NCBI GenBank assembly: GCA_016204995.1
Contig: JACQJR010000001.1
Coordinates: 92,548 to 156,547, forward strand
Direction of reading: 5' to 3'
Source of the DNA: Candidatus Microgenomates bacterium
GTDB taxonomy: Bacteria; Patescibacteriota; Microgenomatia; UBA8517; JACQJR01
Length of the DNA stretch: 64,000 bases
In this document: positions 1 to 64,000 of the stretch, one piece after another
How the letters are laid out: the number at the start of each line of letters is the position of its first letter
Position numbering within the stretch: the first letter of the stretch is position 1
Translations under genes and position numbers: made by a program
Notes under the pieces: generated by a model
What the model was told of the DNA's origin: nothing
Seen by the model: only the letters and a program-made list of their open reading frames with translations
Database searches by the model: none

Positions 1-179
1 CACATTAATTGTTGCTTGGCAAAAAAAAATTTATCGCCAAATAAATTTTGGGCCTGCACCACCGAAGCGTTAGTCATCATTAAAAATCCCACCACAGTCA
101 AAACCAGAGTTAAAATTACTAAAATTCTATCGGGACTAGCCACAGAAAAACTTATTCTTTTCAAATATGTTTTTGCCAT
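1..179 (-). CDS. ftsW: FtsW/RodA (SEDS) family cell-division protein, N-terminal fragment; gene continues past the window start
   Basis: Minus-strand ATG at 179-177. Translation MAKTYLKRISFSVASPDRILVILTLVLTVVGFLMMTNASVVQAQNLFGDKFFFAKQQLM... has the SEDS-type N-terminal TM helix. Sits directly downstream of murD, as in canonical dcw clusters. The + strand ORF 16..201 in the track is its antisense shadow. Confidence 0.55.
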   Translation of the reverse strand, partial: MAKTYLKRISFSVASPDRILVILTLVLTVVGFLMMTNASVVQAQNLFGDKFFFAKQQLM

Positions 180-208
180 AAGTGGGCTCATGGGCTTATA
201 GGCTATTT

Positions 209-258
209 GGCTCTTAGGTAACCCAAGAGCCTAACTGCCCAATTGCCTAACAGCCTTT
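209..258. repeat. Hairpin repeat element GGCTCTTAGG-taac-CCAAGAGCC-TAACTGCC...GCCTAACAGCC spanning the murD stop codon, in the murD-ftsW spacer
   Basis: 9-bp stem GGCTCTTAG/CCAAGAGCC. The 3' part overlaps the last seven codons of murD (AVRQLGS). Shares GGCTCTT.GG / CCAAGAGCC / TAAC.GCC with the 36591-36650 element. Confidence 0.55.
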
Positions 259-1589
259 TTAAATTGCTCTCCCCTGTCTTTATAATCTTTAAACATATCA
301 AAAGAGGCAGCCGAAGGAGACAAAAGAACTATGTCACCGCTTTCAGCTATTTGGGCCGCATTTTTAATAATTTCGGCCATATTTTTACCGCCGCCAATTA
401 ATTGCCCCTTAAAACCGGCATTTTCTAAATCTTGCTTAATTTGCCCCCCCACCTCTCCCATATAAATAATGGCTTTGACATTTTTCTTAGCTGCCAGTTT
501 TCTGGCCATTTCCGTATAGTCCAAACCTTTACTACTCCCACCCAATATCAAAATTAAAGGCTTACTAAAAGAATTAACTGCCGCCAGGGTGGGGGTCGGA
601 CTGGTCGCAAAAGAGTCGTTATAAAATTTAATCCCCTGGTACTCTCCCGCTAATTCCAAGCGATGTGGTAGACCGGCAAATGTAAATACTGCTTGTTTAA
701 TTCCCTCCACTGTAGCGCCAGCTAGTTTTGCTGCGCAAGTAGCCAAAACAATATTTTCCCAATTATGAGTACCCAGCAATAATAATTTATCTACGCTACC
801 GATTTCCACCGCCTTCTCTACATTTAAAACAATTTTGCCTTTTTTGATATATCCTCCTTTAACTTCTTCTTTAATACTGGCCCAAAAAACCTCTGCTTTA
901 GTTTTTGGGGCAAAACTGCAAGGAGTTTCATAGTCTTTCATTAAAACTACAAAATCTTTTTCTGTTTGAAATCTAACAATATTTTCTTTTGCCTGGACAT
1001 ATTCTTCTCTATTTTTATGCCAATCCAAATGGTCGGTCGTGATGTTCAAGACTACGGCAATATGAGGACTTCTTTCTATATCAATTAATTGAAAGGAGGA
1101 CATTTCCAGTACTACCAGGTCGGACCTCGTCAGATGCGATAATAATTCTAAATATGGCGTGCCAATGTTACCAGCCAGGTAAGTGTTTTTCCCAGAAGCC
1201 TTTAAACACTCATGAATTAAAGTAGCAGTCGTGCCTTTCCCTTTAGTGCCGGTGACGCCGATAATTCTAGCAGGGCATAGTTCAAAAAAAATATTAATGG
1301 CGCTAGTTAGTTTGGCCCCGCTTTTAACTGCTTCTGCAATCTCTGGTAAATCGGGCCGCACGCCTGGAGAACGGACAACGTAATCAAAACCGATTAGGCC
1401 ACCTTTTAAATAATCTGGGCCTGTCACCAGCTCAAACCCCGATTTAATCGGAGCCAGTTGCTCTTTTTCTTTTTGATCAAAAACAGTTACTAACGCTCCG
1501 TTTTGGAGAAGAAACTGCAGCGAATCCTGACCTTCAACCCCCAAACCAATTACTGCTACTTTTTTACCCTGGAATTTCATACTATACAA
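231..1589 (-). CDS. murD: UDP-N-acetylmuramoylalanine--D-glutamate ligase
   Basis: Rossmann-like N-terminus KKVAVIGLGVEGQ, Mur ligase P-loop GVTGTKGKGTT, C-terminal domain LGGSSKG...; dcw context. Confidence 0.9.
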   Translation of the reverse strand: MYSMKFQGKKVAVIGLGVEGQDSLQFLLQNGALVTVFDQKEKEQLAPIKSGFELVTGPDYLKGGLIGFDYVVRSPGVRPDLPEIAEAVKSGAKLTSAINIFFELCPARIIGVTGTKGKGTTATLIHECLKASGKNTYLAGNIGTPYLELLSHLTRSDLVVLEMSSFQLIDIERSPHIAVVLNITTDHLDWHKNREEYVQAKENIVRFQTEKDFVVLMKDYETPCSFAPKTKAEVFWASIKEEVKGGYIKKGKIVLNVEKAVEIGSVDKLLLLGTHNWENIVLATCAAKLAGATVEGIKQAVFTFAGLPHRLELAGEYQGIKFYNDSFATSPTPTLAAVNSFSKPLILILGGSSKGLDYTEMARKLAAKKNVKAIIYMGEVGGQIKQDLENAGFKGQLIGGGKNMAEIIKNAAQIAESGDIVLLSPSAASFDMFKDYKDRGEQFKKAVRQLGS

Positions 1590-1626
1590 TCTTTAAACAA
1601 ATTGTACACTTTTTTGCTAAATTTTC

Positions 1627-3228
1627 CTACGGAGCCACTTCTTGCCAGAGGCGGGAATGGCGGGAGAGGTCGCGGGGGAAAGTGAAGATTAAATCAGGAG
1701 CATATTCAATATACTCGGCCGGTTTAGTGTCATTTTTACCGTTTTGTCTGGTAGGATCCAAATCCCGTTGAAAATTAATGCCTGCCCAAGCAATTAAACT
1801 ACCCCTAACATATAATTGATCATCGCCGCTAGGGTTATGGCCGGTAGAAATAGTACCATTGGTAATAAATAATCCTTCCAGGGCTGGTTGGTTGGGATGA
1901 GAAACAGAGGGATCAATATTAATATTGCCGCTGACAATAGCCATAAAGAAACCCGTACCCTTATTAAGATTTATTTTACCGCCAATAGTTAAATTGCCAT
2001 TCACCAAAAGTATCACTTTTCTATCATTTAAATTTACCGTGGAGTTAATATTTAAATCACCATTACGATAATGCCAAACATAGCCACCCGATTCATAGCC
2101 GGAAATTAAATTGCCACCACTAATCTCCCCATCATTAATAATTGAACCAGAATCCGTAAACACTGCCGGCGGAGCGAGTGGGGCAAACCAGTTATAATTA
2201 AAAAATTTACCTTTATAGAACGATTTACCAATCCAGCCTTTAGAAGAAACACTACCGCTGCCAAAGGAACTATTGCCGCTATAAACAGCTATACCGGGGA
2301 ATCCCCCAGTTCCATCCTCAATCAGCTTTTTACCGGAAGGGAGAGCCGAGCTTATATCCCCATTGCTCCAAAAATCGGCATCCTTCCCCTGCCACCAGGG
2401 AGCCGGTTTAGAGCCTCCCCCGCCACCACAGCTATTACAATTAGTACTGCAACTACTTTCCGTGGTTTGATATGACTCACAAACATTATTAGTGCAACGA
2501 TAGCAAGTAATCGTGGGTCGACCCGCACAATTATCACAGTCAGTATTGCAAGGGTTGTCACTACTATAAGAAGTACAGGTATTATTCTGGCATTCATAAC
2601 AAGTATAATTATCTTGTCCACAGGAATTATCTTGCTGATTACAATCTCCTACATCATAACCGCAAACTCCGCTACCGTCTGACCAGGTATATTCCTTAAC
2701 ATGCTGACTTTTTTTATTACCGCAACATTGATTATATTCCCGATTATAATCACAGGTAGGACCAGGGGGAGGAGGACACCAACCACCACAACCGCCATCT
2801 TCTTGAGTACTATGAACATGGAAACTGCAATCGGTATGCCGATGAACTGTCTGACTCTGATTACACCCAATACATTCGTTATAAGTAGCCTCTTCGCAAG
2901 AAGGAGGAGGAGCGGGACTACAACCACACTCTTCGGCACAAGAAGAATGACCAGCCGCTGGATCGTTAGATTCACCGTTACAAAAATAAACAGGGTCACC
3001 AATCTCATCATAGTAAACACTACAAGTACCACTCCAAGCAATATTACACAATGCACCAGATGGATAAGAACAGCAATAATTATCCCCTGTATAACTACAA
3101 GGAATACCTATATCCTCTGGTCCGCAAGCGAAAATTCTTTGAGAGTTAGCACCGAAAATAACAAATAATAAAACAAAAATCCCTAGGAGGATACTGAAAT
3201 GGGAGAACAGGAGAAGGCTTCTCAACAT
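1627..3228 (-). CDS. Secreted/membrane-anchored cysteine-rich protein with a C-terminal beta-helix-like repeat domain (hypothetical)
   Basis: N-terminal hydrophobic signal/anchor (LLLFSHFSILLGIFVLLFVIF). About 45 Cys in ~230 aa (CxxC, CGC, CNxxC motifs). Gly-rich linker. C-terminal ~250 aa with G/N/I-rich repeats (GNLTIGGKINLNKGTGFF, SGNINIDPSVS) typical of parallel beta-helix. Track ORFs 2352..2621, 2649..3056 and 2701..3168 are shadow ORFs of this low-complexity gene. Confidence 0.6.
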   Translation of the reverse strand: MLRSLLLFSHFSILLGIFVLLFVIFGANSQRIFACGPEDIGIPCSYTGDNYCCSYPSGALCNIAWSGTCSVYYDEIGDPVYFCNGESNDPAAGHSSCAEECGCSPAPPPSCEEATYNECIGCNQSQTVHRHTDCSFHVHSTQEDGGCGGWCPPPPGPTCDYNREYNQCCGNKKSQHVKEYTWSDGSGVCGYDVGDCNQQDNSCGQDNYTCYECQNNTCTSYSSDNPCNTDCDNCAGRPTITCYRCTNNVCESYQTTESSCSTNCNSCGGGGGSKPAPWWQGKDADFWSNGDISSALPSGKKLIEDGTGGFPGIAVYSGNSSFGSGSVSSKGWIGKSFYKGKFFNYNWFAPLAPPAVFTDSGSIINDGEISGGNLISGYESGGYVWHYRNGDLNINSTVNLNDRKVILLVNGNLTIGGKINLNKGTGFFMAIVSGNINIDPSVSHPNQPALEGLFITNGTISTGHNPSGDDQLYVRGSLIAWAGINFQRDLDPTRQNGKNDTKPAEYIEYAPDLIFTFPRDLSRHSRLWQEVAP

Positions 3229-3231
3229 GGT

Positions 3232-3786
3232 TTATTTCTGTAAACGTTTATCGTAAATAAATTGATCACCTAATATTCTGTTTTTATTATCTGCAATAGG
3301 CTTAATAAATAAACTTCCATATAACTGAACGCCTAGTGGGATAACCTCTAGTTTGACAGCCGTAGCGCCACCCTGGCCATTCTCCTCTACGATATAAAAC
3401 TTCGTAGCTATTTTATCGTCACCCCTAGAAAGTCGGTTAGGCACAGTTAAGGTGTGACCACTAGAATCTTGCAAAACAATTTTGTCATCGTCTTTGGCAA
3501 TAAGCTTACCCTTTGCACCAACTCTCCACTCATATAATAAAGGATTTTTCAAAAGCTCCAAGCTAATCGGCAATTCTGGTTCTTTAACTTGTTTTTCTTG
3601 GGTGAATGATCTATTAGAAGGTTGAGCGGGGTTATTAATATCTTTTTGAGGAAGAATATAAGGACTACTAAAAATACCTATTACCAAACCTAGAAAAAGT
3701 GTTAAAAAGGAAATAATTATCTTAAGACTATTATCAGAACCAGTTTTAATTATGTTTGATGATTGTGGAGCAGTTTGATCCATCAA
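3232..3786 (-). CDS. Hypothetical membrane-anchored protein
   Basis: 184-aa ORF with a single N-proximal TM helix (IIISFLTLFLGLVIGIFSS) and a soluble C-terminal domain. Co-oriented and tightly packed with its neighbours. Confidence 0.45.
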   Translation of the reverse strand: MMDQTAPQSSNIIKTGSDNSLKIIISFLTLFLGLVIGIFSSPYILPQKDINNPAQPSNRSFTQEKQVKEPELPISLELLKNPLLYEWRVGAKGKLIAKDDDKIVLQDSSGHTLTVPNRLSRGDDKIATKFYIVEENGQGGATAVKLEVIPLGVQLYGSLFIKPIADNKNRILGDQFIYDKRLQK

Positions 3787-3836
3787 TTCATCATTACAGA
3801 AAATTCTTGTGATGTCAACCTAAAGAATAGAAGTTT

Positions 3837-4580
3837 TTAGGGAAGAGAACATTTGCAAATTCCTTCTAAATTCTTCTGGCCTGTTTCTCTAGACACTGAA
3901 ACATTACCACCTAGTGATTTATTAAGAATATTCAGATAAGAAGATATAAGAGTATCTTTACCAACCCCATTTAATCTTAATGTAAATTGTCTAGTAACAC
4001 CCGGAACCCTTATGGGAGCAGTAGGTGGACCATAAGATCCCTCTTTTGCAGTTAGAGTACCAATGATGGAGTTATTATTAACCACTTGTCCCTCTATATG
4101 TCTGTATGTTCCGTAGTCAATTGTAAGATTGTTCTGATTATGGTCTCCTAAAATTTGAGAATTAAAAAGGCGACCCCCAGCACTGTCAGAAGGATATGGA
4201 TCAAATACAATAAAGAATAATTTGTTACTATCCGGAATGATTCCAACCAGCATATCTCCCTCATCCTTCCCCTCATTCTGCACTTTACCCACATAAACAC
4301 CATAAGGTTCAAATTTTAATTTGTCAGGAGAAACAGTTGGCTCGGGAGAAGGGGTAGAAGTTGAAGTTGATGTTGATGTGGGCTCTGGAGTATTAGTATA
4401 TATTGGTTCTGGTGTGGATGGTTCAGCCTGCACAGAAGCAGGAATAGACTTATTCAGCCTAGAAAGGGCTGCGCCCACGCCTCCGGCTACACCAGCTGCA
4501 CCTAGTGTTCCCAATACTAATTTTTTTAAAAAATTACGGCGTGATATTTCTCTTTCCATATTTTCAACTAGGTTTACCAA
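3837..4580 (-). CDS. Hypothetical exported protein with a twin-arginine-like signal and Thr/Pro-rich linker
   Basis: N-terminus SRRNFLKKLVLGTLGAAGVAGG resembles a Tat signal (RRxFLK). Followed by a TPEPTSTSTSTSTPSPEPT linker and a ~170-aa C-terminal domain of unknown function. Confidence 0.5.
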   Translation of the reverse strand: MVNLVENMEREISRRNFLKKLVLGTLGAAGVAGGVGAALSRLNKSIPASVQAEPSTPEPIYTNTPEPTSTSTSTSTPSPEPTVSPDKLKFEPYGVYVGKVQNEGKDEGDMLVGIIPDSNKLFFIVFDPYPSDSAGGRLFNSQILGDHNQNNLTIDYGTYRHIEGQVVNNNSIIGTLTAKEGSYGPPTAPIRVPGVTRQFTLRLNGVGKDTLISSYLNILNKSLGGNVSVSRETGQKNLEGICKCSLP

Positions 4581-5538
4581 ACATTACCACACAAAGCAAC
4601 ATTTGAATAGGTTCTTCGAATTGTGGTCTAAAGTAATTTTTTTCTAACGCGCAACCAGAAGCTATTTGTGTCCAATCGCCCATTATTACATCTCTATGTC
4701 CAGCACTTGATAACCATTGATTTACACGCTGAGATAATACAGTAAGCCAATCACTTTGAGTTTTTAATAAATCTAGTCTAAGTAATGTATTAAAGCCTAT
4801 TATTTCGCTAGCCCTCCCTTTGTAGCCCTCCTCCGCCGCTCTACTATTGGGTGTACCCTTATATGAATGGGGGTCTCCGGCCAAAGTGGTCCATGAAAGA
4901 GTAGGATCAGCACCAGGGTGATCAAGCCATTTTATATCATGTAAATATAAAGCATATTTTTCAGCTGTTGATTGCAAAATTGAAGATTGCTCTAAAGGTG
5001 GAAGACCATTTTTTTGACGGGCTTGATTGATTAAATTAGACACTATTTTAGATTTACTAACATCTACTTGAAAAAAAAGCTCTTGACTAACATCTATTTC
5101 TGGTTTAGCGGTAAGTACAACTTTAGGCACGACAATTTCGGGAACTGCAGTAGCGGTGGGAGGGACTGCTGTGCGGGTAGGAATGGCAGGGGTTCTTGTA
5201 GGGGGCACTGCTGTTTCGGTAGGCACTTCCGTAGGTACCTCGGTAGGAGTGGCCGTGGCAGTAGCGGTCGCAGTGGCAATTTCTGTGGCTGTCGCAATAG
5301 GAACAATAGTTGGTGTATCTATGGGAAGAGGAGGAGCAGGCTCGGTAATTGGAATATTACCCATCGGGGGAGCTTCAGTGGGTGTCCAGGCATTGGCCTG
5401 AACTCGCAAGACTACACCAGTCAAAGCAGCAGCCGCAGCCGCAGCCAAAGTGGTGGCAGCGGCCAAAATTGGAATTTTGTGCTTTCTAACAGCTTGAGGA
5501 ATGGGTTGATTTTCGGCTGTAGCCATACTCTCCTCCAT
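4564..5538 (-). CDS. Membrane-anchored CAP/SCP (PR-1-like, YkwD-type) domain protein with a T/A/P-rich repeat linker
   Basis: TM helix ILAAATTLAAAAAAALTGVVL. Repeat linker (ATATEIATATATATATPTEVPTEVPTE). The C-terminal domain carries the CAP-domain hallmark HRDVIMGDWTQIASGCA (cf. HYTQVVW..GCA) and an upstream NQARQKNGLPPL motif. Track ORFs 5068..5544, 5094..5306 and 5156..5401 are shadows of the repeat region. Confidence 0.6.
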   Translation of the reverse strand: MEESMATAENQPIPQAVRKHKIPILAAATTLAAAAAAALTGVVLRVQANAWTPTEAPPMGNIPITEPAPPLPIDTPTIVPIATATEIATATATATATPTEVPTEVPTETAVPPTRTPAIPTRTAVPPTATAVPEIVVPKVVLTAKPEIDVSQELFFQVDVSKSKIVSNLINQARQKNGLPPLEQSSILQSTAEKYALYLHDIKWLDHPGADPTLSWTTLAGDPHSYKGTPNSRAAEEGYKGRASEIIGFNTLLRLDLLKTQSDWLTVLSQRVNQWLSSAGHRDVIMGDWTQIASGCALEKNYFRPQFEEPIQMLLCVVMFGKPS

Positions 5539-5540
5539 AT

Positions 5541-5837
5541 TTAATTATACCATATTTCTGCACTTTTGGCTTTAAATATGCTGGCCTTGGGATGGATTTC
5601 TTCTAAAGCAGCAATTCTTTCTTCCTTATCAGAAACTTGACCTAAACCAACTTCATATTCTATCTTCCTTGTTTCCAAATCTCCTATTAACTCATCCATT
5701 TTGTCATAAAATTCCTTCTTAGTAGGTAGATGATTAATCTTTTCGTTGATATCATCAAGCTCCTGTTTAACCTCAACCTTTACGGTTTCCTGCACAATTT
5801 CTTGAATTTTGATTAAGTCATTTTGAGTTAGTGCCAT
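5541..5837 (-). CDS. Small charged coiled-coil protein (hypothetical)
   Basis: 98-aa ORF, K/E-rich with heptad-like periodicity, no TM. Abuts the CAP-domain gene with a 2-bp gap. Confidence 0.35.
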   Translation of the reverse strand: MALTQNDLIKIQEIVQETVKVEVKQELDDINEKINHLPTKKEFYDKMDELIGDLETRKIEYEVGLGQVSDKEERIAALEEIHPKASIFKAKSAEIWYN

Positions 5838-5897
5838 ACTTCTATTAAAGCTAGTGAAACATCTTCTGTCAATCTTTAAAGATACTTCAGCCTTACA

Positions 5898-5935
5898 CCT
5901 CGTAGGTTTCGTGCGTACGACCTACGAGGTCAAAC
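5898..5935. other. Strong hairpin (10-bp stem CCTCGTAGGT...ACCTACGAGG) in the 290-bp gap downstream of mraY
   Basis: Perfect inverted repeat read directly from the sequence. No U-tract on either strand, so it is not a canonical intrinsic terminator. Confidence 0.3.
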
Positions 5936-6130
5936 AAAATATTAAAAGTTATCTAGACAAAACATCCGACGATCGTCGTGTATTTTGTCAATTTAATCTC
6001 TCTATTCCGGAATGGGGGAGCATGAGCCCCTCAATTTTTCTCCACAGCTCTTGTGTAACCTCGTCAACACTACCAGAATTATCAATTTTTATATCGGCGT
6101 TTTTTATTACTTCCACTATTCCAGCTTCTC

Positions 6131-7171
6131 TCATATTAGCGCTAGCCATAAACCGAAAATAGCCAGGAGTGCCCCCGCCAGCCAGGCCCGCATGACAATT
6201 TTGGGCTCTTCCCATTTAATAGCCTGCAGCAGCAGGTGAAATGGGGCAATGGGTAATACGGGATGGCCTAAAAATTTACGAGCCCCAATTTGAATAAAAC
6301 TGGAAAAAGCTTCAGCGATAAAAATTCCGCTAATTACAGCCACGGCAAAAATTTTCCCGGTCAAAAGACCAATAACAGCTAGGGTCGCTCCAAAAGCCAG
6401 TGCCCCAGTGTCCCCCATAAAAATCCGGGCCGGCCAAATATTAAAGTATAGAAAGGCAAATAAAGCACCAATCCAGAGGGCAATAAATATAGACAGGGGG
6501 GTATCAAAAACAGTTCCGGCAATAATCCATAAAGCAAATAAACAAATAAGCAAAAGTCCACCGGCCAAACCATCTAAACCATCGGTGATATTAACAGCAT
6601 TGGTAAATGCCACCATCACAAAGGCGGCAAAAGGTACATACCACCAGCCTAAATGGAATAGATTTTCCATAATCGGAATATGCACAATATCAATCTTTAA
6701 ATTGTTCCACATTAAAAATCCTATCGCGAGAGCAATGATCCATTGAGCAGCAAATTTCCATCTGCGGCCAATACCAAATATATTGCCCATTTGACCAGCC
6801 TTTGGTTTGCCAAAAAACTTCATTAAATCATCATAAAATCCCAGCAGTCCAAAACCGATAAAAGTCAAGAAAATAATTCTGACTTCGTCTACTAAAGGAT
6901 AAGCCGAAGAGATGGGTATGCCGAGCAAGGAAAAAGCGGGAAATAGTACTACAAATAATAATGACACTACGCTAATGATCAAGAGGCCTCCTCCCACTGG
7001 TGTACCCGCTTTCCAGTCATGCATTTTGTCAAAAAAGGGAATTTTCTTTTTATTTTTAGGGGCTTCGTGCCTGCGGGTAAACTTTAGCCGATAAAGCAAA
7101 TTAATAAAGGGAATGATTAAAATACTGGTGATGATGAAGGAAAATATTAATAGTCCTAAAGATAGTGCCAT
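6131..7171 (-). CDS. mraY: Phospho-N-acetylmuramoyl-pentapeptide transferase
   Basis: Ten-TM polyprenyl-phosphate transferase. Carries NAVNITDGLDGLAGG (MraY/WecA DGxDGL motif) and a DDLMKFFG aspartate motif. dcw context. Confidence 0.9.
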   Translation of the reverse strand: MALSLGLLIFSFIITSILIIPFINLLYRLKFTRRHEAPKNKKKIPFFDKMHDWKAGTPVGGGLLIISVVSLLFVVLFPAFSLLGIPISSAYPLVDEVRIIFLTFIGFGLLGFYDDLMKFFGKPKAGQMGNIFGIGRRWKFAAQWIIALAIGFLMWNNLKIDIVHIPIMENLFHLGWWYVPFAAFVMVAFTNAVNITDGLDGLAGGLLLICLFALWIIAGTVFDTPLSIFIALWIGALFAFLYFNIWPARIFMGDTGALAFGATLAVIGLLTGKIFAVAVISGIFIAEAFSSFIQIGARKFLGHPVLPIAPFHLLLQAIKWEEPKIVMRAWLAGALLAIFGLWLALI

Positions 7172-7180
7172 ATAATAAAA

Positions 7181-7290
7181 TTAACCTAATTGCTCTAATT
7201 GACCTAATTTCTAAATAATGACCAAGATTAGAAATTTTTCCTGATTTGGGATTTATTTAGGTAAATTAGGAATTAGAATAATTAGAAATT
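7181..7290. repeat. AT-rich intergenic inverted-repeat element built from TTCTAATT/AATTAGAA units (copy 1, murA-mraY spacer)
   Basis: ttaacctaattgctctaattgacctaatttctaa...attagaaatt...aattagaataattagaaatt. The left and right arms are reverse complements. The same unit recurs at 12684-12766, 18388-18500 and 30988-31078. Confidence 0.6.
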
Positions 7291-7295
7291 TTCGT

Positions 7296-8555
7296 TTATT
7301 CTACTCTTGTTATTTCTGCGCCTAATTTGGCAAGTCTTCCATCTAAATCCTCGTAACCCCGATCAATAATTTCAGCATGTTCAATAGTGGACTCACCATC
7401 AGCACCAAGAGCTGCTAACACTAGAGCCGAACCTGCTCTAATATCATTAGAGGGAATATTATCCGCCCGTAGTTTAGTCGGCCCATTCACCACGATCCGA
7501 TGTGGATCGGCAATGGTGATGTCCGCCCCCATTTTGATTAAATGATCCACGAAAAATATCCGCCACTCATACATCCAATCGTGACAGATCACAGTTCCTT
7601 TAGACTGCGTTGCCAAAACAATGAAGGGGCTCATTAAATCAGTGGGAAAACCAGGCCATGGCCTGGTTTGGAAAGTTTTGCGGTTTGCCGCTAGCTCTCC
7701 CGGCATAATTTCCAGTTGATTTTCACTCGTCTTATATTGCACTCCTAAATGTCCTAAATAAGCCAAGATCATTTTTAGATTTTTAGTAGTAACTTCATTA
7801 ATCGTGATATGGCCGCCAGTTAAGGCCGCCGCGATAGCAAAGGTGCCTACGTCAATATGGTCATCAATTACTCGATGAGTAGTGCCAATAAGTTCCTTTT
7901 TGCCGGTAATATTTAAAATATTAGTGCCTCCGCCGATAATATCAGCTCCAGTTTTACTTAAAAACTGCGCTAAATCCTGAATATGAGGCTCTGCCGCCGC
8001 ATCTTCAATCACTGTATTACCTTCAATATTAGCCCCTAAAATCAATCCCATGGCGGTAGCCGTCACCGAAGCTTCTTCTAAAAAGATCTCGGCCGGTTTT
8101 AAATTAGCCCCATCTAACTCAAAAACCCCATTACGCTCATCAATAGTTACCCCGAATTCATGAAGCAAACTAAAATGTGTATCCAGCAGACGTTCGCCGA
8201 TAGAATCTCCGCCCGGAGGAGTAATGGTGGCTTTTTTAAAGCGGGCTAGGAGCGGAGCCGCCAAAAGTACTGAAGCCCGGAATTTGCTCATTAGGGTTGG
8301 ATCTGTCTCCCATTTAGAAAGGCCGGAAGGATCAATTTTTAAAATGTTCGTACCTACACCCTCCACTTTTACTCCCAAACCTTCCAAAATTTGGGCCATA
8401 AACATCACATCCCGAATAATAGGCACATTGGTAAGGGTAACCGGGGAATTAGTCACCAGTGAGGCTGCCATCAGAGGAAGAGCGGCATTCTTGTTGCCGG
8501 CGGCGCTAATTTCACCTGTCAGGGCCTTACCGCCCTTAACCTTAAATTGAGCCAT
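7296..8555 (-). CDS. murA: UDP-N-acetylglucosamine 1-carboxyvinyltransferase
   Basis: N-terminus MAQFKVKGGKALTGEISAAGNKNAALPLMAASL matches the EPSP-synthase-fold MurA signature; length 419 aa. Confidence 0.9.
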   Translation of the reverse strand: MAQFKVKGGKALTGEISAAGNKNAALPLMAASLVTNSPVTLTNVPIIRDVMFMAQILEGLGVKVEGVGTNILKIDPSGLSKWETDPTLMSKFRASVLLAAPLLARFKKATITPPGGDSIGERLLDTHFSLLHEFGVTIDERNGVFELDGANLKPAEIFLEEASVTATAMGLILGANIEGNTVIEDAAAEPHIQDLAQFLSKTGADIIGGGTNILNITGKKELIGTTHRVIDDHIDVGTFAIAAALTGGHITINEVTTKNLKMILAYLGHLGVQYKTSENQLEIMPGELAANRKTFQTRPWPGFPTDLMSPFIVLATQSKGTVICHDWMYEWRIFFVDHLIKMGADITIADPHRIVVNGPTKLRADNIPSNDIRAGSALVLAALGADGESTIEHAEIIDRGYEDLDGRLAKLGAEITRVE

Positions 8556-8575
8556 ACCTTTTTATTGTAGCATGA

Positions 8576-9748
8576 CTACAGTTTTTCCGCCATTTTGACC
8601 AGCTCGTCAAATTTAAGTTTTCTGGAGGCCTTAAGAAGCATCACTACATTTCTATCCAAGCTATCTTTAATAGCCTTTTTTAAAATGTTTTCGCTAGGAA
8701 CAATAATAATTTGGTTATTTTTCATACCGCCGTTTCTTGCCCCTTCCACCAAAAATGGAGCAAATTGGCCAAAGCAGATTAAATTATCTATCTTTTTTTT
8801 AGCTACCCATTCCCCTACTTCTTGATGTCCCTTCTCTGTATAATCTCCCAGTTCCAACATATCTCCTAAAACCGCTGCAGTTTTTTTACCTTTACCAACC
8901 TCTATTAAGGTATCTATGGCCGCTTTGGCTCCTAAAGGACTACTATTATAAGTATCATCCAGAATGATGGCACCGCTTTTGGTAGTAACTGGTTGCAGCC
9001 GGTGAGGGGTTGGAATAAAACTTTCTAAACCCAACTTAATATCTTCAGGCTCTACATTAAAGGACAAACCGACAGCGGCGGCAGCCAAAGCTGCATAAAC
9101 AAAATGGGCCCCTAAAACTGGTAGAGTAATTTCAATTAATTGTTGATCAAAATTTAAGGTGAAAGTGGTTTGTAAATTAATAACTTTAATGTCTTGCGCT
9201 TTTATCTCACAACCGCGCCCTAAACCATATAAAATAACTTTAGCTTTAGTTTTTTCTGAAATCTGCTTAACTAACCGGTCATCTCCATTAACGATAGCTA
9301 AACCCTTTTGGGAAAGACCGGCAATTAATTTGCCCTTTTCGCGAGCAACTCCCTCAATATCACCAAAAAATTCTGTGTGGGTCCAATAAATATTAGTCAA
9401 AATGCCGATATCTGGTTTAGAAAGGGCTAGATAAAAATCCATATCCCCCTTATGGTCTACTCCCATTTCCAAAACTAGAACTTTAGTACCAGGGGTCGTC
9501 TTAAGAATAGTGGTAGGAATATTGTAAACCGGATCAATATTGGCGTAAGAGACACGTATTTTATATTTTTGCGACAACACAGAAGCAACCATTTCTTTAG
9601 TGGTAGTTTTTCCCACGCTGCCAGTAATGCCGATTACTTTTATGTCAGTAAATTTCTTTAGAAAAAATAAATAATTTTTTGCCAGTTGTCTTTTAACGGG
9701 ATGGTAAATTAGTTTTTTAATCATACTTTTAGAAAAGTTTTGGCCCAC
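8576..9748 (-). CDS. murF: UDP-N-acetylmuramoyl-tripeptide--D-alanyl-D-alanine ligase (short form)
   Basis: Mur ligase P-loop VIGITGSVGKTTTKEM and C-terminal AVLGDMLELG..GHQEVG motif typical of MurF. Shorter than usual at the N-terminus. Confidence 0.75.
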   Translation of the reverse strand: MGQNFSKSMIKKLIYHPVKRQLAKNYLFFLKKFTDIKVIGITGSVGKTTTKEMVASVLSQKYKIRVSYANIDPVYNIPTTILKTTPGTKVLVLEMGVDHKGDMDFYLALSKPDIGILTNIYWTHTEFFGDIEGVAREKGKLIAGLSQKGLAIVNGDDRLVKQISEKTKAKVILYGLGRGCEIKAQDIKVINLQTTFTLNFDQQLIEITLPVLGAHFVYAALAAAAVGLSFNVEPEDIKLGLESFIPTPHRLQPVTTKSGAIILDDTYNSSPLGAKAAIDTLIEVGKGKKTAAVLGDMLELGDYTEKGHQEVGEWVAKKKIDNLICFGQFAPFLVEGARNGGMKNNQIIIVPSENILKKAIKDSLDRNVVMLLKASRKLKFDELVKMAEKL

Positions 9749-10455
9749 ATATCAATTTCGCCCGCTATGGCTGCCGGCCGATGATAAGGCAAACTGTGTC
9801 CAATATTTTTAAATACCTTCAGAATAGACTTGGAAATTTGAGCTTTGGTTTGGTAAGCCAATGCTGGCGGTAAAATTTTATCACTTCCTCCCCAAAGTAT
9901 CAGCACTGGCATGGCAAGTTTTCCTAAATTATAGTAATTATCTCCTGAACGGATGCTGCGTAAAATAAGCCTATTCCAAAAACCACTAGGCATTTCATAA
10001 TAGTGCGACAAAACCCACTTTCTAATATTAGGAAACCAGATTAACATACCACCTAATAATTTATAAAAAAAGTGTTTTAGTGATGATGGAGAGGAAACAG
10101 TAGAGGAGCAAATTACTAATCCCCTTACATTTTTATCACCTAAGGCTAGCGCTGTGGCCACTCTACCACCAAAAGAATGACCAAAAACTATATAAGGCAG
10201 ATTTCCCCATTTGTCTTTGACAAAATTACTAATCACAGTCTTATAACCATCGGTTGTTAAAGGAATCTCCGGCTTAAACGATTTGCCAAAACCAGGTAAA
10301 TCAACCGCTAAAACATGCCATCCTTTTTTGACTAGATCACGAGCTAAAGGCCTAAACTTTTCTTTATCCACTGCCCAACCATGAATCAACACAATATTTT
10401 TCTCTCCCTGCCTGCGCAGGCAGGCCTCGCCTAATTCAAAATAACTTAATTCCAC
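9721..10455 (-). CDS. Alpha/beta-fold hydrolase embedded in the dcw operon
   Basis: IVLIHGW (HG oxyanion motif), GHSFGG nucleophile elbow, C-terminal His. Its N-terminal extension carries an in-frame copy of the 18-bp palindrome (ACLRRQ). Confidence 0.7.
   Translation of the reverse strand: MELSYFELGEACLRRQGEKNIVLIHGWAVDKEKFRPLARDLVKKGWHVLAVDLPGFGKSFKPEIPLTTDGYKTVISNFVKDKWGNLPYIVFGHSFGGRVATALALGDKNVRGLVICSSTVSSPSSLKHFFYKLLGGMLIWFPNIRKWVLSHYYEMPSGFWNRLILRSIRSGDNYYNLGKLAMPVLILWGGSDKILPPALAYQTKAQISKSILKVFKNIGHSLPYHRPAAIAGEIDMWAKTFLKV
10407..10424. repeat. 18-bp perfect palindrome CCTGCCTGCGCAGGCAGG, copy 1 (in-frame in the hydrolase CDS, encodes ACLRRQ)
   Basis: Exact 18-mer read from the sequence. 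The palindrome has no stop codon in any frame. Confidence 0.8.
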
Positions 10456-11354
10456 ACATCCCCTTCAAAACCAATTAATTGAACTTCTGGTTCAAGAGCA
10501 ATCCCAAATTTTTCCTGCACTTTTTGTCTATAAACTTTCGCCAGTTTCACGAAATCTGCCGCCGTGCCACCGCCACTATTGATAAATAAATTACCATGCC
10601 AGGTAGCAATTTCTACCCCATCTTCCCGCGCTCCTTTGGCCCCGACTTCTTCCAATAACCAACCTGCCGGAATTTTACCAAACATAATCTTATCCGCCGG
10701 AATTCTGTCTAAAATATCCTGCGTTAATTTAGCCGCTTCTACATTTTTGAAAAAACTGCCGGGACAAGCGAGACCCGGATGATATCTAATTAATCTCTGT
10801 TGCATAATTTCTTGTGACGTTTTAATTAATTGAACACTATCTGCCGTGGCCGTTATATCAAATGCCGCCTCTAAAATAATTTCTCCAGTTTCTTTAAATC
10901 TGCTATGACGGTAAGATAAATTACATTCCGCGCGAGTGTATTTTTTTAGTTGATCCTCATGTGAATCGTATATCTGTACCCATAAAATTTTATCGGCAAT
11001 AGTTTGGCCGTAAGCTCCAGCATTGCCATAAATAGCTCCGCCAATTGTGCCGGGAATACCAACTAGCTTCTCAAAACCAGCTTTGCCTTTTTCATTAGCC
11101 CATTCCACAAGTGTTGCCAAATCAGTCCCCGATCCCACCGCCTCATTGATGGCAGTATAGGAATTTTTGATGACCAGTCCTTCAAAACCGCTGTCTGCCA
11201 CCAATAAATTACTGCCTCCGCCGATCACCAAGTAGGGCATTTGACCAGTTTGAGCTTTTCTAATTTCTTCTACCAGCCCTTCCTTAGTCTTTGCCTCTAC
11301 CAATTCGCGAATATGGCCGCCAATTTTAAGAGTAGTGATTTCGGAAAAGTTCAT
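10446..11354 (-). CDS. murB: UDP-N-acetylenolpyruvoylglucosamine reductase
   Basis: FAD-binding N-terminus TLKIGGHIREL...YLVIGGGSNLLVAD and the MurB C-terminal domain. Start overlaps murC stop by 4 nt. Confidence 0.88.
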   Translation of the reverse strand: MNFSEITTLKIGGHIRELVEAKTKEGLVEEIRKAQTGQMPYLVIGGGSNLLVADSGFEGLVIKNSYTAINEAVGSGTDLATLVEWANEKGKAGFEKLVGIPGTIGGAIYGNAGAYGQTIADKILWVQIYDSHEDQLKKYTRAECNLSYRHSRFKETGEIILEAAFDITATADSVQLIKTSQEIMQQRLIRYHPGLACPGSFFKNVEAAKLTQDILDRIPADKIMFGKIPAGWLLEEVGAKGAREDGVEIATWHGNLFINSGGGTAADFVKLAKVYRQKVQEKFGIALEPEVQLIGFEGDVWN

Positions 11355-12664
11355 TTAATTAAATGATATATTTGAAAAATATCGCCCGCACCTAATGTTA
11401 AAACTATATCACCAGGTTTAACATTAGTCTTAATCCATGATAGTATCGCCTTTTTGTCACCCGTATAAAAAGTATTGGTATGATTTTTCTTAATCTCTTC
11501 TGTTAATAATTCTCCTGACATACCTAAATCATCTGTTTCGCGAGCTGAAGCATATATATCCATAATTGCTACCATATCGGCATCACTAAAACTTCTTGAA
11601 AATTCAGATAGTAACGTCTTGGTTCGGGAATAAGTATGCGGTTGAAAAATTGCTACCAACCTCTTTTCTGGAAAATTTTGCTTAACTGCCGAAAGTACTG
11701 ATTTAATTTCGTGGGGAGTATGGGCATAATCATCATAAAAATCTGCTCCACGAAATTTCCCCATTTTTTCAAAACGGCGTCTCGTTCCAGTAAATTTTAC
11801 CAGTCCCTTTTTAATTTTTTCCTCACTTATATCGTAAAATCTAGCCACTTCGGCGGCTGCCGAGGCGTTTAATTGATTGAAATCTCCCAACACTTTAAGT
11901 TTAAAGTCACTCAAAGTATAATTTTTTACTGGGATAGATAAATTTTTAATTATTTCCATTATATTTTGATTATTTTCATTGGCAATTAATAATCCATCTG
12001 GTGGAACTTTGGCAAAAAATTCGCTAAAAGCTTTTTTGGTATCTTCTATGGTTGGATAAATATCCGGATGGTCGTGTTCAATATTAGTCGCTACTATCAC
12101 TTTGGGTGATAATAAAGAAAAACGTGGTCTATTATCTACCCCCGGTGAAATAGCAAATTCATCCGCCTCGGCCACAAACACTTTTCCTTCTTTATCATAT
12201 TTACCTGGTGCGCCTAATGAGTGGATATCACCAACACCTATTGCAAAGGAGGGGTGTAATCCGGCCGCCGCAAAAATATTAGCAATCATGGCCGAAGTAG
12301 TTGATTTACCACCCACCCCGCAAACGGCGATTGTTTCTTTACCACTTGCAAATTCTGCTAGAGCTTCAGCGTGAGTCATAACCGGAATTCCCATTTCGCG
12401 TGCCGCCACCACTTCGGGATTATTTAAACCACCATGAGCTCCAGTAGTAATTAATAATTCTGGTTTAGGCTTTAAATTTTCTTTATTAAAACCAATTTTC
12501 CAGGAAATTCCTCGCCTTTTTAGGGTTTCATCAGTCACAAACACCTCTGCTATATCACTACCAGTCACCTGAATTCCCAAATCTTGAGCACACAAGGCCA
12601 AAGCAGTCATACCGACTCCTTTAATCCCTGTAAAGTGGATAGTATGTAAGTTTTTTATATTCAT
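11351..12664 (-). CDS. murC: UDP-N-acetylmuramate--L-alanine ligase
   Basis: HFTGIKGVGMTALA (MurC N-terminal HFIGIGGxGMS-type motif), P-loop CGVGGKSTTSAM, DxYAHTPHE C-terminal motif. Confidence 0.88.
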   Translation of the reverse strand: MNIKNLHTIHFTGIKGVGMTALALCAQDLGIQVTGSDIAEVFVTDETLKRRGISWKIGFNKENLKPKPELLITTGAHGGLNNPEVVAAREMGIPVMTHAEALAEFASGKETIAVCGVGGKSTTSAMIANIFAAAGLHPSFAIGVGDIHSLGAPGKYDKEGKVFVAEADEFAISPGVDNRPRFSLLSPKVIVATNIEHDHPDIYPTIEDTKKAFSEFFAKVPPDGLLIANENNQNIMEIIKNLSIPVKNYTLSDFKLKVLGDFNQLNASAAAEVARFYDISEEKIKKGLVKFTGTRRRFEKMGKFRGADFYDDYAHTPHEIKSVLSAVKQNFPEKRLVAIFQPHTYSRTKTLLSEFSRSFSDADMVAIMDIYASARETDDLGMSGELLTEEIKKNHTNTFYTGDKKAILSWIKTNVKPGDIVLTLGAGDIFQIYHLIK

Positions 12665-12683
12665 AAAAACAAATTTAAATTAA

Positions 12684-12766
12684 CCAATTTCTAATTGTTC
12701 TAATTTCTAATCAAATCTCAATTCCCAAAATTTTAGGTCAATTAGGTTAATTAGAAATTAGAAATT
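12684..12766. repeat. AT-rich intergenic inverted-repeat element (copy 2, murE-murC spacer)
   Basis: Left arm aatttctaattgttctaatttctaat, ~30-bp spacer, right arm attaggttaattagaaattagaaatt. The arms are near-perfect reverse complements, giving a MITE/REP-like long hairpin. Confidence 0.6.
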
Positions 12767-14079
12767 TTATCCCCCATTCTTTTTACCCCTCCTTTCAGCG
12801 ATACTCTGGCTGCTTCCTGATCTGACCAGGGGTATTCCATATTATCAATGGCCATAGATCTTTCGTGGCCTTTGCCGCAAAGAGCAACAATATCACCCGG
12901 GGCAGCTAATTTTTGAATTGCCAAGGCGATCGCTTCACCTCTTTCCGGTACTTTAACCACCCATTTCCCGCCTTTTCTCCAATTAGTCTGTCCGTCCCAA
13001 ACTTGAGCCTCTTGCCTAATACCGCGCGTTATATCATCAATAATCCGTTCCACATCTTCTGTCCGGGGATCATCAGCCGTCAGTATAATAAAATCAGCCA
13101 ACTTTGCGGCCGCCTTCCCCATCAAAGGACGCTTTCCTAAATCCCGTTGACCAGGACAGCCAAATGCCACAATTAGTTTACTCTTAGGAGGTTTTATTTT
13201 ACCCAGGGCTGTCAGTAAATTTTCCAAAGATCCCGGCGTATGAGCAAAATCCACTACCACAGTAAATTTTTTCCCTTCATTTATTACTTCCATTCTACCC
13301 CTTAAACCGGCAAAACTACTAACTGCCTCTCTAATTTTATCCCAAGCCACATTTAAACTTCTCACTGCTCCAGCCGCCGCTAAAATATTCGCCGCGTTAT
13401 ATTCACCGATCAATTTAGTCTGGAAATTCATACTTTTACCTTCTGCCTTAACCTCAAATTCCATTCCACCAGGAGTTAAGTTGACACTTTTATATACGAT
13501 CATAGCATGTTTTGATACATCATAAGAACCATAAGAGATGATTTTAGCATCACTACTAGCTTTTTGTTGTAAATAATCAAACGATGGGTCATCTTGATTT
13601 AACACTGCCACTTTAACTCCCCTTAATAATTTTGCTTTAGCCTCCCGATATCTCTCAAAAGTTTTATGATAATCAAGGTGTTCATGGGTGATATTAGTTA
13701 CTACTCCTATCTTAAAATTACCACCCAAGACCCGATGCTGGTCTAAACCATGCGAAGTGGTTTCTATCACGACGTGAGTGACACCTCTCTGCCGAGCTTG
13801 AGCAAGGATTGATTGCATAACCCGCGGATCAGGAGTAGTCACATGCAAACCGGTATCAATTTCTTCACCATCTAAAAACGCCCCTAAAGTAGAAATTACG
13901 GCTGTTTTATAGCCAGCAATACTTAAAATATGACCGATTAAATGAGTGGTGGTGGTTTTGCCATCAGTACCTGTTACTCCAATGACGGTCAAATCGCGAG
14001 CCGGATAGCCATTTTTAATAACCTGCCAAACAGCTGTTAAAAGATGCTGAAAATTCCGCCACCGGCCGTAGAGATTCAT
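12751..14079 (-). CDS. murE: UDP-N-acetylmuramoyl-L-alanyl-D-glutamate--2,6-diaminopimelate (or L-lysine) ligase
   Basis: VIGVTGTDGKTTTTHLIGHIL P-loop and Mur ligase C-terminal domain. Positioned after ftsI, as in canonical dcw order. Confidence 0.88.
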   Translation of the reverse strand: MNLYGRWRNFQHLLTAVWQVIKNGYPARDLTVIGVTGTDGKTTTTHLIGHILSIAGYKTAVISTLGAFLDGEEIDTGLHVTTPDPRVMQSILAQARQRGVTHVVIETTSHGLDQHRVLGGNFKIGVVTNITHEHLDYHKTFERYREAKAKLLRGVKVAVLNQDDPSFDYLQQKASSDAKIISYGSYDVSKHAMIVYKSVNLTPGGMEFEVKAEGKSMNFQTKLIGEYNAANILAAAGAVRSLNVAWDKIREAVSSFAGLRGRMEVINEGKKFTVVVDFAHTPGSLENLLTALGKIKPPKSKLIVAFGCPGQRDLGKRPLMGKAAAKLADFIILTADDPRTEDVERIIDDITRGIRQEAQVWDGQTNWRKGGKWVVKVPERGEAIALAIQKLAAPGDIVALCGKGHERSMAIDNMEYPWSDQEAARVSLKGGVKRMGDKISNF

Positions 14080-14091
14080 AGCTAAAGTATA

Positions 14092-15837
14092 TCATTGTGA
14101 AGGACTAATTCCTAAGTAAGGGAAAAGGTCGCGAGCGATCGCAAACCAGGTGGGGGCGGCGGTTTGCGAGGCCCAGGGAGAAGAAGAAGGCTCCTGCAAA
14201 CTGACCAGCATCACAAATTGGGGATTTTGAGCCGGGGCAAAACCAATGAAAGAGGCGACAGTTTTTTTGCTGTAGTGACCAGCTAAGGGAACTTGGGCTG
14301 TCCCAGTTTTTCCGGCCACCGCAAAACCGGGAATAGCCAATCGTCTGGCTTCCCCGAGTTGGACTGCTTTGGTCATCATCTCGCTAATTTCACTGGCGGC
14401 TTTTTCACTAATTACCCTACCTTCATCGCGAACGGGAATAGATTGCGACCAGCCATCCCCGGTAATTTTATCTACCACTCGCGGGATCGGTAAAATGCCA
14501 TGATTGGCAATGGCCGCGGCTGCCCGAGTAAATTGAATAGGCGTCACCGCCACTCCCTGGCCAAAAGCAGAAGTAGCTAAATCCACGCTCGTCCACGCAC
14601 TTAATGGCCGTAGAGTTGGACTTTCTTCTTCCTGCAGATCAATACCAGTAATTCGTCCTATACCAAAACGACTAAGATAATCCAACAGTTTTTCTTGACC
14701 CAAACGTCTCACAGTAAAAACCATACCAGTATTATCGGAATGGATAATAGTCTCGGCCATAGTGGTATTAGGAAAATATTTATTGTCCCCCGTATGAATT
14801 TGGTATTCTGCTACCGAAACCGGCCCAGAACAGTTATCGCACTTGGTCTTGGGAGTAACTGCTCCGCTATCAAGAGCTGCAGCCATCACCAAAATCTTAA
14901 AAATTGACCCTGGTTCAAAAGCGTCGCTGACAATTGGATTTTTAAATAAAGTTGGATCAGATTGATTGTATTTGGCGGCATCATAGGAAGGCAAACTAGC
15001 CGCCGCCAGAACTTCACCCGTTGGCTTCATCACCACTACACTGCCGCCTTTAGCCCCATATTTGTCCATTGCCTCCTGTAAATGTTTAACCGCGGTATAC
15101 TGAATTGTTCTATCAATAAAAGTCACAATATCCAACCCTTTTTGCGCCCCTATTTCGCTCAATAGCCCAAAAGGAATGGGGTTACCCCGTAAATCTTTTT
15201 CTTCTCGCCTGATACCCTTTTTGCCAGACAAAGTGACATCATAAAATCCTTCCAAGCCAAAATAACCTTCTTCCCCGGTTTCGCTTTTACCGACAAAACC
15301 CAATAAATGGGCTGCCATTGTCCCTTCGGGATAGTATCTGGACTCTTGAGCCGTCCAACCTAAATCATCAAAATGCAACCCGTTTATTTTATTTTTGGAC
15401 TCGTCAGACACTTTATCAGCCAGCGATACCCAACGTAAATCTTTATTTGCCAAAGCTTTTTTCAGTTTAGCCTCTTGAGTGGCCACCAAAACAACTCTGG
15501 CGCTACCCGTAGCTAACTGATCTTCGTTATCAGCCAGAAGAGAGGCTAAAATATGAGCTAAATCATCTTTGTTTTCTTTAATTTTTTGGGGATCAGTCCA
15601 CATCTGCCAGTTAATTTGGGAGGTGGCTAGCGGCGCTCCGTCACTAGCTAAAATTGCCCCCCGATGCGCACTAATTTCTACACTGGTTACGTGTTGGGCC
15701 CGAGCGTATTTTGATAACTCTCCATTTTTCAGAATCTGCCAGTAGAAAAGTCGTAAAATTAAGAGACTAAAGCAAATCAAAAAAAGAATATTTATCAGCC
15801 GAAAGCGACTATTAAACAATGATAACTCTTTGACCAT
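14092..15837 (-). CDS. ftsI: Penicillin-binding protein / peptidoglycan D,D-transpeptidase
   Basis: N-terminal TM anchor. Transpeptidase motifs SxxK (GSIFK), SxN (HSDN) and KTG (AGKTGTAQ). Follows ftsL-like gene. Confidence 0.88.
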   Translation of the reverse strand: MVKELSLFNSRFRLINILFLICFSLLILRLFYWQILKNGELSKYARAQHVTSVEISAHRGAILASDGAPLATSQINWQMWTDPQKIKENKDDLAHILASLLADNEDQLATGSARVVLVATQEAKLKKALANKDLRWVSLADKVSDESKNKINGLHFDDLGWTAQESRYYPEGTMAAHLLGFVGKSETGEEGYFGLEGFYDVTLSGKKGIRREEKDLRGNPIPFGLLSEIGAQKGLDIVTFIDRTIQYTAVKHLQEAMDKYGAKGGSVVVMKPTGEVLAAASLPSYDAAKYNQSDPTLFKNPIVSDAFEPGSIFKILVMAAALDSGAVTPKTKCDNCSGPVSVAEYQIHTGDNKYFPNTTMAETIIHSDNTGMVFTVRRLGQEKLLDYLSRFGIGRITGIDLQEEESPTLRPLSAWTSVDLATSAFGQGVAVTPIQFTRAAAAIANHGILPIPRVVDKITGDGWSQSIPVRDEGRVISEKAASEISEMMTKAVQLGEARRLAIPGFAVAGKTGTAQVPLAGHYSKKTVASFIGFAPAQNPQFVMLVSLQEPSSSPWASQTAAPTWFAIARDLFPYLGISPSQ

Positions 15838-15840
15838 ACG

Positions 15841-16122
15841 TTACTTGGTCAAGTTTAAGGCTACTTCTGAAGAAGTCGCAAGATAAAGAACTTGTGGACT
15901 AACAAAACCTAAAGTTTCTGCTTGAGCAGCAGCAACTTTGAGAGATTCAGCCTGATAGATCCTGGTCATAATTTGGGAATTCTGAAAACTGAATTGGTTA
16001 GCTTGATCCTGTAAATCTCCCAAGGCCTTACCACTACTGGCGGCCATAAAACTAGCGGCGATTTGCGCGACGAGTAATACTCCTAATATAATTAAAGTTG
16101 GTTTATATAGTTTATCTATCAT
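15841..16122 (-). CDS. ftsL: FtsL-like small bitopic cell-division protein
   Basis: 93 aa with a single TM helix (LIILGVLLVAQIAASFMAA) and a short periplasmic tail. Lies between rsmH and ftsI. Assignment is by position and topology only. Confidence 0.45.
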   Translation of the reverse strand: MIDKLYKPTLIILGVLLVAQIAASFMAASSGKALGDLQDQANQFSFQNSQIMTRIYQAESLKVAAAQAETLGFVSPQVLYLATSSEVALNLTK

Positions 16123-16123
16123 C

Positions 16124-17014
16124 TTAAATCCTTTCCGCTATCCTTAATTTGGCGCTTTTCGCGCGGGGATTAGCCGCAATCTCCGCCTGACTTGGCCTAA
16201 TTGGTTTTTTAGTCAAAATTTTTAAATTATCCATCGCTTCCTGTTCTTTAAAAAAATTTTTAATAATGCTGTCCTCTCCCGAATGAAAACTAATCACTAC
16301 CAGCCTTCCTCTCTTGCCTAAAATTTCTACCGCACCTTTTAATCCCTCTTTTAAATTTTCCAATTCTCTATTTACCGCTATCCTCAAGGCTAAAAAAATT
16401 AAAGCTAGCGGACTAATACTTCTTTTCCGGCCTGCCTGTACTCTATCAATTACCGCCACCAGATCGCGAGTTTCCTCAAACTTTTTTAGCTCTCTGGCGC
16501 GGACAATAGCACGAGCAATTGTGCCAGCCACGTTTTTCGGCACAGTTTGGCTAAATAATTCATTTAATTGATCCTCTCTTAAGCTGTTTAACAGGTCGGC
16601 TGCCGTTACACCTTGAGCTTGCGGATTCATTCTCATATCCAACAGGTTGCTTTGAGTGAAAGAGAAACCTCGCGCACTGCCAAGCTGCGTGCTGGATATG
16701 CCTAAATCAAACAGCACTCCATCTACGGGCACGAAATTATGCTCCTTAGCCACTTCGGTGATCTTTGCGAAATTAGAATGGGCAAAAACAACATCAGGAC
16801 TCGCCTGCGCAGGCAGGCAGGATAAAAGATGTTGTCTAGCCGTCTCCAAGGCTTCTTTATCCCAATCCATCGCCAGTACTCTGGCACCTTGTTCACAGAT
16901 AGCCCTGGTGTGTCCTCCGCCACCTAAAGTTGCGTCTATGTACCGACCTTGTTTTTTAATGTGCAAATAATCTACTACCTCTTTAATTAATACCGGGATA
17001 TGGTTACTTTCCAT
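16124..17014 (-). CDS. rsmH: 16S rRNA (cytosine1402-N4)-methyltransferase RsmH (MraW)
   Basis: HIPVLIKEVVDYL, SAM-binding DATLGGGGH, and LLDMRMN motifs. Contains an in-frame palindrome variant (CLPAQAS). Confidence 0.9.
   Translation of the reverse strand: MESNHIPVLIKEVVDYLHIKKQGRYIDATLGGGGHTRAICEQGARVLAMDWDKEALETARQHLLSCLPAQASPDVVFAHSNFAKITEVAKEHNFVPVDGVLFDLGISSTQLGSARGFSFTQSNLLDMRMNPQAQGVTAADLLNSLREDQLNELFSQTVPKNVAGTIARAIVRARELKKFEETRDLVAVIDRVQAGRKRSISPLALIFLALRIAVNRELENLKEGLKGAVEILGKRGRLVVISFHSGEDSIIKNFFKEQEAMDNLKILTKKPIRPSQAEIAANPRAKSAKLRIAERI
16802..16821. repeat. Palindrome family variant CGCCTGCGCAGGCAGGCAGG inside rsmH (in-frame, encodes LPAQA)
   Basis: Core GCCTGCGCAGGC is perfectly palindromic; extended by CAGGCAGG. 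Confidence 0.6.
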
Positions 17015-17447
17015 CTTCCCGCCTTTCCCTGTACAACTTTTCTATTTGAGCGCCCGCTTGATCCATAATCTCTTTTTCATGCTCTTCCCAAGCGTTTTTA
17101 TCCCAAATTTCCACCCTATTTCCTAAACCGGCAAAAATAACTTCTCGTTTGATTTTGGCGTAATTGCGTAATGAAAGTGGCACAATAAAGCGGCTTTGCT
17201 TATCCAATTCCAGTTCAAACGATCCGGCCAACAAAAACCTATCAGTGTCACGGGCAGATAGGGTGGCCAGTTCACCACCGGTAAGACGAGATACCAGCTG
17301 GCTCCAGGAATTTTTATCAACCAGCAGGATACAGCCTTCATACCAACGGCTAGCCACCAAATTGTTGCCCAGTTCGCTCCTAACTTTTTTAGGAACAGCC
17401 AGGCGGCTTTTTTCATCAAGTTTGGCAAAGTAAGCACCCAACAGCAT
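17004..17447 (-). CDS. mraZ: Transcriptional regulator MraZ
   Basis: Duplicated MraZ motifs LDEKSRLAVPKKVRSEL and LDKQSRFIVPLSLRNYA. First gene of the dcw operon. Confidence 0.9.
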   Translation of the reverse strand: MLLGAYFAKLDEKSRLAVPKKVRSELGNNLVASRWYEGCILLVDKNSWSQLVSRLTGGELATLSARDTDRFLLAGSFELELDKQSRFIVPLSLRNYAKIKREVIFAGLGNRVEIWDKNAWEEHEKEIMDQAGAQIEKLYRERREDGK

Positions 17448-17456
17448 AATAATTGG

Positions 17457-17476
17457 GCAGGCCTGCCTGCGCAGGC
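17457..17476. repeat. Palindrome family variant GCAGGCCTGCCTGCGCAGGC, intergenic, 10 bp upstream of the mraZ start, flanked by GGGCAGGC direct repeats
   Basis: Read directly from the sequence. GGGCAGGC occurs at 17454-17461 and 17500-17507. Confidence 0.6.
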
Positions 17477-17543
17477 TAGAAGTTGGGGGATGGGCAGGCT
17501 AATCATGACTGAATGTGATGATTTTCCCCCACTTTTCACCACT

Positions 17544-17552
17544 TTATACCAT
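17544..17552 (-). promoter_or_regulatory. Candidate extended -10 (TGGTATAAA on the minus strand) for the dcw/mraZ promoter
   Basis: The reverse complement of tttatacca reads TGgTATAAA, ~95 bp upstream of the mraZ ATG. No convincing -35; speculative. Confidence 0.2.
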
Positions 17553-17658
17553 TTTGAAAGTTTTCACTGCGTTTGTCAAGGCCCAATCATGTAAACTGAT
17601 TGGGCCGCAGACCCTGAGCGAAGTCGAAGGGTCAATATTAAATATTATAGTGAGAAAA

Positions 17659-18384
17659 CTATTGGGTTGCTACGAAGACGCCGAGAGTTTTAGTGGCCCC
17701 GTCGGATAATACTTGCCATTTGTTGCCATCCCAGACTTGCCAAATACCTACCGTCGTAATTTTACCCCTCTGGGAACTTGAGCCGCTGGTAAACACCCCG
17801 TATGGACCTGCTACTACTGTGCCGCTAGACTCGCTGGGTAAACCGCTAGTTTGCATTACCACATAAAACCCAGTCGGAGTTTTATCTAAAGTCAAAGAAA
17901 ACTTATCATCAGTAGAAGCTAACTTTTTAGTTTTAGACAATAGAGATACGCCAGTTGCCACTTTAGCCAAAACTTTACCACTACTATTGCGTAATCTCAA
18001 AGTCAAAGTAATATCTTTAACCCCTTTATCATAACGACAAACTCCGGATGAACAAGTCCCAAGAGTTAATTTACGCTCTAAACTGCTTTTCCCGCTGACA
18101 GAAACTGATCCCGGTACTCCTTGCAGTACCCCGGCCGCAGTATTGTAAACTAGCTCATAATCCAGGGTAGCCACCGCTGAATCAATGCCAGTTACTGATA
18201 AAGTTAGTTCCTGGCCAACACCATCAGGCGTTAAAGCAACATAAGGCAAGGGGATGGTGGGAACCACGACCTCATCGGTGGATGGAGTGGTATCTTTAGA
18301 ACGGAGATTAAAAATAGAAAAACCGGCGATAGCGACAACTAAGACACCTAAAATGAGTAAAAATATTGGCAGGTAGGATTTCAT
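17659..18384 (-). CDS. Hypothetical membrane-anchored extracellular protein
   Basis: N-terminal TM/signal (IFLLILGVLVVAIAGFSIF) and a Ser/Thr/Gly/Val-rich beta-type domain. Sits directly upstream of the dcw promoter region. Confidence 0.45.
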   Translation of the reverse strand: MKSYLPIFLLILGVLVVAIAGFSIFNLRSKDTTPSTDEVVVPTIPLPYVALTPDGVGQELTLSVTGIDSAVATLDYELVYNTAAGVLQGVPGSVSVSGKSSLERKLTLGTCSSGVCRYDKGVKDITLTLRLRNSSGKVLAKVATGVSLLSKTKKLASTDDKFSLTLDKTPTGFYVVMQTSGLPSESSGTVVAGPYGVFTSGSSSQRGKITTVGIWQVWDGNKWQVLSDGATKTLGVFVATQ

Positions 18385-18387
18385 AGG

Positions 18388-18500
18388 AAATTTCTAATTT
18401 TCAATTTCTAATTTCTAATGAATTTTCAATGACTCAATGTTTAAAACATTAAAAATTGATCCCGATTCAATCGGGATTGATTGAAAATTGTAAATTAAGA
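18388..18500. repeat. AT-rich intergenic repeat element (copy 3) carrying the CCCGATTCAATCGGG palindrome
   Basis: aaatttctaattttcaatttctaatttctaatg ... gatCCCGATTCAATCGGGattgattgaaaattgtaaattaagaattaaaaatt. Lies downstream of the glyQS stop. Confidence 0.55.
18461..18475. repeat. Palindrome CCCGATTCAATCGGG (family 2, intergenic copy)
   Basis: Exact 15-bp palindrome. Longer CCCCGATT(C/G)AATCGGGG copies occur at 20156-20172 and 32111-32127. Confidence 0.75.
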
Positions 18501-18523
18501 ATTAAAAATTATTACTTTTCTAA

Positions 18524-19816
18524 CTATTCACTATTTCGTAATTTCTTGTCAAGTACTTCTTTTAATTGATCAACGCTAACTCTCTCTTGTTTAGTGGTAT
18601 CACGATCGCGAATAGTGACCGTATTATCTTCTAAAGTTTGATAATCAATTGTTACGCACCAAGGTGTCCCAATTTCATCTTGAGCGTAATATCGCTTGCC
18701 GATATTACCCCGTTCGTCAAAAAAAGTCGGATAGTTGGTACTTATGAGTTCATAGACAGAATGGGCTTTTTCAACTATTTCCGGCTTATTAGCCACCAAC
18801 GGGAATACTGCCACTTTGTAAGGAGCTACTTTTGGATTTAATTTGAGGATCATCCGGTCGCCATCTTCAGTATAAGCAGATAGTAATATGGTCAAAAAGG
18901 TTCTGCCGACTCCAAAAGTTGGTTCTACCACATGCGGGAAAAACTTTTCTCCGGTTTGCGGATCTTCGTATTGCAAATCCTGGCCAGATTTAGCAGTATG
19001 ATTTTTCAAGTCAAAATCAGTCCGGTAAGCTAAGCCATATAGTTCTCCCCAGCCAAAAGGAAATTCAAACTCAATATCTTCTGTCCTCTTTGAATAATGT
19101 GATAATTCATCATGGCCGTGAGCCCGCCACTTTAGTCTATCTTTATCTACACCCACATCCAGCAACCACTGCCACATTCTATTTTTCCATTCTTCAAATT
19201 CTTTTTCCCAACTATCAGGCCGGACAAACCATTCAATTTCCATCTGTTCAAATTCCAAAGTCCTAAAAATAAAATTGCCTGGAGTAATCTCGTTTCTGAA
19301 AGCCTTACCAATTTGAGCAATACCAAAAGGCAAGGTGGGCCGTTCGGTAATTAAAATATTTTTAAAGTTCACAAACATTCCTTGAGCAGTTTCCGGCCGC
19401 AAGTATGCAATACTGCCTTGCTCTTCCACCGGCCCGATAAAAGTTTTAAACATTAAATTAAACAGTTTTGCCTCTGCCAGCTCCCCGCTGCATTCCGGAC
19501 ATTTGTTACTATCTATGTGATCTGCCCGAAATCTTTTATGACAAGATTTACATTCTACCAATGGATCAGTAAATGAAGCGATATGTCCCGAAGCTTCCCA
19601 AACTTTAGGATTAGAAATGATGCCGGAATCCAAGGGAAAAACATTATCCCGCCTATCCACAAAACTATCCCACCAAAGTTTCTTAATATTAGCCAGCATC
19701 CGCGCTCCCAACGGGCCATAATCCCAAGTATTAGCCATCCCACCGTAAATTTCCGACCCCGGATAAACAAATCCCCGCCGCTTACACAAAGATACAATTT
19801 TGTCCATAGAAACCAT
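18524..19816 (-). CDS. glyQS: Glycine--tRNA ligase (dimeric class II form)
   Basis: N-terminus IVSLCKRRGFVYPGSEIYGGMANTWDYGPLG and the class II motif 2/3 region; 430 aa. Confidence 0.9.
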   Translation of the reverse strand: MVSMDKIVSLCKRRGFVYPGSEIYGGMANTWDYGPLGARMLANIKKLWWDSFVDRRDNVFPLDSGIISNPKVWEASGHIASFTDPLVECKSCHKRFRADHIDSNKCPECSGELAEAKLFNLMFKTFIGPVEEQGSIAYLRPETAQGMFVNFKNILITERPTLPFGIAQIGKAFRNEITPGNFIFRTLEFEQMEIEWFVRPDSWEKEFEEWKNRMWQWLLDVGVDKDRLKWRAHGHDELSHYSKRTEDIEFEFPFGWGELYGLAYRTDFDLKNHTAKSGQDLQYEDPQTGEKFFPHVVEPTFGVGRTFLTILLSAYTEDGDRMILKLNPKVAPYKVAVFPLVANKPEIVEKAHSVYELISTNYPTFFDERGNIGKRYYAQDEIGTPWCVTIDYQTLEDNTVTIRDRDTTKQERVSVDQLKEVLDKKLRNSE

Positions 19817-19819
19817 AAA

Positions 19820-20050
19820 TTATTGTTTTCTTGGAGTAATCAACATCCACATATCTACCATCTCAGCATCATCAGGAAACTCGTAAGCTGTTATGATGGT
19901 AATTTTCGCGCCTGGTAAATTTCGCAAACCCCTAGCTCTCACCAGTCTAACACAAAGCTCTTGCGGCAAAAAAGCTGGAATGGTACGTAACTCACCCGAT
20001 CTTTCCCTAAACGTCACCCAAGTATCAACTATTCTTTCCTGTCTATACAT
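19820..20050 (-). CDS. Hypothetical small protein
   Basis: 76-aa ORF ending 3 nt before the glyQS start. No recognisable motif. Confidence 0.3.
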   Translation of the reverse strand: MYRQERIVDTWVTFRERSGELRTIPAFLPQELCVRLVRARGLRNLPGAKITIITAYEFPDDAEMVDMWMLITPRKQ

Positions 20051-20074
20051 AAGTTTAGTATATCATTACCATAT

Positions 20075-20635
20075 CTAATTTAAAAACTTTAGAAATCTTC
20101 TGGTGCGAAGTCTCGCTTGGATTAAATTCTCAATAGTGGCATCTACATCAGCTTGCCCCGATTCAATCGGGGCTGACGGGTGCAAAAATCCTAAATCGGT
20201 CAATATGGCTTTTTTAAAGCGAATCACAAATTCAGCCATCCGGCTATAATCAATCTTGGTTAAATAGTTAAAAGCACTTTCCAGAATTTCATAAACCTTT
20301 TTTTGCTCCTGCTCTTCCCGCGTTAATTTATTAACCACTTCAGCCAAATGATAGGCAATGCCGACTTTGGCTAAATCTTTGCGCCATTCGTTGAAATTAT
20401 TTTTTACCTCTACTTCGGTAATAATATTAAAAGTTTTGCCCCGGGCCAAAAAAATACTTACTTGATTAAATAACTCTACACTGCCGCGCTTACGGCTCGT
20501 CGGTCTGCGCACGCCTTTGGCAATCACCCGCAGTTTCCCCTGCTGTTCAGAAAAAATTGTCAAAAGCCTGTCTGCCTCACCAATATTCCTTCTTGCCAAA
20601 ATAATCGCTTCTAGTTTATAGCTTCTTTGTTTCAT
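20075..20635 (-). CDS. recO: DNA repair protein RecO (short form)
   Basis: N-terminal OB-fold region LEAIILARRNIGEADRLLTIFSEQQGKLRVIAKGVRR matches the RecO signature. Carries an in-frame CCCCGATTCAATCGGGG copy (SAPIESGQ). Confidence 0.65.
   Translation of the reverse strand: MKQRSYKLEAIILARRNIGEADRLLTIFSEQQGKLRVIAKGVRRPTSRKRGSVELFNQVSIFLARGKTFNIITEVEVKNNFNEWRKDLAKVGIAYHLAEVVNKLTREEQEQKKVYEILESAFNYLTKIDYSRMAEFVIRFKKAILTDLGFLHPSAPIESGQADVDATIENLIQARLRTRRFLKFLN
20156..20172. repeat. Palindrome CCCCGATTCAATCGGGG (family 2) in-frame within recO
   Basis: Exact 17-bp palindrome; translated as PIESG on the minus strand. Confidence 0.75.
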
Positions 20636-20649
20636 AAAATTTATCTACC

Positions 20650-21408
20650 CTAAGAACAGTTTTTGGCTTTACGCCAGCCGGCGGCCACTGCTTCAACTTC
20701 TGTACAAAACCAACGCTCACCACTTTCCGTATTAATCATTGTTTTATCATAACTTTTACAACCGAGTAAATGATAAATTTTATCGCCACTAGCGCTGATA
20801 TTACCCTTGATTAGGCAGTTGGGCGATTGGCCTGCCTGCGCAGGCAGGGCTGTTGGGTCATTAGATTCTTGAATTACACCTTGTACTTGGCAGAAATCGC
20901 TCGCCCATAAACCGCGGCCGGCTTCCCTTGCTTCTTCTTCAGCAACTAAAAATTTATCTTTATATTTTACATCAGGTGGAAAAGTAGAAACGCGCGCCAT
21001 GCCTAACCTAATTAACTCTTCATTTACCATTAAATTATCTACATAAACGTATCTTAACAATCTACCGTATTTGTCCGTTTCTGAAATATCTTTTTCTAGT
21101 CTGACTTTTTTGCCCAACACCAGCTCTTTATTTTTCCTGGTGGACTCTTCTACCCCACATTTTCCGCTCTCTGGCGTATCCATACCGATATAACGAAGTT
21201 TTTTCCCGCCTTCTATCTCAATGGTATCTCCGTCAATAATTCGTGTTACCGCAACAAATTGACTGGCGATCGCAGAAGTATCTGTGGCACTAGGAACAAC
21301 TGAATTAGTAGGAAAGCTGGGAGATTTCTGATCGCGACTTTCGCCCCATAAAATAAAAGCGGCCAAGATGCTGATAATCCCGACTGCGGCTAGAAGTTTT
21401 TCTCTCAC
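20650..21408 (-). CDS. Secreted thermonuclease (staphylococcal-nuclease/SNase fold) with a Cys-containing C-terminal extension
   Basis: N-terminal TM/signal. SNase motifs VTRIIDGDTIEI, LRYIGMDTPE, YGRLLRYVYV, AREAGRGLW. C-terminal CxxxGNISASGDKIYHLLGCKSY...WFCTEVEA domain. An 18-bp palindrome sits in the linker (ALPAQAGQ). Confidence 0.8.
   Translation of the reverse strand: MREKLLAAVGIISILAAFILWGESRDQKSPSFPTNSVVPSATDTSAIASQFVAVTRIIDGDTIEIEGGKKLRYIGMDTPESGKCGVEESTRKNKELVLGKKVRLEKDISETDKYGRLLRYVYVDNLMVNEELIRLGMARVSTFPPDVKYKDKFLVAEEEAREAGRGLWASDFCQVQGVIQESNDPTALPAQAGQSPNCLIKGNISASGDKIYHLLGCKSYDKTMINTESGERWFCTEVEAVAAGWRKAKNCS
20831..20848. repeat. 18-bp palindrome CCTGCCTGCGCAGGCAGG, copy in the nuclease CDS linker (LPAQAG)
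   Basis: Exact 18-mer. Confidence 0.8.
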
Positions 21409-23438
21409 TACAGCCCAAATCTTAATATCTGATCAGTTTGCAGCTGGAATTCCTTGGTTTGACCATCTGCCTGGACAGTGTAATGAAAGGCAGGAGTACC
21501 TGGCTGCTTTTGAATTAACAATGTGTAATCTTTAGTTTTCAAAGGCACTTCATATTCAAGATTTATTTTAGCTACACCTTGGGGTCTCAACTCAAAAAAT
21601 CCACCAAAAACACTTTTACTCAAATCTTCCGACACGCTTTCATCTTTAAGACCGGAATTTTTAATAACTTTAGTGCCGGCTGGTAAATAAACTCTCACAT
21701 AATCTCGTTGTACGCTGTTGAGCCATCCATCATCTTTTTGGGGATTTTTATAGGTAATCTCCAATTGGTGCATAATTTTATCACCACTCTTTTTAATATT
21801 ATCCGTAACTTCCTGTTGAATATAAAGGTTAGACTTGCGACCACCTAAATTAGAATCAACAATAGCCAGATAATCGCCATTAGTATCTTTCAAACGGCCA
21901 GCAATATTAAAGGCCTCCAAAGCTTTTTGACTATCTTCGTCAAACATATAAAACAAAATATGTTTGCCCTGTAAATTAGTCAGAATGGTCTGGAAGAGAT
22001 CAGCCACTTTATCTTTCGGTTGAGCCATGACATTGGCCATAATGGAATTAACTAGAGGACCAACGATGCCTTTCCTGTTATCCAACAATCTGCCATAAAC
22101 AATTTTACCGGTATTGGGATCCCACACCACCGGTCCCTCAATATCCGCGTAAGTTTCCAATTCATAAATGACTTGTGGACAGCTGCAGCGTTTATCAGTT
22201 TCGGCCGAATAGTTACCGTAACCAGGCACACCAATTTTACCTACCACATTTAACAGACCGACCAACACCTCTGTATCAACAGCGATCACCCCGTCAATAT
22301 TTTTAATTCCGGCTGTAGCTGCCTCCTTAGTAAATAAATCCATCGCCACTTTAAAATCAGGCGACCAATTCATATCTCGTAAAGGCCAAATTTTGGAATG
22401 AGTATAGGGCACTCCGGGAGGTCCCCCTAAATATTTAATCAGCTGGGCTGGAGCTTCCAAGCGCGGTTTATAACGATCATCTAAATTATAAATATCATTA
22501 GAAGAGACTGTATCCATTTTGCCGTTTTTAACTTTCATTAATGAGTAGGCTGTCATAAAACCGCCGGTAGGACGCAATTCTTTATCATTTTGGAATAAAA
22601 CCAGGTAAGTTTTGGTGGTTTTGGTACCTAATAAATCTGGCAGACGCTCAAGCAATGGCTTGCCATCAATCAAGAAGGTGGTACCGCTATCCAATAAAGT
22701 GACTATTTCCTGGACATTTTCCCGCACCTTTTTACCCTGGAAATTTTCGGGATAGCGGGCAGGATCAACGGTTCGCACGGCATCCCTTGCTACTTGTAAA
22801 TGAGAGGCCACCTCATCCAGCTTTGGCAAAATGGCTGGCAGAGATTTCACAATAAAATCAATCCTGTCGGAGGCGGTTTTAGCTCCCTCCCCGCCCGGTT
22901 CGTCACCCTTTTTAAAACCTAAAAAATCAATATAGGGTTCAATGGCAGGGATTAAGATATTACCGGCGGCGATTGATTCTTTGCCGGCTTTGACTAACTG
23001 TTTGCCGTCCTGCCAATAGCTGCCTAGAACCGGAATCGGCCGCAGCCAAATCAGAGGGGCTAAGCTTTTATCTACATTATCTAAATCGTGATTTAATTGC
23101 CCTAAACTATCTTGGACTGCCTTTGCATCTTGTTTTTGAACTGCGTCTTGGACGGTGCGGGCCGACACCATCAGTTTATTAGCCGCCTTGGCCACGCCCA
23201 TGGCCGGCAAAACTAGAAAGAGAATTAAAAATATGGCCAGTCCACCTATGATGGCTAAAGGCAACCATAGTTTTTTCTTTTTCAAAAAGGGTTTAGTTGG
23301 CTGATTAATTTTCATTTTATTGTTAGTTGTGGGCAAATCTGTAACAATGGGAGCAGGACTGACTATTTCAGTTTCTGTTGTTTGATCAATATTTTCTTTT
23401 GCCAGTAAATTTTCTCCTAACGGGTCAGACTTTTTCAT
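21408..23438 (-). CDS. Large membrane-anchored extracellular protein, DUF4012-like (hypothetical)
   Basis: 676 aa. Single N-proximal TM (LWLPLAIIGGLAIFLILFLVLPA) and a PLIWLRPIPVLGSYWQDG region reminiscent of DUF4012 proteins found next to polysaccharide loci. Family name is from memory only. Confidence 0.45.
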   Translation of the reverse strand: MKKSDPLGENLLAKENIDQTTETEIVSPAPIVTDLPTTNNKMKINQPTKPFLKKKKLWLPLAIIGGLAIFLILFLVLPAMGVAKAANKLMVSARTVQDAVQKQDAKAVQDSLGQLNHDLDNVDKSLAPLIWLRPIPVLGSYWQDGKQLVKAGKESIAAGNILIPAIEPYIDFLGFKKGDEPGGEGAKTASDRIDFIVKSLPAILPKLDEVASHLQVARDAVRTVDPARYPENFQGKKVRENVQEIVTLLDSGTTFLIDGKPLLERLPDLLGTKTTKTYLVLFQNDKELRPTGGFMTAYSLMKVKNGKMDTVSSNDIYNLDDRYKPRLEAPAQLIKYLGGPPGVPYTHSKIWPLRDMNWSPDFKVAMDLFTKEAATAGIKNIDGVIAVDTEVLVGLLNVVGKIGVPGYGNYSAETDKRCSCPQVIYELETYADIEGPVVWDPNTGKIVYGRLLDNRKGIVGPLVNSIMANVMAQPKDKVADLFQTILTNLQGKHILFYMFDEDSQKALEAFNIAGRLKDTNGDYLAIVDSNLGGRKSNLYIQQEVTDNIKKSGDKIMHQLEITYKNPQKDDGWLNSVQRDYVRVYLPAGTKVIKNSGLKDESVSEDLSKSVFGGFFELRPQGVAKINLEYEVPLKTKDYTLLIQKQPGTPAFHYTVQADGQTKEFQLQTDQILRFGL

Positions 23439-23471
23439 AATTAATTATATCCTATTTCTCACTTTCTTTGC

Positions 23472-23498
23472 CAGACTTTCTTTCTTAAAGAAAGTCTG
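23472..23498. other. Perfect 12-bp-stem hairpin CAGACTTTCTTT-ctt-AAAGAAAGTCTG between the DUF4012-like gene and the sugar transferase gene
   Basis: Read directly from the sequence. No U-run on either side. Possible RNA processing/stability element or factor-dependent terminator. Confidence 0.3.
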
Positions 23499-23502
23499 AA
23501 TG

Positions 23503-24141
23503 TTATACCGCTCCCTTACCTGTCAGCATAATCCAAGGACTCTTTAATAATATCACAAAATCAAGCCATAAAGATTTGCTTCTGGCATATTTGGCATCCA
23601 TCCGAATCCTTTTATCAAAATTGACTTCAGAGCGGCCGGATACTTGCCACAAACCGGTAATGCCGGGGCGGATTGAAATTACCTCTTTAACTAACTGGCT
23701 AGTTTCGGGATATTTCTTCTGCTGTTCTACTAGCTCATCTTCATAATAAGGCCGCGGCCCGATCAAACTCATTTCTCCATTTAGGACATTAAAAAGCTGC
23801 GGCAGCTCATCCAAAGAATGATGACGTAAAAAATTTCCCACCGGCGTAATTCGGGGATCATTTCTCAATTTATAGCTGGATTTTTTGTATTCATCGTATA
23901 ATTTTTTAAACTTGGGATCGTGAGTTAATAAATCATGAGCATTAGCGATCATAGAGCGAAACTTATACAACCTGAACAATTCTCCATCTTTTCCTACCCG
24001 CAAGGGTGTTTGGGCGAGTATCGGCCCCGGCGAAGTAAATTTTATTAGAAAAGCAATTAAAAGCATGAAGGGAGAAAAAATAAGGAGTAAAATAATGGCT
24101 AAAGTTACATCCAATACTCGTTTAATAGAGTCGTAAAACAT
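23503..24141 (-). CDS. Initiating polyprenyl-phosphate sugar phosphotransferase (small 'bacterial sugar transferase', WbaP/PglC-like)
   Basis: VLDVTLAIILLLIFSPFMLLIAFLIKFTSPGPILAQTPLRVGKDGELFRLYKFRSM is the hallmark of the bacterial sugar transferase family. Confidence 0.88.
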   Translation of the reverse strand: MFYDSIKRVLDVTLAIILLLIFSPFMLLIAFLIKFTSPGPILAQTPLRVGKDGELFRLYKFRSMIANAHDLLTHDPKFKKLYDEYKKSSYKLRNDPRITPVGNFLRHHSLDELPQLFNVLNGEMSLIGPRPYYEDELVEQQKKYPETSQLVKEVISIRPGITGLWQVSGRSEVNFDKRIRMDAKYARSKSLWLDFVILLKSPWIMLTGKGAV

Positions 24142-24143
24142 AT

Positions 24144-25253
24144 CTAGAGAAATTCTTCCTCTTTTTCTTTTTTCAATTTATTTACCAGTTCTTTAACTTT
24201 TTCTGTCTGATTTTTATCAGCAATTAGGATAGCATCTTTAGTCTCAATCACAATTATATCCTTTAAACCAATTGTGGCAATTAACAGCTTTTCTGTCTGT
24301 ACCAAAGAATTCTCCGTCTCTAAATTTAACCAACGGCCTCTGCCGTTTAATTTCAAAGTCACATTTCCCTGATGGTCTTTTTTACTTAAAGCCCAAACCA
24401 CTTCCCAATCCCCCACGTCATGCCAATCAAAATCAGCCGCCAGCATCAAGAAATTTTTGGCTTTTTCCGAAACTGCATAATCAATGGAAATAGTTTCTAT
24501 TGACCGATAGGTTTTGGCAATCACTTCTCGCTCGTTAGATTGACCAATGGTTTGTTCCACCATCTCCAGACCATGACCAATTTTCGGAGCGTGTTTTTTG
24601 AGAGCCGCCATTAAAGTATCTGCTCGCCAGACATAAAAATTACCGTTCCAATAATACTGACCAGAAGCAGTAAATTTTTTGGCCAGAGTCAAGGGTGGTT
24701 TCTCTATAAACTTATCTACTCGGTAAACTGCCTTACCATCTATTCTATGTTCTATTTTGCCAGTTTTAATATGGCCCATGCCTACGTGAGGAAAATCCGG
24801 TTTCTTACCAATGGCTACCAACTCTTTAGTTTGATCTGCTGCTTCGGCTGCTACTTTTAAAGTATGGATGTAGGCTTCTAGGGGCTTGACTACATGATCC
24901 GATGACTCGTTAACTATCACAGCGTTGGGATCAATACTATGAATATAGGCTGCGGCCAAACCATGGGCAATCGCTGTTCCTCTAGCTTCCGGCTCTACTA
25001 AAATATGCTCCTCGCTCACTTTAGGCAATTCTTTTCTCACTTCTCGGCCGTAAAGCGGATTAGTAGTAACTATCCAAATTCTCTCCCAAGGCACTAATTC
25101 ACTAAATCTAGCAGCAGCCTGCTGTAATAAAGTTTGGTTGCCAAATAATTTAATAAATTGCTTGGGATTTTTCTTACGGGAGAGAGGCCAAAGCCTGGTA
25201 CCGCCGCCGCCGGCTAAAATGACAGCGAAAAGATGATCCTTAAGATTACTCAT
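24144..25253 (-). CDS. manC: Mannose-1-phosphate guanylyltransferase (nucleotidyltransferase only, no PMI domain)
   Basis: AVILAGGGGTRLWPLSRKKNPKQF signature of GDP-mannose pyrophosphorylase. Confidence 0.8.
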   Translation of the reverse strand: MSNLKDHLFAVILAGGGGTRLWPLSRKKNPKQFIKLFGNQTLLQQAAARFSELVPWERIWIVTTNPLYGREVRKELPKVSEEHILVEPEARGTAIAHGLAAAYIHSIDPNAVIVNESSDHVVKPLEAYIHTLKVAAEAADQTKELVAIGKKPDFPHVGMGHIKTGKIEHRIDGKAVYRVDKFIEKPPLTLAKKFTASGQYYWNGNFYVWRADTLMAALKKHAPKIGHGLEMVEQTIGQSNEREVIAKTYRSIETISIDYAVSEKAKNFLMLAADFDWHDVGDWEVVWALSKKDHQGNVTLKLNGRGRWLNLETENSLVQTEKLLIATIGLKDIIVIETKDAILIADKNQTEKVKELVNKLKKEKEEEFL

Positions 25254-26343
25254 TAATTAGTCTTTTAAATTTTTGCACAAACATTCTTTGCGAAAATCTT
25301 CTCGTATGGGCCTGAATAATTTTAACATCATAATTTTCTCTCTTAAAATTTTTGATTGTGCGCGCTAAACTCTCCACAGTTTGCTCTGTAAAAAATTCTC
25401 CGGTTTTCCCGGCTACTACCGTTTCTAAGGCTCCGCCGCCTTTATAGGCAATGACTGGCGTACCGCACATCTGCGCCTCAACGGCCACTATACCAAAATC
25501 TTCCTCTTGGGGGAAGATTAAAACCTGTGCCTTTTTATAGTACGCAACAAGTTCACTATCTGTCAAATGACCGGCAAAGTAAATATTGTTCTTGGCCATT
25601 TTTGATAATTTTCTATATTGGCTGCCTGTTCCCACAATTACCAGAGGCCAACCTAATTTATTAAAAGTTTTAACCACCAAATCTATTCTTTTATAAGATA
25701 CGAGTCGAGAAACCACTAAGAAATAGTTTTTAGATTTTAGATTTTGGATTTTAGATTTCTTACTAAACTCTAAGCTCAAACCTCTAACATCTAAATTCAC
25801 CGGCGGGTACACCACCTTTGACTTGCGTCCATAGTATTTATCTACTCTATTTCGCACCGCCTCGGAAATCGCCACCATCTCATCCGGCCTTTGCGCCGCC
25901 ATCTTATCCCAACTTTTTAGATATGAAAGCAGCCATTTGATGAAGAAACGCTTGATTCTATTGTGGAAATAAATTTCGTGTCCGCTCCATAGATATCTGG
26001 TGGGGGTCAAACAATAACAAATATGGCGGGTGCCGGGGTGAGTAATAATTCCCTTGGCCGCCTCACTGGTAACGGAAATTACTAAGTCATATTCAGAGAA
26101 ATCAAATTGTTCAAAGGCCAGGGGCATCAGCAGAGCTAGCCATTCATGATGTTCCCGAATCAAAGGAATTTTTTGTAAAAATGAAGTATAAACCTGCGGA
26201 AAAACTTGCGCCCACGGTGCATATTTGGCAGAATAAACCGAGGTATAAAGCGGAGCCTTAGGAAATATGTCATGTAGGGCCAGTAATACTCTTTCAGCAC
26301 CACCCCACTTATTCACCCGATCATAAACAATCGCAACTTTCAT
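25246..26343 (-). CDS. Glycosyltransferase family 4 (GT-B)
   Basis: C-terminal EDFGIVAVEAQMCGTPVIAYKGGGALETV (E-x7-E region). Contains an in-frame tandem heptamer repeat at 25731-25759. Confidence 0.85.
   Translation of the reverse strand: MKVAIVYDRVNKWGGAERVLLALHDIFPKAPLYTSVYSAKYAPWAQVFPQVYTSFLQKIPLIREHHEWLALLMPLAFEQFDFSEYDLVISVTSEAAKGIITHPGTRHICYCLTPTRYLWSGHEIYFHNRIKRFFIKWLLSYLKSWDKMAAQRPDEMVAISEAVRNRVDKYYGRKSKVVYPPVNLDVRGLSLEFSKKSKIQNLKSKNYFLVVSRLVSYKRIDLVVKTFNKLGWPLVIVGTGSQYRKLSKMAKNNIYFAGHLTDSELVAYYKKAQVLIFPQEEDFGIVAVEAQMCGTPVIAYKGGGALETVVAGKTGEFFTEQTVESLARTIKNFKRENYDVKIIQAHTRRFSQRMFVQKFKRLINE
25731..25759. repeat. Tandem heptamer repeat (TAGATTTT/AGATTTT/GGATTTT/AGATTT) in-frame inside the GT4 gene
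   Basis: tagattttagattttggattttagatttc. Minus-strand translation gives KIQNLKSKN in the inter-domain linker. Confidence 0.6.
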
Positions 26344-27449
26344 TCATTTGCCACTTTATTGTAGGTTGATAAAGTTTCTTGAACCATTTTCTTCCAACTA
26401 AAACTGGCAGCTCTTTTATAACCCAATCTAATTTTTTGGGCAAGGAGTTTTTTGTTTGATAAAGTTTCCTTAATAACTTTTGCTATATCTGCCGGATCGT
26501 TTTGATTAAAAAAAGTGGCAGCTTCGCCGTAGACTTCATGAAAGACTGGGATGTCAGAAACTATCACTGGACAGCCCAAATTCATCGCCTCCAGTGGCGG
26601 GATACCAAAGCCTTCCATTCGCGAAGCAGTCACTGAAGCGGAAGCAAAATAATACCAGGCACCAATTTGATTGTTATCCACTGCCCCTATTATTTCTACC
26701 TTATCCTGTAAATTTTGCTTTTTAACAAACTCCTCTATTTTAGGATAGAAAAATTTATCGCTGCCCACTAGCACTAATTTAAAATTAGGAATATCCTTCA
26801 TTGCCAAAACTAGACTTTCTACATTTTTATGCGGATGAACATTACCCACATATAAAATATAAGGCGCGAGCTTTTTCATTTGATTAAATTGACTCCCGGT
26901 AAACTTTTTTCTGATATCATCAATTTCTCCAGACTCATAAGTGACCACGATTTTATTTGGATCTACCGAGTAATGATCAACAATTTCACTTTTAGCGTCA
27001 TTGGATAAAGTAAAAATAGTGCGGGCGCGTCTAGTGGCAATCCATAACACGACGTGATATCCCAGTCTTTTAATTAAATAAAACCAATACGGGAGTGTAG
27101 AAGCTTTGCCAGTTTTATAATGGTCAAAAATTAAATCGTGAATTGTCACCACAAATTTTTTAGGATAAAAAATAGGGAAAGAAAAATAGGGAAAATGCAG
27201 TAAGTCTAAATTTTCGCGGTTAAAAACTTGCGGCAGATAAACTTGCTCAGCTAAAGTATGCCAATGAATATTAGTTTCAACTTTGCGCCACTTGGAATTA
27301 GGCATTTCTAAAGTGTCAAATTCCTGCTTTCCTAAAAACCAGACATATTCATTTTCTTGATCCAGTTCGGGTAGATATTTAAATAAACTCCTAATATACC
27401 GTCCCACCCCCGTCTCATTCCATAATCTACCATCAATACCAATCCGCAT
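26340..27449 (-). CDS. Glycosyltransferase family 4 (GT-B)
   Basis: EGFGIPPLEAMNLGCPVIVSDIPVFHEV motif. Confidence 0.85.
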   Translation of the reverse strand: MRIGIDGRLWNETGVGRYIRSLFKYLPELDQENEYVWFLGKQEFDTLEMPNSKWRKVETNIHWHTLAEQVYLPQVFNRENLDLLHFPYFSFPIFYPKKFVVTIHDLIFDHYKTGKASTLPYWFYLIKRLGYHVVLWIATRRARTIFTLSNDAKSEIVDHYSVDPNKIVVTYESGEIDDIRKKFTGSQFNQMKKLAPYILYVGNVHPHKNVESLVLAMKDIPNFKLVLVGSDKFFYPKIEEFVKKQNLQDKVEIIGAVDNNQIGAWYYFASASVTASRMEGFGIPPLEAMNLGCPVIVSDIPVFHEVYGEAATFFNQNDPADIAKVIKETLSNKKLLAQKIRLGYKRAASFSWKKMVQETLSTYNKVANE

Positions 27450-27577
27450 GAATTAAGTATAGCAAATTTACCTTAATTGCTTTAACAATTCAAATCGCTT
27501 GAACATACCTCCAAGGTCTCTCCTTGGAAACTCACAGGAGTGCTCTTGCTGGTTAATCTAATAAAAGTAATTTTATC

Positions 27578-27607
27578 TTGTAAATAAGAATAAAAATTGG
27601 TAAAAAT
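27578..27607 (+). promoter_or_regulatory. Candidate sigma70-type promoter TTGTAA-N17-TAAAAAT immediately upstream of the Bro-N/DinD-like gene (leaderless or near-leaderless start)
   Basis: ttgtaa at 27578-83, 17-bp spacer, taaaaat at 27601-07. Candidate starts are ATG 27608 or GTG 27612. Confidence 0.3.
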
Positions 27608-27611
27608 ATGA

Positions 27612-28448
27612 GTGGTGGAAGAAACAACTAAAATAGCTGTTTTCAAAGGCAAAGAAATTAGGAAAACTATTTATAAAAATGAATGGTGGTTTTCCATTGT
27701 TGATATTGTTGAAGCGTTAACCGGAACAGATAGACCAAGAAAATACTGGAGTGATCTCAAAAAAAAGTTACTTAAAGAAGGTTATGCTGAAGTGTCCGAA
27801 AAAATCGGACAGTTGAAGTTAGAAGCCCCTGATGGAAAGTTAAGAGAAACAGACTGTGCTAATACCGAGACTATATTTAGAATAATTCAAACTATTCCCT
27901 CACCTAAGGCTGAACCATTTAAGAGGTGGTTAGCAAGAGTGGGTTACGAGAGAATCCGAGAAATAGAAGATCCGGAGCTAGCCACTAAAAGAACCAGGGC
28001 GTTATATAAAGCCAAGGGATATTCTGATGCTTGGATTGAAAAACGAATGAGGGGAATTGAAATAAGGGAAACTTTAACTGATGAATGGAAAAAACGAAAA
28101 GTAGGCGGAGAAACAGAATATGCCATATTAACTGCTGAAATATCCAAAGCTACCTTTGGAATGACACCCAGCCAGTATAAAAAGTTTAAGAATCTAAAAA
28201 GAGAAAATTTAAGAGACCATATGAACGACCTTGAATTAATTTTCTCCATGCTTGGAGAAGCCTCAACAACAGAGATAGCTAAAAATAAGGATGCTCAAAG
28301 ATTTGTCCAAAATAAAAAAGCTGCGCAAGAAGGGGGAACTGTGGCAGGCAACGCTAGAAAAGAGCTGGAAAAAAGAAGCGGTCAAAAGGTTTCTATCAAA
28401 CAAAACTACCTTACCAAACCACAAAGTAGTAGATTACTAGAAAAGTAA
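27612..28448 (+). CDS. Bro-N domain protein, DinD (DNA-damage-inducible protein D)-like
   Basis: N-terminal IAVFKGKEIRKTIYKNEWWFSIVDIVEALTGTDRPRKYWSDLKKKL fits the Bro-N consensus. About 278 aa, like E. coli DinD. The only plus-strand gene in a long minus-strand run. GTG start in the track; start uncertain. Confidence 0.6.
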   Translation: MVEETTKIAVFKGKEIRKTIYKNEWWFSIVDIVEALTGTDRPRKYWSDLKKKLLKEGYAEVSEKIGQLKLEAPDGKLRETDCANTETIFRIIQTIPSPKAEPFKRWLARVGYERIREIEDPELATKRTRALYKAKGYSDAWIEKRMRGIEIRETLTDEWKKRKVGGETEYAILTAEISKATFGMTPSQYKKFKNLKRENLRDHMNDLELIFSMLGEASTTEIAKNKDAQRFVQNKKAAQEGGTVAGNARKELEKRSGQKVSIKQNYLTKPQSSRLLEK

Positions 28449-28464
28449 GACTAAACCTTAAAAA

Positions 28465-28851
28465 CTACTTTCTTATCAAAGGTATAGCTTCTTTGGGAAT
28501 TTTGCGCACTTTAATAGTTTTCATTCCTAGTTGTTTAGCTTTAACTAAACGATGTAGTCCATCCAATAATAGCCATCTATTCTTCCAAAACATAATATCT
28601 AATGGATATGAAAGATCAGACTTCATTGTTCTGTCAAATTCTTCTTTATACCCTTTTGGATTTGCCAAGACTTCATTAGGAGTTAAATCGTAAAATCCTC
28701 CTGGTTTATCCCAAAAGGGAATATCAAAATGCCATTCAAGTTCGGAAATATCCATTTCTTCTACTGGCAAATCCAATGCCCAAACTTTTTCCTCACTCCA
28801 ATGAAAATCAAATCCTACTTCTTCAATTATTTTTGGCAATTTTTTATCCAT
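28465..28851 (-). CDS. ParB/sulfiredoxin-like nuclease-domain protein (hypothetical)
   Basis: C-terminal LLDGLHRLVKAKQLGMKTIKVRKIP resembles the ParB N-terminal domain DGxHR...G...IP motif. 128 aa; convergent with the Bro-N gene. Confidence 0.45.
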   Translation of the reverse strand: MDKKLPKIIEEVGFDFHWSEEKVWALDLPVEEMDISELEWHFDIPFWDKPGGFYDLTPNEVLANPKGYKEEFDRTMKSDLSYPLDIMFWKNRWLLLDGLHRLVKAKQLGMKTIKVRKIPKEAIPLIRK

Positions 28852-28894
28852 GTAGCTAACCCGCGTTATATCATATATTCATATATGATATATC

Positions 28895-29791
28895 TCACCA
28901 AAACAGTAATCTGTATTTCTCTAGAATCCAGATACCGGTCCAGACTAGCCAAAGAATTGGGGCAGGGTATTGGCCGACATAATGCTTTTTATAAAAAATC
29001 CGCATGGCTTCTACTGATGCCAAAGCTGCTCTTCCTCGTGTACCACGAGTAGCAGATGAAACTGATTTTGTCTGTTTTTTGACCCCGGAGGAAATGCCTC
29101 GGTAATGTAAAATAGACACTGTTGGCACATACATAATTTTCCAGTTAGATTTTTTTAAACGATAGCAAAAATCTAAATCTTCTCCATACCAAAAATAATC
29201 CTCATCCCACCAACCAACCTGCTCGCCCGCCTCGCGTCTAACTATCATAAAAGCACCGGTTAGGGCATCAATTTCATGAATATTATGGCGGCTCATATAG
29301 CCAAGAGTGTAGCCGGAAAAAAGCCGCGACTTGGGGAATAAATTTTCTAAACCAAAAAAGTGGCAGAAAGCGTTCCAGGGGGTGGGGAAACCACGATGAG
29401 CTCCATCATCTAAACCGCCGCCAGGAGCATTAACTTGACAGGTGGCCGCCCCCACTTCACTGTTTTCATCCATAAATTTAATCATGGAAACAAAAGTATT
29501 TTTTTCTACCTCTGTATCAGGATTTAAAAATAAAATATAACGGCCTTTAGCTCCTGGAATTGCTACATTATTCCCTTTCGCAAATCCAAGATTATTTTTA
29601 TTCTCTATAATTTTGAACTTTTCACTTTGCACTTTTAACTCTTCTATCGATCCATCAGTTGAGGCGTTATCAGAAACAATTATCTCCCAGGAATATTTTC
29701 CAGCTACTGATCTTTTAATTGATTGAAGACATTTAATAATAAAATCTTTAGCATTATAATTAAGAATAATAATTGATAGGTCAATACTCAC
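28895..29791 (-). CDS. Glycosyltransferase family 2 (GT-A)
   Basis: LSIIILNYNAKDFIIKCLQSI...IIVSDNASTDGS with DxD-type motifs. Confidence 0.85.
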   Translation of the reverse strand: MSIDLSIIILNYNAKDFIIKCLQSIKRSVAGKYSWEIIVSDNASTDGSIEELKVQSEKFKIIENKNNLGFAKGNNVAIPGAKGRYILFLNPDTEVEKNTFVSMIKFMDENSEVGAATCQVNAPGGGLDDGAHRGFPTPWNAFCHFFGLENLFPKSRLFSGYTLGYMSRHNIHEIDALTGAFMIVRREAGEQVGWWDEDYFWYGEDLDFCYRLKKSNWKIMYVPTVSILHYRGISSGVKKQTKSVSSATRGTRGRAALASVEAMRIFYKKHYVGQYPAPILWLVWTGIWILEKYRLLFW

Positions 29792-30983
29792 CGCCCACCT
29801 CCCGATAAATATTATCTAAATGTTCGGCAATTTTAGTCCAATTATATTTTTCTTCAAATAGGCGACGCGCAGAACTGGTTATATTGGCATAAAACTTTTT
29901 ATCTTTTATTAAACTAATTGCGGCTTTGGCCATTTCTTCCGGTGCGTCTCTGACTAACACTTCCTGATTATTCTCTGCCGAAATCCCTTCAATGCCGATA
30001 GAAGTCGTGACTACCGGCACACCAGCCGCCATCGCCCCTAAAATTTTTAAGCGCGTTCCCCCTGGACCAGCCAACGGAGCCACGAAAATAGTCGCATTTC
30101 CATAAGCGCGCCTGACACCATCGATGTCCGATGATTTTAATTCATGGATTTCTATGCCATTACCAGCCAAATCACCGATTTTTTCCTTCACTCCTTGTCC
30201 CACGATCCAACAAACTGCCTCTGGAATTTCTTTCTTAATTAAAGGAAAAATATCTTTAGCTAAAATTTTGGCGGCTTCGGTATTTTGCAACCAATTAAAG
30301 TTGCCTTGATAAAGAATAATTGGAGTGGTAATTGATCTTCTCTTGCCCCATAAATTTACCAGATCTTCACCGGCGCCATTAGGAACAATATCCACATGTA
30401 AATTAGGAACTAGGGACAGCATTTTAGCTTTATCTGATTCTGACATGGCGATGACTCTTTTGGCCTTTTTCCAAAACCTTGATTCCCAAAACTTCAACTT
30501 GAAAACATCCAGATATAAAAATGGCTTTAAGGGAAAGATGCGAAAACTGTCTAAATAATGTTGATAGACTTGATACTCAATGGTTTGTTCAACCAAAAGT
30601 ATCGGCACCGTAGTTTTAGGAATATTAGTCATCACATAAAAAGTTTCCGAATGAATTAAATCATAGGGTTGTTTTTTTAATTCCTCTTTGACTGCCCGCC
30701 GAAAACTGGGTAAAAGATAAATTGCTACTAAAAAGGGGTAGGGAGTAGCACCGGATAGCAAAACATTAATCATTGACCAAGCTCTTCTTCTTTTAAAAAC
30801 CTTAACTTCTTTACAATATTTTGTGAGCTCTGCCACATATTTTTTCTCTGCTTCATCCCTGATATAGCAAAAAAGAGTAATGTCATGTTTTTTATAAAGC
30901 TGCTTGATTAAATTATAGGAACGGACCTGCCCGCCGGAAGAAGGCGGATAAGGCAGATAAGGAGTGAGCATTAAGATACGCAT
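29781..30983 (-). CDS. Glycosyltransferase family 4 (GT-B)
   Basis: MRILMLTPYLPYPPSSGGQVRSYNLIKQL N-terminal GT4 signature and a C-terminal GT-B domain. Confidence 0.85.
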   Translation of the reverse strand: MRILMLTPYLPYPPSSGGQVRSYNLIKQLYKKHDITLFCYIRDEAEKKYVAELTKYCKEVKVFKRRRAWSMINVLLSGATPYPFLVAIYLLPSFRRAVKEELKKQPYDLIHSETFYVMTNIPKTTVPILLVEQTIEYQVYQHYLDSFRIFPLKPFLYLDVFKLKFWESRFWKKAKRVIAMSESDKAKMLSLVPNLHVDIVPNGAGEDLVNLWGKRRSITTPIILYQGNFNWLQNTEAAKILAKDIFPLIKKEIPEAVCWIVGQGVKEKIGDLAGNGIEIHELKSSDIDGVRRAYGNATIFVAPLAGPGGTRLKILGAMAAGVPVVTTSIGIEGISAENNQEVLVRDAPEEMAKAAISLIKDKKFYANITSSARRLFEEKYNWTKIAEHLDNIYREVGGEY

Positions 30984-30987
30984 AGAT

Positions 30988-31078
30988 AATTGACCTAATT
31001 AACCTAATTTCTAATTGACCTAAAATTTGTACATTGGGATTTGATTAGAAATTAGAACAATTAGTAATTAGAATAATT
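30988..31078. repeat. AT-rich intergenic inverted-repeat element (copy 4)
   Basis: taattgacctaattaacctaatttctaattgacctaaaatttgtacattgggatttgattagaaattagaacaattagtaattagaat. Confidence 0.6.
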
Positions 31079-32570
31079 TCACAATCACATATTGGTCAGT
31101 TTTCTCCAATACTTTATATTGCTCCATAACTTCTTGAGTTTGTTTATCAAAATTTACTGACACATAATACTCGGCACCTAACCTTTTGATCATATACTCC
31201 ATCGGTAAAGTCACAAATGGCCAACCGTTACGATTTGTTTGGTATAAGAAAGCCGTATCACCGTTGTAAGGTGCGATAATGCGCGCATCGGGTGGAGTAA
31301 GTCTTTGAACCGCAGCGCCCGCTGTGATAATTTCCGGGTGATTAATTTTATAATATTCTTTAACTTGATAAGCGGATAAGGCAAATCCTATTAAAATGCT
31401 AGTAATCAAGATGCCTCTAGTTAAAAATTTATTGAATTCTTTTAAATTCCACAACAGTAAAGTTCCGTAAGCTAAAGATAAACAAACTGCAGGTATAATC
31501 AGGGTCTGATAATAATCATGACGAACACTGGCTGTTGCCACTACCGTCATATAAAGAATTTGTGACGCAACAAAAATATGAACTATGTAGGGAAAAGCTT
31601 TAGCTTTATTAACCATTCCAAACAAAAATGGCAAAACCGCTCCTATTCCTAAAATTAATTGGCCTAGACGGGCGCTAAATATCCAATACCACCAAGCCGG
31701 CCGAAAACGAATATTGTCGCCATTAAAGGCCCATTGCCAATGCGGTATACCAACTAAATTGGTAATTTGATTCATCCAAATTCGCCAAGAGAGAAAGGGA
31801 ATTAAAGATAATGACAAAAATATCCATAATTTAGGTTGTTTAAGCCAGCCAACTAATCCAAATTTAACAACGGCTAGATAAACCATTGGTAAAGCATAAA
31901 AACCGATGTAGGGTTTAAGGAGTAAAGCCATGGCAAAGAAAAAAGCAGAAACAAAAATATTTATGGCCCACTTCCCATCAATCCATCTGATAAAGAACCA
32001 TAAGGAGACTAAAATGAAGGCCACCGCCATTGGTTCTGGCAAAATTACCCTAGAAAAATAAATATTAAATGGCAAAAAGGCAAAGAAAAAGGCAGCCAGC
32101 AGTCCTCCAACCCCGATTGAATCGGGGCCAGCTGAACCTGCCTGCGCAGGCAGGTCAAAAAACCTTCTGCCCAATAGAAACATCATTACCACCGAAACTA
32201 AAGAGAATAACACTGACAATAATCTACCCCACATCTCCAAAGACCAATTAGGATATAGTTTATAAAGCAAGGCATGAGCCGCGTTAAAAACCGGAAACTC
32301 TACATAGCGCAAACCACGAGGATTTTCATAACTTGTTTGGGTGCTGGAAAGATCATGATATTGAGGATAAAGCAGATTGATACCATCTTTGACAAAAGTT
32401 CTACTAACCGAAGAAGTGTCTGCTTGTCTCCAGCTGTGCCAGTCAGCAATCGGGCTATCTATTTTATAAAGCCGCACAATCAGCGCCATTACCACTATGA
32501 GAGTTAATACTCCATACTCAAAATATGGCAAGTTGATTATTTTTTTAGACAAACCCTTGATTAGCATCAT
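31068..32570 (-). CDS. GT-C-type integral-membrane glycosyltransferase (ArnT/PMT_2-like)
   Basis: About 12 TM helices. The WHSWRQADTSSVSR first-loop motif is typical of polyprenyl-P-sugar-dependent GT-C enzymes. Contains a composite in-frame insertion of both palindromes (DLPAQAGSAGPDSIGVGG). Confidence 0.6.
   Translation of the reverse strand: MMLIKGLSKKIINLPYFEYGVLTLIVVMALIVRLYKIDSPIADWHSWRQADTSSVSRTFVKDGINLLYPQYHDLSSTQTSYENPRGLRYVEFPVFNAAHALLYKLYPNWSLEMWGRLLSVLFSLVSVVMMFLLGRRFFDLPAQAGSAGPDSIGVGGLLAAFFFAFLPFNIYFSRVILPEPMAVAFILVSLWFFIRWIDGKWAINIFVSAFFFAMALLLKPYIGFYALPMVYLAVVKFGLVGWLKQPKLWIFLSLSLIPFLSWRIWMNQITNLVGIPHWQWAFNGDNIRFRPAWWYWIFSARLGQLILGIGAVLPFLFGMVNKAKAFPYIVHIFVASQILYMTVVATASVRHDYYQTLIIPAVCLSLAYGTLLLWNLKEFNKFLTRGILITSILIGFALSAYQVKEYYKINHPEIITAGAAVQRLTPPDARIIAPYNGDTAFLYQTNRNGWPFVTLPMEYMIKRLGAEYYVSVNFDKQTQEVMEQYKVLEKTDQYVIVKLF
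32111..32127. repeat. Palindrome CCCCGATTGAATCGGGG (family 2) in-frame in the GT-C gene, 9 bp from an 18-bp palindrome
   Basis: Exact 17-bp palindrome. Confidence 0.75.
32137..32154. repeat. 18-bp palindrome CCTGCCTGCGCAGGCAGG (extends to a 20-bp palindrome ACCTGCCTGCGCAGGCAGGT), in-frame in the GT-C gene
   Basis: Exact. Confidence 0.8.
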
Positions 32571-33939
32571 GTTTATAAATCGCGCCTATAGCCGCTCCTG
32601 ATATTAACCAAAAAATAATGGATACTTTGGAGGCTTCAAAAACATCAATAAAAGTGGCATTGATTAACATTGCCACCAAACTGCCGGCAAAGCCTGCCAC
32701 AAAGGCTGTTTGAACGTTAAACTTTTTGGTATGATGGAAAAAATTAAGCATCAATTTAAACAATCTGGCAATTATTAAGAAAAAGGCTAGGGCACCGATT
32801 AAACCAACTTCTCCTAATAATCTTAAATAATCATTATCTGTGGCTAGGGTAATAGAAGAATAGCCTGTCCCTAAAAGTGGATTTTTATAAAAAGAACGTA
32901 AGGCGCGGGGCCATTCTACATTCAAGCGAATAGAAGTAGAACGATCTTCAATCACATTTGGACTTGGAGTTTTTTCTAAGATGGTTGACTCTTTTCTCTT
33001 AGGCGCTGTCGCCCCTTCCACTTCCTGTGCCCAAACTGGAGTCGGCAGTAAATTAAGTTGAATTTTCTGTAAGATTTTATCCTGATAAATTTTAAGTGTG
33101 TGGAGGTAGCGGTTACCCAAGTTACTGAAAGTCAACATTACCAAGATACTACCTACTACCACCGGCACAATTAGTAATTTTTTCTTCAGTAGCCAAAGGG
33201 TTAAAGTCACGCCGACTAGATAAGCGGCGAAAGAAATTCTGGATTCGGTCTGGATTAACAACCAAAATCCTGGTATCACCGTACCAATTAATAGTAAAAA
33301 ACGATACCCCCATTTTTTAATAGTAAAAAAATAAGCAAAGCAGATTGGAAAAACCAGAGCCACAAAAGCTGCCAAGTCGTAATGACCGCCAAAGGTGGAA
33401 TGGAGTCGGGCACCCGGCACCAGTCTTAAAGCCAGACCTTTGGCAAATTCAGAATTTTGAGTGGAAATTACCGGCCAGTCAAAATACTTTTGTCCCACTG
33501 CATACAAAAAAATTAAAAGGATATCAATAAATAAAATCTCGCCAAAAAAACGGACTCCTTTATATTTACGGACAAAGATAAAAGCCGCAAAGAAAGGAAT
33601 AACATATTCAATCCGCCTAGCCCAATGTAATAAGCCGATATGGGGAACAACAGTTTGAGTTAAAAAAATGCCGGAGAGAAGTGAGATAAAACCGGCAATG
33701 AAAAATAAAAAGAAGGCCTGATTTAATTTATCACGCCAAAAGGTTTGCCAATTACCCGCTAAATACCAAAAAAGTAAAGCAGAAATAATGGTTAGTAAAA
33801 AGTCTTCTGCTCGTACTGCCACGTAAGTACCGGGAACATTGAAAAGAGGAAATTTGGGATAAAGCGGGATCACCAGCAAGGTAGCCGCCAAAAACCACTT
33901 CAAAATACCCGTATTAAATTTTGCCCAAAGCGCCAACAT
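32545..33939 (-). CDS. O-antigen ligase/polymerase family (Wzy_C/WaaL-like) membrane protein
   Basis: Multi-TM. Large outward loop with RLNVEWPRALRSFYKNPLLGTGYSS...DNDYLRLLGEVGLIGALAF resembles the Wzy_C signature (R..w..a....PllG.G.G....HN.yL..l.E.G.iG). Confidence 0.6.
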   Translation of the reverse strand: MLALWAKFNTGILKWFLAATLLVIPLYPKFPLFNVPGTYVAVRAEDFLLTIISALLFWYLAGNWQTFWRDKLNQAFFLFFIAGFISLLSGIFLTQTVVPHIGLLHWARRIEYVIPFFAAFIFVRKYKGVRFFGEILFIDILLIFLYAVGQKYFDWPVISTQNSEFAKGLALRLVPGARLHSTFGGHYDLAAFVALVFPICFAYFFTIKKWGYRFLLLIGTVIPGFWLLIQTESRISFAAYLVGVTLTLWLLKKKLLIVPVVVGSILVMLTFSNLGNRYLHTLKIYQDKILQKIQLNLLPTPVWAQEVEGATAPKRKESTILEKTPSPNVIEDRSTSIRLNVEWPRALRSFYKNPLLGTGYSSITLATDNDYLRLLGEVGLIGALAFFLIIARLFKLMLNFFHHTKKFNVQTAFVAGFAGSLVAMLINATFIDVFEASKVSIIFWLISGAAIGAIYKHDANQGFV

Positions 33940-34843
33940 AGATTTTAGCCCGCGTGGGGCGGGCTATGGTAAAAATAATAATTCTCAACAAGCTTCCTAT
34001 CAATAATAATAAACGCAAAATGAGTCTTTGCCAAAATGGAAAATGTTTTTGGTAAAGCAATTTTAAGCCCTTAATTTCTCCATAAATTGTGCCACTCCTT
34101 GTGCCGCTGGCTCCGCCATAATGGATAATTGAAGTAATTGGGGTATAAGCAATATTCCATCCTGCTTTTTTGACTCGCCAGCAGTACTCCAATTCCTCCA
34201 CATAGAGAAAAAAGTCTTCATCTAATAAACCAACTTTGTTTATCACTTCCCGCCGGATTAAAAAAAACGCTCCGGTTACCCAATCTAAACCGCGTTCTTC
34301 TCTGTAAAAATTACTATCTCTGTGGGGATGATATGATCCAACTAAATCCCCTACTCCAGGGATGTCATCCAAAAGAGTCGCCCATAAAAAAAGACGGGGT
34401 AAATTAGGGAAAAAACCACCGGTGGCTTGAACACTACCGTCCGGATTTTTCAACATACAACTGGCAATTCCTACTTGCGAATGTTTTTCCATCCAATCAA
34501 GCATTTTTGCCAGCGAATTTTCGGTTAATTTGGTATCAGAATTTAGAAGCAGAATATATTTTCCTTTGGCAATTTTTATTCCCTGATTATTAGCCGCCGC
34601 AAAACCCAAGTTGTCCAAATTTTCAATTAATTTTAAATTATAAATTTTAAATTTTAAATTCCGTATGGCAGCCATGCTGCCATCGGATGATGCATTGTCC
34701 ACCACAATTACCTCATAACTTATGCCCTTAGTCCACTTTTTAATTGATGCTAAACACTCCAATAACAAATCTTTAGTATTGTAAGAAACGATAATGATGG
34801 AAAGATCAGCCATTTTTAGTAAAAAGAGTTTTTCGCCACTCAT
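33914..34843 (-). CDS. Glycosyltransferase family 2 (GT-A)
   Basis: LSIIIVSYNTKDLLLECLASIKKW...VIVVDNASSDGS. Likely true start at the internal Met (MADLSIIIV, ~34813). Contains an in-frame AT-rich tandem repeat at 34631-34660 (NLKFKIYNLKLI). Confidence 0.85.
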   Translation of the reverse strand: MSGEKLFLLKMADLSIIIVSYNTKDLLLECLASIKKWTKGISYEVIVVDNASSDGSMAAIRNLKFKIYNLKLIENLDNLGFAAANNQGIKIAKGKYILLLNSDTKLTENSLAKMLDWMEKHSQVGIASCMLKNPDGSVQATGGFFPNLPRLFLWATLLDDIPGVGDLVGSYHPHRDSNFYREERGLDWVTGAFFLIRREVINKVGLLDEDFFLYVEELEYCWRVKKAGWNIAYTPITSIIHYGGASGTRSGTIYGEIKGLKLLYQKHFPFWQRLILRLLLLIGSLLRIIIFTIARPTRAKIYVGALGKI

Positions 34844-35363
34844 TCAATAACAAGAGCAGTAGTGCAAAACTAACCGCCGCCAATGTTATCCGCACGAATA
34901 TATTACTTCGGTAGTAACGCATGGATATCTTCTCCTTAAACTCTCGATCGTTAATAATAATGGCATCTTTGGCTACCTGCGGAATAAAACCATTGACGAA
35001 AAACGATTCCCGAAAAGGATGAACAATTTCTTCCAGATACCAGCTTCTGGTTTGATCTTTAATGAAAGTATAAGCTTCTTCTGGAGGATAGTTGAGACGA
35101 TAAGTGGGCAGGGGAATATTTATTGTGCGACCAACTAAATTAAGGGAGGTTGAATTTAGTTGTGAGGTATGAAAAGCTAACACTTCATCCCGACTTAGAT
35201 CAGTAAAGTAAGCCCGGCGGTTTTTAAAATCTTCTGTATCCCCTCTCTCATCAGATAAGGGAGAGTTAGGAGGATTTTCAGGATATGGAGGAATAGGTAG
35301 GGCAATGTAAAAAATAAAAGCCGAAAAAATTAGTAAAATTATTACTCTGGTAATTATCTTCAT
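34806..35363 (-). CDS. Hypothetical membrane protein (N- and C-terminal TM helices)
   Basis: 185 aa, two hydrophobic helices. Start overlaps the acetyltransferase stop. Confidence 0.4.
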   Translation of the reverse strand: MKIITRVIILLIFSAFIFYIALPIPPYPENPPNSPLSDERGDTEDFKNRRAYFTDLSRDEVLAFHTSQLNSTSLNLVGRTINIPLPTYRLNYPPEEAYTFIKDQTRSWYLEEIVHPFRESFFVNGFIPQVAKDAIIINDREFKEKISMRYYRSNIFVRITLAAVSFALLLLLLNEWRKTLFTKNG

Positions 35364-35965
35364 TATTGGAAAAGTCTGGCACGACCTAGACGATAATGTG
35401 GATCCTTATTTTTCCGTTCTCCGATCACTTTGGCTGGTACCCCACCAACAATGGCAAATTCTGGCACGTCGCGAGTTACCACCGCTCCTGCACCTACTAC
35501 TGCCCCGCGACCGATGGTTACTCCCGGTAAAATAATGGCTCTCGGTCCGATAAAAACATAATCGCCAATCTCTACAGGAGCTACATGCGCTCCAAAATTT
35601 TCACTGTTAACATCATGCTCGCTGTTATAAATCATTACATATGAGGCAATATCCACATGGTTTCCTATTTTTAAGGGGGCCCGGCCGTCCAAAAAGACAT
35701 GATCACCGATAATCGTCCCCTGCCCGATCTTAATTCCGGCAGGATTGTAGAAATTGGCCCACATGTGGATGGTGGAACCACGGCCAATCTGCATTCCAGC
35801 TAATCTATAAAACATTCGTCTGGTCCAATGAAGCGGAATATTCCCTATCCAGCGTAAAATCATCAGTTCTAAATCCAGAAGATAGTTAAATAAGCGGTTG
35901 GCAATTTTACCTCCAGCCTCGCCAGGTCCCAGTTCTCTCCCCATCCGATCGCGAAACATCACCAT
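35363..35965 (-). CDS. Hexapeptide-repeat (left-handed beta-helix) sugar O-acetyltransferase
   Basis: Tandem hexapeptide repeats [28 protein letters not shown]...[31 protein letters not shown], WcaF/Maa-like. Confidence 0.85.
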
Positions 35966-36019
35966 ATCTAAATTAATTATAGCATCAAATTAAACAATAT
36001 GGAGTTAAAATAATAGGCT

Positions 36020-36144
36020 ACACCTTGATTACACCTTCGGGGTGTCTTACGATTACACCTAAGGTCATTAGATATTTCTCTACCATTATTCCCGATGTGT
36101 CAACCTAATACACTCCCGATGTGGAACATCTTCACACATCAGGA
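36020..36144. promoter_or_regulatory. Repeat-rich intergenic region upstream of the acetyltransferase gene: two pairs of 10-bp direct repeats at 24-bp spacing plus an inverted copy
   Basis: GATTACACCT at 36027 and 36051. TCCCGATGTG at 36090 and 36114, with an inverted, imperfect copy (TCCTGATGTG, read on the minus strand) at 36135-36144. The ACACCttcggGGTGT hairpin lies between. The 166-bp gap suggests an internal promoter/operator. Confidence 0.3.
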
Positions 36145-37292
36145 TTAACAACCTTTTCCAAAACTCCTAAAGTTTGGTGGGCGGTTTTTTGCCAGTCAAA
36201 CATTTTAACCCTTACCAAACCCTTTTTAGAAAGTTTCTTGTGATTTTTCAGAGCTTTTTCTATCCCTTTGGCAATATCTTCTGGCATATTTGGATCTACC
36301 AGAATATCGGCATTACCCACTACCTCGGGCAAACTACCCACATTAGAAGCTACCACCGGCGTACCCACTGCCATAGCTTCTACCGCCGGAATACCAAACC
36401 CTTCCCAAAAACTCGGCAAAACAAAAACTTTAGCACCAGACAGTAATGATGGCACATCTTCATCGGCAACAAAATCAGTAAAAATTACTTTTTCCTCTAA
36501 ACCTAATTCCTTAACAAGGCTAAAAATTGAATCGTATAGCCATCCTCGTTTTCCGGCAATCACTAAAGAGAGGTCATTGGGCTCTTGGGTCATTGGGCTC
36601 TTGGGTTTATTATTCCTAGAAGCCAAAGAGCCTAACAGCCTAAAAGCCTGAATAAGTCCTTCCACATTCTTACTTGGTTTAAGAGTCCCCAAAAACAAAA
36701 TATAATCACCATCAATTTTATATTTTTCTTTTACTTGTTTTAATTGGAAATTGGAAATTGGAAATTGGAAATTCTTCCTATCATAGCCTGGATATGTTAC
36801 TGTAATCTTTTTATCTGGAACACCATAAGACTTTACTATATCTTTCTTTGTGCTTTCAGAAATAGCCAAGATATGATTAGCGTTTTTAATGGAATGGCCA
36901 GTCCAACGAGACAGCTGTAACCAATCCCTTTTAGTAAATTGTTCAGGATATCGCAAATATCCTAAATCCATAATGGAGACGACTGTGGGAATAGGCGACC
37001 AGCGGGGCCGATAATGCCCGGGTGTAAAAAAGATATCAAGGTGTTTACCGAAAAATAGAGAAAAGGGGAGGGCCAACTGCGTCCAAAAATACTTGGGGCC
37101 AAAAACTTTATATTCCCAACCCTCGCGTCTTTTTGGCATATCGGGCAGGGGATTACTCCGCAGATAAATTATGAACTGATGCTCCTGGCTCTCTGGTAAA
37201 TCATACAGTGCCAGAAGTAATTCAAAAGCGTATTGGTTAGCCCCTACCCGATTTTTAACATTGGCCTCATTTCCGTCTATACCAATTATCAT
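36132..37292 (-). CDS. Glycosyltransferase family 4 (GT-B)
   Basis: C-terminal EGFGIPAVEAMAVGTPVVASNVGSLPEVVG. Contains two in-frame repeat insertions: a (GGAAATT)x4 tandem at 36744-36773 (NFQFPISNFQ) and the GGCTCTTGGG...CCAAAGAGCC hairpin element at 36591-36650. Confidence 0.85.
   Translation of the reverse strand: MIIGIDGNEANVKNRVGANQYAFELLLALYDLPESQEHQFIIYLRSNPLPDMPKRREGWEYKVFGPKYFWTQLALPFSLFFGKHLDIFFTPGHYRPRWSPIPTVVSIMDLGYLRYPEQFTKRDWLQLSRWTGHSIKNANHILAISESTKKDIVKSYGVPDKKITVTYPGYDRKNFQFPISNFQLKQVKEKYKIDGDYILFLGTLKPSKNVEGLIQAFRLLGSLASRNNKPKSPMTQEPNDLSLVIAGKRGWLYDSIFSLVKELGLEEKVIFTDFVADEDVPSLLSGAKVFVLPSFWEGFGIPAVEAMAVGTPVVASNVGSLPEVVGNADILVDPNMPEDIAKGIEKALKNHKKLSKKGLVRVKMFDWQKTAHQTLGVLEKVVNPDV
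36591..36650. repeat. Hairpin repeat element GGGCTCTTGGG...CCAAAGAGCC-TAACAGCC, in-frame inside the GT4 gene (related to the element at 209-258)
   Basis: gggctcttgggtcattgggctcttgggtttattattcctagaagccaaagagcctaacagcc. Compare ggctcttaggtaacccaagagcctaactgcccaattgcctaacagcc at 209-258. Confidence 0.55.
36744..36773. repeat. Perfect tandem repeat (GGAAATT)x4 in-frame in the GT4 gene
   Basis: ttggaaattggaaattggaaattggaaatt. Confidence 0.7.
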
Positions 37293-38401
37293 TTCCTCAC
37301 TACCTCCTCATAAACATTTAAAGTTTCCCTGGCAGCTTTTTCCCAGGAGAATTGTTTAACTCGCATTAGACCTTTCTTAATTAAATCCTTTCTTTTATCA
37401 AGCGCTTCTTCTATGCCTTTTTCTATATCGTCTATTTCATATGGGTTTACTAAAACCGCCGCGTTTTTGGCTATTTCTGCCATACTGGAAAGATTAGAAG
37501 TTACTACTGGTACCTCACAAGTAAAAGCATCTAGAATCGGTAAACCAAAACCTTCATAGAGTGAAGCATAAACCAAAGCGCTGGCTCCTGATAAAATGGT
37601 AGAAAATTCCCGATCGTCACCAATATGTCCCAAATGAATTACTTTTCCTTGCCCTGTGGAAGTAGATCTCACCGCTTTAGCCCATCTTCTCCCAACTACC
37701 ACTAATGGGGGACCATCTTTAATTTTGGCAACTGCTTGAATAATTCTATCAATATTTTTCCGCGGATTAACTCCCACCGTCAGTAGATATTCCTTAGGAA
37801 GCTGGTATTTTTTTTTCAATTCCCCTATTGCTACCTCCCCCATCTTTTTCACGCTACTATCAGACGCTTCATAAACAACCGCTATTTTCTGCTCAGGAAT
37901 TCCCAGATGCTCAATAATATCTTTTTTTGTAGCCTCTGAAACCGCGATTATCATATCTGCTTCTTTTTTCACCCATGTTAATCGCCTTTGGTGTGCTGCC
38001 ACAATTTTAGGATGGGAACTGTCGGGAAATAAAATCGGTACTAAATCATGAATAGTGGTGACGAGTGTTGCCTCTCTGGCCGGCGGCTGAGTCCAATCAG
38101 AAGCATGAAAAACATCAATCTTACCTACAAAATTCTCTATAGGAAATTTATGCAATCTATTCCATAAAAAATCTGCCATGGTGGGCGAAAGAGGAAAAAC
38201 TTTTAAAGTACTTTTAGCAGGATGGTATTTTTGCAGCTCCCCTATTTTACGTAGAGAACCGCCAAAAAGCACATACTCATTCTTTTGATCAATTTCCAAA
38301 AGGGCATCTACTAAATTTTTAGTGTATTTAGAAACACCGGTGCCATAAACAATCTGCGATATATCAATACCTATTTTCATATTTCCATACCCCCACTCCA
38401 T
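37289..38401 (-). CDS. Glycosyltransferase family 4 (GT-B)
   Basis: EGFGLPILDAFTCEVPVVTSNLSSMAEIA. True start probably the internal Met MKIGIDIS (~38380). Confidence 0.85.
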   Translation of the reverse strand: MEWGYGNMKIGIDISQIVYGTGVSKYTKNLVDALLEIDQKNEYVLFGGSLRKIGELQKYHPAKSTLKVFPLSPTMADFLWNRLHKFPIENFVGKIDVFHASDWTQPPAREATLVTTIHDLVPILFPDSSHPKIVAAHQRRLTWVKKEADMIIAVSEATKKDIIEHLGIPEQKIAVVYEASDSSVKKMGEVAIGELKKKYQLPKEYLLTVGVNPRKNIDRIIQAVAKIKDGPPLVVVGRRWAKAVRSTSTGQGKVIHLGHIGDDREFSTILSGASALVYASLYEGFGLPILDAFTCEVPVVTSNLSSMAEIAKNAAVLVNPYEIDDIEKGIEEALDKRKDLIKKGLMRVKQFSWEKAARETLNVYEEVVRK

Positions 38402-39722
38402 TAAAGTCCCATTCTACCGTTTTTTCAAAGCCTATATTTTCTAACTTATATCTCACTTCATCTTGGGGATCAAAAATGGGCTGAGCATAACGCATCAGAT
38501 AAATAACATTAAACTTATTTTTTGATATGTCTTCTATTTTGACATCTGGCACAAATTTAGCATAATAGTGATATGCTTCTCTTTGCCCATTACCGATAAA
38601 CAAAGTAGCGGCAGTTTTTTGACGAGCGTTTTCTTCAATCCAAATCACGGCTTTGCGCCAGTCCTCCCGATGAAAACGGGGATTAAAAAGATAAATAGAA
38701 GAGGCAATAATATTTACTATTAATATACCGCCTATTACTATTAATTTTAAGACTTTTTGATTAATTGATATACCTCCATAAGCCACCAGCAGATAAAAAG
38801 CTGGTAAAATAAAAATTAATCTAAAGTAGGAAAAACCAGAAAATATGGTGCCAAATAAGGATGATAAAATTAATGGTCCGGCCAACCACCACCAAAGTAA
38901 TTTAGTCTTGGAAAATTGCGATAAACTTTCTATTAGGGTTATAAAAAATGGTACAGCAGCTACTGCCACGATACTACCATAAAATATTTTGTTGTAGGAA
39001 GAAATCCGGCCAATTATAAATTTAACTGGTACTAAAGCCAACTCTTTTAAATCAGTTCTGCCCAAAGTTTGCCACCAAAGCGGCGCATTTTGGCGCACCC
39101 CAACTCCACTTTGTATTTGAGTTAATAAAGTAGGAATCCAAGGAAGAAAAATAACTCCTGTAGCAATAATCCATCCAAAAACATACACAATATACTTTTT
39201 TTCATAAATAATTAGATAAACCACTAAACTTGCTAACAAAAATACCGGTAAATAATCTGTATATAGAAGAGCTGCGCTAAAAATAGTCAGCCATAAAAAT
39301 TTCTTGGTAATCACAAAATAGACAACAATCGTCGCCAAAAGCGTTTCCATTGAATACATTCTGGCTTCTTGAGAATAATAGAGGTGAAGAGGGGCCGTTG
39401 CTAAAAATAAGGCAGACACTAAACCAATATTTTTGTTAAACAGCTTTTTACCAATTAAAAAGACTATATAAATAGTAGATATCCCTAAAACTACCGATAA
39501 ACTTCGTGCTGCTACCTCGCTTGATCCAAGCATCATCATCCATACTTTTAGCATAAGGTAGTAAAGGGGTGGGTGGAAATCTCCCGGAGAAAATTTAGTT
39601 AAGATATCAGAAAAAGTTAGATCACGAGCCGTTAAAATACTGGTAGCCTCATCCAGCCATAAAGATTGGTTAAGGGAAACAAATCTAAGTATAAGACCAA
39701 GTATAAGTATCAGAAAAATCAT
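38364..39722 (-). CDS. GT-C-type integral-membrane glycosyltransferase (ArnT/PMT_2-like)
   Basis: ILRFVSLNQSLWLDEATSILTARDL is the first-loop acidic motif typical of ArnT-like enzymes. About 11 TM helices and a C-terminal soluble domain. Confidence 0.65.
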   Translation of the reverse strand: MIFLILILGLILRFVSLNQSLWLDEATSILTARDLTFSDILTKFSPGDFHPPLYYLMLKVWMMMLGSSEVAARSLSVVLGISTIYIVFLIGKKLFNKNIGLVSALFLATAPLHLYYSQEARMYSMETLLATIVVYFVITKKFLWLTIFSAALLYTDYLPVFLLASLVVYLIIYEKKYIVYVFGWIIATGVIFLPWIPTLLTQIQSGVGVRQNAPLWWQTLGRTDLKELALVPVKFIIGRISSYNKIFYGSIVAVAAVPFFITLIESLSQFSKTKLLWWWLAGPLILSSLFGTIFSGFSYFRLIFILPAFYLLVAYGGISINQKVLKLIVIGGILIVNIIASSIYLFNPRFHREDWRKAVIWIEENARQKTAATLFIGNGQREAYHYYAKFVPDVKIEDISKNKFNVIYLMRYAQPIFDPQDEVRYKLENIGFEKTVEWDFNGVGVWKYENRY

Positions 39723-40534
39723 TTAGCTCCTTTTCCAGTTAACAAATATTCTAAAATTCCCACAAAAACTCCTAAGTCATAAACAAGCTTAAAAATTAAA
39801 AATTGTGGTTTTAAATAAATGAAAGATTTAACTAAACCTACTATTAGGGATATAGGTAGTAAAATTCTAATCAACCCCACTAATATTCCTAATATCCCCA
39901 GTTTATAACGCCGTTTGGCCGTCCACTTTGCTTGCAAAAAAACTTCTGTCAAGTTTTCTGGATTTTTATGATAGAATTTGGCACCTTCTGCCGCTACTGC
40001 TTCATATCCCAATTTCTGGCTTAAACTCCAATCGTCAGTGTAATGTCCGCCTTTTTCAAATCCCCCTACCAGATTAAATTCACTGGCCAGAATTGCCCGA
40101 AAAACTTTTTGTTTGTCCGGATAATTTTTAGGGTGTCTTTTTCCTTTTTCCCAGCCTTCGTTAATACCCCAACATTCTGACCAGATATTTTCTGGATTTA
40201 CTACATACTCTTCGCGACTCCAAGTCCCTTTGGTTTTTCCCTGTAGAATGGGTTCCACTAGCTTTTTAATAAAGTCTTTATCAAAAGTCATATCCGCATC
40301 CACAAATACCAAAATCTCACCTTTTGCTTTACTTGCCCCCAAATTCCTCGCCTCTCCTGGACCTTTATGCTCTTTTCTTAAAATTTGACATTTCTTGATT
40401 GTGTTATCAGTAGACCCATCATCCACCACTATCACTTCCATGTTCTTATAACTCTGCTGGGCAAGTGAAGATAAACACTCTCCTATTACCTTTTCCTCAT
40501 TAAAAACCGGAATAATAATAGTTACTTTTTCCAT
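39719..40534 (-). CDS. Glycosyltransferase family 2 with C-terminal TM helices
   Basis: VTIIIPVFNEEKVIGECLSSLAQQSY...VIVVDDGSTDNT. Start placed at the internal Met MEKVTIII (40534); the 40654 start in the track would overlap the upstream GT4 by 92 nt. Confidence 0.75.
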   Translation of the reverse strand: MEKVTIIIPVFNEEKVIGECLSSLAQQSYKNMEVIVVDDGSTDNTIKKCQILRKEHKGPGEARNLGASKAKGEILVFVDADMTFDKDFIKKLVEPILQGKTKGTWSREEYVVNPENIWSECWGINEGWEKGKRHPKNYPDKQKVFRAILASEFNLVGGFEKGGHYTDDWSLSQKLGYEAVAAEGAKFYHKNPENLTEVFLQAKWTAKRRYKLGILGILVGLIRILLPISLIVGLVKSFIYLKPQFLIFKLVYDLGVFVGILEYLLTGKGAK

Positions 40535-40562
40535 CTTGAATGAAATGAAAGATAGTCCACGT

Positions 40563-41504
40563 CTATAGCTCTTTAAATAAATTTTCGTATTGTTCTGCAA
40601 TCTTATCCCAGGAAAATTTTTCCGCTTGTTTGCGAGGTTTATTCTTCCAATCAATTTTTAAAGCTTCATCAATGGCAGTAGCATATTTTTCTAAATCTGA
40701 CACATCGGTTAAAATACCAGCTTGTCCAATAATTTCCCTCCGGGATTGATCATCGGGTGCCACCACAACCAGCCCACAAGCCATAGCTTCTACATAAACA
40801 ATGCCGAAAGATTCTCTATCCCAAGAAGGCAAAACAAATAAATCGCAAGAACGGTAATATTTTGGCAAATCTTTATAACCAGCCTGAATTATTTGAAACC
40901 TGTCTTCACCTAAAAGCTGCATACCCATCTTTTGTAATTTATCTTCCTCTGATCCTGCACCAATAATTAAAAGTGAACCTTTGTTAAATTCTGCCATTGC
41001 CCGTATCGTCCTCTCATGATGTTTGTACCATTCTAAAGCCCCTACGCTAAGGATAATAGGTTTAGGTAAATTAATTTTTACCTTCTGGCTAGTGGTAGAG
41101 AATTTTTCTAAATCAACGCCGTTATTAATTTTTACAATCCTTGTTTTCCACGCCCATTTTTGAGCCCAATGTTTTTCAAAATCAGTTAAAGCTACATAGA
41201 CATCAGGCGCAGTTAGGAAAATATTCCAAATATCATCCTTACCTACTCCGGCCTGACCGGAAATAATAATTTTATAACCACCAGATATTCTCCCTATGCT
41301 TGCTTTCAAAGCTTGTAATCTACCATTGGTAGGAATAACCAAATCATATTTTCCTTTTATTATCCGGCTAAAAGAATCTGCGTCCTGGCCACTTAAAACT
41401 TCTACTTCATGATTCTGGTTAAGTCTAGCCGAAAGCTCTGCCACATAAGTTTCTACCCCCCTATTAACTTTATTTTGATAGCGTGATAAAAAGGCAATTC
41501 TCAT
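40563..41504 (-). CDS. Glycosyltransferase family 4 (GT-B)
   Basis: MRIAFLSRYQNKVNRGVETYVAEL...FGIVYVEAMACGLVVVAPDD. Confidence 0.85.
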   Translation of the reverse strand: MRIAFLSRYQNKVNRGVETYVAELSARLNQNHEVEVLSGQDADSFSRIIKGKYDLVIPTNGRLQALKASIGRISGGYKIIISGQAGVGKDDIWNIFLTAPDVYVALTDFEKHWAQKWAWKTRIVKINNGVDLEKFSTTSQKVKINLPKPIILSVGALEWYKHHERTIRAMAEFNKGSLLIIGAGSEEDKLQKMGMQLLGEDRFQIIQAGYKDLPKYYRSCDLFVLPSWDRESFGIVYVEAMACGLVVVAPDDQSRREIIGQAGILTDVSDLEKYATAIDEALKIDWKNKPRKQAEKFSWDKIAEQYENLFKEL

Positions 41505-41517
41505 CCTTCGACTCCCT

Positions 41518-42951
41518 TCATTCGCTCAGGACAGGTTTTTTCTCCCACAACCATATCCCTGGCGTAACTTCCTCTATCTTAGTATAGTTGTCTTTGATCC
41601 ACTTCACAATTTTCTGCGGTTGGTAGGTTCCCAAATCAAACCAATTACCTTGCGAGGGAATGCGCCAGAAAATAAATTGAGGTAGACCTGCCTGCGCAGG
41701 CAAGTTTTCCTCCCAACGGCTGATAATTTCTCTTTGCACACCCGGAATTTCCAGATACCAGCCAAAATTATCTGTCCAGCGTTTAGGAGGTAACCGATTA
41801 GACATGACATAGAGATTAGCCGGCAGCCCTAAAAGGAAGACTTTTTCTGCTGGTGCGACTCTTTGGGAGATTAAATCGGCCAGTGCTAACTCATCTCTGC
41901 CATAAAAACGAGCTTCTTTACCCCATTCCAAAGTAATCACTGAACGGTGAACAAAAAATAACAATAAGGCACTAGGCACTAGAAAATAGGCAATAGTAGA
42001 AGAGGAAATTTTGATCTTTGACAACAAAATACCATATAAAATTACTAAAAATGCCAAAGCAATTTGAAAATGAAAAAAAGAAAAGCGGGGATAGATAGCA
42101 ATCAGGCTGGCCAGAAAAAATAATAAAATTAATTGACTGTCTTTATCTTTTAAGATCTTTCTTCGCCGCCACAAGAAAGCCAGAGGGAAAAATAGAATAC
42201 CCAAAACAATTAACTCTCTTTTGGAAGAAATAGACTGTAAATATCCAGGAAATTTACCAAACCAAAGAAGAGGATAAATAATCACCCAATTTATAAAGTC
42301 TCCTAAAGCTCCTTCTTGGATCAGACGAATTAGTAATGGTATTCCAAAGATTAAGAGTCCAATTAGAAAAGATTTTGGGCCAGAGGCCCATCCGCCTTTG
42401 GCGGACAATTGATTAAAACTTTTCCTTTTGATAAATATTAAATACAAAAAGGCCAAGATAAAAAATATTATCGCTGTTTGTTTAATAAAAATCGCTACCG
42501 ACAGAGCAAGGCCTGCCAGAAAAATATTGCCCCGTAAGATAAATAAGGTACCCAATAAAATCGGGGGGATGATTGCCAAGTCAAACCATAGCATATTCCC
42601 ATCTAAAAATGGCTGCAGCAATATATAAATAAATAAAGTTAAAATAGCTACTATATTATTGTGTGTTAATTGCTTCGTAATTAAAAAAATCAAAATATCG
42701 CTTGTTAAAATTACGGCCCATGCCAGCATCTTTAAAACCCATAGCTCGTGACCTAAGATATAATAAAACCATGATAAAACCATTGTCAGTAGGGGTGGGT
42801 AAGGATGAATCATATCCTTGTAAATCAGAAATTGTGACTCGCGTAAATAAGGATAAGCCAACATTTCCGGCCAAGCAGTAAATTGCAGATTAATTAAGAA
42901 AAAAAGGTGAATCCCTAGAAGAATTACTATCCAAAACCAAAATTTATTCAT
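41518..42951 (-). CDS. Polytopic membrane protein, possibly another GT-C-type transferase (hypothetical)
   Basis: At least 12 TM helices and no soluble catalytic domain. Contains an in-frame palindrome variant (ENLPAQAGLPQF). Confidence 0.45.
   Translation of the reverse strand: MNKFWFWIVILLGIHLFFLINLQFTAWPEMLAYPYLRESQFLIYKDMIHPYPPLLTMVLSWFYYILGHELWVLKMLAWAVILTSDILIFLITKQLTHNNIVAILTLFIYILLQPFLDGNMLWFDLAIIPPILLGTLFILRGNIFLAGLALSVAIFIKQTAIIFFILAFLYLIFIKRKSFNQLSAKGGWASGPKSFLIGLLIFGIPLLIRLIQEGALGDFINWVIIYPLLWFGKFPGYLQSISSKRELIVLGILFFPLAFLWRRRKILKDKDSQLILLFFLASLIAIYPRFSFFHFQIALAFLVILYGILLSKIKISSSTIAYFLVPSALLLFFVHRSVITLEWGKEARFYGRDELALADLISQRVAPAEKVFLLGLPANLYVMSNRLPPKRWTDNFGWYLEIPGVQREIISRWEENLPAQAGLPQFIFWRIPSQGNWFDLGTYQPQKIVKWIKDNYTKIEEVTPGIWLWEKKPVLSE
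41687..41704. repeat. 18-bp palindrome variant CCTGCCTGCGCAGGCAAG (one mismatch), in-frame in the membrane protein gene
   Basis: Read from the sequence. Confidence 0.7.
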
Positions 42952-43783
42952 GAACTTTTTCCGCCACCACCGTTAATCCGCTACCAGCTCCCATTTTACT
43001 GGAGATTAATGAAGGGATTAAAGTTATGATATTCACAAAAAACCTTTTTTTGAAAGTAGTTAAGCTTTCCCATAATTCTTGCAGAGGATTGCCATAATCC
43101 CAAATACCAGAATGAGTTTCCCAATACAAAACCTTAAAACCAGCTTTTTGCAAAAGCATAAAAAGAGCAGTAGGGGTAAAATGCCACAAATGCTCTTTTG
43201 GTAAAATATAACGCCATGTTTCTCTCTCAACTCTTGCAGAAAAAGAAGCAAAATTAGGCACATCAATAAAAACTAAGCCTTTTTTTCGCAAAACCTTATT
43301 GGTTTTTTGAAGAGTTTTAACAGGATCTGTCAGATGCTCTAAAACATGATTAAAAATTACTAAATCAAAACTGCGCGGCGGCAGTTTGGCATTTTCAAAA
43401 GTGGTATTCAAAGTAGCAATCCCTTTCTCGCGAGCGTTGCTGGCGGCAGTGTGCGAAGGTTCTATACCTAATACTTCCCAGCCACTCTCCTTTAAGAGCG
43501 ATAAGATCAGGCCTGTGGAGGAACCAACTTCCAAAGCTTTGCCGTTATAATTGGCATCGCGAAATTCAGATAAAATCTGCATTCTTTTAGAGAAAATATT
43601 CCTAAATTGTTTTTGGGAAGTAAGATAAACGGGATCGCGATGATAAGTTTGATAATTTTCTTGTCTAACTGATTGGGTCACTCCTAAGCCGCATTTTAAG
43701 CATTTAAAAATTGAAGCGCCCTTATTTTTGCCTAGAAGTGTTAATTTTCTACCGCAAGCCAAACAATTTTGTTCTTTTTTCAT
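42944..43783 (-). CDS. Class I SAM-dependent methyltransferase with N-terminal Zn-ribbon
   Basis: CLACGRK...CLKCG zinc ribbon, followed by a LEVGSSTGLILSLL glycine-rich SAM motif. Confidence 0.8.
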   Translation of the reverse strand: MKKEQNCLACGRKLTLLGKNKGASIFKCLKCGLGVTQSVRQENYQTYHRDPVYLTSQKQFRNIFSKRMQILSEFRDANYNGKALEVGSSTGLILSLLKESGWEVLGIEPSHTAASNAREKGIATLNTTFENAKLPPRSFDLVIFNHVLEHLTDPVKTLQKTNKVLRKKGLVFIDVPNFASFSARVERETWRYILPKEHLWHFTPTALFMLLQKAGFKVLYWETHSGIWDYGNPLQELWESLTTFKKRFFVNIITLIPSLISSKMGAGSGLTVVAEKVHE

Positions 43784-44601
43784 ATTAATCGCCTCTTAAT
43801 TTTTTTCAAGGGTGTCTGCCATAAGGCTTTGGCTTTATAAGATAAATCCATTTTTGGCCAGGGTGAAGAAACTATAGCGGGTCTCGCCTTAAATAACACT
43901 TCTGGATAATAAAAATCTCGCGGGAACTCTATTCCTATTTCATATTTTAATTTATGAGCTCTTTTGGGGACTAATATATCTCCAGTCCGAGCTAGTGAAC
44001 GAGGCAAATGAGTAGCATGTAAATACGGTGCATCCACAAAAAATACTTTTTGCGGGTCTCTATATTGGATCATTTTGTCCTCCTCGTCTACCCACCCCCA
44101 ACTACCATGTGGTTTATCTGACTTTAAACCAGGAATATGACGATTTACCCCTCGCAAGTTGAGGTGACCATTTCTACCGGCTAAATGATATCTGCCCGCC
44201 TTTTCTTCTTGATAATGATAAATGTCTCCTAATAAATTAATAGTTGGCACCACCACTGATTCAATAGTACTATCTTTGTTATTAATAGCATCCACCACTT
44301 TCTTAATTGAATCATTCCACCAAATTTCATCCCCATCAACTACAATAAACCAATCAGTATTCGTTGCTTCCAGCATTTCCTGTCTGATTTTCATAAAACC
44401 AGCTGGATCAACTTCGCCTACTTCTTTAAAATCAATTTTAGTTGGTCCTGCTCTTTTAATTGTTTTTATAATCTCTGGAGTTTGATCAGAGCTACCTGTA
44501 TCCCATAATAATACCTTATCAACATAGTCTATGACCGACATTACTGCAAACCAGACGAAACGGGCTTCATTCTTAACTAAACAATGGGCTGTAATAGTCA
44601 T
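43780..44601 (-). CDS. GT2-like (GT-A fold) glycosyltransferase
   Basis: TAHCLVKNEARFVWFAVMSVIDYVDKVLLWDTGSSDQT and DxD-like VVDGDE. Start placed at the internal Met MTITAH (44601) to avoid a 79-nt overlap with the flippase gene. Confidence 0.5.
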   Translation of the reverse strand: MTITAHCLVKNEARFVWFAVMSVIDYVDKVLLWDTGSSDQTPEIIKTIKRAGPTKIDFKEVGEVDPAGFMKIRQEMLEATNTDWFIVVDGDEIWWNDSIKKVVDAINNKDSTIESVVVPTINLLGDIYHYQEEKAGRYHLAGRNGHLNLRGVNRHIPGLKSDKPHGSWGWVDEEDKMIQYRDPQKVFFVDAPYLHATHLPRSLARTGDILVPKRAHKLKYEIGIEFPRDFYYPEVLFKARPAIVSSPWPKMDLSYKAKALWQTPLKKIKRRLI

Positions 44602-45869
44602 AGTTTTTTTAGATAATGCCAAGTAAATATGCCAGTTACTACTAGGGTGGAAAGATTCCATAAACCAATTATCCAAACTGGACCATAAACTCCAAATTGA
44701 GGAATTAAATAAATATTACCTAATACAATCAAAGGTAGCTGACATAACGATAAAATAGTAATGATTTTTGGTTTACTAAAGGCATAAATTAAAATATTGA
44801 CTGTGGCGGTAGATAAAGCAAAAGGAATGTAGGCAACTAATAACCACTGCAAAACAGGAACTGCCGTAGCATATTTGTCACCGAATAAACTCATAACAGA
44901 CGGCGCTAGAAATACCCCCGTTAGTATTCCCAGAGCGATGATTATTGATAACCACAGGGTTTTCTTAAAAGATTCCTTCAACACCCCCCCCTGATAGCTG
45001 GCAAAGCCTGGCGCAATAACTGTGGCAAAACTACCCACCACAATTGGCACACCATTAGCTAGTTGTCTAGCGGCCGCAAATATACCAGTAGCTAATGGGT
45101 TTGACAAATGCAACAGCAGTAAAATGTCAATCCTGGAAGTTATTGCACTTACCATCCTGTTTACCGCTAGCCATGAGCTAAAAGGCACCACATCTTTAAC
45201 GATCTTTTGCCAACCTTTACTAACTTTTAAGGCTGGTTTATTAACAATCAGGGATAGAAAAAAAGCCGACAATGGACTTACGGCAAATACAGCCACTGTT
45301 GTTGATATAGACAAATAAGATTGACTCACGGCAATATAAACACCCAAGATTCTTAAAAGATTGGTTAAAGTAATAAATACAGCGGCTAGTCTCCAATCCT
45401 GTTTTGCTTCCAAACTGGTAATTTGAAAATCAATTAATAGTGAACCTGCTATACCAAAAGCTGCCCAGACGATTAACAAATTTTCATTAGTTTTAGTTAC
45501 TAGAGGGGCAAGCCATGGAGAAATAATAAACAATGAAACTAATAAAAAGATTGTTGCTATTAATCTTAAAGAAAAAATAATACCTAAAATTTCGCGGGCT
45601 TTTGACCCCTCGCCCTCACTCAAAGCACGAGACATAAAACGAAATAAACTAGCCCCCAAACCCAAATCTCCAAAAGCAACTAAAATAGTGATAAAACTGA
45701 TGACCGCTGCCACAATTCCCCAACTTTCCGGCCCTAAAAAGCGGGCTACTAGAATTGTAAAAATAATGCCAAAAATAGAAGCAAAAAGATTACCTAAAAA
45801 TATCAACGAGGTAACTTTGGTGGTTTTGGAAAATAATAATTGCCCAAATTTTTCTAAGGATTTCCACAT
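44598..45869 (-). CDS. wzx: Wzx-type oligosaccharide flippase (MOP superfamily polysaccharide biosynthesis protein)
   Basis: About 12 TM helices. N-terminus LIFLGNLFASIFGIIFTILVARFLGPESWGIV is typical of polysaccharide_biosynth/Wzx. Confidence 0.7.
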   Translation of the reverse strand: MWKSLEKFGQLLFSKTTKVTSLIFLGNLFASIFGIIFTILVARFLGPESWGIVAAVISFITILVAFGDLGLGASLFRFMSRALSEGEGSKAREILGIIFSLRLIATIFLLVSLFIISPWLAPLVTKTNENLLIVWAAFGIAGSLLIDFQITSLEAKQDWRLAAVFITLTNLLRILGVYIAVSQSYLSISTTVAVFAVSPLSAFFLSLIVNKPALKVSKGWQKIVKDVVPFSSWLAVNRMVSAITSRIDILLLLHLSNPLATGIFAAARQLANGVPIVVGSFATVIAPGFASYQGGVLKESFKKTLWLSIIIALGILTGVFLAPSVMSLFGDKYATAVPVLQWLLVAYIPFALSTATVNILIYAFSKPKIITILSLCQLPLIVLGNIYLIPQFGVYGPVWIIGLWNLSTLVVTGIFTWHYLKKL

Positions 45870-45879
45870 ACTTTACATT

Positions 45880-48453
45880 TTAGCTTTCCTCTTTTTTATC
45901 GTAAGGCAGTAAACAGATAATTACAAGTAAAAACAAAGTAGTCATGGAAATTTTCGCTCCCAGTTCTACTTTTTCTTGGTCAATAAACTTGAGATGAAAA
46001 TTGTCCTCTGCACCATTAATGTAAAAACCATTTATCATGGAATAAATAGGCCACGAAGATAATAAAGCTTTATCAGATACTAATTGCCATTGCGGGTGAT
46101 AAGAGTCAGTAAAAATTAGCCAGTGATTTGCCGGAAAATTTTTAATTTCATACTTAACAGAACTTACCATTTGATATTCGATGGGCAACCATTTTGAATT
46201 TGCTTTAGCTATCTCACCTAAATTTAAAGTGGTAAATTTATTCATTAATTGCTGGGTTATATTTTCTGCTTCTTCAAAATCCTTCTTAGGTACTAACGCT
46301 AGAATATTAAGCATCTCTAATTCTTGAGAGTTAATAAATTCTTTTTTTAGGTTTCCTTTTTTTAATGATGTTTCTTCCAGTATCTGCCACTTAAAATTAC
46401 CATTATTTGACATGGATCTTACAGCCAAAATATAATCACCATCCTTCGGCACTTTAATATCGAAATAAATTCTTTCACCTTTAACTGTAGAAAAAGCTAT
46501 GCCTTTGCCATAATTAAATTCATGTGTTTCCATACCATAAGTTAGGAGTTCATACTTCCATTTCAAATAGTCCTGGTTCTCCCTAATAGCCCACTCTGAT
46601 TTAGTGGCCGAGACAGGACTAATAAAATGCCTCTGCAATAAACTCATTGTTAAATCCAAAGGCTGCTTGTCATTGAAAACTAAATTTACCGATTTAGATG
46701 ACAGATTAAAATTAATTAAATTCTTCGGATCAAATTTACCATCTTCCACAAAAATAAATGCCTGATTGCCAACAGAAAAATTTATATTCTGTTTTTTGAT
46801 TTTTTCATAGATATCATCACTGCCGACAACTGCTATCAATTTGGGGACAGCAAAAATATGTGGCTTTGATTGGTTTAATTTAAAAAGTGGGATATTAGGT
46901 GAAATGTTTATTTTTTCCAATCCTTTAACATTCGCAGTTAGTTTTAGAAGATTTGACCAATCTTGTTTCTCGGCATCAGTTAGAGATTTTCTTTGTTCTC
47001 CGGAAAAAATTAAATAATGGATTCCCAAAAGATTAAACCAATCTAGAAATTGACTGTTATTTAGAAAGTTAAAGTGGTCAAAGGTACCTATATTTATACT
47101 AGCAAAGGGCCGATTATTTACTAAATCTTTTGCATCAAGTGCTGGCTTTTCTTCCATTTGGAAAACAAAAGGATGCCGTTCGGGAAACCAAATAGTCCGG
47201 TAAAACCCGGCTTCATTTTTTAATTGATTAACCAGTGTATAAAATTCTGCTGGAAATTCTTTATCTCCCAAAACTCCATTTAAGTTAGCCGTGAGAGCTG
47301 GATAAACTAAAAAAAGAAGATATAAATAAATTAATAAAATACTAATTCTGCCAAATACCATTTTAGAAAGTTTACTGGCGGCATTACCTAGTAAAATACC
47401 GGCAAAAATTAATAAAGGAGCAAAAAATTTAGTGGCATCACGCAGGGCTATTCCGAAAGGTAGATTAACTATTCTCAAATACCATTCCCCTAGTGGTTCG
47501 CCGCTACCCTTAGCTAAGAACGCGAATAATAAAAAACAAAGTGTGAGGGAGAATATCCTTTTAGTCTTAGTTAAGATAAATCCCGCAAAAATTAATAAGG
47601 GTAAGCCAATAAAGTAAAAAGGTGGTGGTGAAATTTTACCAAACTCATTGCTCGGAAAATGAGGTTGAAAAATTAATAGAGTATCCAGCAAAGAAATAAA
47701 GTTAGAATTTGATGGAATAGTTGGGATACTATTCAACAAGCCGCTTAAAGGAATTAGCCAATAGAGATTAATTAAAGCTGTAACTATTCCCGATAGGGAT
47801 ATGATCGCAAATATTTTCCAGTTAAATTTGCGATTAATTATTTGCTTAATTATCTTCCAAAAAGTAACTGTTAAAATAGCAATTAAGGCAATCCGTAAGT
47901 CACAAATAGTTAGAACTACTAAAGATAAAGTCGCAATTAAAAAATTAATTCTAGAAATTTTGCTTATTAGCTTATGAAGAAAAAATAACGACAATGGAAA
48001 CAAACCATAAGCCAAAGATACCCCTACTTGTCCTCCATCAATTAACAGTAGATTATAGGTATTTATTCCGTATAACAAGGATGAAAAAAATTGAATAACC
48101 GGGGAAAATTTTAAATAGCGAGTCAAAATAATTGGTCCAATAAAAGCCAGGATGACTGAAGGAAAATAAAATAAAATTCTTAAAATGAAATCATTTGATA
48201 AGCCAAAAGTATTATGCAAAAATCCATAAATAAACATTAAAGGATACAAAGATAAAAATAAATTTGGTCCGCCGAAATTATTACCACGTTCTACCCATAC
48301 ATAAAACTGTTGCTGTAATTCCTTAAGTCCATCACTGTAAAAAAATGGCGCATCTCCCCAAACTAAAGGACTATTAGTAAAAAATGAGCGGAAAACGAGT
48401 ATGGCAGGAATCATCAGGCCTATAAGAAAGAGAGTCTTTTCATTCAGCTTCAT
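45880..48453 (-). CDS. YfhO-like large GT-C membrane glycosyltransferase (hypothetical)
   Basis: 857 aa. N-terminal multi-TM domain (VWGDAPFFYSDGLKELQQQFYVW...GGPNL) and a C-terminal extracytoplasmic domain. Architecture is like the YfhO family. Confidence 0.45.
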   Translation of the reverse strand: MKLNEKTLFLIGLMIPAILVFRSFFTNSPLVWGDAPFFYSDGLKELQQQFYVWVERGNNFGGPNLFLSLYPLMFIYGFLHNTFGLSNDFILRILFYFPSVILAFIGPIILTRYLKFSPVIQFFSSLLYGINTYNLLLIDGGQVGVSLAYGLFPLSLFFLHKLISKISRINFLIATLSLVVLTICDLRIALIAILTVTFWKIIKQIINRKFNWKIFAIISLSGIVTALINLYWLIPLSGLLNSIPTIPSNSNFISLLDTLLIFQPHFPSNEFGKISPPPFYFIGLPLLIFAGFILTKTKRIFSLTLCFLLFAFLAKGSGEPLGEWYLRIVNLPFGIALRDATKFFAPLLIFAGILLGNAASKLSKMVFGRISILLIYLYLLFLVYPALTANLNGVLGDKEFPAEFYTLVNQLKNEAGFYRTIWFPERHPFVFQMEEKPALDAKDLVNNRPFASINIGTFDHFNFLNNSQFLDWFNLLGIHYLIFSGEQRKSLTDAEKQDWSNLLKLTANVKGLEKINISPNIPLFKLNQSKPHIFAVPKLIAVVGSDDIYEKIKKQNINFSVGNQAFIFVEDGKFDPKNLINFNLSSKSVNLVFNDKQPLDLTMSLLQRHFISPVSATKSEWAIRENQDYLKWKYELLTYGMETHEFNYGKGIAFSTVKGERIYFDIKVPKDGDYILAVRSMSNNGNFKWQILEETSLKKGNLKKEFINSQELEMLNILALVPKKDFEEAENITQQLMNKFTTLNLGEIAKANSKWLPIEYQMVSSVKYEIKNFPANHWLIFTDSYHPQWQLVSDKALLSSWPIYSMINGFYINGAEDNFHLKFIDQEKVELGAKISMTTLFLLVIICLLPYDKKEES

Positions 48454-48619
48454 AATTTAATCCAATTAATAAGATAACGCCTAGGAAAATGAAATAAAAA
48501 TAATTAACCAATTTATTAGCTAACCCAAAGTGATTAGTATAAATTAGAGCAGCCAACAAAAAGAATCCTCCTAGCACTAACAATTTTAGAAACATCACGT
48601 AATTATATCAAAGCGAAGA

Positions 48620-49153
48620 TTAAGGAGCGGTATTAAGTCTTTCAATATCTTGCTTAACGTAGTTAACATCATCCTCTACAAATCTCCATTCTGCTGTAGT
48701 AGGGTGATAAGTATCTCTCAAGGCGTTTAATAGTAAAATGTGTTTTCCGAGGTCTTCTTTAAGCTCTTGATACTTTCCAGAAATTTTATTAGAAACAGCA
48801 AGATCAGTTAATTTGCCGGCCGTTGTAAAGTATCGTTGGGTAGCTTTTTCAAAAAAACCCATTTGTTTATTGTCAATGATATATTTTAATTCCGCCATTC
48901 GGACGTCAGTTTCCTTTTTCAATTGCTTAAACTTTTGATCCGAGGAAAAAGCAAAGAAAAGAGCGATTTTTTCTTTTAATCTTTTTAAGATATACTGGGT
49001 ACCATTATCTGGATTAACAGTTTCATAAGAAATAGCGGGCATGGGGACAGGGGTTGGAGTAGGGGCAGGGGACATTTTCGCCATTATCTCTCCTACACTT
49101 AAAATTCCCAAAGATAGCACTAAAAAGAAAGTAATAGTAACTTTTCTAATCAT
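48620..49153 (-). CDS. Hypothetical secreted protein
   Basis: Signal peptide/anchor (ITFFLVLSLGILSVGEIMA), PTPTPVP linker, helical C-terminal domain. Confidence 0.4.
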   Translation of the reverse strand: MIRKVTITFFLVLSLGILSVGEIMAKMSPAPTPTPVPMPAISYETVNPDNGTQYILKRLKEKIALFFAFSSDQKFKQLKKETDVRMAELKYIIDNKQMGFFEKATQRYFTTAGKLTDLAVSNKISGKYQELKEDLGKHILLLNALRDTYHPTTAEWRFVEDDVNYVKQDIERLNTAP

Positions 49154-49172
49154 GGCTTAATATTAAATTAAC

Positions 49173-51125
49173 ATGAAGCGCTTTTCTAGTCAATGGCCGA
49201 TTATAATTCTAATAATCACTACTCTTGTGATCTATTTACCAATTTTGATAAATCCTCATATTTTACTTAACAGGAATAATGATTTACAAGAATTTTTCTT
49301 CCCATTATTTGATTTTTCCAAAAGGCAAATTTTGGATACTCATACTCTACCTTTATGGAATAATATGTTTTTTTCCGGTAGTCCTCTCCTATCCGATCCC
49401 CAATCGCCAATTTTTTATCCACCCAATTTAATCTTTCTTTTTTTACCCTTAAATGTTGCTTTTATATTTTCTTTACTAATTCACTCTTTATTTATGGTTA
49501 TAACAATGTACTGGTTAACTCGTTATGGACTAAAAATGTCAAATCTAGCTAGCACTGTTTCCGCCCTTATTTATCTTACATCACCTCGCTTGGCTGGTTA
49601 TTTGGAAGCTGGACATTTTGGTTTAGCAGCCACTCTGGCCTGGCTACCATTAGCAATACTTACTGTTATTAAATTAAGTCGGAATCCAAAACTGATTTGG
49701 TCTATAATTTTTTCTTTCAGTTTAGCTGGCATTTTTTATACTCACACCGTCACTTTTATTCTCGCATCAATTAGCGCTTTTTTATTTTTTATAATCTGTT
49801 TATTTTATCAAAAAAATCCAAAACATTTACAGAAAAAAATTACCTTCTTTACTATTGGTGCAATATTAACTTTAGGCCTTACTGCTATTGCCTTATTTCC
49901 CCAATTAGAGTGGACTCCTACTACCACCCGCTTCCTGCTTCTCCAAGATGAAGATGTTTACCCCAAATGGGCTTCCTTTAAAGAATCTCTAACAGTTACT
50001 TTTGCACCCTGGTTAGGATATAAAAATAATATTTGGGGGTTTGATTCAGAAAAATGGTTAACGGTTGGTTTATTACCAACCATCTTAGGACTAATTGGAT
50101 TTTGGTCATTAAAGAATAAAGTAAAATTTTCTATTATTGCCCTCATATTAGTTGTTTTATTTATATCTTTGAATAATTTATCCCCTTTTCATAATTTTTT
50201 ATTATCTCAAGATTGGTATGTTCTAATGAGGGTGTCTACGCGAATTTGGTTTATATTACAAATTTTAGTTGCAATTTTAGTAGGCATTGGGGTTGAAAAA
50301 ATGATTAAATCAAAAGGTAAAAATATTTTTCCTTTTTTGATAATTTTAATGACATTGGCAGAATTAATTTTTATTAATTGGACAAGAATAAATAAGCCTA
50401 TCTCCCCACCAGAAATAGTTGTACCAGAGGAAGTATATAACTTTCTCGCAAATGACCTAGGTTATTTTAGAGTATTTTGTGTTACTAGATGTCTTTCGCA
50501 GAAATTGGTAGCCCAATATAAGTTGGAAACCGTTGAAGGATATGGTACTCTCCAGCAGAAAAATTATTTCAATCAATTTATTCAACTATCGCAGCAATAT
50601 TGGAATCACTACACTTTAGCTCTACCACCATTTGAAATTTATAAATTTAGCGAGATTCAACCATACGCCCCAGAATTGGCTGATTACAATGTTAAGTATG
50701 TTATCTCTCCTTATAAGTTAACCGATAAAAGATTGGTTCTAGAAAAACAGTTTGGTAATTATTCTATTTATATAAATTCTATTAATAAAACCAGAGCCTA
50801 TTACTCTAATGATAAAGAGGCATCAATTCTCTATTATTCGCCAAATAAAATAATTATTAATACTTCATTACATCAAACCGATCAGGTAATCTTGGCTGAA
50901 GTTTATAATTCCGGCTGGCAAGCAAAACTGAATGGTAAAGATTATACACCAATTAACGAAACTAAAAATGCTCTTCGCCAAATAACAATTAAGCCAGACA
51001 CCCAATTTGTAGAATTTAGCTATCAACCAAAAAGCTATTTTATTGGTAGAATTATCACCCTAGCTACTTTGTTAATTATTATTTTGTTATTTTTCAAGGG
51101 AAGGAAAAATAAAAATGTCTTTTAA
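49173..51125 (+). CDS. YfhO-family GT-C membrane glycosyltransferase
   Basis: HTLPLWNNMFFSGSPLLSDPQSPIFYPPNL matches the YfhO hallmark (PLWNP..GTP...FYP). Multi-TM plus a C-terminal beta-rich domain. Confidence 0.55.
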   Translation: MKRFSSQWPIIILIITTLVIYLPILINPHILLNRNNDLQEFFFPLFDFSKRQILDTHTLPLWNNMFFSGSPLLSDPQSPIFYPPNLIFLFLPLNVAFIFSLLIHSLFMVITMYWLTRYGLKMSNLASTVSALIYLTSPRLAGYLEAGHFGLAATLAWLPLAILTVIKLSRNPKLIWSIIFSFSLAGIFYTHTVTFILASISAFLFFIICLFYQKNPKHLQKKITFFTIGAILTLGLTAIALFPQLEWTPTTTRFLLLQDEDVYPKWASFKESLTVTFAPWLGYKNNIWGFDSEKWLTVGLLPTILGLIGFWSLKNKVKFSIIALILVVLFISLNNLSPFHNFLLSQDWYVLMRVSTRIWFILQILVAILVGIGVEKMIKSKGKNIFPFLIILMTLAELIFINWTRINKPISPPEIVVPEEVYNFLANDLGYFRVFCVTRCLSQKLVAQYKLETVEGYGTLQQKNYFNQFIQLSQQYWNHYTLALPPFEIYKFSEIQPYAPELADYNVKYVISPYKLTDKRLVLEKQFGNYSIYINSINKTRAYYSNDKEASILYYSPNKIIINTSLHQTDQVILAEVYNSGWQAKLNGKDYTPINETKNALRQITIKPDTQFVEFSYQPKSYFIGRIITLATLLIIILLFFKGRKNKNVF

Positions 51126-52695
51126 TAAAAACGCATTTATTATTACCCTCATCGTTATTTCGTCTTTTATTTTAAAACTTATAATTTTACTTAATTCTTC
51201 CTTTACTTTTAATTCTGATGATGCAATTTACGCAGAAATTGCTAGATTTTGGACCCAAGGTAAACTTAATTTAATTTTCCACCCTACCTGGCAACCACTT
51301 TTTCCTGCTTTATCTACTTTATTCTACTTACTAACTAATAATTGGGAAGTATCGCTAAGGCTTGTCTCCAGCGTAGCTGGTTCTTTACTAATTATTCCTC
51401 TATTTTTATTAATTAAAAAAACTATCTCAAATCTGCACGCAACATTATTTGCTATTTATTTCTTTTTCTTTACACCTATTATTGAAGCCTCAATTACTCC
51501 ACTTTCTGACATGTTATCAACCACCCTGATTGTTTCATCTATTATTGCTATTTTCTTAGGACTCTATCAAAAAAATCATAAATTATTTTTATTGGGAACA
51601 TTTTTTAATGGATTAACTTTTTTAACCCGTTCGGAAGGCGTCATGTTTTTCGGATTAACTTTTATTTATCTCTCGCTTTATTTTCTTATTCAATTAATCA
51701 AAAAACGTATTTTAATTAAAAGCGCTTTAGCTAATTTAATATTATTTGTTGCTATATTTTTATTAACTATCCTCCCCTACGCCATCACTACTGGAATTCA
51801 AATGGGTCAGTGGACATTATCGCAAAAGTTTTCGGCTCAAATCCAACAAGAACATGCTTTTAAGCTTAATTCCCGAGGCACTACCTGGTCGCAAGAAATC
51901 GTCTCTGTTAAATCTCCCAATTACCATTCTGATTATTTTAAAAATGGGCTACAATACGTTGCCAAAAACATTTTTTGGCTGACTGAATGGTATGGACAAA
52001 AATTAGCAGGGTGGAAAACAGTTTTGCTAAATAATTTGCCAGCCTGGGGGCTAATTTTTATAGTACTAGGAACTTTTTATTTAATTAAAAGGTCCGGAAT
52101 ATGGGCTAGTGGTTATATTTTGTTTATCTTACTGACTGCTGTTTTCCTATCTATCTTTTCCACACCTATTTGGGACATTCGTTATCTACTCTGGACGCTT
52201 CCTATTCTTATTTTTCTTTTTTATTACGGGTTTTATGCTACAACCAGCGTGATTTTTAAATCTAAAATTAATTTTATTTTCCCTCTTATTGTCTTATTTT
52301 TATTACCATCTTTTTCACCTAAATATTTAATTAACCCGCAAGAAGTTGCAACCAATTTTACCAGGAAATATTATAAAGAAGAAATTAAAGAGGCTGGAAT
52401 ATGGATTAAAGAAAATAACCAACACTCTAACCCCAAAATTGTCATGCGACATGAAGGAGTAGAATTTTATGCTGATGGCACCACAATTTATTTACCACAA
52501 AATTTATCTTACCAAGAATCAATTAATTACGCTAAGAAAAATAAAGCTGATTTTATCATTATTTGGCCGGATGAATTGAATAGTAAAGATGGTTTATTTG
52601 TTCTGACAGATCATAGAATCAATGGTTTTGGTTTAAAAAAAGTTTATCAATATCCATTTAATGACCCCAAAATTATAATTTATAAATTAATTTAA
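51115..52695 (+). CDS. GT-C-type integral-membrane glycosyltransferase (ArnT/PMT_2-like)
   Basis: LLNSSFTFNSDDAIYAEIARFW acidic first-loop motif. About 13 TM helices and a C-terminal soluble domain. Confidence 0.6.
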   Translation: MSFNKNAFIITLIVISSFILKLIILLNSSFTFNSDDAIYAEIARFWTQGKLNLIFHPTWQPLFPALSTLFYLLTNNWEVSLRLVSSVAGSLLIIPLFLLIKKTISNLHATLFAIYFFFFTPIIEASITPLSDMLSTTLIVSSIIAIFLGLYQKNHKLFLLGTFFNGLTFLTRSEGVMFFGLTFIYLSLYFLIQLIKKRILIKSALANLILFVAIFLLTILPYAITTGIQMGQWTLSQKFSAQIQQEHAFKLNSRGTTWSQEIVSVKSPNYHSDYFKNGLQYVAKNIFWLTEWYGQKLAGWKTVLLNNLPAWGLIFIVLGTFYLIKRSGIWASGYILFILLTAVFLSIFSTPIWDIRYLLWTLPILIFLFYYGFYATTSVIFKSKINFIFPLIVLFLLPSFSPKYLINPQEVATNFTRKYYKEEIKEAGIWIKENNQHSNPKIVMRHEGVEFYADGTTIYLPQNLSYQESINYAKKNKADFIIIWPDELNSKDGLFVLTDHRINGFGLKKVYQYPFNDPKIIIYKLI

Positions 52696-53042
52696 GCTCT
52701 TTTGCTGCGTTTAAGTAAATTAGTAATAGCATCTTTTCTAATTAATTGAGTTAGTTTTTGATTGACTTCTTCTAGAGCGGAAAAAAGCTTAAAAATCAGA
52801 TAAAAAATAATAATCACTGACAGATAAAGCCCCAAGTCAACTCCCCTGCTGACACCAAAAAAATGGGCGATATTGGAAAGAAGCTGCTGCTGATAGATAA
52901 AAAATAATAATACCAGCCAAAATAACAGCCATAAAAACGTAAATACTTTTGTCAGTTTACCTTTTCGGTAAGTCGCGAAAGTCCGATGAATTATGAAAAC
53001 AATGATGGCGGTGAGAATAATCTGGGCTGATTGCATAATCAA
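52692..53042 (-). CDS. Small 3-4 TM membrane protein, DUF2304-like, partner of the upstream polyprenyl-P-sugar synthase
   Basis: 116 aa. Translationally coupled to the GT2 (4-nt overlap), resembling DUF2304 proteins that accompany GtrB/DPM1-like GT2 enzymes. Confidence 0.45.
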   Translation of the reverse strand: MIMQSAQIILTAIIVFIIHRTFATYRKGKLTKVFTFLWLLFWLVLLFFIYQQQLLSNIAHFFGVSRGVDLGLYLSVIIIFYLIFKLFSALEEVNQKLTQLIRKDAITNLLKRSKRA

Positions 53043-53704
53043 GATAGTTTTTTAGTAATTAAATCAAAAAATAATTTAAAAGCATTAATATTTCTTAATC
53101 CCTTGTTAAAAGTATTCTTATTATAAATAACCGTTACCGGTACTTCAACAAATTTTAATTTATGTAGTTGAATTTGATCTATAATCTCTGCGGCATGAGC
53201 CATTCTGTTTTGGGTAAGATTAATCTTATGAATAGCCCCACTACTAAATGCTCTAAAACCATTAAAGGTATCAGTTAATTTAATACCATAAAAAATATTA
53301 GTAAATATTATCCCTAATCTCAAAGTCATCCTTCTTGATAATGGCATATCAACCGTGCCCCCTAAAAAACGAGAACCTAATACCGCGTCAATCCTGCCTT
53401 CCAGAATCGGTTTTATCACTCGGGGTATTTCCGAGGCTTTAAATTGACCATCGGCATCAAAAGTGATCACGATATCAGCGTTAATTTTTTTGGCGTAATC
53501 AAATCCAGTCTGCAGAGCCGCACCCTGACCCAAATTGAATCTATGAGTTAAAACAATTGCTTTGCGATTTTTGACTTGTTGAGCGGTTTTATCGCAAGAC
53601 CCATCATCCACTACGATAATTTTATCAACATATTTCGCTGCATCGCGAATAACTTTCCATATTCTTTTTTCTTCATTAAAAGCAGGAATCACTGCTGCCA
53701 CCAT
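53039..53704 (-). CDS. Polyprenyl-phosphate sugar synthase (GT2, DPM1/GtrB-like, soluble short form)
   Basis: AAVIPAFNEEKRIWKVI...IIVVDDGSCDKT...TFDADGQ. 221 aa with no TM helices. Confidence 0.8.
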   Translation of the reverse strand: MVAAVIPAFNEEKRIWKVIRDAAKYVDKIIVVDDGSCDKTAQQVKNRKAIVLTHRFNLGQGAALQTGFDYAKKINADIVITFDADGQFKASEIPRVIKPILEGRIDAVLGSRFLGGTVDMPLSRRMTLRLGIIFTNIFYGIKLTDTFNGFRAFSSGAIHKINLTQNRMAHAAEIIDQIQLHKLKFVEVPVTVIYNKNTFNKGLRNINAFKLFFDLITKKLS

Positions 53705-53705
53705 G

Positions 53706-54716
53706 TTAATGATTCCATCCCTGCGGATGTAGATTATACCATTTGACCAAAGAACTAACCGAGTCCTTTATTGTTCTCTTCGGTTGCCAATCTAAAATTT
53801 TTTTGGCTTTCTTGATGGAGGCCACCATCTTGGCTACTTCGCCGACCCTCGGAGCGCTACTTTTTAAATCAAAATCTTTTTTGGTAGCTTTTTTAACTGC
53901 TTTAATTATCTCTAAAACAGAATAGCCTCTGCCTGTTCCCAAATTAATAATTTCGCTACTTCCCCTTTTTAATAAATAATTGGCCGCTTTGAGATGGGCC
54001 AAACTTAAATCTACCACATTAATAAAATCACGAATGGGAGTATGATCTCGCGTCTTAACCTGCTGACAAGTTAAAAAGAACTGTTCCAGTCCTAAAACAC
54101 CCATTACTGCGTTATGCACCAGACGAACATGGGGTTTTTGGGAATCACCAATTAATCCATCATCACTGGCGCCGCAAACGTTGAAATAGCGTAGAACAAC
54201 ATATTTTAAATCAAACAATTTACCATACCAACTAATTATTTGTTCTGCCATCAATTTTGATTGACCATAAGGGTTATCAGGAATGGTGGGATGTTTTTCG
54301 TCTACCGGCACGTAAAGAGCCTTGCCGTAAACGGCACAAGTGGAAGAAAAAATAATTTTGCGGACATTATATTTAATCATAGTTGACAATAAGTTCAGAG
54401 AACCATAAGTATTATTAGAAAAATATTTTTGTGGATCTTTCATTGATTCATCGACTTCGCAAACTCCGGCAAAGTGGACTACTAAATCAATCTCTTCTTG
54501 CTTAAAAACACTATCTAAATTATCTCTAATATCAGCTTTGTAATAGCGAAGTTTCTTAGCGGTAAATTTTTCTTGCAACAGTTTTAATGGCTCTTTAAAT
54601 CCTTTGGAAAAATTATCTATTACCACTACCTCATAATTATTTTGTAAAAAAATAGAAGTTGCCACCGATCCGATAAAGCCGCCGCCGCCGGTAATGAGAA
54701 TTTTCCTTTTTGCCAT
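53706..54716 (-). CDS. galE: UDP-glucose/UDP-galactose 4-epimerase (NAD-dependent SDR)
   Basis: KILITGGGGFIGS Rossmann motif and YGQSKLMAE catalytic YxxxK; 336 aa. Confidence 0.88.
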   Translation of the reverse strand: MAKRKILITGGGGFIGSVATSIFLQNNYEVVVIDNFSKGFKEPLKLLQEKFTAKKLRYYKADIRDNLDSVFKQEEIDLVVHFAGVCEVDESMKDPQKYFSNNTYGSLNLLSTMIKYNVRKIIFSSTCAVYGKALYVPVDEKHPTIPDNPYGQSKLMAEQIISWYGKLFDLKYVVLRYFNVCGASDDGLIGDSQKPHVRLVHNAVMGVLGLEQFFLTCQQVKTRDHTPIRDFINVVDLSLAHLKAANYLLKRGSSEIINLGTGRGYSVLEIIKAVKKATKKDFDLKSSAPRVGEVAKMVASIKKAKKILDWQPKRTIKDSVSSLVKWYNLHPQGWNH

Positions 54717-54767
54717 AAATCACTTTTAAGCATTATATATGATAATATCTAAAATGTAATTATTAAA

Positions 54768-56138
54768 ATGGCGAAAATTTTGTTTGCTATTACTTTAGTT
54801 ATTTTTTTATTGCGACTGATATTCCTTTCGCCCTGGCTGGAAGATTGGGATTCGGTTCAATTTGCCATGGCTTTACATCATTATTCAATAGTAGAAAATC
54901 TACCCCATGCTCCTGGTTACCCTCTTTATATTTTACTAGGAAAAATATTCTATTTTTTCTTCCGAGATGACAATAAAGCTTTAACTATGATGAGCGCTCT
55001 TTTTGGTTCTCTTTCTGTAATTCCTCTTTACATGCTAGCTAAAAGTATGTTTGGAAAATTAACCGCTATATTTGCTGTATTAATTTTTGTCTCTACTCCC
55101 ATAGAATGGACACTATCAGAAGTGGCGTTAACTAATATCCCAGGGTTATTTTTTCTACTACTAATCGGGTATTTGGGGTATAAATCTCTTTCTAATAAGA
55201 AATTATTATTGCCATTTAGTTTTGTAAGTGGTTTTATTTTAGGCATCCGCTTCACAGAAATACCAATAATTACTGGTCTATGGGCCTTTATTTTCCTAAG
55301 GAAGGGAAATAGTAGCTATCTTTTTAAAGGTATTTCAATTTTTATACTAGGGATTGCTATATGGTTTATTCCTTTAATTTTTATTAGCGGAGTTAATAAT
55401 TTCTTTTCCTCCTATAATTGGATTGCTAACTATATCATTCATCATGATGCCCAAGGCGGACAAATAAATAGAATCTACCAATTATGGAATTTATTAAAAA
55501 TTGGCTACACTCCATTTTTTATTCTATTAGGAATAGTTAGCTTTATTTGGTGCGCCACCAGCAAGAATTTGAGAAGCAACACTGCTTTTAAGTTGTTATT
55601 CATCTGGTTATTTTCTTATCTCGTACCTTTAATTTTTATCTATAACCTGGAAGTGCCCCGCTATACCTTGCCACTTTTACCACCATTGGCGATTATAACA
55701 GCTCTATTTTTTTCCAGATTAATTTCCAAGAATAGAATATTTCTAATTTCTTTTGTGATATTTTGGGTCGCTCTCTTTAGAGAGAGTTGGCGTCAGGTTA
55801 GTATTTTTCAACAAGCTCTGCCACCCGCCATCTCTCCTGTACTCCACGTCAAAGAAAACTTTAATCCCAGCCAGACCACCCTAGTAACAACTTTTATCTA
55901 TAGACAATTTCAATATTATGCACCAGAATTTTCTAATTATTATGGAGTCAACAACACACCAGCTAAATTTGAGAGTGAAATAGTGATTATAGATTATGAT
56001 AAAATTAAAGATCAACTGCCGGCTTTACACCAATATGATATTAAGGATATTAAAAAGTTTTCCGGCCCGGCAGATATTTTTCCCCGAATATCACAAACTA
56101 ATTTATATATTTTAAAACGACATGCTGAAAACAAATGA
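54768..56138 (+). CDS. DUF2723/TMEM260-like GT-C membrane glycosyltransferase
   Basis: WLEDWDSVQFAMALHHYSIVENLPHAPGYPLYILLGK matches the D-x-x-E/F...HPPGYPL signature of DUF2723 (TMEM260-type protein O-mannosyltransferase). Confidence 0.5.
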   Translation: MAKILFAITLVIFLLRLIFLSPWLEDWDSVQFAMALHHYSIVENLPHAPGYPLYILLGKIFYFFFRDDNKALTMMSALFGSLSVIPLYMLAKSMFGKLTAIFAVLIFVSTPIEWTLSEVALTNIPGLFFLLLIGYLGYKSLSNKKLLLPFSFVSGFILGIRFTEIPIITGLWAFIFLRKGNSSYLFKGISIFILGIAIWFIPLIFISGVNNFFSSYNWIANYIIHHDAQGGQINRIYQLWNLLKIGYTPFFILLGIVSFIWCATSKNLRSNTAFKLLFIWLFSYLVPLIFIYNLEVPRYTLPLLPPLAIITALFFSRLISKNRIFLISFVIFWVALFRESWRQVSIFQQALPPAISPVLHVKENFNPSQTTLVTTFIYRQFQYYAPEFSNYYGVNNTPAKFESEIVIIDYDKIKDQLPALHQYDIKDIKKFSGPADIFPRISQTNLYILKRHAENK

Positions 56139-56760
56139 TTTAGAGAAAATTTGGCAACAAGTACCGCCGGATTATTATGAGAAAGGCGTGACAGAAAATA
56201 TTTTACAATGGTGGTGGCACGGACAAAAAATAAATACCTTCCAGAAATTAGTTGACAAAAAAAATCCCCCAAACATTCTAGATGTAGGTTGTGCCGGCGG
56301 CATGATGACTTATAAGATCTCCCAGCTTCTACCGGCTAGTCAAATTACAGGAATTGATGTATATGACAAAGCCATTCAACATGCCAAAAAAAAATATCCT
56401 CGCCTTAAATTTATCGTTTGCGATGCACATCGTTTACCTTTTAAGGATAATACATTTGATTTAGTCATCTGCTACGAAACCATAGAACATGTGGTAAAAC
56501 CGGAAACAGTTTTAAGTGAAATTAGAAGGGTGATGAAAAAAAATGGCATCGCCATTGTCACTATGGATTCCGGCAGTCTGTTATTTAGAATCGTCTGGTG
56601 GTTTTGGGAAAGAACTCGCGGTAAGGTTTGGCAAGGGGCTCATCTTCATCCTTTTCATCACCAAGAGTTGGGACAATTAATTAAAAAGACTAAATTTAAA
56701 ATTCTGCAGAAGCATTTTTCTCATCTAGGAATGGAGGTTTCCTTTATCCTAACTAAATGA
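56122..56760 (+). CDS. Class I SAM-dependent methyltransferase
   Basis: ILDVGCAGGMMTYKISQLL (motif I), FDLVICYETIEHV. Confidence 0.8.
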   Translation: MLKTNDLEKIWQQVPPDYYEKGVTENILQWWWHGQKINTFQKLVDKKNPPNILDVGCAGGMMTYKISQLLPASQITGIDVYDKAIQHAKKKYPRLKFIVCDAHRLPFKDNTFDLVICYETIEHVVKPETVLSEIRRVMKKNGIAIVTMDSGSLLFRIVWWFWERTRGKVWQGAHLHPFHHQELGQLIKKTKFKILQKHFSHLGMEVSFILTK

Positions 56761-56763
56761 AGA

Positions 56764-58473
56764 TTACTTTTCAATTAAATAGTTTTCCAACACTAAAGCA
56801 TCTAGGCCGCTTTTCATGAAAGTGCCATAAGCTTCCATGCTCGTATTAACAATCGGCTCTCCCTTTAAATTAAAAGAGGTATCTAATAATACCGGCACGC
56901 CCGTAGCATTACCAAAACTTTTAACCAAATTGTAATATTGAGGTTGAATTTCTCTCTTAATAAATTGAGGGCGAGCTGTCCCATCTACATGAGTGATTGC
57001 TCCTAGTTTTGGCTGCCACTCTTTTCTGACTGGCACCACCGCTAACATGTATTCCAAAAGTGGTGAAGGTTGACCATTACCAATGTCAAAGAATTTTTTA
57101 CCTTGATCGTACAATACTACAGGAGCAAATGGACGGAAAGCCTCTCGGAATTTAATTTTAGCATTGACTAAATCTCTCATTTTTTTATCTCTCGGGTCAG
57201 CCAAAATACTTCTGGCCCCTAGAGCCCTAGGCCCCCATTCAAACCTGCCTTTGACCCAACCAATTACCTTCTTCTTGGTTAACATATTGACCAAACGTTC
57301 CTCTAACTGTTTATCGCTCAAATGTTTGGCTTTGATATTATTCTCTTGTAAAAATTTATTAATATCTTTCTCATTATTTTCTTCTCCCCAAAAGACATGC
57401 TGAAATCTCCACTTTCTAGGTTTATTAAAGACATGGTGATAAACATATAAAGCCGCGCCCAATGCTCCCCCTGAATCACCGGCGGCCGGATGAACAAAAA
57501 CATTTTTGAATCCCGCTTCGCGAAATATCCGCCAGTTAGCTACGCCATTTAAGGCGACTCCGCCGGCAAGGCATAAATTATCCTCGCCGGTTTTTTGATA
57601 AACGATTTTGGCAATAACTAATAATTTTTCTTCTAGAACTTTTTGAGCGCTGGCTGCAATATCAGCATATATTTGACTCACTTGATCTGTTTTACGAGGC
57701 TCTTGAGGATCAACCCCAAATAATTTAATAAATTTATCATTAAAGCTGACTTTATCGGAGAGATGAAAATTGAAATAATTAAGATTTAACTGGAAGGAAC
57801 CATCGGTTGATTGGTGAATTAGTTTTTCCACTTTATCTATATATTTAGGCTGCCCATACGGAGAAAGCCCCATCACTTTATATTCACCTTCATTAATTTC
57901 AAAACCTAAAAATTGCGTAAAAACACTATAAAATAAACCCAGGGAATGCGGAAATCTAATCTCTTGATTTAAAAATAATTTATTACCGCGAGCTCTCCCC
58001 CAAGTGGTAGTAGTCCATTCACCCACTCCGTCGCTAGTTATTATGGCTGATGATTCAAATGGCGAGGTATAAAAAGAACTGGCAGCATGTGATAGATGAT
58101 GACCGGAAAAGATTATTTTTTTACTAGAAATTTTTAGGTGTTTGGCGATTAGAGCTTTAATCCATAATTTATCTTTCAACCAGACTTTATAAGCGTTAAC
58201 GAATGACTCGCGAGAACGGGGAGCGGTTGCTAGAAATGACAAAGTTAAACGCTCAAACTTTAGAAAAGGTTTCTCATAAAAAACTACCCAATCAATATCC
58301 TGGCTTTTGATATTTGCTTTTCTTAAACAAAAATCTATAGCATGTTTAGGAAAACCAGAATCATGTTTTTTGCGGGAAAATCTTTCCTCTTCGGCGGCGG
58401 CAATAATTACTCCATTATCAATTAAAGCAGCGGCGGCATCGTGATAAAAACATGCTATACCTAAAATTTTCAC
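56764..58473 (-). CDS. NodU/CmcH-family O-carbamoyltransferase
   Basis: MKILGIACFYHDAAAALIDNGVIIAAAEEERFSRKKHDSGFP (Carbam_trans_N). The C-terminal domain carries a GPRALGARSILAD motif. Confidence 0.88.
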   Translation of the reverse strand: MKILGIACFYHDAAAALIDNGVIIAAAEEERFSRKKHDSGFPKHAIDFCLRKANIKSQDIDWVVFYEKPFLKFERLTLSFLATAPRSRESFVNAYKVWLKDKLWIKALIAKHLKISSKKIIFSGHHLSHAASSFYTSPFESSAIITSDGVGEWTTTTWGRARGNKLFLNQEIRFPHSLGLFYSVFTQFLGFEINEGEYKVMGLSPYGQPKYIDKVEKLIHQSTDGSFQLNLNYFNFHLSDKVSFNDKFIKLFGVDPQEPRKTDQVSQIYADIAASAQKVLEEKLLVIAKIVYQKTGEDNLCLAGGVALNGVANWRIFREAGFKNVFVHPAAGDSGGALGAALYVYHHVFNKPRKWRFQHVFWGEENNEKDINKFLQENNIKAKHLSDKQLEERLVNMLTKKKVIGWVKGRFEWGPRALGARSILADPRDKKMRDLVNAKIKFREAFRPFAPVVLYDQGKKFFDIGNGQPSPLLEYMLAVVPVRKEWQPKLGAITHVDGTARPQFIKREIQPQYYNLVKSFGNATGVPVLLDTSFNLKGEPIVNTSMEAYGTFMKSGLDALVLENYLIEK

Positions 58474-58682
58474 TGTAGTTTTAGCTTCTCTAAAAAGGAA
58501 GTGTTATCTTCCATTTTTTTCCAAGTTGGGAAATTCTTAGTGTCTAAAAAATCTTTGAATAAACTGGCTATGAAACCTAAAGGAGAAATTAAGACAAAAT
58601 AGATTAAGGAAAAAATTAATAAGATTTGAAGATTACCAATTTTCTCTGCAACAATTTTCCATTTTTCCCACAAATTTTTCAT
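58470..58682 (-). CDS. Small membrane protein co-transcribed with the carbamoyltransferase
   Basis: 70 aa, one TM helix. Stop overlaps the carbamoyltransferase start by 4 nt. Confidence 0.4.
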   Translation of the reverse strand: MKNLWEKWKIVAEKIGNLQILLIFSLIYFVLISPLGFIASLFKDFLDTKNFPTWKKMEDNTSFLEKLKLQ

Positions 58683-58692
58683 AGATTAAAGT

Positions 58693-58890
58693 CTAAAAAA
58701 GCGGATATACAAGAGGGGCCAGGGGGGAGGAACCGACGAAAAGAATTAATATACCTATAATCATAAAAACTGCTACCATTGGAATTAGCCACCATAATTT
58801 TTGCTTCCATAAAAAGGAAAAAAGCTCTTTCAAAATACTAAATCGCTCCAAGATTTCCATTTTCCAAATAGTATTTTGAGTATAACACAA
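58693..58890 (-). CDS. Small membrane protein (hypothetical)
   Basis: 65 aa, one C-terminal TM helix (LWWLIPMVAVFMIIGILILFV). Confidence 0.35.
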   Translation of the reverse strand: MCYTQNTIWKMEILERFSILKELFSFLWKQKLWWLIPMVAVFMIIGILILFVGSSPLAPLVYPLF

Positions 58891-58915
58891 CTAAAATTAA
58901 TTACACAATAGATAT

Positions 58916-60103
58916 TTAAATTATTTTAAGGCTATCTTTTAACTGATCTAAAGAATCATTATTTAAAAATTCAGATTTATCAATTCCGCTAAAATCAAAA
59001 TTATTAATATCACTTTTGCCATTACTGGCTACGTAGCTAACTAAATCATGCAAAAGACGATTTTTAGCAGCAATTAATACCTTTCCAAAACCTTCATCAC
59101 AAGATATCTTTGGCTTCCAACCAAGTTTGGAGATTAATTGAATATCAGAATAGCGATGAGTTACCCCTACTGGTTTATCCACTAAAGGCTTAATTTCAGG
59201 TTTATAACCTTCAAGGCTAGAAAATACTTCCAAAACCTCCAAAAATGACAAAATTTTTCCTGAACCAATATTACAACCAGAACCATCATGAATCTTGTCC
59301 ATAATTATAAAAAAAGCATCTATGCAATCATCAATATGAATAAAATCCCTTCCTTGTTTACCTGTTCCCCAAACAGTTAAAGGGTTTTCTCTCAAAGCTA
59401 CTCGGCGAGCGATAGCAGGAATAGGATAAGATAAATCCTGGTCTTCACCATAACCGGAGAAAGGCCGGACACAAGCAATGGATAAACCATATCTACCAGC
59501 TGCTAGTCTACTTAAATATTCACCAGTTAATTTGCTCCATCCATAAGTCATATCTGGCAAACCAAATTTCTCGCTGAAATTGATCATCGCCTCTTGTAAG
59601 GCAATATGTTTTTTGTTATTTTGAATATGGATAGGATAGGCAGCGCTGGAACTTGCATAAAGAATCCTTTTAATTCTTTTCACTCTTCTAGTAGCCCAAA
59701 GAAAGAATAAAGAATCAATTGCCAAATCTTTGGCTACCAGTATTGGATCTCCATCTATAATCGCCCTTCCACCAACAATTGAAGCCAAATGAAAAACATC
59801 AGAAAAATCAGGCAAAAGATTATTAAACTTGATATCTTCTGTTAAAGCGTTAATAACGTCATCGTTAACAAAAAATATCCTTTGTTCATCACTTTGATAA
59901 CAAATTATTTTATCTTTATTAGTTTGTTTTTTAAATTTTTTATCAAGCCAAATATCCGGATGCTTACCAGTAAATAAATTATCAATAATCCATATATCAG
60001 ATCCTTGGGGTATTAATTTATTTATTAGATGTCTACCAACAAAACCACATCCACCAGTCACTAAAAAAGGTAATTTATTAATTTTAGGACTATTACTTGT
60101 CAT
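58916..60103 (-). CDS. NAD-dependent sugar-nucleotide epimerase/dehydratase (extended SDR)
   Basis: FLVTGGCGFVGRHLINKL Rossmann motif and YGWSKLTGE YxxxK. 395 aa with a C-terminal extension. Confidence 0.8.
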   Translation of the reverse strand: MTSNSPKINKLPFLVTGGCGFVGRHLINKLIPQGSDIWIIDNLFTGKHPDIWLDKKFKKQTNKDKIICYQSDEQRIFFVNDDVINALTEDIKFNNLLPDFSDVFHLASIVGGRAIIDGDPILVAKDLAIDSLFFLWATRRVKRIKRILYASSSAAYPIHIQNNKKHIALQEAMINFSEKFGLPDMTYGWSKLTGEYLSRLAAGRYGLSIACVRPFSGYGEDQDLSYPIPAIARRVALRENPLTVWGTGKQGRDFIHIDDCIDAFFIIMDKIHDGSGCNIGSGKILSFLEVLEVFSSLEGYKPEIKPLVDKPVGVTHRYSDIQLISKLGWKPKISCDEGFGKVLIAAKNRLLHDLVSYVASNGKSDINNFDFSGIDKSEFLNNDSLDQLKDSLKII

Positions 60104-60107
60104 TTAT

Positions 60108-61106
60108 TTACTTATTTAGCAAATCGTCAATTTCACAAGCCCAAGCAGTAACAATTGGTAACTCTTCCTTGGGAAAGAATTTTTCTTTGACTAATACCCT
60201 ATAAACTTTTAACAACGACTCCAAAGGGTCTTTATACAAAGAGGTAGCGTCTAAAATATCAATTAGTTTTTTAGTATTTAAAAAAAGCGGTACCTCTAAT
60301 TTAAAATCGTCCAGATAGTTGTGCGGATTACGATTACTGGTATAAGCAGTAGGATAAGTAAATACCACTTTAGCATCCATCTCCCATAAAATTCTTTGGG
60401 CAATATATCCCCTGATAATGTCTTCAACATGAAAACCAGAAGTCGCTGGCAAATAAAGCAAGGGGTAGGCCATCGGATGAGTAAAAGTATTTTGAGTATT
60501 CATCGGCGCATAACTACCTTTTCCTAAAGCATAATTACCCGTAGGTTTCAATTCTAACCAATGGTTATAAAGGAAACGATAAATAGCATCAAAATCGCTA
60601 TCTTTATCCTGTACTGAATTTTGCATAGGAGAAATAACTTTTTCTTTCTTCTGTTTTATTCCTTCTTGATCTTTAATAAATTCTAAAGGGAAACCTCGTA
60701 CCCAAACAGGATTTTCCACATGGTTTTTTAAGAAATATTGGTAGACATTAATAAATTTCTTACCAGATAAAGTGGTTACTTTTTTTTCTAAACTAACATC
60801 GGGTGGATAATTTTTATCGGGAAACATATCATCATCACTTTCACCTATCACCTTTGCTCCATTTTTAATAGCGTATAAATAACCTAAATTTTTCCTAGCA
60901 TACATTTTCCAAGGGAAAAATTTAGAAAATGTGGGGAATAATTTATCCTGCATTTCCGGAGACAAATAATCTACATTTTCAACAGACCAATTGAGAGGAG
61001 TTTTAGTATCACCAACACAAATTAACTTCCAATCTGGAATTTGGGCAAACTTATATATTTCTTCTTTGGGAGGATTAATTGTCGTGATGATAATCACTTT
61101 GTCCAT
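60108..61106 (-). CDS. DUF288/STELLO-like putative glycosyltransferase (hypothetical)
   Basis: VIIITTINPPKEEI ... MYARKNLGYLYAIKNGAKVIGESDDD resembles STELLO/DUF288 (GT75-like) proteins. Family name is from memory. Confidence 0.35.
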   Translation of the reverse strand: MDKVIIITTINPPKEEIYKFAQIPDWKLICVGDTKTPLNWSVENVDYLSPEMQDKLFPTFSKFFPWKMYARKNLGYLYAIKNGAKVIGESDDDMFPDKNYPPDVSLEKKVTTLSGKKFINVYQYFLKNHVENPVWVRGFPLEFIKDQEGIKQKKEKVISPMQNSVQDKDSDFDAIYRFLYNHWLELKPTGNYALGKGSYAPMNTQNTFTHPMAYPLLYLPATSGFHVEDIIRGYIAQRILWEMDAKVVFTYPTAYTSNRNPHNYLDDFKLEVPLFLNTKKLIDILDATSLYKDPLESLLKVYRVLVKEKFFPKEELPIVTAWACEIDDLLNK

Positions 61107-61178
61107 ACATTACCCAAGCTGCTTTAAGTTTCACATATTATAAAGAGCCATCATAATAAAGCAATAGTGAATTTTACT

Positions 61179-62105
61179 TCAATTTTTGCTAAAACCAATC
61201 TTTTCTTCAATAATATATTTGGGCCGATTTTTTACCTCATCATATATCCTAGCTAAGTATTCACCTAATATTCCTAAAGTAATAAGCTGAATTCCACCCA
61301 CCAGGAGTATAGTGGACATAGTAGAAGCCCAACCGGCAATACCAAAACCAAAAAATATTCTTAAGATAAAAACACCAATAATAGAAATAAAGGCCACCAG
61401 GGCGCAGATAAATCCCAAAAAACTAGCCAGCCTTAATGGTAGATAAGAGAAAGAAATGACCCCATCTAAGGCAAGTTTTATTAATCTTCTTATGCTGGCT
61501 TGTTGGCCACTACTTCTTTTCCCACGCTCGTAAACTACACCTACTTGGGTAAAACCTGTCCAAGCCCTTAAACCACTTAAGTATTTATTTCTCTCGGGTA
61601 AATTAGTCAATATTTTTACTACCCTTTGGCTCATTAAAGAAAAGGTACCAGCATCCAGGGGCATTTTATAAATGGAAACCATATTTAATAATCGATAAAA
61701 AATTGTAAATAAAAATCTTCTTAATAGGCTTTCCTTTCTCTTTTGTTTAACACCATACACTACCTCAAAACCTTCTTTAGCTTTAGCAACCATTTGAGGA
61801 ATTATTTCTGGAGGATCTTGTAGATCAGCGTCCATTAAAACAACCCAATCGCCTTTAGCATGAATTAGACCAGCATCAATGGCTGGCATATGCCCGAAGT
61901 TTCTAGAAAAAGATATTAATCTAATCTTTTTATCCCTACCTCTTAATTTTTTTATTACTCCTAGGGTATTATCTATACTACCGTCATTAATAAAAATTAT
62001 TTCGTGATCACGACCTACCTTTCTTAGAACTGGTTTTAATCTTTGATAAAGTAGTGGCAAATTTTTTTCCTCGTTAAAAGCTGGTATTACCAAGCTAATT
62101 TTCAT
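61179..62105 (-). CDS. Polyprenyl-phosphate glycosyltransferase (GT2, ArnC/GtrB-like, with C-terminal TM helices)
   Basis: ISLVIPAFNEEKNLPLLYQRL...IIFINDGSIDNT...MDADLQDPPE, two C-terminal TM helices. Confidence 0.85.
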   Translation of the reverse strand: MKISLVIPAFNEEKNLPLLYQRLKPVLRKVGRDHEIIFINDGSIDNTLGVIKKLRGRDKKIRLISFSRNFGHMPAIDAGLIHAKGDWVVLMDADLQDPPEIIPQMVAKAKEGFEVVYGVKQKRKESLLRRFLFTIFYRLLNMVSIYKMPLDAGTFSLMSQRVVKILTNLPERNKYLSGLRAWTGFTQVGVVYERGKRSSGQQASIRRLIKLALDGVISFSYLPLRLASFLGFICALVAFISIIGVFILRIFFGFGIAGWASTMSTILLVGGIQLITLGILGEYLARIYDEVKNRPKYIIEEKIGFSKN

Positions 62106-62176
62106 GCTTTGTCAATACTATGCTCACTCTCAACTTTTGTCAACGATTCTTAAATTATTGCGTCTCATAATATATA

Positions 62177-62833
62177 ATGTCTTACATGACCGCTGATTCT
62201 GTTAAAAAAACTATCTATTTGTATTCTGGGCTGGGCTGGAAAAGTATCTTTGCAAAGGTACGATTTTGGGATGCTCCTTATGTAGAGGTAGAAAAAATCG
62301 TTCCTAAAAAGGGAACCATTACTGATTTGGGGTGTGGGGATGGAATATTCACCAATTTCTTAGCCCTTACTTCCCCTAAGAGAAAACTAACTGGAATAGA
62401 TATAGACAGCAAAAGATTGACTGCAGCTGATAAAGGGTTAAAAAACGTTCAATTTAAACTGGCTGATGCTAATAAGGTTAATCTCCCTAAAAGTGATGCT
62501 GTTATTCTTTTTCATTTATTGCACCATCTTAAATCGCAAGAACTGCAGACAGAAGTGTTAAGAAAATGCATTGATAGTTTAAGAAAAAATGGCAAAATAA
62601 TAATTATAGAAATTGATGTGAAATTTAGTTTTAAATATTTCTTAACTTTGTTCACTGACCACTTAATTGTACCGTGGTTTTTTGACAATAAGTTATACGA
62701 GCCAAAGATTTTTTTCCGTCATACAAAAGAGTGGTTAATATTATTAAATGATCTGGGTCTCTCTTGTAAAGTAATAATGGCTGAAGAAAATAAACCATTC
62801 ACCCACATTATTTTTAATTGTCATAAGAGATAA
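62177..62833 (+). CDS. Class I SAM-dependent methyltransferase
   Basis: TITDLGCGDGIFTNFLA (motif I), AVILFHLLHHL. Confidence 0.7.
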   Translation: MSYMTADSVKKTIYLYSGLGWKSIFAKVRFWDAPYVEVEKIVPKKGTITDLGCGDGIFTNFLALTSPKRKLTGIDIDSKRLTAADKGLKNVQFKLADANKVNLPKSDAVILFHLLHHLKSQELQTEVLRKCIDSLRKNGKIIIIEIDVKFSFKYFLTLFTDHLIVPWFFDNKLYEPKIFFRHTKEWLILLNDLGLSCKVIMAEENKPFTHIIFNCHKR

Positions 62834-62845
62834 TCTTAATAATCA

Positions 62846-63982
62846 CTAAGATTTTGTTAAAGATTTAAGTAAAGCTGGGGTTAGTTGGCCTGGATAATAT
62901 TTTCTTAATTTTTCAGAATGATCATAAATTTCATAGGTATGAGGATCTTGAGTAAATAAATAAACTTCTTGTTTTTCAGGCTGATATTTTTCTAATAATT
63001 TAATAAATTCGCCTGCGTCATTTTGGATATAAATTGGCTCTCTAATACGGTAAAGCTCATAAAATTCGTAAATATAACGAGATAGAATCTCCGATGGCGG
63101 AGAAGCATATATCACTTTGAGTTTCCCATTTCCCGGTAAAAGATGCATTAATTGCGGATTAGAAGCCCGTTCGGGAGCAGAATATATCTTGGCCCATTCA
63201 GTATCACTGTGCAACATCGTCAAAGAGTTAACCAAAATAAGAATTATGAGTAACCTCTGAAAAATTTTATATTTGATAACCAAACTTAGTCCTAAAAGGA
63301 TAATCATCATTCCAAAGGTGGCTGATAAACCATAAGAAGTGGGGGCAATAGGGAAAGTGTCATTGTATTGGGAAGTCAAAGGTTGAATACTTTGCACCAT
63401 CCGAATACCGGATAAAGTTGGTCCTATCATGGAAATTATCAGCATTACTTCACCTATTACAATTAGCTTTGCTGCAAGAAATCTTTTCTCTTTCAAAAGC
63501 CAAACAATTAATCCCACTAATCCCAAAACTACAACCCCACCTAAAATAGAAGAAATATAAAAAGCTTGAGGAAACCATGATCTTAAAGTATTAATGAGGG
63601 GATAAGCTAAGGCGTGTGGTAGGCTAACGGCAAATATGCTATCGGCTAGCCTTACTAAATGAGGCCAATTGCTTAATAAATTACTATAATTTATTACCTG
63701 AGGCCTCATCGCCACCAAAACAGGCCAGTAAAGAAAAAATATTAAAGGAAAAGCTAGTAGGGTTAGAACCCACTCCCATCTCTGACTTTTAATTTTTGCC
63801 ACCAACAATATGCTTATTAGTAATAGTGGAATAGCAATATAATGGAGCCGCGACAGACCAAATTCCAAAGCTGCAGCATAAAAGATAATAGCACCTAAAT
63901 AAAATTTAGAAACTAATAAATAAATTGCCAAAGAAAAGAGCAATAAGGAGAAACCATCACCGATATATTCTTGCATTTGCAA
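62846..63982 (-). CDS. Polytopic membrane protein (hypothetical; start may lie beyond 63982)
   Basis: At least 10 predicted TM helices and a C-terminal soluble segment. No catalytic motif recognised. Confidence 0.4.
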   Translation of the reverse strand: MQMQEYIGDGFSLLLFSLAIYLLVSKFYLGAIIFYAAALEFGLSRLHYIAIPLLLISILLVAKIKSQRWEWVLTLLAFPLIFFLYWPVLVAMRPQVINYSNLLSNWPHLVRLADSIFAVSLPHALAYPLINTLRSWFPQAFYISSILGGVVVLGLVGLIVWLLKEKRFLAAKLIVIGEVMLIISMIGPTLSGIRMVQSIQPLTSQYNDTFPIAPTSYGLSATFGMMIILLGLSLVIKYKIFQRLLIILILVNSLTMLHSDTEWAKIYSAPERASNPQLMHLLPGNGKLKVIYASPPSEILSRYIYEFYELYRIREPIYIQNDAGEFIKLLEKYQPEKQEVYLFTQDPHTYEIYDHSEKLRKYYPGQLTPALLKSLTKS

Positions 63983-64000
63983 TATCTGCCGCCAATAGGT

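Follow-up and report, generated by a model that had tools for sequence, protein, structure and literature searches.

What are the AT-rich inverted repeats that fill four intergenic spacers of a Candidatus Microgenomates genome, two of them within the dcw operon, and what might they do there? The question arises from a 64-kb contig stretch (termed the window, by which the whole analyzed stretch is meant), in which a preliminary description had placed such repeats at four loci. All four are present in the spacers named, with slightly wider limits giving a better fit (Table 1), and the adjacent genes had been correctly labelled as encoding MurA and MraY, a Mur ligase and a MurC-type ligase, GlyRS and a protein of unknown type, and PMT_2 (GT-C) and GT4.

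Table 1. Positions in the window of the four elements and of the inner hairpin of copy 3.
Feature	Position	Location	Parts
Copy 1	7179..7292	murA/mraY spacer	left arm 7179-7217 (AATTAACCTAATTGCTCTAATTGACCTAATTTCTAAATA), right arm 7247-7292 (TTGGGATTTATTTAGGTAAATTAGGAATTAGAATAATTAGAAATTT)
Copy 2	12676..12768	murE-type ligase/murC spacer	left arm 12676-12713, right arm 12733-12768
Copy 3	18388..18512	glyQS/unknown-gene spacer	left arm 18388-18432 (AATTTCTAATTTTCAATTTCTAATTTCTAATG...), right arm 18477-18512
Copy 3 inner hairpin	18459..18477		G+C-rich ATCCCGATTGAATCGGGAT, then CAATTTTTAA on the gene strand
Copy 4	30988..31079	GT-C (PMT_2)/GT4 spacer	left arm 30988-31024, right arm 31034-31079

In length the elements range from 92 to 125 nt, the spacers have a G+C content of 21-24%, and little room is left between the elements and the neighboring genes. 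Only 8 nt separate copy 1 from the mraY ATG (7169-7171), and the murA stop (7296-7298) is 4 nt away at its other end; the left arm of copy 4 lies 4 nt from the GT4 ATG (30981-30983), and the right arms of two copies extend into the upstream gene, that of copy 2 containing its stop (12751-12753) and final five codons and that of copy 4 contributing its stop (31068-31070) and last few codons. The cores of copies 2 and 4 are similar in inverted orientation (48 nt, 88%). The arm makeup proposed to be common to all four does not extend to copy 3, which is diverged, lacks TTGACC, has a degenerate right arm (AATTAAG, AATTAAA) and contains the additional GC-rich inner hairpin, a palindrome type also found at 20148-20175 and 32108-32135. 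As RNA of the gene strand, copies 1-4 are predicted to fold with -29.3, -21.1, -29.3 and -19.0 kcal/mol, in each case more stably than dinucleotide shuffles (z = -5.7, -2.1, -4.2 and -3.3, respectively). Rfam models at gathering thresholds gave no match in the window, hence there is no rRNA in it, and a tRNA scan of the window found none.

With spacers of such low G+C content, and with the bare hexamer CTAATT not enriched over the whole window (97 vs 87 ± 9 expected), the resemblance could be that of any low-complexity AT-rich sequence. However, at least two CTAATT within 16 nt together with an opposing AATTAG cluster occur in the 64 kb solely at the four loci; under a 12-nt rule the window contains three paired clusters, compared to none in 300 first-order Markov simulations; and AATTAGAA is present 19 times rather than the expected 9.5 ± 3.0. 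An HMM of the arm gives matches with E<0.01 in the window only at these loci (E 0.007 for copy 3), and the same arms recur in hundreds of other genomes. Chance similarity is therefore ruled out by the cluster counts, the simulations and the cross-genome recurrence, leaving it a negligible probability, and it is very likely that the four loci belong to a single family.

The arms had been described as reverse complements of each other, and they are indeed opposed and inverted, but they are not simple complements. Instead, each arm is an array of two to five units with the core CTAAT(T), and the opposite arm consists of the same units inverted. The units are spaced by 7 or 9 nt in 344 of 352 steps, only the 5-6-nt core is conserved, and sequence conservation ends 7-8 nt beyond the outermost CTAATT, with family consensus ends of AAATTTCTAATT...AATTAGAAATTT. 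In the short form the center between the arms is just 20-60 nt. In an unbiased set of elements the mirroring of spacer units between the two arms is that expected by chance (26 vs 26 ± 3.4). Real arm pairs are no better at pairing than chimeric ones (-29.5 vs -28.5 kcal/mol, p = 0.19), so covariation lends the arm helix no support outside of the shared core. An ascertainment artifact accounts for the apparent avoidance of mirrored arms among DNA-selected elements: the variant used in the search is rare in the unbiased set (1 of 124 arms), which itself has neither an excess nor a deficit. Both arms draw on one common pool of units in the unbiased set, and short copies therefore have no definable polarity; the even split (31:31) in which arm, as marked by a 21-nt variant used for searches, faces the downstream gene says little for this reason. 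The units also contain stop codons (TAA in CTAATT, TAG in AATTAG), and because these recur at 7- and 9-nt steps, such that an arm with at least two 7-nt steps has stops in all three frames, insertion into the last codons of a gene would be cheap.

The source genome is multi-copy for the element: a fifth copy follows murG directly to the left of the window, and the ends of five Logan short-read contigs (L001-L004, L207) fall within an arm. Among the matches listed, more than 117 stretches of genomes, with few exceptions assigned to Patescibacteria, contain the 21-nt arm variant, which in an unbiased sample of 124 arms only one had. The lineages among these matches were Microgenomates, Curtiss-, Levy-, Gottesman-, Roizman-, Doudna-, Staskawicz-, Nealson-, Terry-, Azam-, Portnoy-, Lipton-, Yanofsky-, Zambryski-, Magasanik-, Berkel- and Saccharibacteria and, outside of the CPR, a few Ignavibacteriales/Melioribacteraceae, Bacteroidales/Bacteroidota and Omnitrophota. 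In unrelated lineages the element is flanked by unrelated genes. Two copies from the same genome resemble each other no more than two from different genomes do (0.70 vs 0.67, p = 0.08), which is unlike a recent MITE burst. Phage were considered as a vector and rejected, the 21-mer being on just one viral contig. The arm sequences as literature search strings retrieved no paper, and no description of this palindromic family was found in literature on the CPR with MITEs or inverted repeats, promoter motifs or S23p.

Full short copies lie between co-directional genes in 65 of 69 cases, and the distance to the stop codon, like that to the start codon, is mostly 2-15 nt; the baseline is 629 co-directional and 200 other gene pairs. 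In relatives with MurA identities of 64-70%, the murA/mraY and murE/murC junctions are empty in one (L204, with a 3-nt spacer and overlapping genes, respectively) and filled in two. In L202 both contain palindromes of other unit types, while in L203 murA/mraY contains a third palindrome type and murE/murC contains a PF05635/bAvd gene between short inverted arms. The nearest relative is at 70%, which puts strain-level gain or loss beyond the reach of this comparison. In the source genome Shine-Dalgarno sequences are rare, and a TATAAT-like box precedes the ATG of many genes by 5-8 nt.

It had been suggested that the elements carry internal promoters with TTGACC followed by TAAATAAT-like hexamers; these, or an outward TAGAAT, would restart transcription of the downstream gene. 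Such a role would suit a genome with few Shine-Dalgarno sequences and boxes of this type before many ATGs, the elements end 2-15 nt from start codons, and the consensus right arm places TAGAAT ~12 nt before many of them. However, the TTGACC hexamers are always directed into the element, and in copy 1 the distance from TTGACC to TAAATAAT (TAAATA) is just 7 nt. On the strand of the downstream gene copies 1 and 4 have no promoter-like match, that of copy 4 being on the opposite strand only, copy 2 has one weak match (9/12), and the copies do not qualify as sigma-70-type promoters, in which -35 and -10 hexamers would be 16-18 nt apart on that strand. Promoter-like matches are also not enriched over shuffles (37 vs 32.8 ± 5.6 and 5 vs 4.3 ± 2.5), the family consensus offers no acceptable -35 at 16-18 nt ahead of TAGAAT, and the arm facing the downstream gene is evenly split between the two. 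The promoter proposal is thus unsupported and is regarded as very improbable.

Insights into the nature of the elements are provided by a long form in which the same arms enclose a gene for a four-helix-bundle protein of ~120 residues (PF05635/TIGR02436, the S23p or IVS-protein family). In six loci selected by DNA the arms surround such an ORF and, when loci were chosen by protein alone, arms were present on both sides in 62 of the 76 that could be tested. Long and short forms both occupy stop-to-start junctions, the long-form ORF is in the sense of its co-directional neighbors (33:1), and its arms pair at a median of -34 kcal/mol (z -5.2). The ORF is intact in 74 of 80 copies and is under purifying selection (pN 0.22 vs a saturated pS of 0.81, dN/dS about 0.19), and the arm cores have remained unchanged while the synonymous sites of the linked gene reached saturation. 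More than 7,900 clusters of the gene at 90% identity are present in public data, and solved relatives of these S23p/Avd-like proteins form a pentameric ring. The window has no PF05635-like ORF, no ORF-bearing copy is on the 609,565-bp source contig among the best 120 relatives listed, and the short copies have no ORF remnant, nor were intermediates of deletion from long to short found. Related genes are surrounded by other unit sequences (referred to here as dialects), even within one genome.

The arms could, alternatively, be arrays of DNA binding sites for a conserved protein, whether a nucleoid factor, a segregation factor or part of the competence machinery, with the hairpin being incidental. 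In the case of competence the arms would be uptake signal sequences, which tend to occur as inverted pairs. Conservation of only a 5-6-nt core, the strict spacing, arms that are not co-adapted for pairing, and copies that resemble each other between phyla to the degree seen inside one genome, as expected for a conserved factor, are all in keeping with this, but the 7- and 9-nt steps place the sites on differing faces of the B-DNA helix and no candidate host factor was identified. Moreover, the strict inversion around a center, the enclosure of one gene family and the dialects around related genes fit a signal specific to the cassette rather than one used host-wide. Hence such binding sites are regarded as a poor explanation with a low probability.

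The gene links the family to the intervening sequences (IVSs) of rRNA, selfish elements with complementary ends that are cut out by RNase III and that in some cases contain an S23p ORF (PMC4990558). In the CPR, 22 ORFs of the PF05635/TIGR02436 family were reported within insertions of rRNA genes (PMC11270868). The family described here occurs once in such a site, as a canonical short copy (AATTTCTAATTGACCTAATTAACCTAAT...ATTAGAAATTAGAAATTAGAGATTT; L188, 1769-1917) within a 23S rRNA gene detected by Rfam scan, where it is inserted into a hairpin loop at about position 286 of the RF02541 model. The window copies and nearly all other members seen are between protein-coding genes, which differs from the rRNA IVSs; of 20 long-form loci scanned, one had an rRNA gene, with the ORF-bearing copy outside of it, and rRNA primer motifs were absent from the fetched loci. 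Complementary termini that form an extended stem are present in both, as judged here from arm pairing and RNA folds, and in IVSs such as those of Leptospira and Coxiella burnetii (PMC4990558) the loop likewise contains the ~120-residue ORF or nothing and presence is likewise sporadic. In the palindromic family it is the long forms that have the ORF in the loop, and the four window copies lack it. Many IVSs are ORF-less. The stem of the rRNA IVS is a unique 28-bp sequence while the arms here are of tandem 7/9-nt units; the palindromic family, unlike the rRNA IVSs, is multi-copy per genome and common to many phylum-level lineages; and its ORF is intact and under purifying selection, in contrast to the decaying ORF of the Coxiella IVS. 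Based on the gene link, the 23S copy and the orthologous spacers, the four window copies are therefore considered to be ORF-less, MITE-like, IVS-type cassettes, and that they are short members of one large palindromic family of this kind is the explanation that is held to be probable.

That explanation must be weighed against the possibility that the elements are regulatory devices of the host, terminators or attenuators, or REP-like 3′ hairpins that shield the upstream cistron from exonucleases and thereby set the relative expression of neighboring genes. Attenuators had been suggested in the preliminary description, and in copy 3 the inner hairpin does qualify as an intrinsic terminator, its G+C-rich stem leading into a run of T when read along the gene strand (18477-18459, minus strand), but copies 1, 2 and 4 have neither such a stem nor a U tract, and terminator-like matches are not enriched (13 vs 14.7 ± 4.0). 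Stable folds and the near-exclusive siting between co-directional genes, right after stop codons, are consistent with regulation. The conservation of the arm cores relative to saturated synonymous sites indicates that the arms are under selection; however, this can be equally explained by the element's own propagation. In a relative whose gene order is identical the murA/mraY and murE/murC spacers are empty, the neighboring genes are unrelated across unrelated lineages, and one element is within a 23S rRNA gene, a site at which termination would be lethal. A regulatory role is accordingly unlikely, though less so than either a promoter or a binding-site array.

The elements also resemble known mobile elements. 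As first described, these are repeated inverted-repeat elements akin to MITEs or REPs, and this is supported in that they are multi-copy in the genome, widespread elsewhere and missing from orthologous spacers of a relative. As in MITEs, the window copies are non-coding, less than ~300 bp, bounded by terminal inverted repeats (CTAATT runs facing AATTAG runs) and dispersed, and orthologous sites are either empty or filled. The MITE likeness ends at the longer partner with the same ends, which encodes the PF05635/TIGR02436 protein and not a known transposase, and no transposase linked to the elements was found. In 77 copies there was no target-site duplication, in that no 2-5-nt direct repeat was detected at any offset beyond those of the palindrome itself, and old insertions could have lost theirs. 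The REP/BIME elements of Proteobacteria, with their RAYT (TnpA-REP) transposases, are likewise palindromes outside of genes that follow the 3′ ends of operon genes, occur in either orientation and flank one characteristic small gene. REPs, however, are G+C-rich, 20-40 nt and species-specific, and flank a Y1 transposase, while the family here is of 80-130 nt and 21-24% G+C, crosses phyla and is associated with a four-helix-bundle protein that has no known catalytic role. The Correia elements or NEMIS of Neisseria, MITEs of 100-155 bp, are similarly short ORF-less inverted repeats with many copies that are often co-transcribed and form long hairpins in mRNA. They are therefore the nearest functional model for what the window copies might do to operon transcripts; RNase III reportedly cleaves their hairpins in mRNAs (work of De Gregorio and colleagues, 2002-2003). 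Correia elements occur in a single genus, and their inverted repeats are unique 26-bp sequences accompanied by an IHF site and a TA target duplication, unlike the palindromic family with its unit-built arms, linked non-transposase gene, cross-phylum distribution and no target duplication found. The STRR heptanucleotide repeats of heterocystous cyanobacteria, said to have been described by Mazel and colleagues in 1990, are also intergenic tandem 7-nt units, often in inverted arrays that can form hairpins. They differ in unit sequences and host group, and we know of no established link between STRRs and a PF05635 gene.

How might such cassettes behave in their host? The elements would be mobile and selfish, now or formerly, and presumably retained only where they are harmless. 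In the polycistronic mRNAs of the dcw and glycosyltransferase genes the arms are predicted to fold into an imperfect hairpin of 20-37 bp, and RNase III might cut it as it does the stems of rRNA IVSs, thereby separating the neighboring cistrons. By analogy with those stems RNase processing at the window spacers, as the preliminary description had proposed, is plausible, and the RNase III step in mRNA is given somewhat less than an even chance; with their interruptions, the stems may not be cut well by RNase III. Within the dcw operon, such processing could uncouple the expression of cell-wall genes. It is also possible, but rather doubtful, that the four-helix-bundle protein of the long copies acts on the arms.

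A more speculative proposal, to which a still lower probability is attached, is that the IVS protein is the specificity factor of an unrecognized class of mobile cassette and reads the 7/9-nt units of its own arms in a lineage-specific dialect. It would then drive the spread, or the RNA-level excision, of gene-bearing and gene-less copies alike, with operon junctions and rRNA hairpin loops as targets, in the CPR and beyond. If true, this would explain both the purpose of the IVS ORF and how IVSs move, a question since the early 1990s. rRNA IVSs have been known since 1990, and their origin, their movement and the role of their ORF are still open questions (PMC4990558). An IVS-type element with a recognizable signature is abundant outside of rRNA, at the stop-to-start junctions of operons in compact CPR genomes, and has a tight link to a four-helix-bundle gene that is intact and under selection. 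With this abundance, the gene link and the constant arm cores, the study of IVSs is no longer one of single-copy oddities but of a family whose copies number in the hundreds to thousands, and this family is now open to comparative and experimental work. For their hosts, the arms provide genes with stop codons and C-terminal residues. They also cause breaks when CPR genomes are assembled from short reads.

The AT-rich inverted-repeat elements that a preliminary description had placed in four intergenic spacers are borne out by closer analysis. In the 64 kb, plus-strand runs of CTAATT with AATTAG runs no more than ~60 nt after them are limited to these four spacers, arm HMM matches in a scan of the window are confined to the same loci, and all four copies have stable predicted folds (table). 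The spacers have a G+C content of 21–24% in a window of 30–45%, where nearly all genes are on the minus strand, and the distance to the next start codon is 3–25 nt in every case. Copies 2 and 4 match in inverted orientation at 88% across 48 nt, centre included, and in both the right arm contains the end of the upstream gene, while copy 3 is diverged and has an additional G+C hairpin. Such run pairs were absent from all 300 first-order Markov simulations of the window.

The family extends far beyond this contig. The 21-base arm variant ATTAGRAATTAGAANAATTAG was found in more than 117 stretches among the matches listed for a species-representative genome collection, nearly all of them in Patescibacteria of many named lineages, with a few in Ignavibacteriales/Melioribacteraceae, Bacteroidales/Bacteroidota and Omnitrophota. 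A single viral contig contains this variant. Conservation extends beyond the 21-mer, to a preceding …TTGGGATTTATTTAGGTCA, a following AAATT and an opposing arm of AATTGACCTAATTAACCTAATTTCTAAATAA form. A chance resemblance is excluded by the restriction of the clusters to four loci, their absence from the simulations and the recurrence of the family in other genomes. The labels 'uncultured Gammaproteobacteria' and 'Pseudomonadales', borne by many loci, are to be taken cautiously, since at least one such locus, L046, has nearly the same flank as L032, which is labelled Patescibacteria. Full CTAATT-type elements are also present in seven loci with non-CPR labels (L035, L069, L075, L081, L106, L108 and L111, labelled Melioribacteraceae, Ignavibacteriales, Bacteroidales, Omnitrophota or BMS3Abin03), those of Melioribacteraceae and BMS3Abin03 having a distinct centre in common (…GGTTATTGTGGATTGTTATTTG), which points to inter-phylum transfer, mis-binning or wrong labels.

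Palindromic elements and related features in the window and in fetched loci (window coordinates unless stated; folds are of the gene strand).
Feature	Position	Setting	Units or other detail
CTAATT copy 1	7179–7292	MurA/MraY	fold −29.3 kcal/mol, z −5.7
CTAATT copy 2	12676–12768	Mur ligase/MurC-type ligase	fold −21.1 kcal/mol, z −2.1
CTAATT copy 3	18388–18512	GlyRS/unknown gene	fold −29.3 kcal/mol, z −4.2
CTAATT copy 4	30988–31079	PMT_2 (GT-C) protein/GT4 glycosyltransferase	fold −19.0 kcal/mol, z −3.3
GGCT-unit palindrome	183–256; also 4178–4252 of Logan contig L207	murD/ftsW junction	GGGCTCATGGGCTTATAGGCTATTTGGCTCTTAGG / CCCAAGAGCCTAACTGCCCAATTGCCTAACAGCC
GGCT-type palindrome, coding copy	36575–36650	inside glycosyltransferase ORF 36132–37292, minus strand	in-frame read-through …FRLLGSLASRNNKPKSPMTQEPNDLSLVIAG…
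G+C-rich palindrome	10401–10424, 16792–16817, 17456–17479, 20825–20848, 32131–32154, 41681–41704		core GCCTGCGCAGGC (CCTGCCTGCGCAGGCAGG in fullest copies)
CCCGATT(C/G)AATCGGG palindrome	18459–18477; 20148–20175; 32108–32135	first in copy 3, other two in ORFs	
TATAAT-like boxes	e.g. 5538, 8555, 14079, 23438, 27449, 35965	5–8 nt before ATG of several window genes	
Insert in 23S rRNA gene of locus L188	~model position 165		169 nt; palindrome of other type, ends ACCTTGCATTCT/AGAATGCAGGGT
Insert in 23S rRNA gene of locus L188	~model position 286	takes the place of a hairpin loop	149 nt; canonical short CTAATT-family copy, AATTTCTAATTGACCTAATTAACCTAAT...ATTAGAAATTAGAAATTAGAGATTT
Insert in 23S rRNA gene of locus L188	~model position 583		AT-rich palindrome of other type, units TTTTCAAT/ATTGGAA
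Second PF05635 gene of relative L203	18552–18899 of L203	between hsdS and hsdR	arms AGTGAA/TTCACT

Full short elements number 79 in the 873 kb of fetched sequence, with a median length of 109 nt, and a further 69 arms occur singly. Successive CTAAT cores are spaced by 7 nt (n = 117) or 9 nt (n = 227) and rarely otherwise (n = 8), the units are mostly of a few types (CTAATTT, CTAATTATT, CTAATTAAC, CTAATTGAC and CTAATTGCT), and conservation ends 7–8 nt beyond the outermost core. Family elements sit in stop-to-start junctions: 65 of the 69 with two called neighbours lie between co-directional genes (baseline, 629 co-directional pairs vs 200 others), usually 2–15 nt from the upstream stop and the same from the downstream start, and the upstream stop is often a TAA within a CTAATT unit. 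The element is also repeated in the source genome itself, as shown by contigs that stop in its arms and by a fifth copy. The exact MurA protein is found on four short-read contigs, each ending inside the element 42–100 nt beyond murA, while the fifth copy, with an arm identical to that of copy 3, lies directly after murG outside the left edge of the window, and the contig reaching there stops within it. These are Logan contigs of the same population, L001–L004 for murA and L207 for murG (runs SRR12113383/384/420/430), the last stopping 41 nt beyond its gene; by breaking contigs in their arms, CTAATT-family repeats fragment CPR assemblies.

The family is linked to a gene. In six loci selected with the 21-base arm variant, the same conserved gene lies just upstream of the searched arm and is itself preceded by a similar arm. 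Its product matches PF05635, '23S rRNA-intervening sequence protein' (E = 3e-12), and TIGR02436, 'four helix bundle protein' (E = 1e-17), 2RLD being its closest solved relative. This is a very large clade, with at least 7,986 clusters (90% identity, E ≤ 1e-20), which the sources that give a name assign to Doudna-, Levy-, Davies- or Zambryskibacteria as four helix bundle protein. When the link was approached from the protein, an alignment of the six products, run against metagenomes, gave at least 573 relatives, many of them on contigs of just 550–2,000 nt; among the best 80, of which 76 were testable, 62 have arms on both sides (at least two CTAAT in the 70 nt before the ATG and at least two ATTAG in the 90 nt after the stop), and some of the remainder have arms built on different short units, among them ACGAATG, the unit of L194, and CCAATTT. 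The ORF is intact in 74 of the 80 and, between co-directional neighbours, is in the sense orientation in 33 cases and antisense in one, and the gaps separating it from its neighbours (medians 50 and 70 nt) consist of arms alone. Non-synonymous difference is 0.22 and synonymous difference 0.81, which is saturated, with dN/dS ~0.19 where measurable. The arm cores have stayed constant over a divergence that saturated the synonymous sites of the linked gene, and sequence comparison therefore indicates that the cores are under selection. A PF05635/TIGR02436-type ORF was sought across the window and none is present, and short copies outnumber gene-bearing ones ~10:1 in the DNA-selected loci. Partly deleted ORFs, intermediates from long to short, were looked for and none were found; the short forms may be deletion products, or the gene may be cargo put into the loop.

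Proteins of this type are known from the intervening sequences (IVSs) of bacterial rRNA, selfish elements with complementary ends at their borders that are cleaved by RNase III inside the stem and that in Coxiella and Leptospira carry an ORF of the PF05635-type family, for which a role in mobility is an old idea (PMC4990558). Within CPR rRNA insertions, 22 ORFs of this family have been counted (PMC11270868). Of 20 long-form loci scanned with Rfam, only L188 contains an rRNA gene, and so the cassettes are not generally within rRNA. The L188 23S rRNA gene (1–2389, minus strand) has three IVS-like inserts in its first 1,764 model positions, one of which is a canonical short CTAATT-family copy (table). 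The elements of the window very probably belong to a cassette family of the IVS type. They do not have the location in rRNA that defines an IVS and are best described as the gene-less form of an IVS-type palindromic cassette within operons. The earlier term, MITE/REP-like, is right in kind but departs from a MITE on two counts, as there is no transposase partner and no target duplication, the latter having been looked for at family copies. No description of an intergenic CTAATT family was found in the IVS and CPR papers or by arm-sequence search, in a literature largely outside subscription journals.

Three relatives, L202, L203 and L204, have the dcw gene order of the window (MurA identity 64–70%). 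In L204 both element sites are empty, as only 3 nt separate murA from mraY (TGAgatATG) and the murE-type gene overlaps murC. L202 has palindromes of 114–144 nt at both junctions, built of other units (TTCCATT/AATGGAA and CAAAGTT/AACTTTG). L203 (GCA_016196685.1, Microgenomates) has a palindrome of yet another type at murA–mraY and, at murE–murC, the gene-bearing form, a PF05635/bAvd ORF flanked by short ATGGTTAA/TTAACCAT arms; its second PF05635 gene is in a type I restriction-modification operon. Hence the dcw junctions repeatedly hold cassettes of the same architecture with differing unit dialects, the cassette-specific types of the arms' short repeat units, or are empty.

How the elements persist and act can be proposed in outline. 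They are presumably selfish and would persist where harmless. The stop codons at 7- and 9-nt steps in the arms would cover all three frames wherever at least two 7-nt steps occur, and would limit the cost of insertion into a gene's final codons, as copies 2 and 4 exemplify. In an operon transcript the arms are predicted to pair as an interrupted helix of 20–37 bp, and by analogy with rRNA IVSs and the Correia elements of Neisseria, a reported precedent for RNase III cutting of a hairpin, RNase III would cut this helix and separate the cistrons. Since a copy in 23S rRNA has to be cut out unless the rRNA tolerates it as an expansion, excision is a reasonable guess. The helix as the selected feature is nevertheless argued against by three results: mirroring of spacer units between the two arms of one element shows no excess over chance (26 vs 26 ± 3.4), binding of real arm pairs is no stronger than that of chimeric ones (p = 0.19), and likeness of copies within a genome is not above that between genomes (0.70 vs 0.67). 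These results fit a conserved factor reading the motif better than a hairpin under free drift or a recent burst of transposition, and the protein encoded between the arms is the obvious candidate for such a factor.

Internal promoters, also suggested for these spacers, find no support, as TTGACC always points inward and promoter-like matches are at the level of shuffled sequence. In copy 1, TTGACC and TAAATA are separated by 7 nt, and in copies 1 and 4 the promoter-like matches are missing from the gene strand. An attenuator or terminator survives for the inner hairpin of copy 3 only and not for copies 1, 2 and 4. Across the start-codon regions of the ~59 window genes, Shine-Dalgarno-like motifs are found in few, and several have a TATAAT-like box close to the ATG (table), which suggests leaderless or very-short-leader mRNAs. 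Closely set promoters may thus belong to the genes themselves, with no convincing one coming from the arms.

Other palindromes are present in the window. A GGCT-type palindrome, with the architecture of the CTAATT elements and a different unit dialect, fills the murD–ftsW junction, provides murD with its last codons and stop, and ends 4 nt ahead of the ftsW ATG; its coding copy is similar to the palindromic insertions found in frame in Rickettsia. Five of the six copies of the GCCTGCGCAGGC-core palindrome are within ORFs, where the translation is LPAQAG or LPAQAS in four, in unrelated proteins, and ACLRRQG in the fifth, which is read in a different frame; the palindrome has the look of a small element whose in-frame presence is tolerated. 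At 32108–32154 an LPAQAG palindrome is adjoined by a copy of the CCCGATT-type palindrome.

Follow-up and report, generated by a model that had tools for sequence, protein, structure and literature searches.

An 18-bp perfect palindrome, CCTGCCTGCGCAGGCAGG (hereafter PAL), recurs six times in the window, the whole 64-kb stretch of DNA that we have analysed from the genome of Candidatus Microgenomates, an ultra-small bacterium, and it is probably an ultra-short, non-autonomous insertion module, a REP/RPE-like 'selfish hairpin' that enters as a complete 18-bp unit. PAL has the structure (CCTG)2-CG-(CAGG)2, with a central GCGC, and resembles the selfish palindromic repeats of other bacteria, of which it would be an undescribed and exceptionally small relative; in the literature searched we found no description of it, of its peptide or of its sister modules. 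Three copies are exact (10407-10424, 20831-20848 and 32137-32154, from a search of the window), one has a single mismatch (41687-41704) and two have two mismatches (16800-16817 and 17462-17479), in agreement with the earlier note on this DNA, which had claimed six exact or near-exact copies; four of its coordinates stand, and the copies that it placed at 16802 and 17457 were off register and start at 16800 and 17462. The mismatches in three of the six copies show that PAL accumulates point mutations. No match with up to three mismatches appeared in 100 dinucleotide-preserving shuffles of the window, against the six real copies, and a scan of the window at three to six mismatches gave no more-decayed copies above chance. 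All six lie within 31 kb (from 10.4 to 41.7 kb) and none in the remaining 33 kb. Variants with an additional CCTG or CAGG unit exist; the half-site CCTGCCTG occurs once outside PAL in the window, half-sites alone not being over-represented, and the window holds no extra CCTGCCTGC...GCAGGCAGG pairs of the kind that would form terminal inverted repeats around a segment.

Five copies are genic and translated, one is intergenic, and all the host genes lie on the minus strand. The reading frame is LPAQAG at four of the five genic copies (in RsmH, the SNase-family protein and both GT39-like proteins) and CLRRQ in the hydrolase. That the five host genes are unrelated, as had been stated before, holds for most of them; the two GT39-like hosts are distant paralogues, because homologues of both carry PF13231.

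Comparison with homologous proteins supports the view that the genic copies are insertions, two of them clear-cut and three in variable loops or linkers. The first clear case is the exact copy at 32137..32154, in a GT39/PMT_2-like ORF (31068-32570, minus strand; aa 139-145), where PAL starts a 13-aa insertion, LPAQAGSAGPDSI, that is missing in 120 of 120 homologues at 51-65% identity; its first six residues are PAL and the remainder is a second module, PAL2. The other is the one-mismatch copy at 41687..41704, encoding LPAQAG (aa 417-422) in a GT39-like membrane ORF (41518-42951, minus strand): an exact insertion of 6 aa and 18 nt, missing in 119 homologues, the removal of which brings back the ancestral codons, AAT CTA CCT or N-L-P, in agreement with N-P-P in the homologues. 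Both clear inserts fall in loops that the AlphaFold models predict with low confidence. In the first protein, pLDDT drops below 50 only at 143-147, within the loop that links helix 111-138 to helix 154-165, and the second shows a local pLDDT dip in the loop containing PAL; the two AF2 models are otherwise confident, with means of 91-93.

The remaining genic copies occupy positions of variable length or sequence. The exact copy at 10407..10424 encodes ACLRRQ(G), aa 11-17 of an alpha/beta hydrolase (ORF 9721-10455, minus strand), in a loop that is five residues shorter in the closest homologue, P0361 (46% identity). In RsmH (ORF 16124-17014, minus strand) the two-mismatch copy at 16800..16817, CTCGCCTGCGCAGGCAGG followed by an extra CAGG, encodes CLPAQAS (aa 66-72), a segment that faces gaps in the alignment to the solved RsmH structures 1wg8 and 1m6y, in a loop of variable length among 80 homologues. 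The exact copy at 20831..20848 encodes LPAQAG (aa 188-193) in a SNase-family nuclease (ORF 20650-21408, minus strand), within the linker joining the SNase domain to a C-terminal Cys-rich domain, which is hypervariable in 119 homologues. The earlier note had placed the inserts in linkers or loops, and the alignments and structure mapping bear this out at all five sites; its possible counter-explanation, an ancient conserved motif, finds no counterpart in the homologues. LPAQ itself was considered as such a motif and rejected: some SNase homologues have SLPAQ or SLPAH, encoded by unrelated AT-rich codons. The intergenic copy (17462..17479, two mismatches) does lie upstream of mraZ, as reported earlier, at 14 rather than 10 nt from the ATG at 17447 (minus strand), and adjoins GGCAGG, with which it forms a second, overlapping palindrome at 17456-17467.

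Besides PAL, this genome has sister modules, at least two or three in number and 15-19 bp long, and those in the window behave like PAL. PAL2 (CCCCGATTGAATCGGGG, 32111..32127) supplies the remaining residues of the 13-aa insert of the GT39/PMT_2-like ORF, 9 nt from PAL; further copies are found in RecO (GCCCCGATTCAATCGGGGC, 20155..20173, ORF 20075-20635 on the minus strand), where it is translated as APIESG, and between a class II aaRS gene and the ORF at 17659-18384 (ATCCCGATTCAATCGGGAT, 18459..18477). Two GC-rich hairpins of 15 nt each, TGGGCCagaGGCCCA and TCCGCCtttGGCGGA, lie end to end at 42376..42405 and encode a 10-aa insertion, SAKGGWASGP, in the ORF at 41518-42951; the pair folds as two hairpins (-12.3 kcal/mol), its loop has a pLDDT of about 63, and the insertion is missing in 118 of 119 homologues, P0122 having a diverged version. 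Other sister hairpins are TCCGCC-AGCT-GGCGGA and CCCGATTSAATCGGG. In the loop that holds the PAL copy at 41687, an older sister module shows stepwise decay in homologues, through PPAGG, PPVGG, PLTGG and SSAGG (checked at the DNA level). PAL does not cluster significantly with other hairpins (8.4% vs 6.4%, p = 0.33), as REP-like elements would be expected to do. A 22-bp palindrome in murA (7648-7669) was rejected as a probable non-insert, since it encodes RPWPGFPTD, which we take to be a conserved MurA motif. Among viral contigs the 16-mer TCCGCCAGCTGGCGGA has 55 matches, an uncontrolled count from which we conclude nothing.

PAL is not a peculiarity of this lineage: the identical 18-mer, with unrelated flanks, is present in at least 119 species-representative genomes or loci, of which about 70-88 belong to Patescibacteria of every major class. 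Some Bacteroidota also carry it, mostly between genes, in mosaic intergenic arrays, and so do some phage contigs, one of which, low in GC and provided with terminase and HNH genes, contains PAL in frame; viral contigs contain 25 PAL matches, compared with 2, 1 and 0 for three composition-matched control palindromes. In CPR-labelled loci, 52 of 74 PAL sites (about 70%) lie in long ORFs and 19 are intergenic. In about 20 kb from each of two syntenic relatives there is no PAL. That PAL is mobile is our inference. Metagenome, protein and Logan searches yielded no filled and empty site pair between close strains: a metagenome scan with RsmH as query gave nothing above 48% identity, the nearest relatives by protein search show 57-66% identity, and Logan contigs of the same organism have the same PAL copies. 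The strain pair L226/L227 (99.7-99.99% identical) differs by SNPs and a 33-bp tandem duplication, with no palindromic module among the differences.

Flanks have a purine at -1 in 78% of cases and a pyrimidine at +1, at intergenic sites too, and the logo of 104 sites contains only this signal, with no conserved tetranucleotide or unpaired GTAG or CGTC tag beside the stem. Neither target-site duplications nor extensions of the palindrome past 18 bp occur beyond chance, and there is no conservation outside the 18 bp, the flanks being unrelated. No gene family recurs beside PAL at 144 loci, and no transposase, RAYT/Y1/HUH enzyme, integrase or other candidate is found among the approximately 58 ORFs of the window. 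At ORF sites of low GC, LPAQAG is read 45 times, PACAGR 11 times and CLRRQ 4 times, and the residue before LPAQAG is D, G, N or S in 37 of 45 cases; surviving genic copies are shown by this to be enriched in the frame giving a small flexible peptide, LPAQAG, in surface loops.

In mechanistic terms, a PAL unit supplied in trans would insert at largely arbitrary R^Y positions; most genic insertions would be purged, and those copies that a loop tolerates and that are read in the mildest frame would persist, then decay neutrally. The non-coding fraction of CPR genomes being roughly 10%, by assumption, the excess of intergenic copies (19/74) fits such purging. The mechanism that we prefer is a blunt, two-fold-symmetric cut-and-patch, in which a symmetric break at R|Y would be joined to a self-complementary 18-bp duplex; alternatively, the responsible agent may be an ssDNA enzyme that recognises hairpins and has its gene at another place in the genome. 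Horizontal spread, among bacteria that live together in groundwater and sediment and among their phages, may account for the cross-phylum identity. Against an insertion module stands the size of PAL, since to our knowledge every element whose transposition mechanism is known is longer than 18 bp; the exact sharing of the sequence by several phyla might also result from selection on function.

How does this reading compare with its rivals? Selection on function would make PAL a cis-element tolerated in coding DNA, be it the binding site of a conserved dimeric protein, a competence uptake signal of CPR or an RNA hairpin that serves in processing or termination. The same 18-mer is found in very distant lineages, it is 10-25 times commoner than composition-matched palindromes, and one copy, in the 5' region of mraZ, is surrounded by TGGG-type repeats; PAL is also exact at five syntenic tRNA-Gln-linked Paceibacteria loci with diverged flanks, which is weak evidence because these loci were ascertained on the exact 18-mer. 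Yet such an element is not expected to be so sparse and patchy, with half of the window and two 20-kb syntenic relatives devoid of it, nor to have half of its window copies already mutated; half-sites are not enriched alone, unlike those of uptake sequences, terminator-type T-runs near PAL are not general, and the copies are insertions in arbitrary proteins rather than point mutations at fixed positions. Moreover, the frame bias implies that the peptide is what selection sees. We consider a cis-element improbable, and the same low credence goes to a true REP/REPIN element, moved by a transposase of the RAYT or IS200/IS605-like Y1 (HUH) type whose gene lies at another place in these genomes, that is, to a known REP system. 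PAL is indeed a short GC-rich hairpin devoid of target-site duplication, as expected with Y1 transposases, REP families can be common to several species and can sit in genes (PMC3733652), and the mosaic arrays of Bacteroidota resemble BIMEs; however, the stem has no GTAG/CGTC-like tag or conserved tetranucleotide, copies are singletons and not inverted dimers, a perfect 18-bp palindrome is below the 20-40 bp of REPs, most CPR copies are genic, and a Y1 transposase is neither in the window nor recurrent near PAL.

Two further explanations are far less plausible. Each copy might have its own, independent local origin in template switching or quasi-palindrome correction during replication, with convergence for example via slippage-prone CCTG/CAGG repeats. 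The make-up of PAL and its variants with an extra unit lend themselves to this idea, as do two features of the 41687 site: its downstream flank, TCTACCT, resembles a PAL arm, and the sister module TCCGCC..GGCGGA overlaps a pre-existing N-P-P codon string. Nevertheless, the comparison of arms and flanks at 99 sites found no microhomology beyond the +1 pyrimidine and largely refutes local template switching; moreover, local copying cannot produce the identical 18 nt, central GCGC included, in more than 100 unrelated contexts, and we deem this origin very unlikely. It is scarcely credible, finally, that the proteins are not really altered, either because the 18-mer is removed from RNA, as a mini-intron or bypass element, or because it is a sequencing or assembly artefact. 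Such doubts might come from one context in which PAL interrupts a tRNA-Gln-like sequence, between its position 10 and its position 11, and from short-read Logan contigs of three runs that end 2-4 nt past the copy at 20831. The tRNA-like sequence, however, is a truncated pseudogene adjoining an intact tRNA-Gln; Rfam finds only tRNAs, and no intron, around the tRNA-Gln-linked copies, and palindromes go unmentioned in a paper devoted to the group I introns of Patescibacteria tRNAs. The copy at 20831 recurs in three Logan assemblies, which are independent and come from different sequencing runs, making four with ours, and is therefore not an assembly artefact. All insert lengths are multiples of three, mutated copies remain in frame, and the 45:11:4 frame bias with its D/G/N/S context would be missing if PAL were untranslated; for an RNA-level intervening sequence the frame would be unconstrained by peptide, contrary to this bias and to the loop-type preceding residue.

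Having preferred the insertion module to these alternatives, we may venture a broader proposal, which is tentative: PAL and its sister hairpins could possibly form a new class of horizontally shared insertion modules of 15-19 bp in the reduced genomes of Patescibacteria and their neighbours, being either the smallest mobile DNA known, through a blunt, two-fold-symmetric cut-and-patch without target duplication, or scars of templated double-strand-break repair that patches with a fixed self-complementary oligonucleotide. If palindromes of 15-18 bp do spread between and within genomes, the lower size limit of 'mobile' DNA would lie far under that of REPs and MITEs, and this would imply an insertion or repair activity not yet known. 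In densely coding CPR genomes, such modules steadily give rise to small insertions in the loops of essential proteins (RsmH, RecO, glycosyltransferases), and they confound alignments and gene calling, and possibly short-read assembly. The exact 18-mer of Patescibacteria, Bacteroidota and phages could also serve to trace DNA exchange among episymbionts, possible hosts and viruses.

Several known systems resemble PAL in part. Like PAL, cyanobacterial HIP1 and the uptake sequences of Neisseria (DUS) and Haemophilus (USS) are exact short motifs over-represented in genes and spacers, with frame preferences in genes. They are found roughly once in every kb and are created by point substitutions under drive, whereas PAL is about 100 times rarer, is inserted and has no enrichment of its half-site alone. 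MITEs, derived from DDE-transposase elements, have terminal inverted repeats around an internal segment of 70-300 bp plus a target-site duplication, and PAL has neither the segment nor the duplication. Closer in appearance are the short GC-rich palindromic modules of small AT-rich mitochondrial genomes, namely the GC clusters of yeast, the PstI palindromes of Neurospora and the double-hairpin elements of Allomyces, which are scattered, shared between species, sometimes in frame in protein genes and sometimes adjacent to one another. The core of the Neurospora PstI palindrome has 18 nt, the same size as PAL; these modules are organellar, however, their sequences are unrelated to PAL, and the short target duplications reported for yeast GC clusters are not seen for PAL.

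The earlier note had drawn a parallel with the palindromic elements of Rickettsia, proposing a small selfish element. Its insertional part is supported by the alignments, mobility follows by inference, and the likeness to RPEs is functional only. RPEs, which Ogata and colleagues are said to have described in 2000 in work that PMC3733652 cites, reportedly occur only in Rickettsia, with family-specific consensus sequences, RPE-1 being about 100-150 bp long and encoding 30-50 aa. PAL resembles them as an in-frame palindromic repeat in functional genes of a reduced genome, inserted at permissive ORF positions and apparently tolerated at the protein surface; it differs in its 18 bp and 6 aa, its unrelated flanks, its Microgenomates host and its distribution throughout Patescibacteria and beyond, and there is no sequence relationship between the two. 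In a REP/REPIN system, the genome contains a RAYT/Y1 transposase gene flanked by repeats. REPs are imperfect palindromes of 20-40 bp, mostly extragenic and often arranged as inverted dimers, with an unpaired conserved GTAG or CGTC tag and a short tail at one end of the stem; some families are common to several species, and some REPs are known inside genes, where they lengthen a loop or a terminus by a few residues (Di Nocera et al. 2013, PMC3733652). PAL shares with REPs and BIMEs the form of short GC-rich stem-loops in many copies, common to different species and occasionally located in ORFs, while diverging from them as a perfect 18-bp singleton without tag or tail, predominantly genic in CPR and identical across phyla. 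Short REP-type palindromes are, despite the lack of a GTAG/CGTC tag in PAL, a closer known kind than RPEs.

The 18-bp perfect palindrome CCTGCCTGCGCAGGCAGG, hereafter PAL, has six matches in the window when up to three mismatches are allowed, and five of them lie in frame within ORFs, as the earlier note had claimed; its coordinates were accurate except for two that were 2–5 nt off, and its description of the five host genes as unrelated holds apart from two glycosyltransferases, which are distant paralogues. All genes neighbouring the copies are on the minus strand. Exact copies lie at 10407 in an alpha/beta hydrolase, read as ACLRRQ, and, read as LPAQAG, at 20831 in a SNase-family nuclease and at 32137 in a GT39/PMT_2-like membrane glycosyltransferase (ORF 31068-32570). 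The copy at 41687 in a second such glycosyltransferase (ORF 41518-42951), also read as LPAQAG, has one mismatch, and those at 16800 in RsmH (CLPAQAS) and at 17462, intergenic and 14 nt upstream of mraZ, have two. No match appears in 100 dinucleotide-preserving shuffles, and more degraded copies (3–6 mismatches) do not exceed chance in the window. PAL has a G+C content of 78% versus ~38% for the window around the copies, and no other GC-rich perfect palindrome of at least 12 bp recurs in the window; its single-stranded DNA folds at −6.5 kcal/mol into a stem of 7 bp closed by a GCGC loop.

Some further features of the window deserve mention. The 5′ region of mraZ (17448-17500) has no obvious Shine-Dalgarno sequence, and its PAL copy is flanked on both sides by GGGCAGG/TGGG-type repeats (TGGGCAGG at ~17452 and TGGGGGATGGGCAGG at ~17485); these bracketing repeats resemble MraZ operator boxes, so the insertion may have split the mraZ operator. 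Within murA (7648-7669), the 22-bp perfect palindrome AAACCAGGCCATGGCCTGGTTT encodes RPWPGFPTD, presumably a conserved MurA motif, and is therefore probably a coding coincidence rather than an insert. A protein with a Bro-N domain, a phage-associated DNA-binding domain, is encoded at 27612-28448 (+), among the few plus-strand genes and the sole one inside the 20–45 kb part of the minus-strand glycosylation cluster. Past ~46 kb the G+C of the window falls from ~0.40 to 0.30–0.34.

Comparison with homologues bears out the earlier reading of the genic copies as insertions. The protein of ORF 41518-42951 has ...RWEE-N-LPAQAG-LP... where its 119 homologues (44–60% identity) have ...RWE(E/N)-N-PP...; its coding strand reads GAA AA[C TTG CCT GCG CAG GCA GG]T CTA CCT, and without the bracketed 18 nt it becomes AAT CTA CCT (N-L-P). 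Judged from this alignment, the copy is an exact 18-nt insertion. Likewise, the 13-residue segment LPAQAGSAGPDSI of ORF 31068-32570, whose DNA consists of PAL, 9 nt and a second hairpin, CCCCGATTGAATCGGGG, is missing in 120 of 120 homologues (51–65% identity). Hence, distant orthologues do not carry the same residues. A possible ancient form of the motif, the superficially similar SLPAQ/SLPAH in some SNase homologues, was rejected, its codons being AT-rich and unrelated. The placement in loops and linkers proposed in the earlier note also stands: the RsmH segment lies opposite gaps when aligned to the solved structures 1wg8 and 1m6y, and the loop that holds it differs in length among 80 homologues, the nuclease copy falls inside a hypervariable linker, and the nearest homologue of the hydrolase is 5 residues shorter at the PAL loop. 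AlphaFold2 models of the two glycosyltransferases, built on homologue alignments, score highly overall, averaging a pLDDT of 91.3 and 92.6; in ORF 31068-32570 values below 50 occur only at residues 143-147, within the insert between helices 111-138 and 154-165, and in ORF 41518-42951 the local minima at 181-190 and 411-420 are its two inserts. In the same RsmH loop (query residues 60-75; comparison loci L120-L199), many soil homologues, apparently Acidobacteria-like, carry other low-complexity inserts, (G)R-SSLVVG... and ...ANDQRP...; they resemble translated hairpin repeats from another family, so that such elements may generally accumulate in this loop.

Scanning the window for GC-rich hairpins revealed two further kinds besides PAL. 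PAL2, CCCGATTSAATCGGG, has an intergenic copy at 18459, one at 20155 that encodes APIESG within RecO, and one at 32111 beside PAL in ORF 31068-32570. At 42376-42405 two 15-nt hairpins abut and together encode the 10 residues SAKGGWASGP, an insert missing in 118 of 119 homologues and present in a diverged version in one. Adjoining hairpins are not significantly enriched near PAL. At the PAL position of ORF 41518-42951 other homologues have PPAGG, PPVGG, PLTGG, SPAGG or SSAGG, and the DNA of two of them contains an intact or degraded palindrome, T(C/T)CGCCAGC(C/T)GGCGGA; the exact 16-mer TCCGCCAGCTGGCGGA is found at 7 places among PAL-bearing loci and at none in control loci. Permissive loops thus gather different modules, of which the old ones decay.

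PAL is not confined to one lineage. An exact 18-mer scan of one genome per species, with groups assigned by record title, returned at least 119 stretches. Among the matches listed, 70 loci belong to Patescibacteria (CPR) and represent essentially every major group: Microgenomates (Woese-, Gottesman-, Beckwith- and Shapirobacteria), Paceibacteria/Parcubacteria (Nomura-, Kaiser-, Yonath-, Zambryski-, Wildermuth- and Staskawiczbacteria), WWE3, Dojkabacteria, Uhr- and Magasanikbacteria, Saccharibacteria and Minisyncoccia. Bacteroidota account for 15 of the listed loci and low-GC third-party (TPA) assemblies labelled Gammaproteobacteria/Pseudomonadales for ten; the remainder comprises a few Ignavibacteria-like or WOR-3 genomes as well as high-GC genomes, in which a match may plausibly reflect chance or a long hairpin context. 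The TPA labels appear to be wrong, because at least one assembly, CAYIKF01 (L097 and L226), is a Microgenomates relative whose locus L226 is syntenic with the window. These low-GC MAGs, titled 'uncultured Gammaproteobacteria' or 'Pseudomonadales', come from ERP119705 and binchicken co-assemblies, and include L020, L022, L026, L032, L040, L044, L067, L075 and L106. The near-identical strains L226 and L227 (99.7–99.99%) differ by a 33-bp tandem duplication (L226:11304-11367 vs L227:9623-9653) in the spacer 5′ of a GT2 gene, unrelated to the palindromes. The density of PAL is patchy: two relatives syntenic with the window (~20 kb each) lack the palindrome altogether and are poor in GC-rich hairpins. 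Viral contigs yield 25 matches versus 2, 1 and 0 for three palindromes of identical base composition; PAL lies in the LPAQAG frame inside an RGP-like glycosyltransferase gene (L214:893-910 and L217:8187-8204) of a low-GC (38%) contig that also encodes a terminase large subunit and an HNH endonuclease. Phages could be vehicles for PAL.

The flanks of PAL are unrelated between loci, and the unit is therefore the 18 bp alone. Across the 104 low-GC sites among the matches listed, the flanks share one signal only: position −1 favours a purine (78%) and position +1, in mirror image, a pyrimidine. This is not a coding effect, because intergenic sites have it too. The 104 sites have no target duplication, and the palindrome extends past PAL no more than by chance. 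Open frames of at least 150 codons among the matches listed use LPAQAG 45 times, PACAGR 11 and CLRRQ 4 (chi-square ~48 by our own calculation), with D, G, N or S preceding LPAQAG in 37 of 45. On rough reasoning from typical codon-position composition, the flank preference and codon composition do not predict this bias, which argues for selection on the encoded peptide, and thus for translation of the segment. Intergenic copies make up 19 of 74 in CPR-labelled loci among the matches listed, more than the non-coding fraction of roughly 10% assumed for CPR genomes, and 12 of 16 in Bacteroidota, where PAL is one tile of mosaic arrays of small hairpin modules. Such intergenic arrays in Sphingobacteriales bin43 (L033:3430-3580 and 5720-5790; L012, L071, L076, L082, L101), for example AAAGCGTTAACGACGGTAGCGG-PAL and GGCGTGTTAAAACGCCC, are reminiscent of BIMEs, the same flanking tiles recurring in either orientation. 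No gene family recurs beside PAL among the loci listed, and none of the ~58 window ORFs encodes a transposase, HUH enzyme or recombinase.

In five syntenic loci of Paceibacteria/Parcubacteria (L027:1725-1770, L037:3530-3575, L042:362-410 and, on the minus strand, L109:710-760 and L038:6770-6830) PAL interrupts a tRNA-Gln-like 5′ fragment, TGCCGGnTCG[PAL]TCTAATGGTAGGA, at the junction of tRNA positions 10 and 11; an intact tRNA-Gln lies 34–400 nt away. The interrupted copy of L038 still amounts to a nearly complete second tRNA, scoring 40 bits in Rfam vs 60 for the intact one. It looks as though an old insertion had inactivated one member of a tandem tRNA-Gln pair; all five loci have an exact PAL, exactness being the basis on which they were ascertained. 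Three Logan contigs from three sequencing runs (L230, L231, L232) end 2–4 nt past the copy at 20831-20848, corresponding to window 20827-20829. Illumina reads suffer sequence-specific errors after GC-rich inverted repeats, the likely cause of these ends; population heterogeneity at this copy is possible.

How did PAL reach such positions? The data agree with a short insertion module that is non-autonomous and whose mobility we infer: it would enter DNA as a whole 18-bp unit, selection would then filter the copies for loops, a mild frame and intergenic positions, and the survivors would decay by point mutation. Three of the six window copies have already acquired mutations; the split from relatives at ~60% protein identity is far older than any of the six. 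We prefer a model in which a blunt, two-fold-symmetric break is joined to a self-complementary duplex, because the perfect palindrome, the symmetric purine/pyrimidine target and the lack of duplication match its expected products; a hairpin-specific ssDNA enzyme encoded elsewhere is a possible alternative inserter. Local template switching is excluded, as the flanks are not arm-like and have no microhomology to the PAL arms among the sites listed. Removal at the RNA level, or an artefact, is likewise excluded by the reading-frame bias and by the presence of the copy at 20831 in four independent assemblies. A selected binding, uptake or RNA site would account for the exact conservation of PAL, but fits poorly in other respects: density is low and patchy, half-sites are un-enriched, mutated copies are present and the copies arose as insertions at positions that are arbitrary for the protein. 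Tag, size, dimers and location all speak against membership of the RAYT-REP system; its enzyme, absent from the window ORFs, may be encoded elsewhere in the genome.

The full texts searched contain no description of PAL, whether by its sequence, its peptide or its sister modules or in connection with REP, RPE or RAYT in CPR. In the AT-rich genomes of organelles, similar behaviour is shown by mitochondrial GC clusters, Neurospora PstI palindromes and Allomyces double-hairpin elements. Short palindromic repeats have already been described from within genes, namely the RPEs of Rickettsia and, in several phyla, intragenic GTAG/CGTC REPs (PMC3733652). The insertion module favoured here works like all of these, and to this extent the comparison with RPEs in the earlier note was apt; it is not a member of any of these families, being smaller, perfectly symmetric, untagged, mostly genic in CPR and identical across phyla.

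Follow-up and report, generated by a model that had tools for sequence, protein, structure and literature searches.

A 17-bp palindrome as a candidate ultra-short mobile DNA element in Patescibacteria

The Rickettsia palindromic elements (RPEs), which Ogata et al. are said to have described in 2000, are reportedly inserted in-frame in protein-coding genes of a genome that is both reduced and AT-rich, where they add surface peptides while protein function is kept. GC-rich palindromes also spread in the AT-rich, compact mitochondrial genomes of yeast (mobile GC clusters) and Allomyces (double-hairpin elements), sometimes in-frame and in clusters, with a mobiliser that is not known. Bacterial MITEs are roughly 50-800 bp long and mostly intergenic, according to PMC11602168. 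PMC3733652 describes REPs as short (20-40 bp), GC-rich palindromes of high copy number, some of which are terminators or mRNA stabilisers. PiggyBac has termini that begin CCC, duplicates a 4-bp TTAA target (with the variants TTAG, TAAA, CTAA, and TCAA), and has a prokaryotic relative in IS1380 (PMC10813416). The RPEs receive mention in PMC1779305.

Here we analyze a 64-kb stretch of DNA from a Candidatus Microgenomates genome (the window), in which the palindrome CCCCGATTNAATCGGGG occurs four times: in murD, downstream of glyS, in recO, and in a gene for a GT-C glycosyltransferase. Like the RPEs, the 17-mer is a palindromic repeat found in-frame in protein-coding genes. With MITEs such as the Neisseria Correia/NEMIS elements it has in common the lack of coding capacity, multiple copies, terminal inverted repeats, a fixed-length duplication and, by our proposal, mobilisation in trans, and with REPs and REPINs it shares being a short, GC-rich palindrome in high copy number. 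We found no published description in the full-text literature of CCCCGATTNAATCGGGG, of palindromic in-frame insertions in Patescibacteria, or of MITEs in CPR bacteria. We consider it probable that CCCCGATTNAATCGGGG is a mobile DNA element, non-autonomous and ultra-short.

Copies of the palindrome in the window

The 17-mer is a perfect palindrome of two 8-bp arms and one free central base, and its ends are mutual inverted repeats. When up to three mismatches are allowed, the window holds four matches versus 0.10 expected in shuffles, and four were reached in 0/100 shuffles. The original prediction had placed copies in recO (PIESG), in the GT-C gene (GPDSIGV), and between genes. All three were found and their reading frames were given correctly, but the 18461-18475 assigned to the intergenic copy is only the 15-bp core of 18460-18476, and a fourth copy, in murD at 1437-1453, had been overlooked. 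Assemblies made independently from four sequencing runs (L001-L004, L226-L228) contain the same sequences, which are therefore not an assembly artefact. The features are as follows.

231-1589, minus strand: host gene murD
1437-1453: degenerate 17-mer copy CCCCGATTTAATCGGAG with one arm mismatch, in-frame in murD, coding APIKSG
18460-18476 (with flanks, 18456-18480): symmetric T-variant of the 17-mer, TCCCGATTCAATCGGGA, intergenic
18524-19816, minus strand: glyS, encoding a glycyl-tRNA synthetase (class II, single-chain), with the intergenic copy downstream of it
20075-20635, minus strand: host gene recO
20156-20172: exact 17-mer copy CCCCGATTCAATCGGGG, in-frame in recO, coding PIESG (...SAPIESGQ...)
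31068-32570, minus strand: host gene for a GT-C fold / GT39-like glycosyltransferase, with homologues carrying PF13231 (PMT_2)
32111-32127 (with flanks, 32107-32131): exact 17-mer copy CCCCGATTGAATCGGGG, in-frame in the GT-C gene, coding GPDSIG (...GPDSIGV...)
32128-32136, minus strand: 9-bp spacer separating the 17-mer from the 18-mer, with 4 bp from the target duplication and 5 bp of host coding sequence
32137-32154: copy CCTGCCTGCGCAGGCAGG of an 18-bp palindrome, coding LPAQAG, a family separate from the 17-mer

The reading frame of the palindrome is not the same in all genic copies (PDSIG versus PIESG or PIKSG), so they have no conserved peptide. The intergenic copy is the only one of the four with a perfect duplication, TTGA-TCCCGATTCAATCGGGA-TTGA. 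On the minus strand, 48 bp past the glyS stop, it forms the hairpin ATCCCGATTGAATCGGGAT followed by the T-run CAATTTTTAA, the arrangement of an intrinsic terminator, and a scan for terminator-like structures returned 1 versus 0.1 in shuffles. Judged from its sequence, this copy looks like the glyS intrinsic terminator, a use that would be compatible with co-option of an inserted copy.

The GT-C copy and the adjoining 18-bp palindrome

Comparison of GT-C with orthologues lacking the insert had been proposed as a check, and it bears the insertion out. The window protein has 13 extra residues (39 bp) that are missing from 20/20 aligned orthologues, at a site in a short basic loop between two hydrophobic segments. 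The 18-mer accounts for 18 of the 39 bp and the 17-mer, together with its target duplication, for the other 17 + 4 bp; removal of all 39 bp reconstructs exactly the orthologue-like RRFFDSAGGLL. The flanks of the 17-mer, CCAA and CCAG, are identical at 3/4 bases. The palindromes lie 9 bp apart, as had been reported (32111-32127 versus 32137-32154). On the coding strand the spacer leaves TCA GCT GG(A), or S-A-G, which aligns with [S/T]-[A/W/G]-G in the orthologues; five of the nine bases are therefore host gene sequence.

The original prediction had treated the pair as a composite 44-bp insertion and offered, as one explanation, a larger element that decays into its component hairpins. The two palindromes and the spacer do span 44 bp, but only 39 bp are inserted relative to the 20 orthologues. 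The adjacency itself is improbable by chance, as the suggested co-occurrence test confirmed (P = 0.007 under random placement for members of the two families to come within 9 bp of each other), and this is the point in favor of a single ~44-bp element. The spacer, however, consists of host coding sequence and target duplication, and the remaining copies of both palindromes are solitary: no 18-mer lies near the other three window 17-mers, and the other five 18-mers in the window are at 10407, 16800, 17462, 20831, and 41687. Furthermore, none of 119 other 17-mer-bearing loci among the matches listed has an 18-mer at up to two mismatches. We therefore regard decay from one composite as exceedingly improbable; the 18-mer in GT-C is an independent neighboring insertion of 18 bp.

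The 18-mer is also absent from 80 orthologous Microgenomates loci, and the sole related sequence among the 119 and 80 loci is a 20-bp variant, CCTGCCTGCCGGCAGGCAGG, in L197. No consistent flanking repeat was seen at the six window 18-mers, nor any recognisable duplication at 32137-32154; in a check for such a duplication against solved structures, MraW has an excess of at least 6 aa, located in a variable loop. In the atpA gene of another genome a second, unrelated GC palindrome lies 10 bp from the 17-mer, and 6/59 17-mers have another GC-rich palindrome nearby, a slight excess over the 2.2 expected from control positions. A tolerant loop or insertion hotspot common to both palindromes is plausible.

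Target duplication and insertion in other genomes

Counts from the genome scan represent a sample, in which 123 exact copies are among the matches listed. Sixteen of these 123 listed copies carry a perfect 4-bp flanking direct repeat, versus 0.95 expected (shuffle maximum 4), and only one carries a 5-bp repeat. The perfect-duplication sites among the matches listed are found in 8/38 copies from Patescibacteria, 7/19 from MAGs labelled low-GC Gammaproteobacteria, and 1/66 from others (Fisher p = 5e-5). Three MAGs (CAZHWT01, CAYQAW01, and CAYSOR01) contain several 17-mer copies each. The target consensus is R-TYRA-Y, where the duplicated 4-mers are TTGA, TCAA, TTAA, TAAA, TTAG, and CTGA; all 18 independent sites have a pyrimidine at position 1 and a purine at position 4. 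Paired arm changes preserve the palindrome, TCCC...GGGA six times and also CTCC...GGAG. We note that two loci, L008 and L093, both read ACTG-CTGA-T.

Filled and empty sites can be compared directly. The orthologous genes of L121 and L111, with 81% DNA identity, are set apart by an indel of exactly 21 bp made up of TCAA and the 17-mer. In L111 the new 17-mer is nested in the center of an older copy that is flanked by TTGA on both sides. In L077, a tRNA-His 5' fragment reads TCAG[17-mer]TCAG, and the adjoining intact tRNA-His has a single TCAG. This case was initially a candidate for insertion into a functional tRNA, which we rejected, the target being the duplicated fragment and not the intact gene. 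Relative to solved structures, the 17-mer insertion in LeuRS is exactly 7 aa; that in TrxB is 6-7 aa. AtpA is longer by 14 aa than the bacterial-type chain and by 6 aa than the mitochondrial chain, differences that are consistent with a 7-aa insertion. Of 17 copies with a perfect duplication, seven are located in reading frames that run for 150 aa or more without a stop. The in-frame copies, in genes of types that are generally regarded as essential, leave intact the frames of GT-C, RecO, and MurD in the window and of LeuRS, AtpA, TrxB, and what we take from the sequence to be DnaE elsewhere; from these intact frames it appears that host-protein function would be retained.

In other taxa, the majority of exact matches cannot be counted as mobile copies, being terminator hairpins or native 23S or 16S rRNA helices. 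Apparent insertions into rRNA genes (23S of L069, 16S of L119) were discarded as evidence of mobility, as Rfam alignments identify them as native hairpins at 23S model positions ~274-295 and 16S model positions ~1137-1160. Viral contigs gave 22 matches, mostly terminator hairpins; one 94-kb viral contig has three copies, one of them with a TTGA duplication. In L071 the 17-mer forms the anticodon-arm-like part (5-bp stem, 7-nt loop) of a weak tRNA call, and a 175-bp repeat that begins with the 17-mer in a Saccharibacteria MAG had no Rfam match. The terminator-like hairpins in many unrelated bacteria and phages, the rRNA helices, the likeness of the 5-bp stem and 7-nt loop to a tRNA anticodon arm, and the terminator-like intergenic copy in the window would all suit a 17-mer that is not mobile and is instead a selected functional motif, whether terminator or RNA hairpin, protein-binding site, or recurrent peptide motif. 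We consider this very unlikely given that the 17-mer is missing from orthologues, that it is read in differing frames with no conserved peptide, and that the target duplications and 21-bp indels indicate insertion.

A pattern search in related genomes had also been suggested. In 80 unbiased orthologous Microgenomates loci (923 kb) we found no convincing copy and only one weak match, and the Poisson probability of the window excess relative to these loci is 9e-7. The 17-mer family in this Candidatus Microgenomates genome is a lineage-specific invasion. With orthologues and related genomes both lacking it, the proposal that the 17-mer forms a true repeat family of its own, separate from the 18-bp palindrome and in-frame in genes, stands.

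The recO and murD copies are less clear-cut. RecO orthologues, whose comparison had likewise been proposed, do lack residues present in the window protein, but these amount to only 3-4 aa in a variable loop at the 17-mer. MurD is ~3 aa shorter than its orthologues at the 17-mer, also in a variable loop, with no net insertion. Orthologue alignments of the two proteins, both length-variable in these loops, thus gave no clean 7-aa insertion, and the flanking 4-mers match at 2/4 bases in each gene (CTTG/CTGA in recO). These are two older copies in variable loops. All three genic window copies have the 7-nt flank CA[AG]CT[GT]G in common on one side (P ~9e-4), and the recO and GT-C copies are identical at 24/25 bases, this flank included. 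Together with the missing +7-aa gap in RecO and MurD, these likenesses are what spread by short-patch templated repair or ectopic gene conversion would produce, where the palindrome is copied with a few flanking bases from another locus. Such copying leaves unexplained the perfect 4-bp duplications of many different sequences elsewhere, the exact 21-bp difference between orthologues, and the 7-aa gap of LeuRS; a 24-bp unit in GT-C would give 14 extra residues, and 13 are observed. The common flank could equally reflect an extended target preference, as at L008 and L093. On balance we find templated copying quite unlikely.

Proposed mechanism and comparison with known systems

In the mobile-element reading that we prefer, the inserting unit is the 17-bp palindrome alone, and insertion duplicates 4 bp of target, as expected of a 4-bp staggered cut with subsequent fill-in. 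Each event adds 17 + 4 = 21 bp, or 7 codons, and therefore keeps the reading frame. Nine of the 12 combinations of frame and center base are stop-free and give the peptides P-D-S/L-I-G, P-I-K/Q/E-S-G, and P-R-F/L-N-R-G, which are loop-friendly and turn-forming; selection would presumably keep copies preferentially in tolerant surface loops. A search of the 58 window ORFs for Pfam transposase or recombinase families found none, so that mobilisation would have to occur in trans, by an enzyme that we infer. The CCCC...GGGG termini and TTAA-like 4-bp duplication suggest a piggyBac/IS1380-type DDE transposase; alternatively, a hairpin-inserting activity of a new kind may be the mobiliser. Counting against mobility, a 17-bp duplex is, to our knowledge, far below any substrate known for DDE transposase synapsis, and we know of no 17-bp substrate for piggyBac. 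The recO and murD copies would also need later indels to fit, and the flank common to the three genic copies could mean a longer unit or copying with flank and not simple transposition.

The anatomy of each site (duplication, 8 nt, free central base, 8 nt, duplication) also fits an excision footprint, left by a larger cut-and-paste transposon with CCCCGATT termini whose deeply staggered cut leaves 8 nt per end and a junction base between the duplications. The variable central base would then be a repair junction, and no transposase adjoins the copies. Searching the window and ~0.9 Mb of copy-bearing loci for isolated half-sites (CCCCGATT or AATCGGGG) yielded nothing convincing, no half-sites flanking an ORF, and no full-length parent element with these termini; just two 36-40-bp oddities turned up, in Cloacimonadota loci. 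Transposon excision footprints are usually variable in length, whereas all copies here have exactly 8 + 1 + 8 bases. Copies are dense (4 per 64 kb) and the parent element is not in sight; the nested copy of L111 requires that a large element entered and left the center of an earlier scar. We thus consider the footprint origin unlikely.

Returning to insertion of the palindrome itself, we put forward more tentatively, as a possibility and not an expectation, an undescribed class of minimal transposable element. The whole unit would be a 17-bp palindrome with fully overlapped terminal repeats that inserts at R-TYRA-Y with a 4-bp duplication (+7 codons). Probably by horizontal transfer, it would have spread among Patescibacteria (Microgenomates, Saccharibacteria, and others) and among the MAGs labelled low-GC Gammaproteobacteria, seeding peptides in LeuRS, AtpA, DnaE, TrxB, RecO, and MurD, and would be moved by a piggyBac/IS1380-like transposase acting on an extremely short substrate or by a new hairpin-inserting activity. 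That two distant groups, both of host-dependent bacteria, have the element in common hints that one mobilising agent, e.g., a phage, plasmid, or transposase, may serve both. Should the 17-bp palindrome prove to be the complete mobile unit, transposable elements would have a new lower size limit, and the palindrome would offer a natural minimal substrate for studying enzyme recognition, excision, and integration of DNA. It would also be a route to peptide insertions in proteins generally regarded as essential in gene-dense, streamlined CPR genomes. In practical terms, such palindromes may break short-read assemblies, may create false "indels" in the marker-protein alignments used for CPR phylogeny, and may serve as lineage markers.

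Among described systems, piggyBac/IS1380 resembles the 17-mer in its TTAA-like 4-bp duplication and in the CCCC...GGGG termini (variants TCCC and CTCC), though the target of the 17-mer is looser than TTAA, piggyBac excision is precise, and we take the likeness as a resemblance only. Unlike those of MITEs, its terminal repeats abut or overlap fully around a single internal base, many copies are intragenic, and no cognate IS is known; a cognate transposase was found neither in the 58 window ORFs nor in the ~0.9 Mb of copy-bearing loci, and the length falls below ~50-800 bp. REPs lie outside genes, are tagged with GTAG or CGTC, and do not duplicate their target, whereas the 17-mer has no tag, its flanks being variable TYRA-type direct repeats, and is often genic (3/4 window copies and 7/17 perfect-duplication copies elsewhere lie inside long ORFs); no RAYT (Y1 HUH transposase) gene was found in the window. 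The mitochondrial elements of yeast and Allomyces are organellar, 30-100 bp long, and differ from the 17-mer in sequence and flanks. RPEs are ~100-150 bp, are confined to Rickettsia, and have no defined 4-bp duplication; the 17-mer, at 17 bp judged too short by length for RPE consensus sequences, shows a sharp duplication of TYRA type and is found both in Patescibacteria and in MAGs labelled Gammaproteobacteria. The 17-mer is thus a parallel to the RPEs, but its molecular signature is much sharper.

Copies of the 17-bp palindrome in the window

The 17-mer, a palindrome of 8 + 1 + 8 bp with the pattern CCCCGATTNAATCGGGG plus symmetric variants, has four matches in the window compared with 0.10 expected (≤3 mismatches; no shuffle reached four), which bears out the repeat family of the original prediction. 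The two exact copies lie where they had been placed, the intergenic variant occupies 18460-18476, and the copy in murD had been missed.

Copies of the 17-mer in the window
1437-1453, minus strand: CCCCGATTTAATCGGAG, in-frame in murD; fourth copy, one arm mismatch
18460-18476, intergenic, downstream of glyS: TCCCGATTCAATCGGGA, symmetric variant
20156-20172, minus strand: CCCCGATTCAATCGGGG, in-frame in recO; exact copy
32111-32127, minus strand: CCCCGATTGAATCGGGG, in-frame in the GT-C transferase gene; exact copy

The coding strand is the minus strand for all three in-frame copies, which read ...LAPIKSGFE... in MurD, ...SAPIESGQA... in RecO and ...FDLPAQAGSAGPDSIGVGG... in the GT-C transferase. 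Because the frames vary (P-I-x-S-G vs P-D-S-I-G), there is no conserved peptide motif. The same RecO and MurD proteins, 17-mer included, are encoded by independent assemblies from four sequencing runs, so the palindromes are not assembly artefacts. In both proteins the 17-mer sits in a length-variable loop, MurD being ∼3 residues shorter than its orthologues and RecO 3-4 residues longer, and the flanking 4-mers agree at only two of four positions in each; these look like older copies. The intergenic copy is bounded by a perfect TTGA|...|TTGA direct repeat. On the minus strand its hairpin is followed by CAATTTTTAA, 48 bp past the glyS stop, a terminator-like arrangement.

A 7-nt flank, CA[AG]CT[GT]G, abuts all three genic copies on one side (1430-1436, 20149-20155 and 32128-32134), and the RecO and GT-C copies with this flank match at 24 of 25 bases. 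Either the target preference extends into this flank, or the flank belongs to the unit copied in the source genome. Such sharing (chance P ∼9e-4) would be expected if short-patch templated copying spread the 17-mers, which seems distinctly unlikely to us, as it leaves the varied perfect duplications in other genomes unexplained.

The window (∼38% G+C) holds a dcw cell-wall cluster together with glyS, recO and numerous genes for glycosyltransferases, with genes on the minus strand nearly throughout. GC skew is negative across every 4-kb bin of 1-64000, the cumulative value falling steadily from -0.14 to -1.84; with the minus-strand genes, this places the window probably within one replichore with a strong gene-strand bias. 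Among the few plus-strand genes, 27612-28448 (+), with minus-strand genes on both sides, encodes a Bro-N (phage antirepressor-like DNA-binding) domain protein amid the glycosyltransferase genes and may be a mobile-element or phage remnant.

A 17-bp insertion with a 4-bp target duplication

An exact-pattern scan with one genome per species returned at least 119 stretches containing the 17-mer. Among the matches listed, 37 stretches carry Patescibacteria-type names (Levy-, Davies-, Roizman-, Gottesman-, Beckwith-, Ames-, Woyke-, Magasanik-, Doudna-, Saccharibacteria and "Microgenomates") and 18 come from MAGs labeled uncultured Gammaproteobacteria (36-45% G+C). By our own arithmetic, 16 specified bases would give ∼140 chance matches in 596 Gb, and around the 17-mers of Bacteroidota, Firmicutes, phages and others lie A-runs and T-runs like those of terminators. 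Exact matches are in many cases not mobile, and the evidence for mobility comes from the duplication-flanked 17-mers only. Apparent insertions in rRNA genes (L069, L119) were rejected, since the 17-mer there aligns to native 23S and 16S rRNA helices. Folded as a 5-bp stem with a 7-nt loop (A-U-U-N-A-A-U), the 17-mer has the shape of the anticodon arm in a tRNA (U33, anticodon UNA, A37), and ARAGORN calls a tRNA-Ser(UGA) at L071 6246-6329 with the 17-mer as its anticodon arm; the likeness is probably coincidence.

Among the matches listed, a perfect 4-bp direct repeat abuts the 17-mer at 16 of 123 sites, compared with 0.95 for shuffled flanks (maximum 4), and a 5-bp repeat is found at just one of the 123. 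The perfect 4-bp repeats in this set fall in Patescibacteria (8/38) and "Gammaproteobacteria" MAGs (7/19) with one elsewhere (1/66; Fisher p = 5e-5). The duplicated 4-mers among these matches are TTGA/TCAA, CTGA, TAAA, TTAG, TGAA, CAAA, CCAA and CCAG, and TTAA flanks one variant copy in L111. What is duplicated is a degenerate, symmetric target: 18/18 independent sites among the matches listed start with a pyrimidine and end in a purine, and the symmetrised logo is R|T-Y-R-A|Y.

Comparison of filled and empty sites gives the size of the inserted unit. Loci L121 (Levybacteria) and L111 (a Microgenomates MAG) have orthologous genes with 81% DNA identity and a 17-mer in the same place. To this L111 adds exactly 21 bases, TCAA + CCCCGATTAAATCGGGG, inside the TTGA/TCAA centre of this older copy, which is itself flanked TTGA/TTGA; new 17-mers nest in the centre of earlier ones. 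In L077, a duplicated tRNA-His 5′ fragment reads ...AGCTCAG, the 17-mer and TCAGTTGG..., where the intact gene reads ...AGCTCAGTTGG.... Among conserved proteins with an in-frame perfect-duplication copy, the gap in LeuRS relative to the Thermus and E. coli structures is exactly 7 residues, thioredoxin reductase has 6-7 extra residues, and ATP synthase alpha has 14 relative to a bacterial-type chain and 6 relative to a mitochondrial one, compatible with 7 inserted residues. A further protein, which we take from our own reading of its sequence to be DnaE, likewise carries an in-frame 17-mer, as do other proteins. The 21-bp difference, the tRNA-His comparison and the in-frame gaps therefore show that a fixed 17-bp palindrome is inserted and 4 bp are duplicated, a unit of 21 bp (7 codons). 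Stop-free frames of ≥150 aa hold 7/17 perfect-duplication copies among the matches listed. A stop codon occurs in 3/12 combinations of frame and centre base, and the other frames encode turn-like peptides rich in P/G/D/S/N/R. The duplications and the 21-bp difference strengthen the predicted mobile-repeat reading; that the 17-mer is a selected hairpin motif strikes us as highly improbable.

In L077 (4757-4905) the intact tRNA-His gene is followed ∼30 bp away by the fragment bearing the 17-mer, a pattern typical of the attachment-site repeat of an integrated element.

Adjacent palindromes in the GT-C gene

The window also holds six copies of an 18-bp palindrome, the 18-mer CCTGCCTGCGCAGGCAGG, and four single-copy GC-rich palindromes, which may be other palindrome families or terminators.

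18-mers and single-copy palindromes in the window
10407-10424: 18-mer
16800-16817: 18-mer
17462-17479: 18-mer
20831-20848: 18-mer
32137-32154: 18-mer, 9 bp from a 17-mer
41687-41704: 18-mer
7648-7669: AAACCAGGCCATGGCCTGGTTT, single copy
33946-33966: TAGCCCGCGTGGGGCGGGCTA, single copy
34665-34683: ATGGCAGCCATGCTGCCAT, single copy
43368-43387: AAACTGCGCGGCGGCAGTTT, single copy

The 18-mers are mostly in-frame, encoding LPAQA[GS] in MraW and GT-C, with one in an SNase-like protein. The six copies show no consistent duplication at their flanks, so the rule by which the 18-mer (18 bp = 6 codons) inserts may not be that of the 17-mer. Another Microgenomates contig has a single 20-bp relative, CCTGCCTGCCGGCAGGCAGG (L197 15592-15611).

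The GT-C protein contains a 13-residue insertion absent from all 20 orthologues (55-66% identity), so the expectation that orthologues lack the insert holds for GT-C and is less tidy for RecO. The coding strand reads ttt ttt ga[CCTGCCTGCGCAGGCAGG]t tca gct gg[CCCCGATTCAATCGGGG ttgg]a gga ctg. Once the 18-mer (18 bp) is taken out along with the 17-mer and one 4-mer (21 bp), what remains is F-F-D-S-A-G-G-L, equal in length to the orthologue F-L-G-[ST]-[AWG]-G-G-L and closely resembling it; the insertion is therefore 39 bp, not the composite 44 bp originally proposed. Of the 9 bp in the spacer, 5 belong to the host gene and 4 to the duplication (CTGG/TTGG), and the remaining window copies of both families are solitary, which rules out a larger composite element decaying into hairpins. 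The suggested closeness of the two palindromes does exceed chance (P = 0.007 for a gap of ≤9 bp under random placement). Two non-exclusive explanations, which the data do not separate, are that extra residues are tolerated at few places, the short basic loop joining two hydrophobic segments of GT-C being one, and that the 17-mer preferentially inserts near or inside other palindromes. Relevant to the second, 17-mers elsewhere are nested in other copies (L111, L101), central in longer palindromes (L027, L029, L058, L123) or paired in tandem (L087, L120), and GC palindromes neighbor 6/59 among the matches listed, a modest excess over 2.2 ± 1.4 expected.

Much as in the window GT-C gene, two palindromes lie side by side in atpA of a low-GC MAG labeled Gammaproteobacteria (L023), where an unrelated palindrome, CGCTCCGCGGGCGGAGCG (2436-2453), is 10 bp from a duplication-flanked 17-mer; both are inside the 14-residue gap against bacterial-type ATP synthase alpha (6 against the mitochondrial chain). 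The window GT-C protein (31068-32570) is without an exact match in a 5.8-billion-protein collection (best match 65% identical), in which RecO and MurD from the same genome have 100% matches; assemblies or gene calls may break at the double palindrome in this gene.

Origin, mechanism and known systems

The proposed search of related loci covered 923 kb of metagenomic sequence in 80 loci that surround GT-C orthologues, a set unbiased as to palindromes. Neither the 17-mer nor the 18-mer occurs there, save for one weak 17-mer-like match, and the GC-rich palindromes present are rare and unrelated. With four 17-mers in the 64-kb window and no more than one in these 923 kb (Poisson P = 9e-7), the 17-mer is a recent acquisition of the source lineage, not a conserved feature.

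The 4-bp duplication would come from the filling-in of a cut staggered by 4 bp, such as DDE transposases make, with the enzyme supplied in trans; none of the 58 window ORFs matches a transposase or recombinase family. To our knowledge, a 17-bp duplex is far below the size of any known transposase substrate, and an alternative activity might act, for example, on the hairpin form. The 17-mers could also be the excision footprint of a larger element, which we consider unlikely: ∼0.9 Mb of DNA carrying 17-mers yielded no longer element with termini CCCCGATT...AATCGGGG, and the length does not vary. Palindromy is kept through paired arm changes (TCCC...GGGA six times, CTCC...GGAG).

A ∼175-bp repeat in Saccharibacteria MAG CAZHWT01 (L091 3094-3268 and L120 7556-7729, 89% identity) starts exactly at a 17-mer, continues with TCGGGTCGAGAATGACA... 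and ends near a second hairpin. Its first ∼20 bases are matched in L059, it has no Rfam match, and it could be a longer element with the 17-mer as terminus.

The piggyBac elements, whose relatives in prokaryotes form the IS1380 family, have as their signature a 4-bp TTAA-like duplication combined with termini of the CCC type (PMC10813416). We treat the resemblance of the 17-mer as a possible lead, not a claim of membership.

No description of the element came up in full-text literature searches on the sequence itself, in-frame insertions of palindromes, MITEs of CPR bacteria and IS1380/piggyBac. In-frame palindromic mobile elements are known as Rickettsia RPEs, organellar GC clusters and double-hairpin elements, and very short bacterial palindromic repeats (REPs) and MITEs are likewise known. 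The 17-mer differs from all of these in its minimal size, its crisp 4-bp TYRA duplication and frame-preserving 21-bp increment, and its different hosts.
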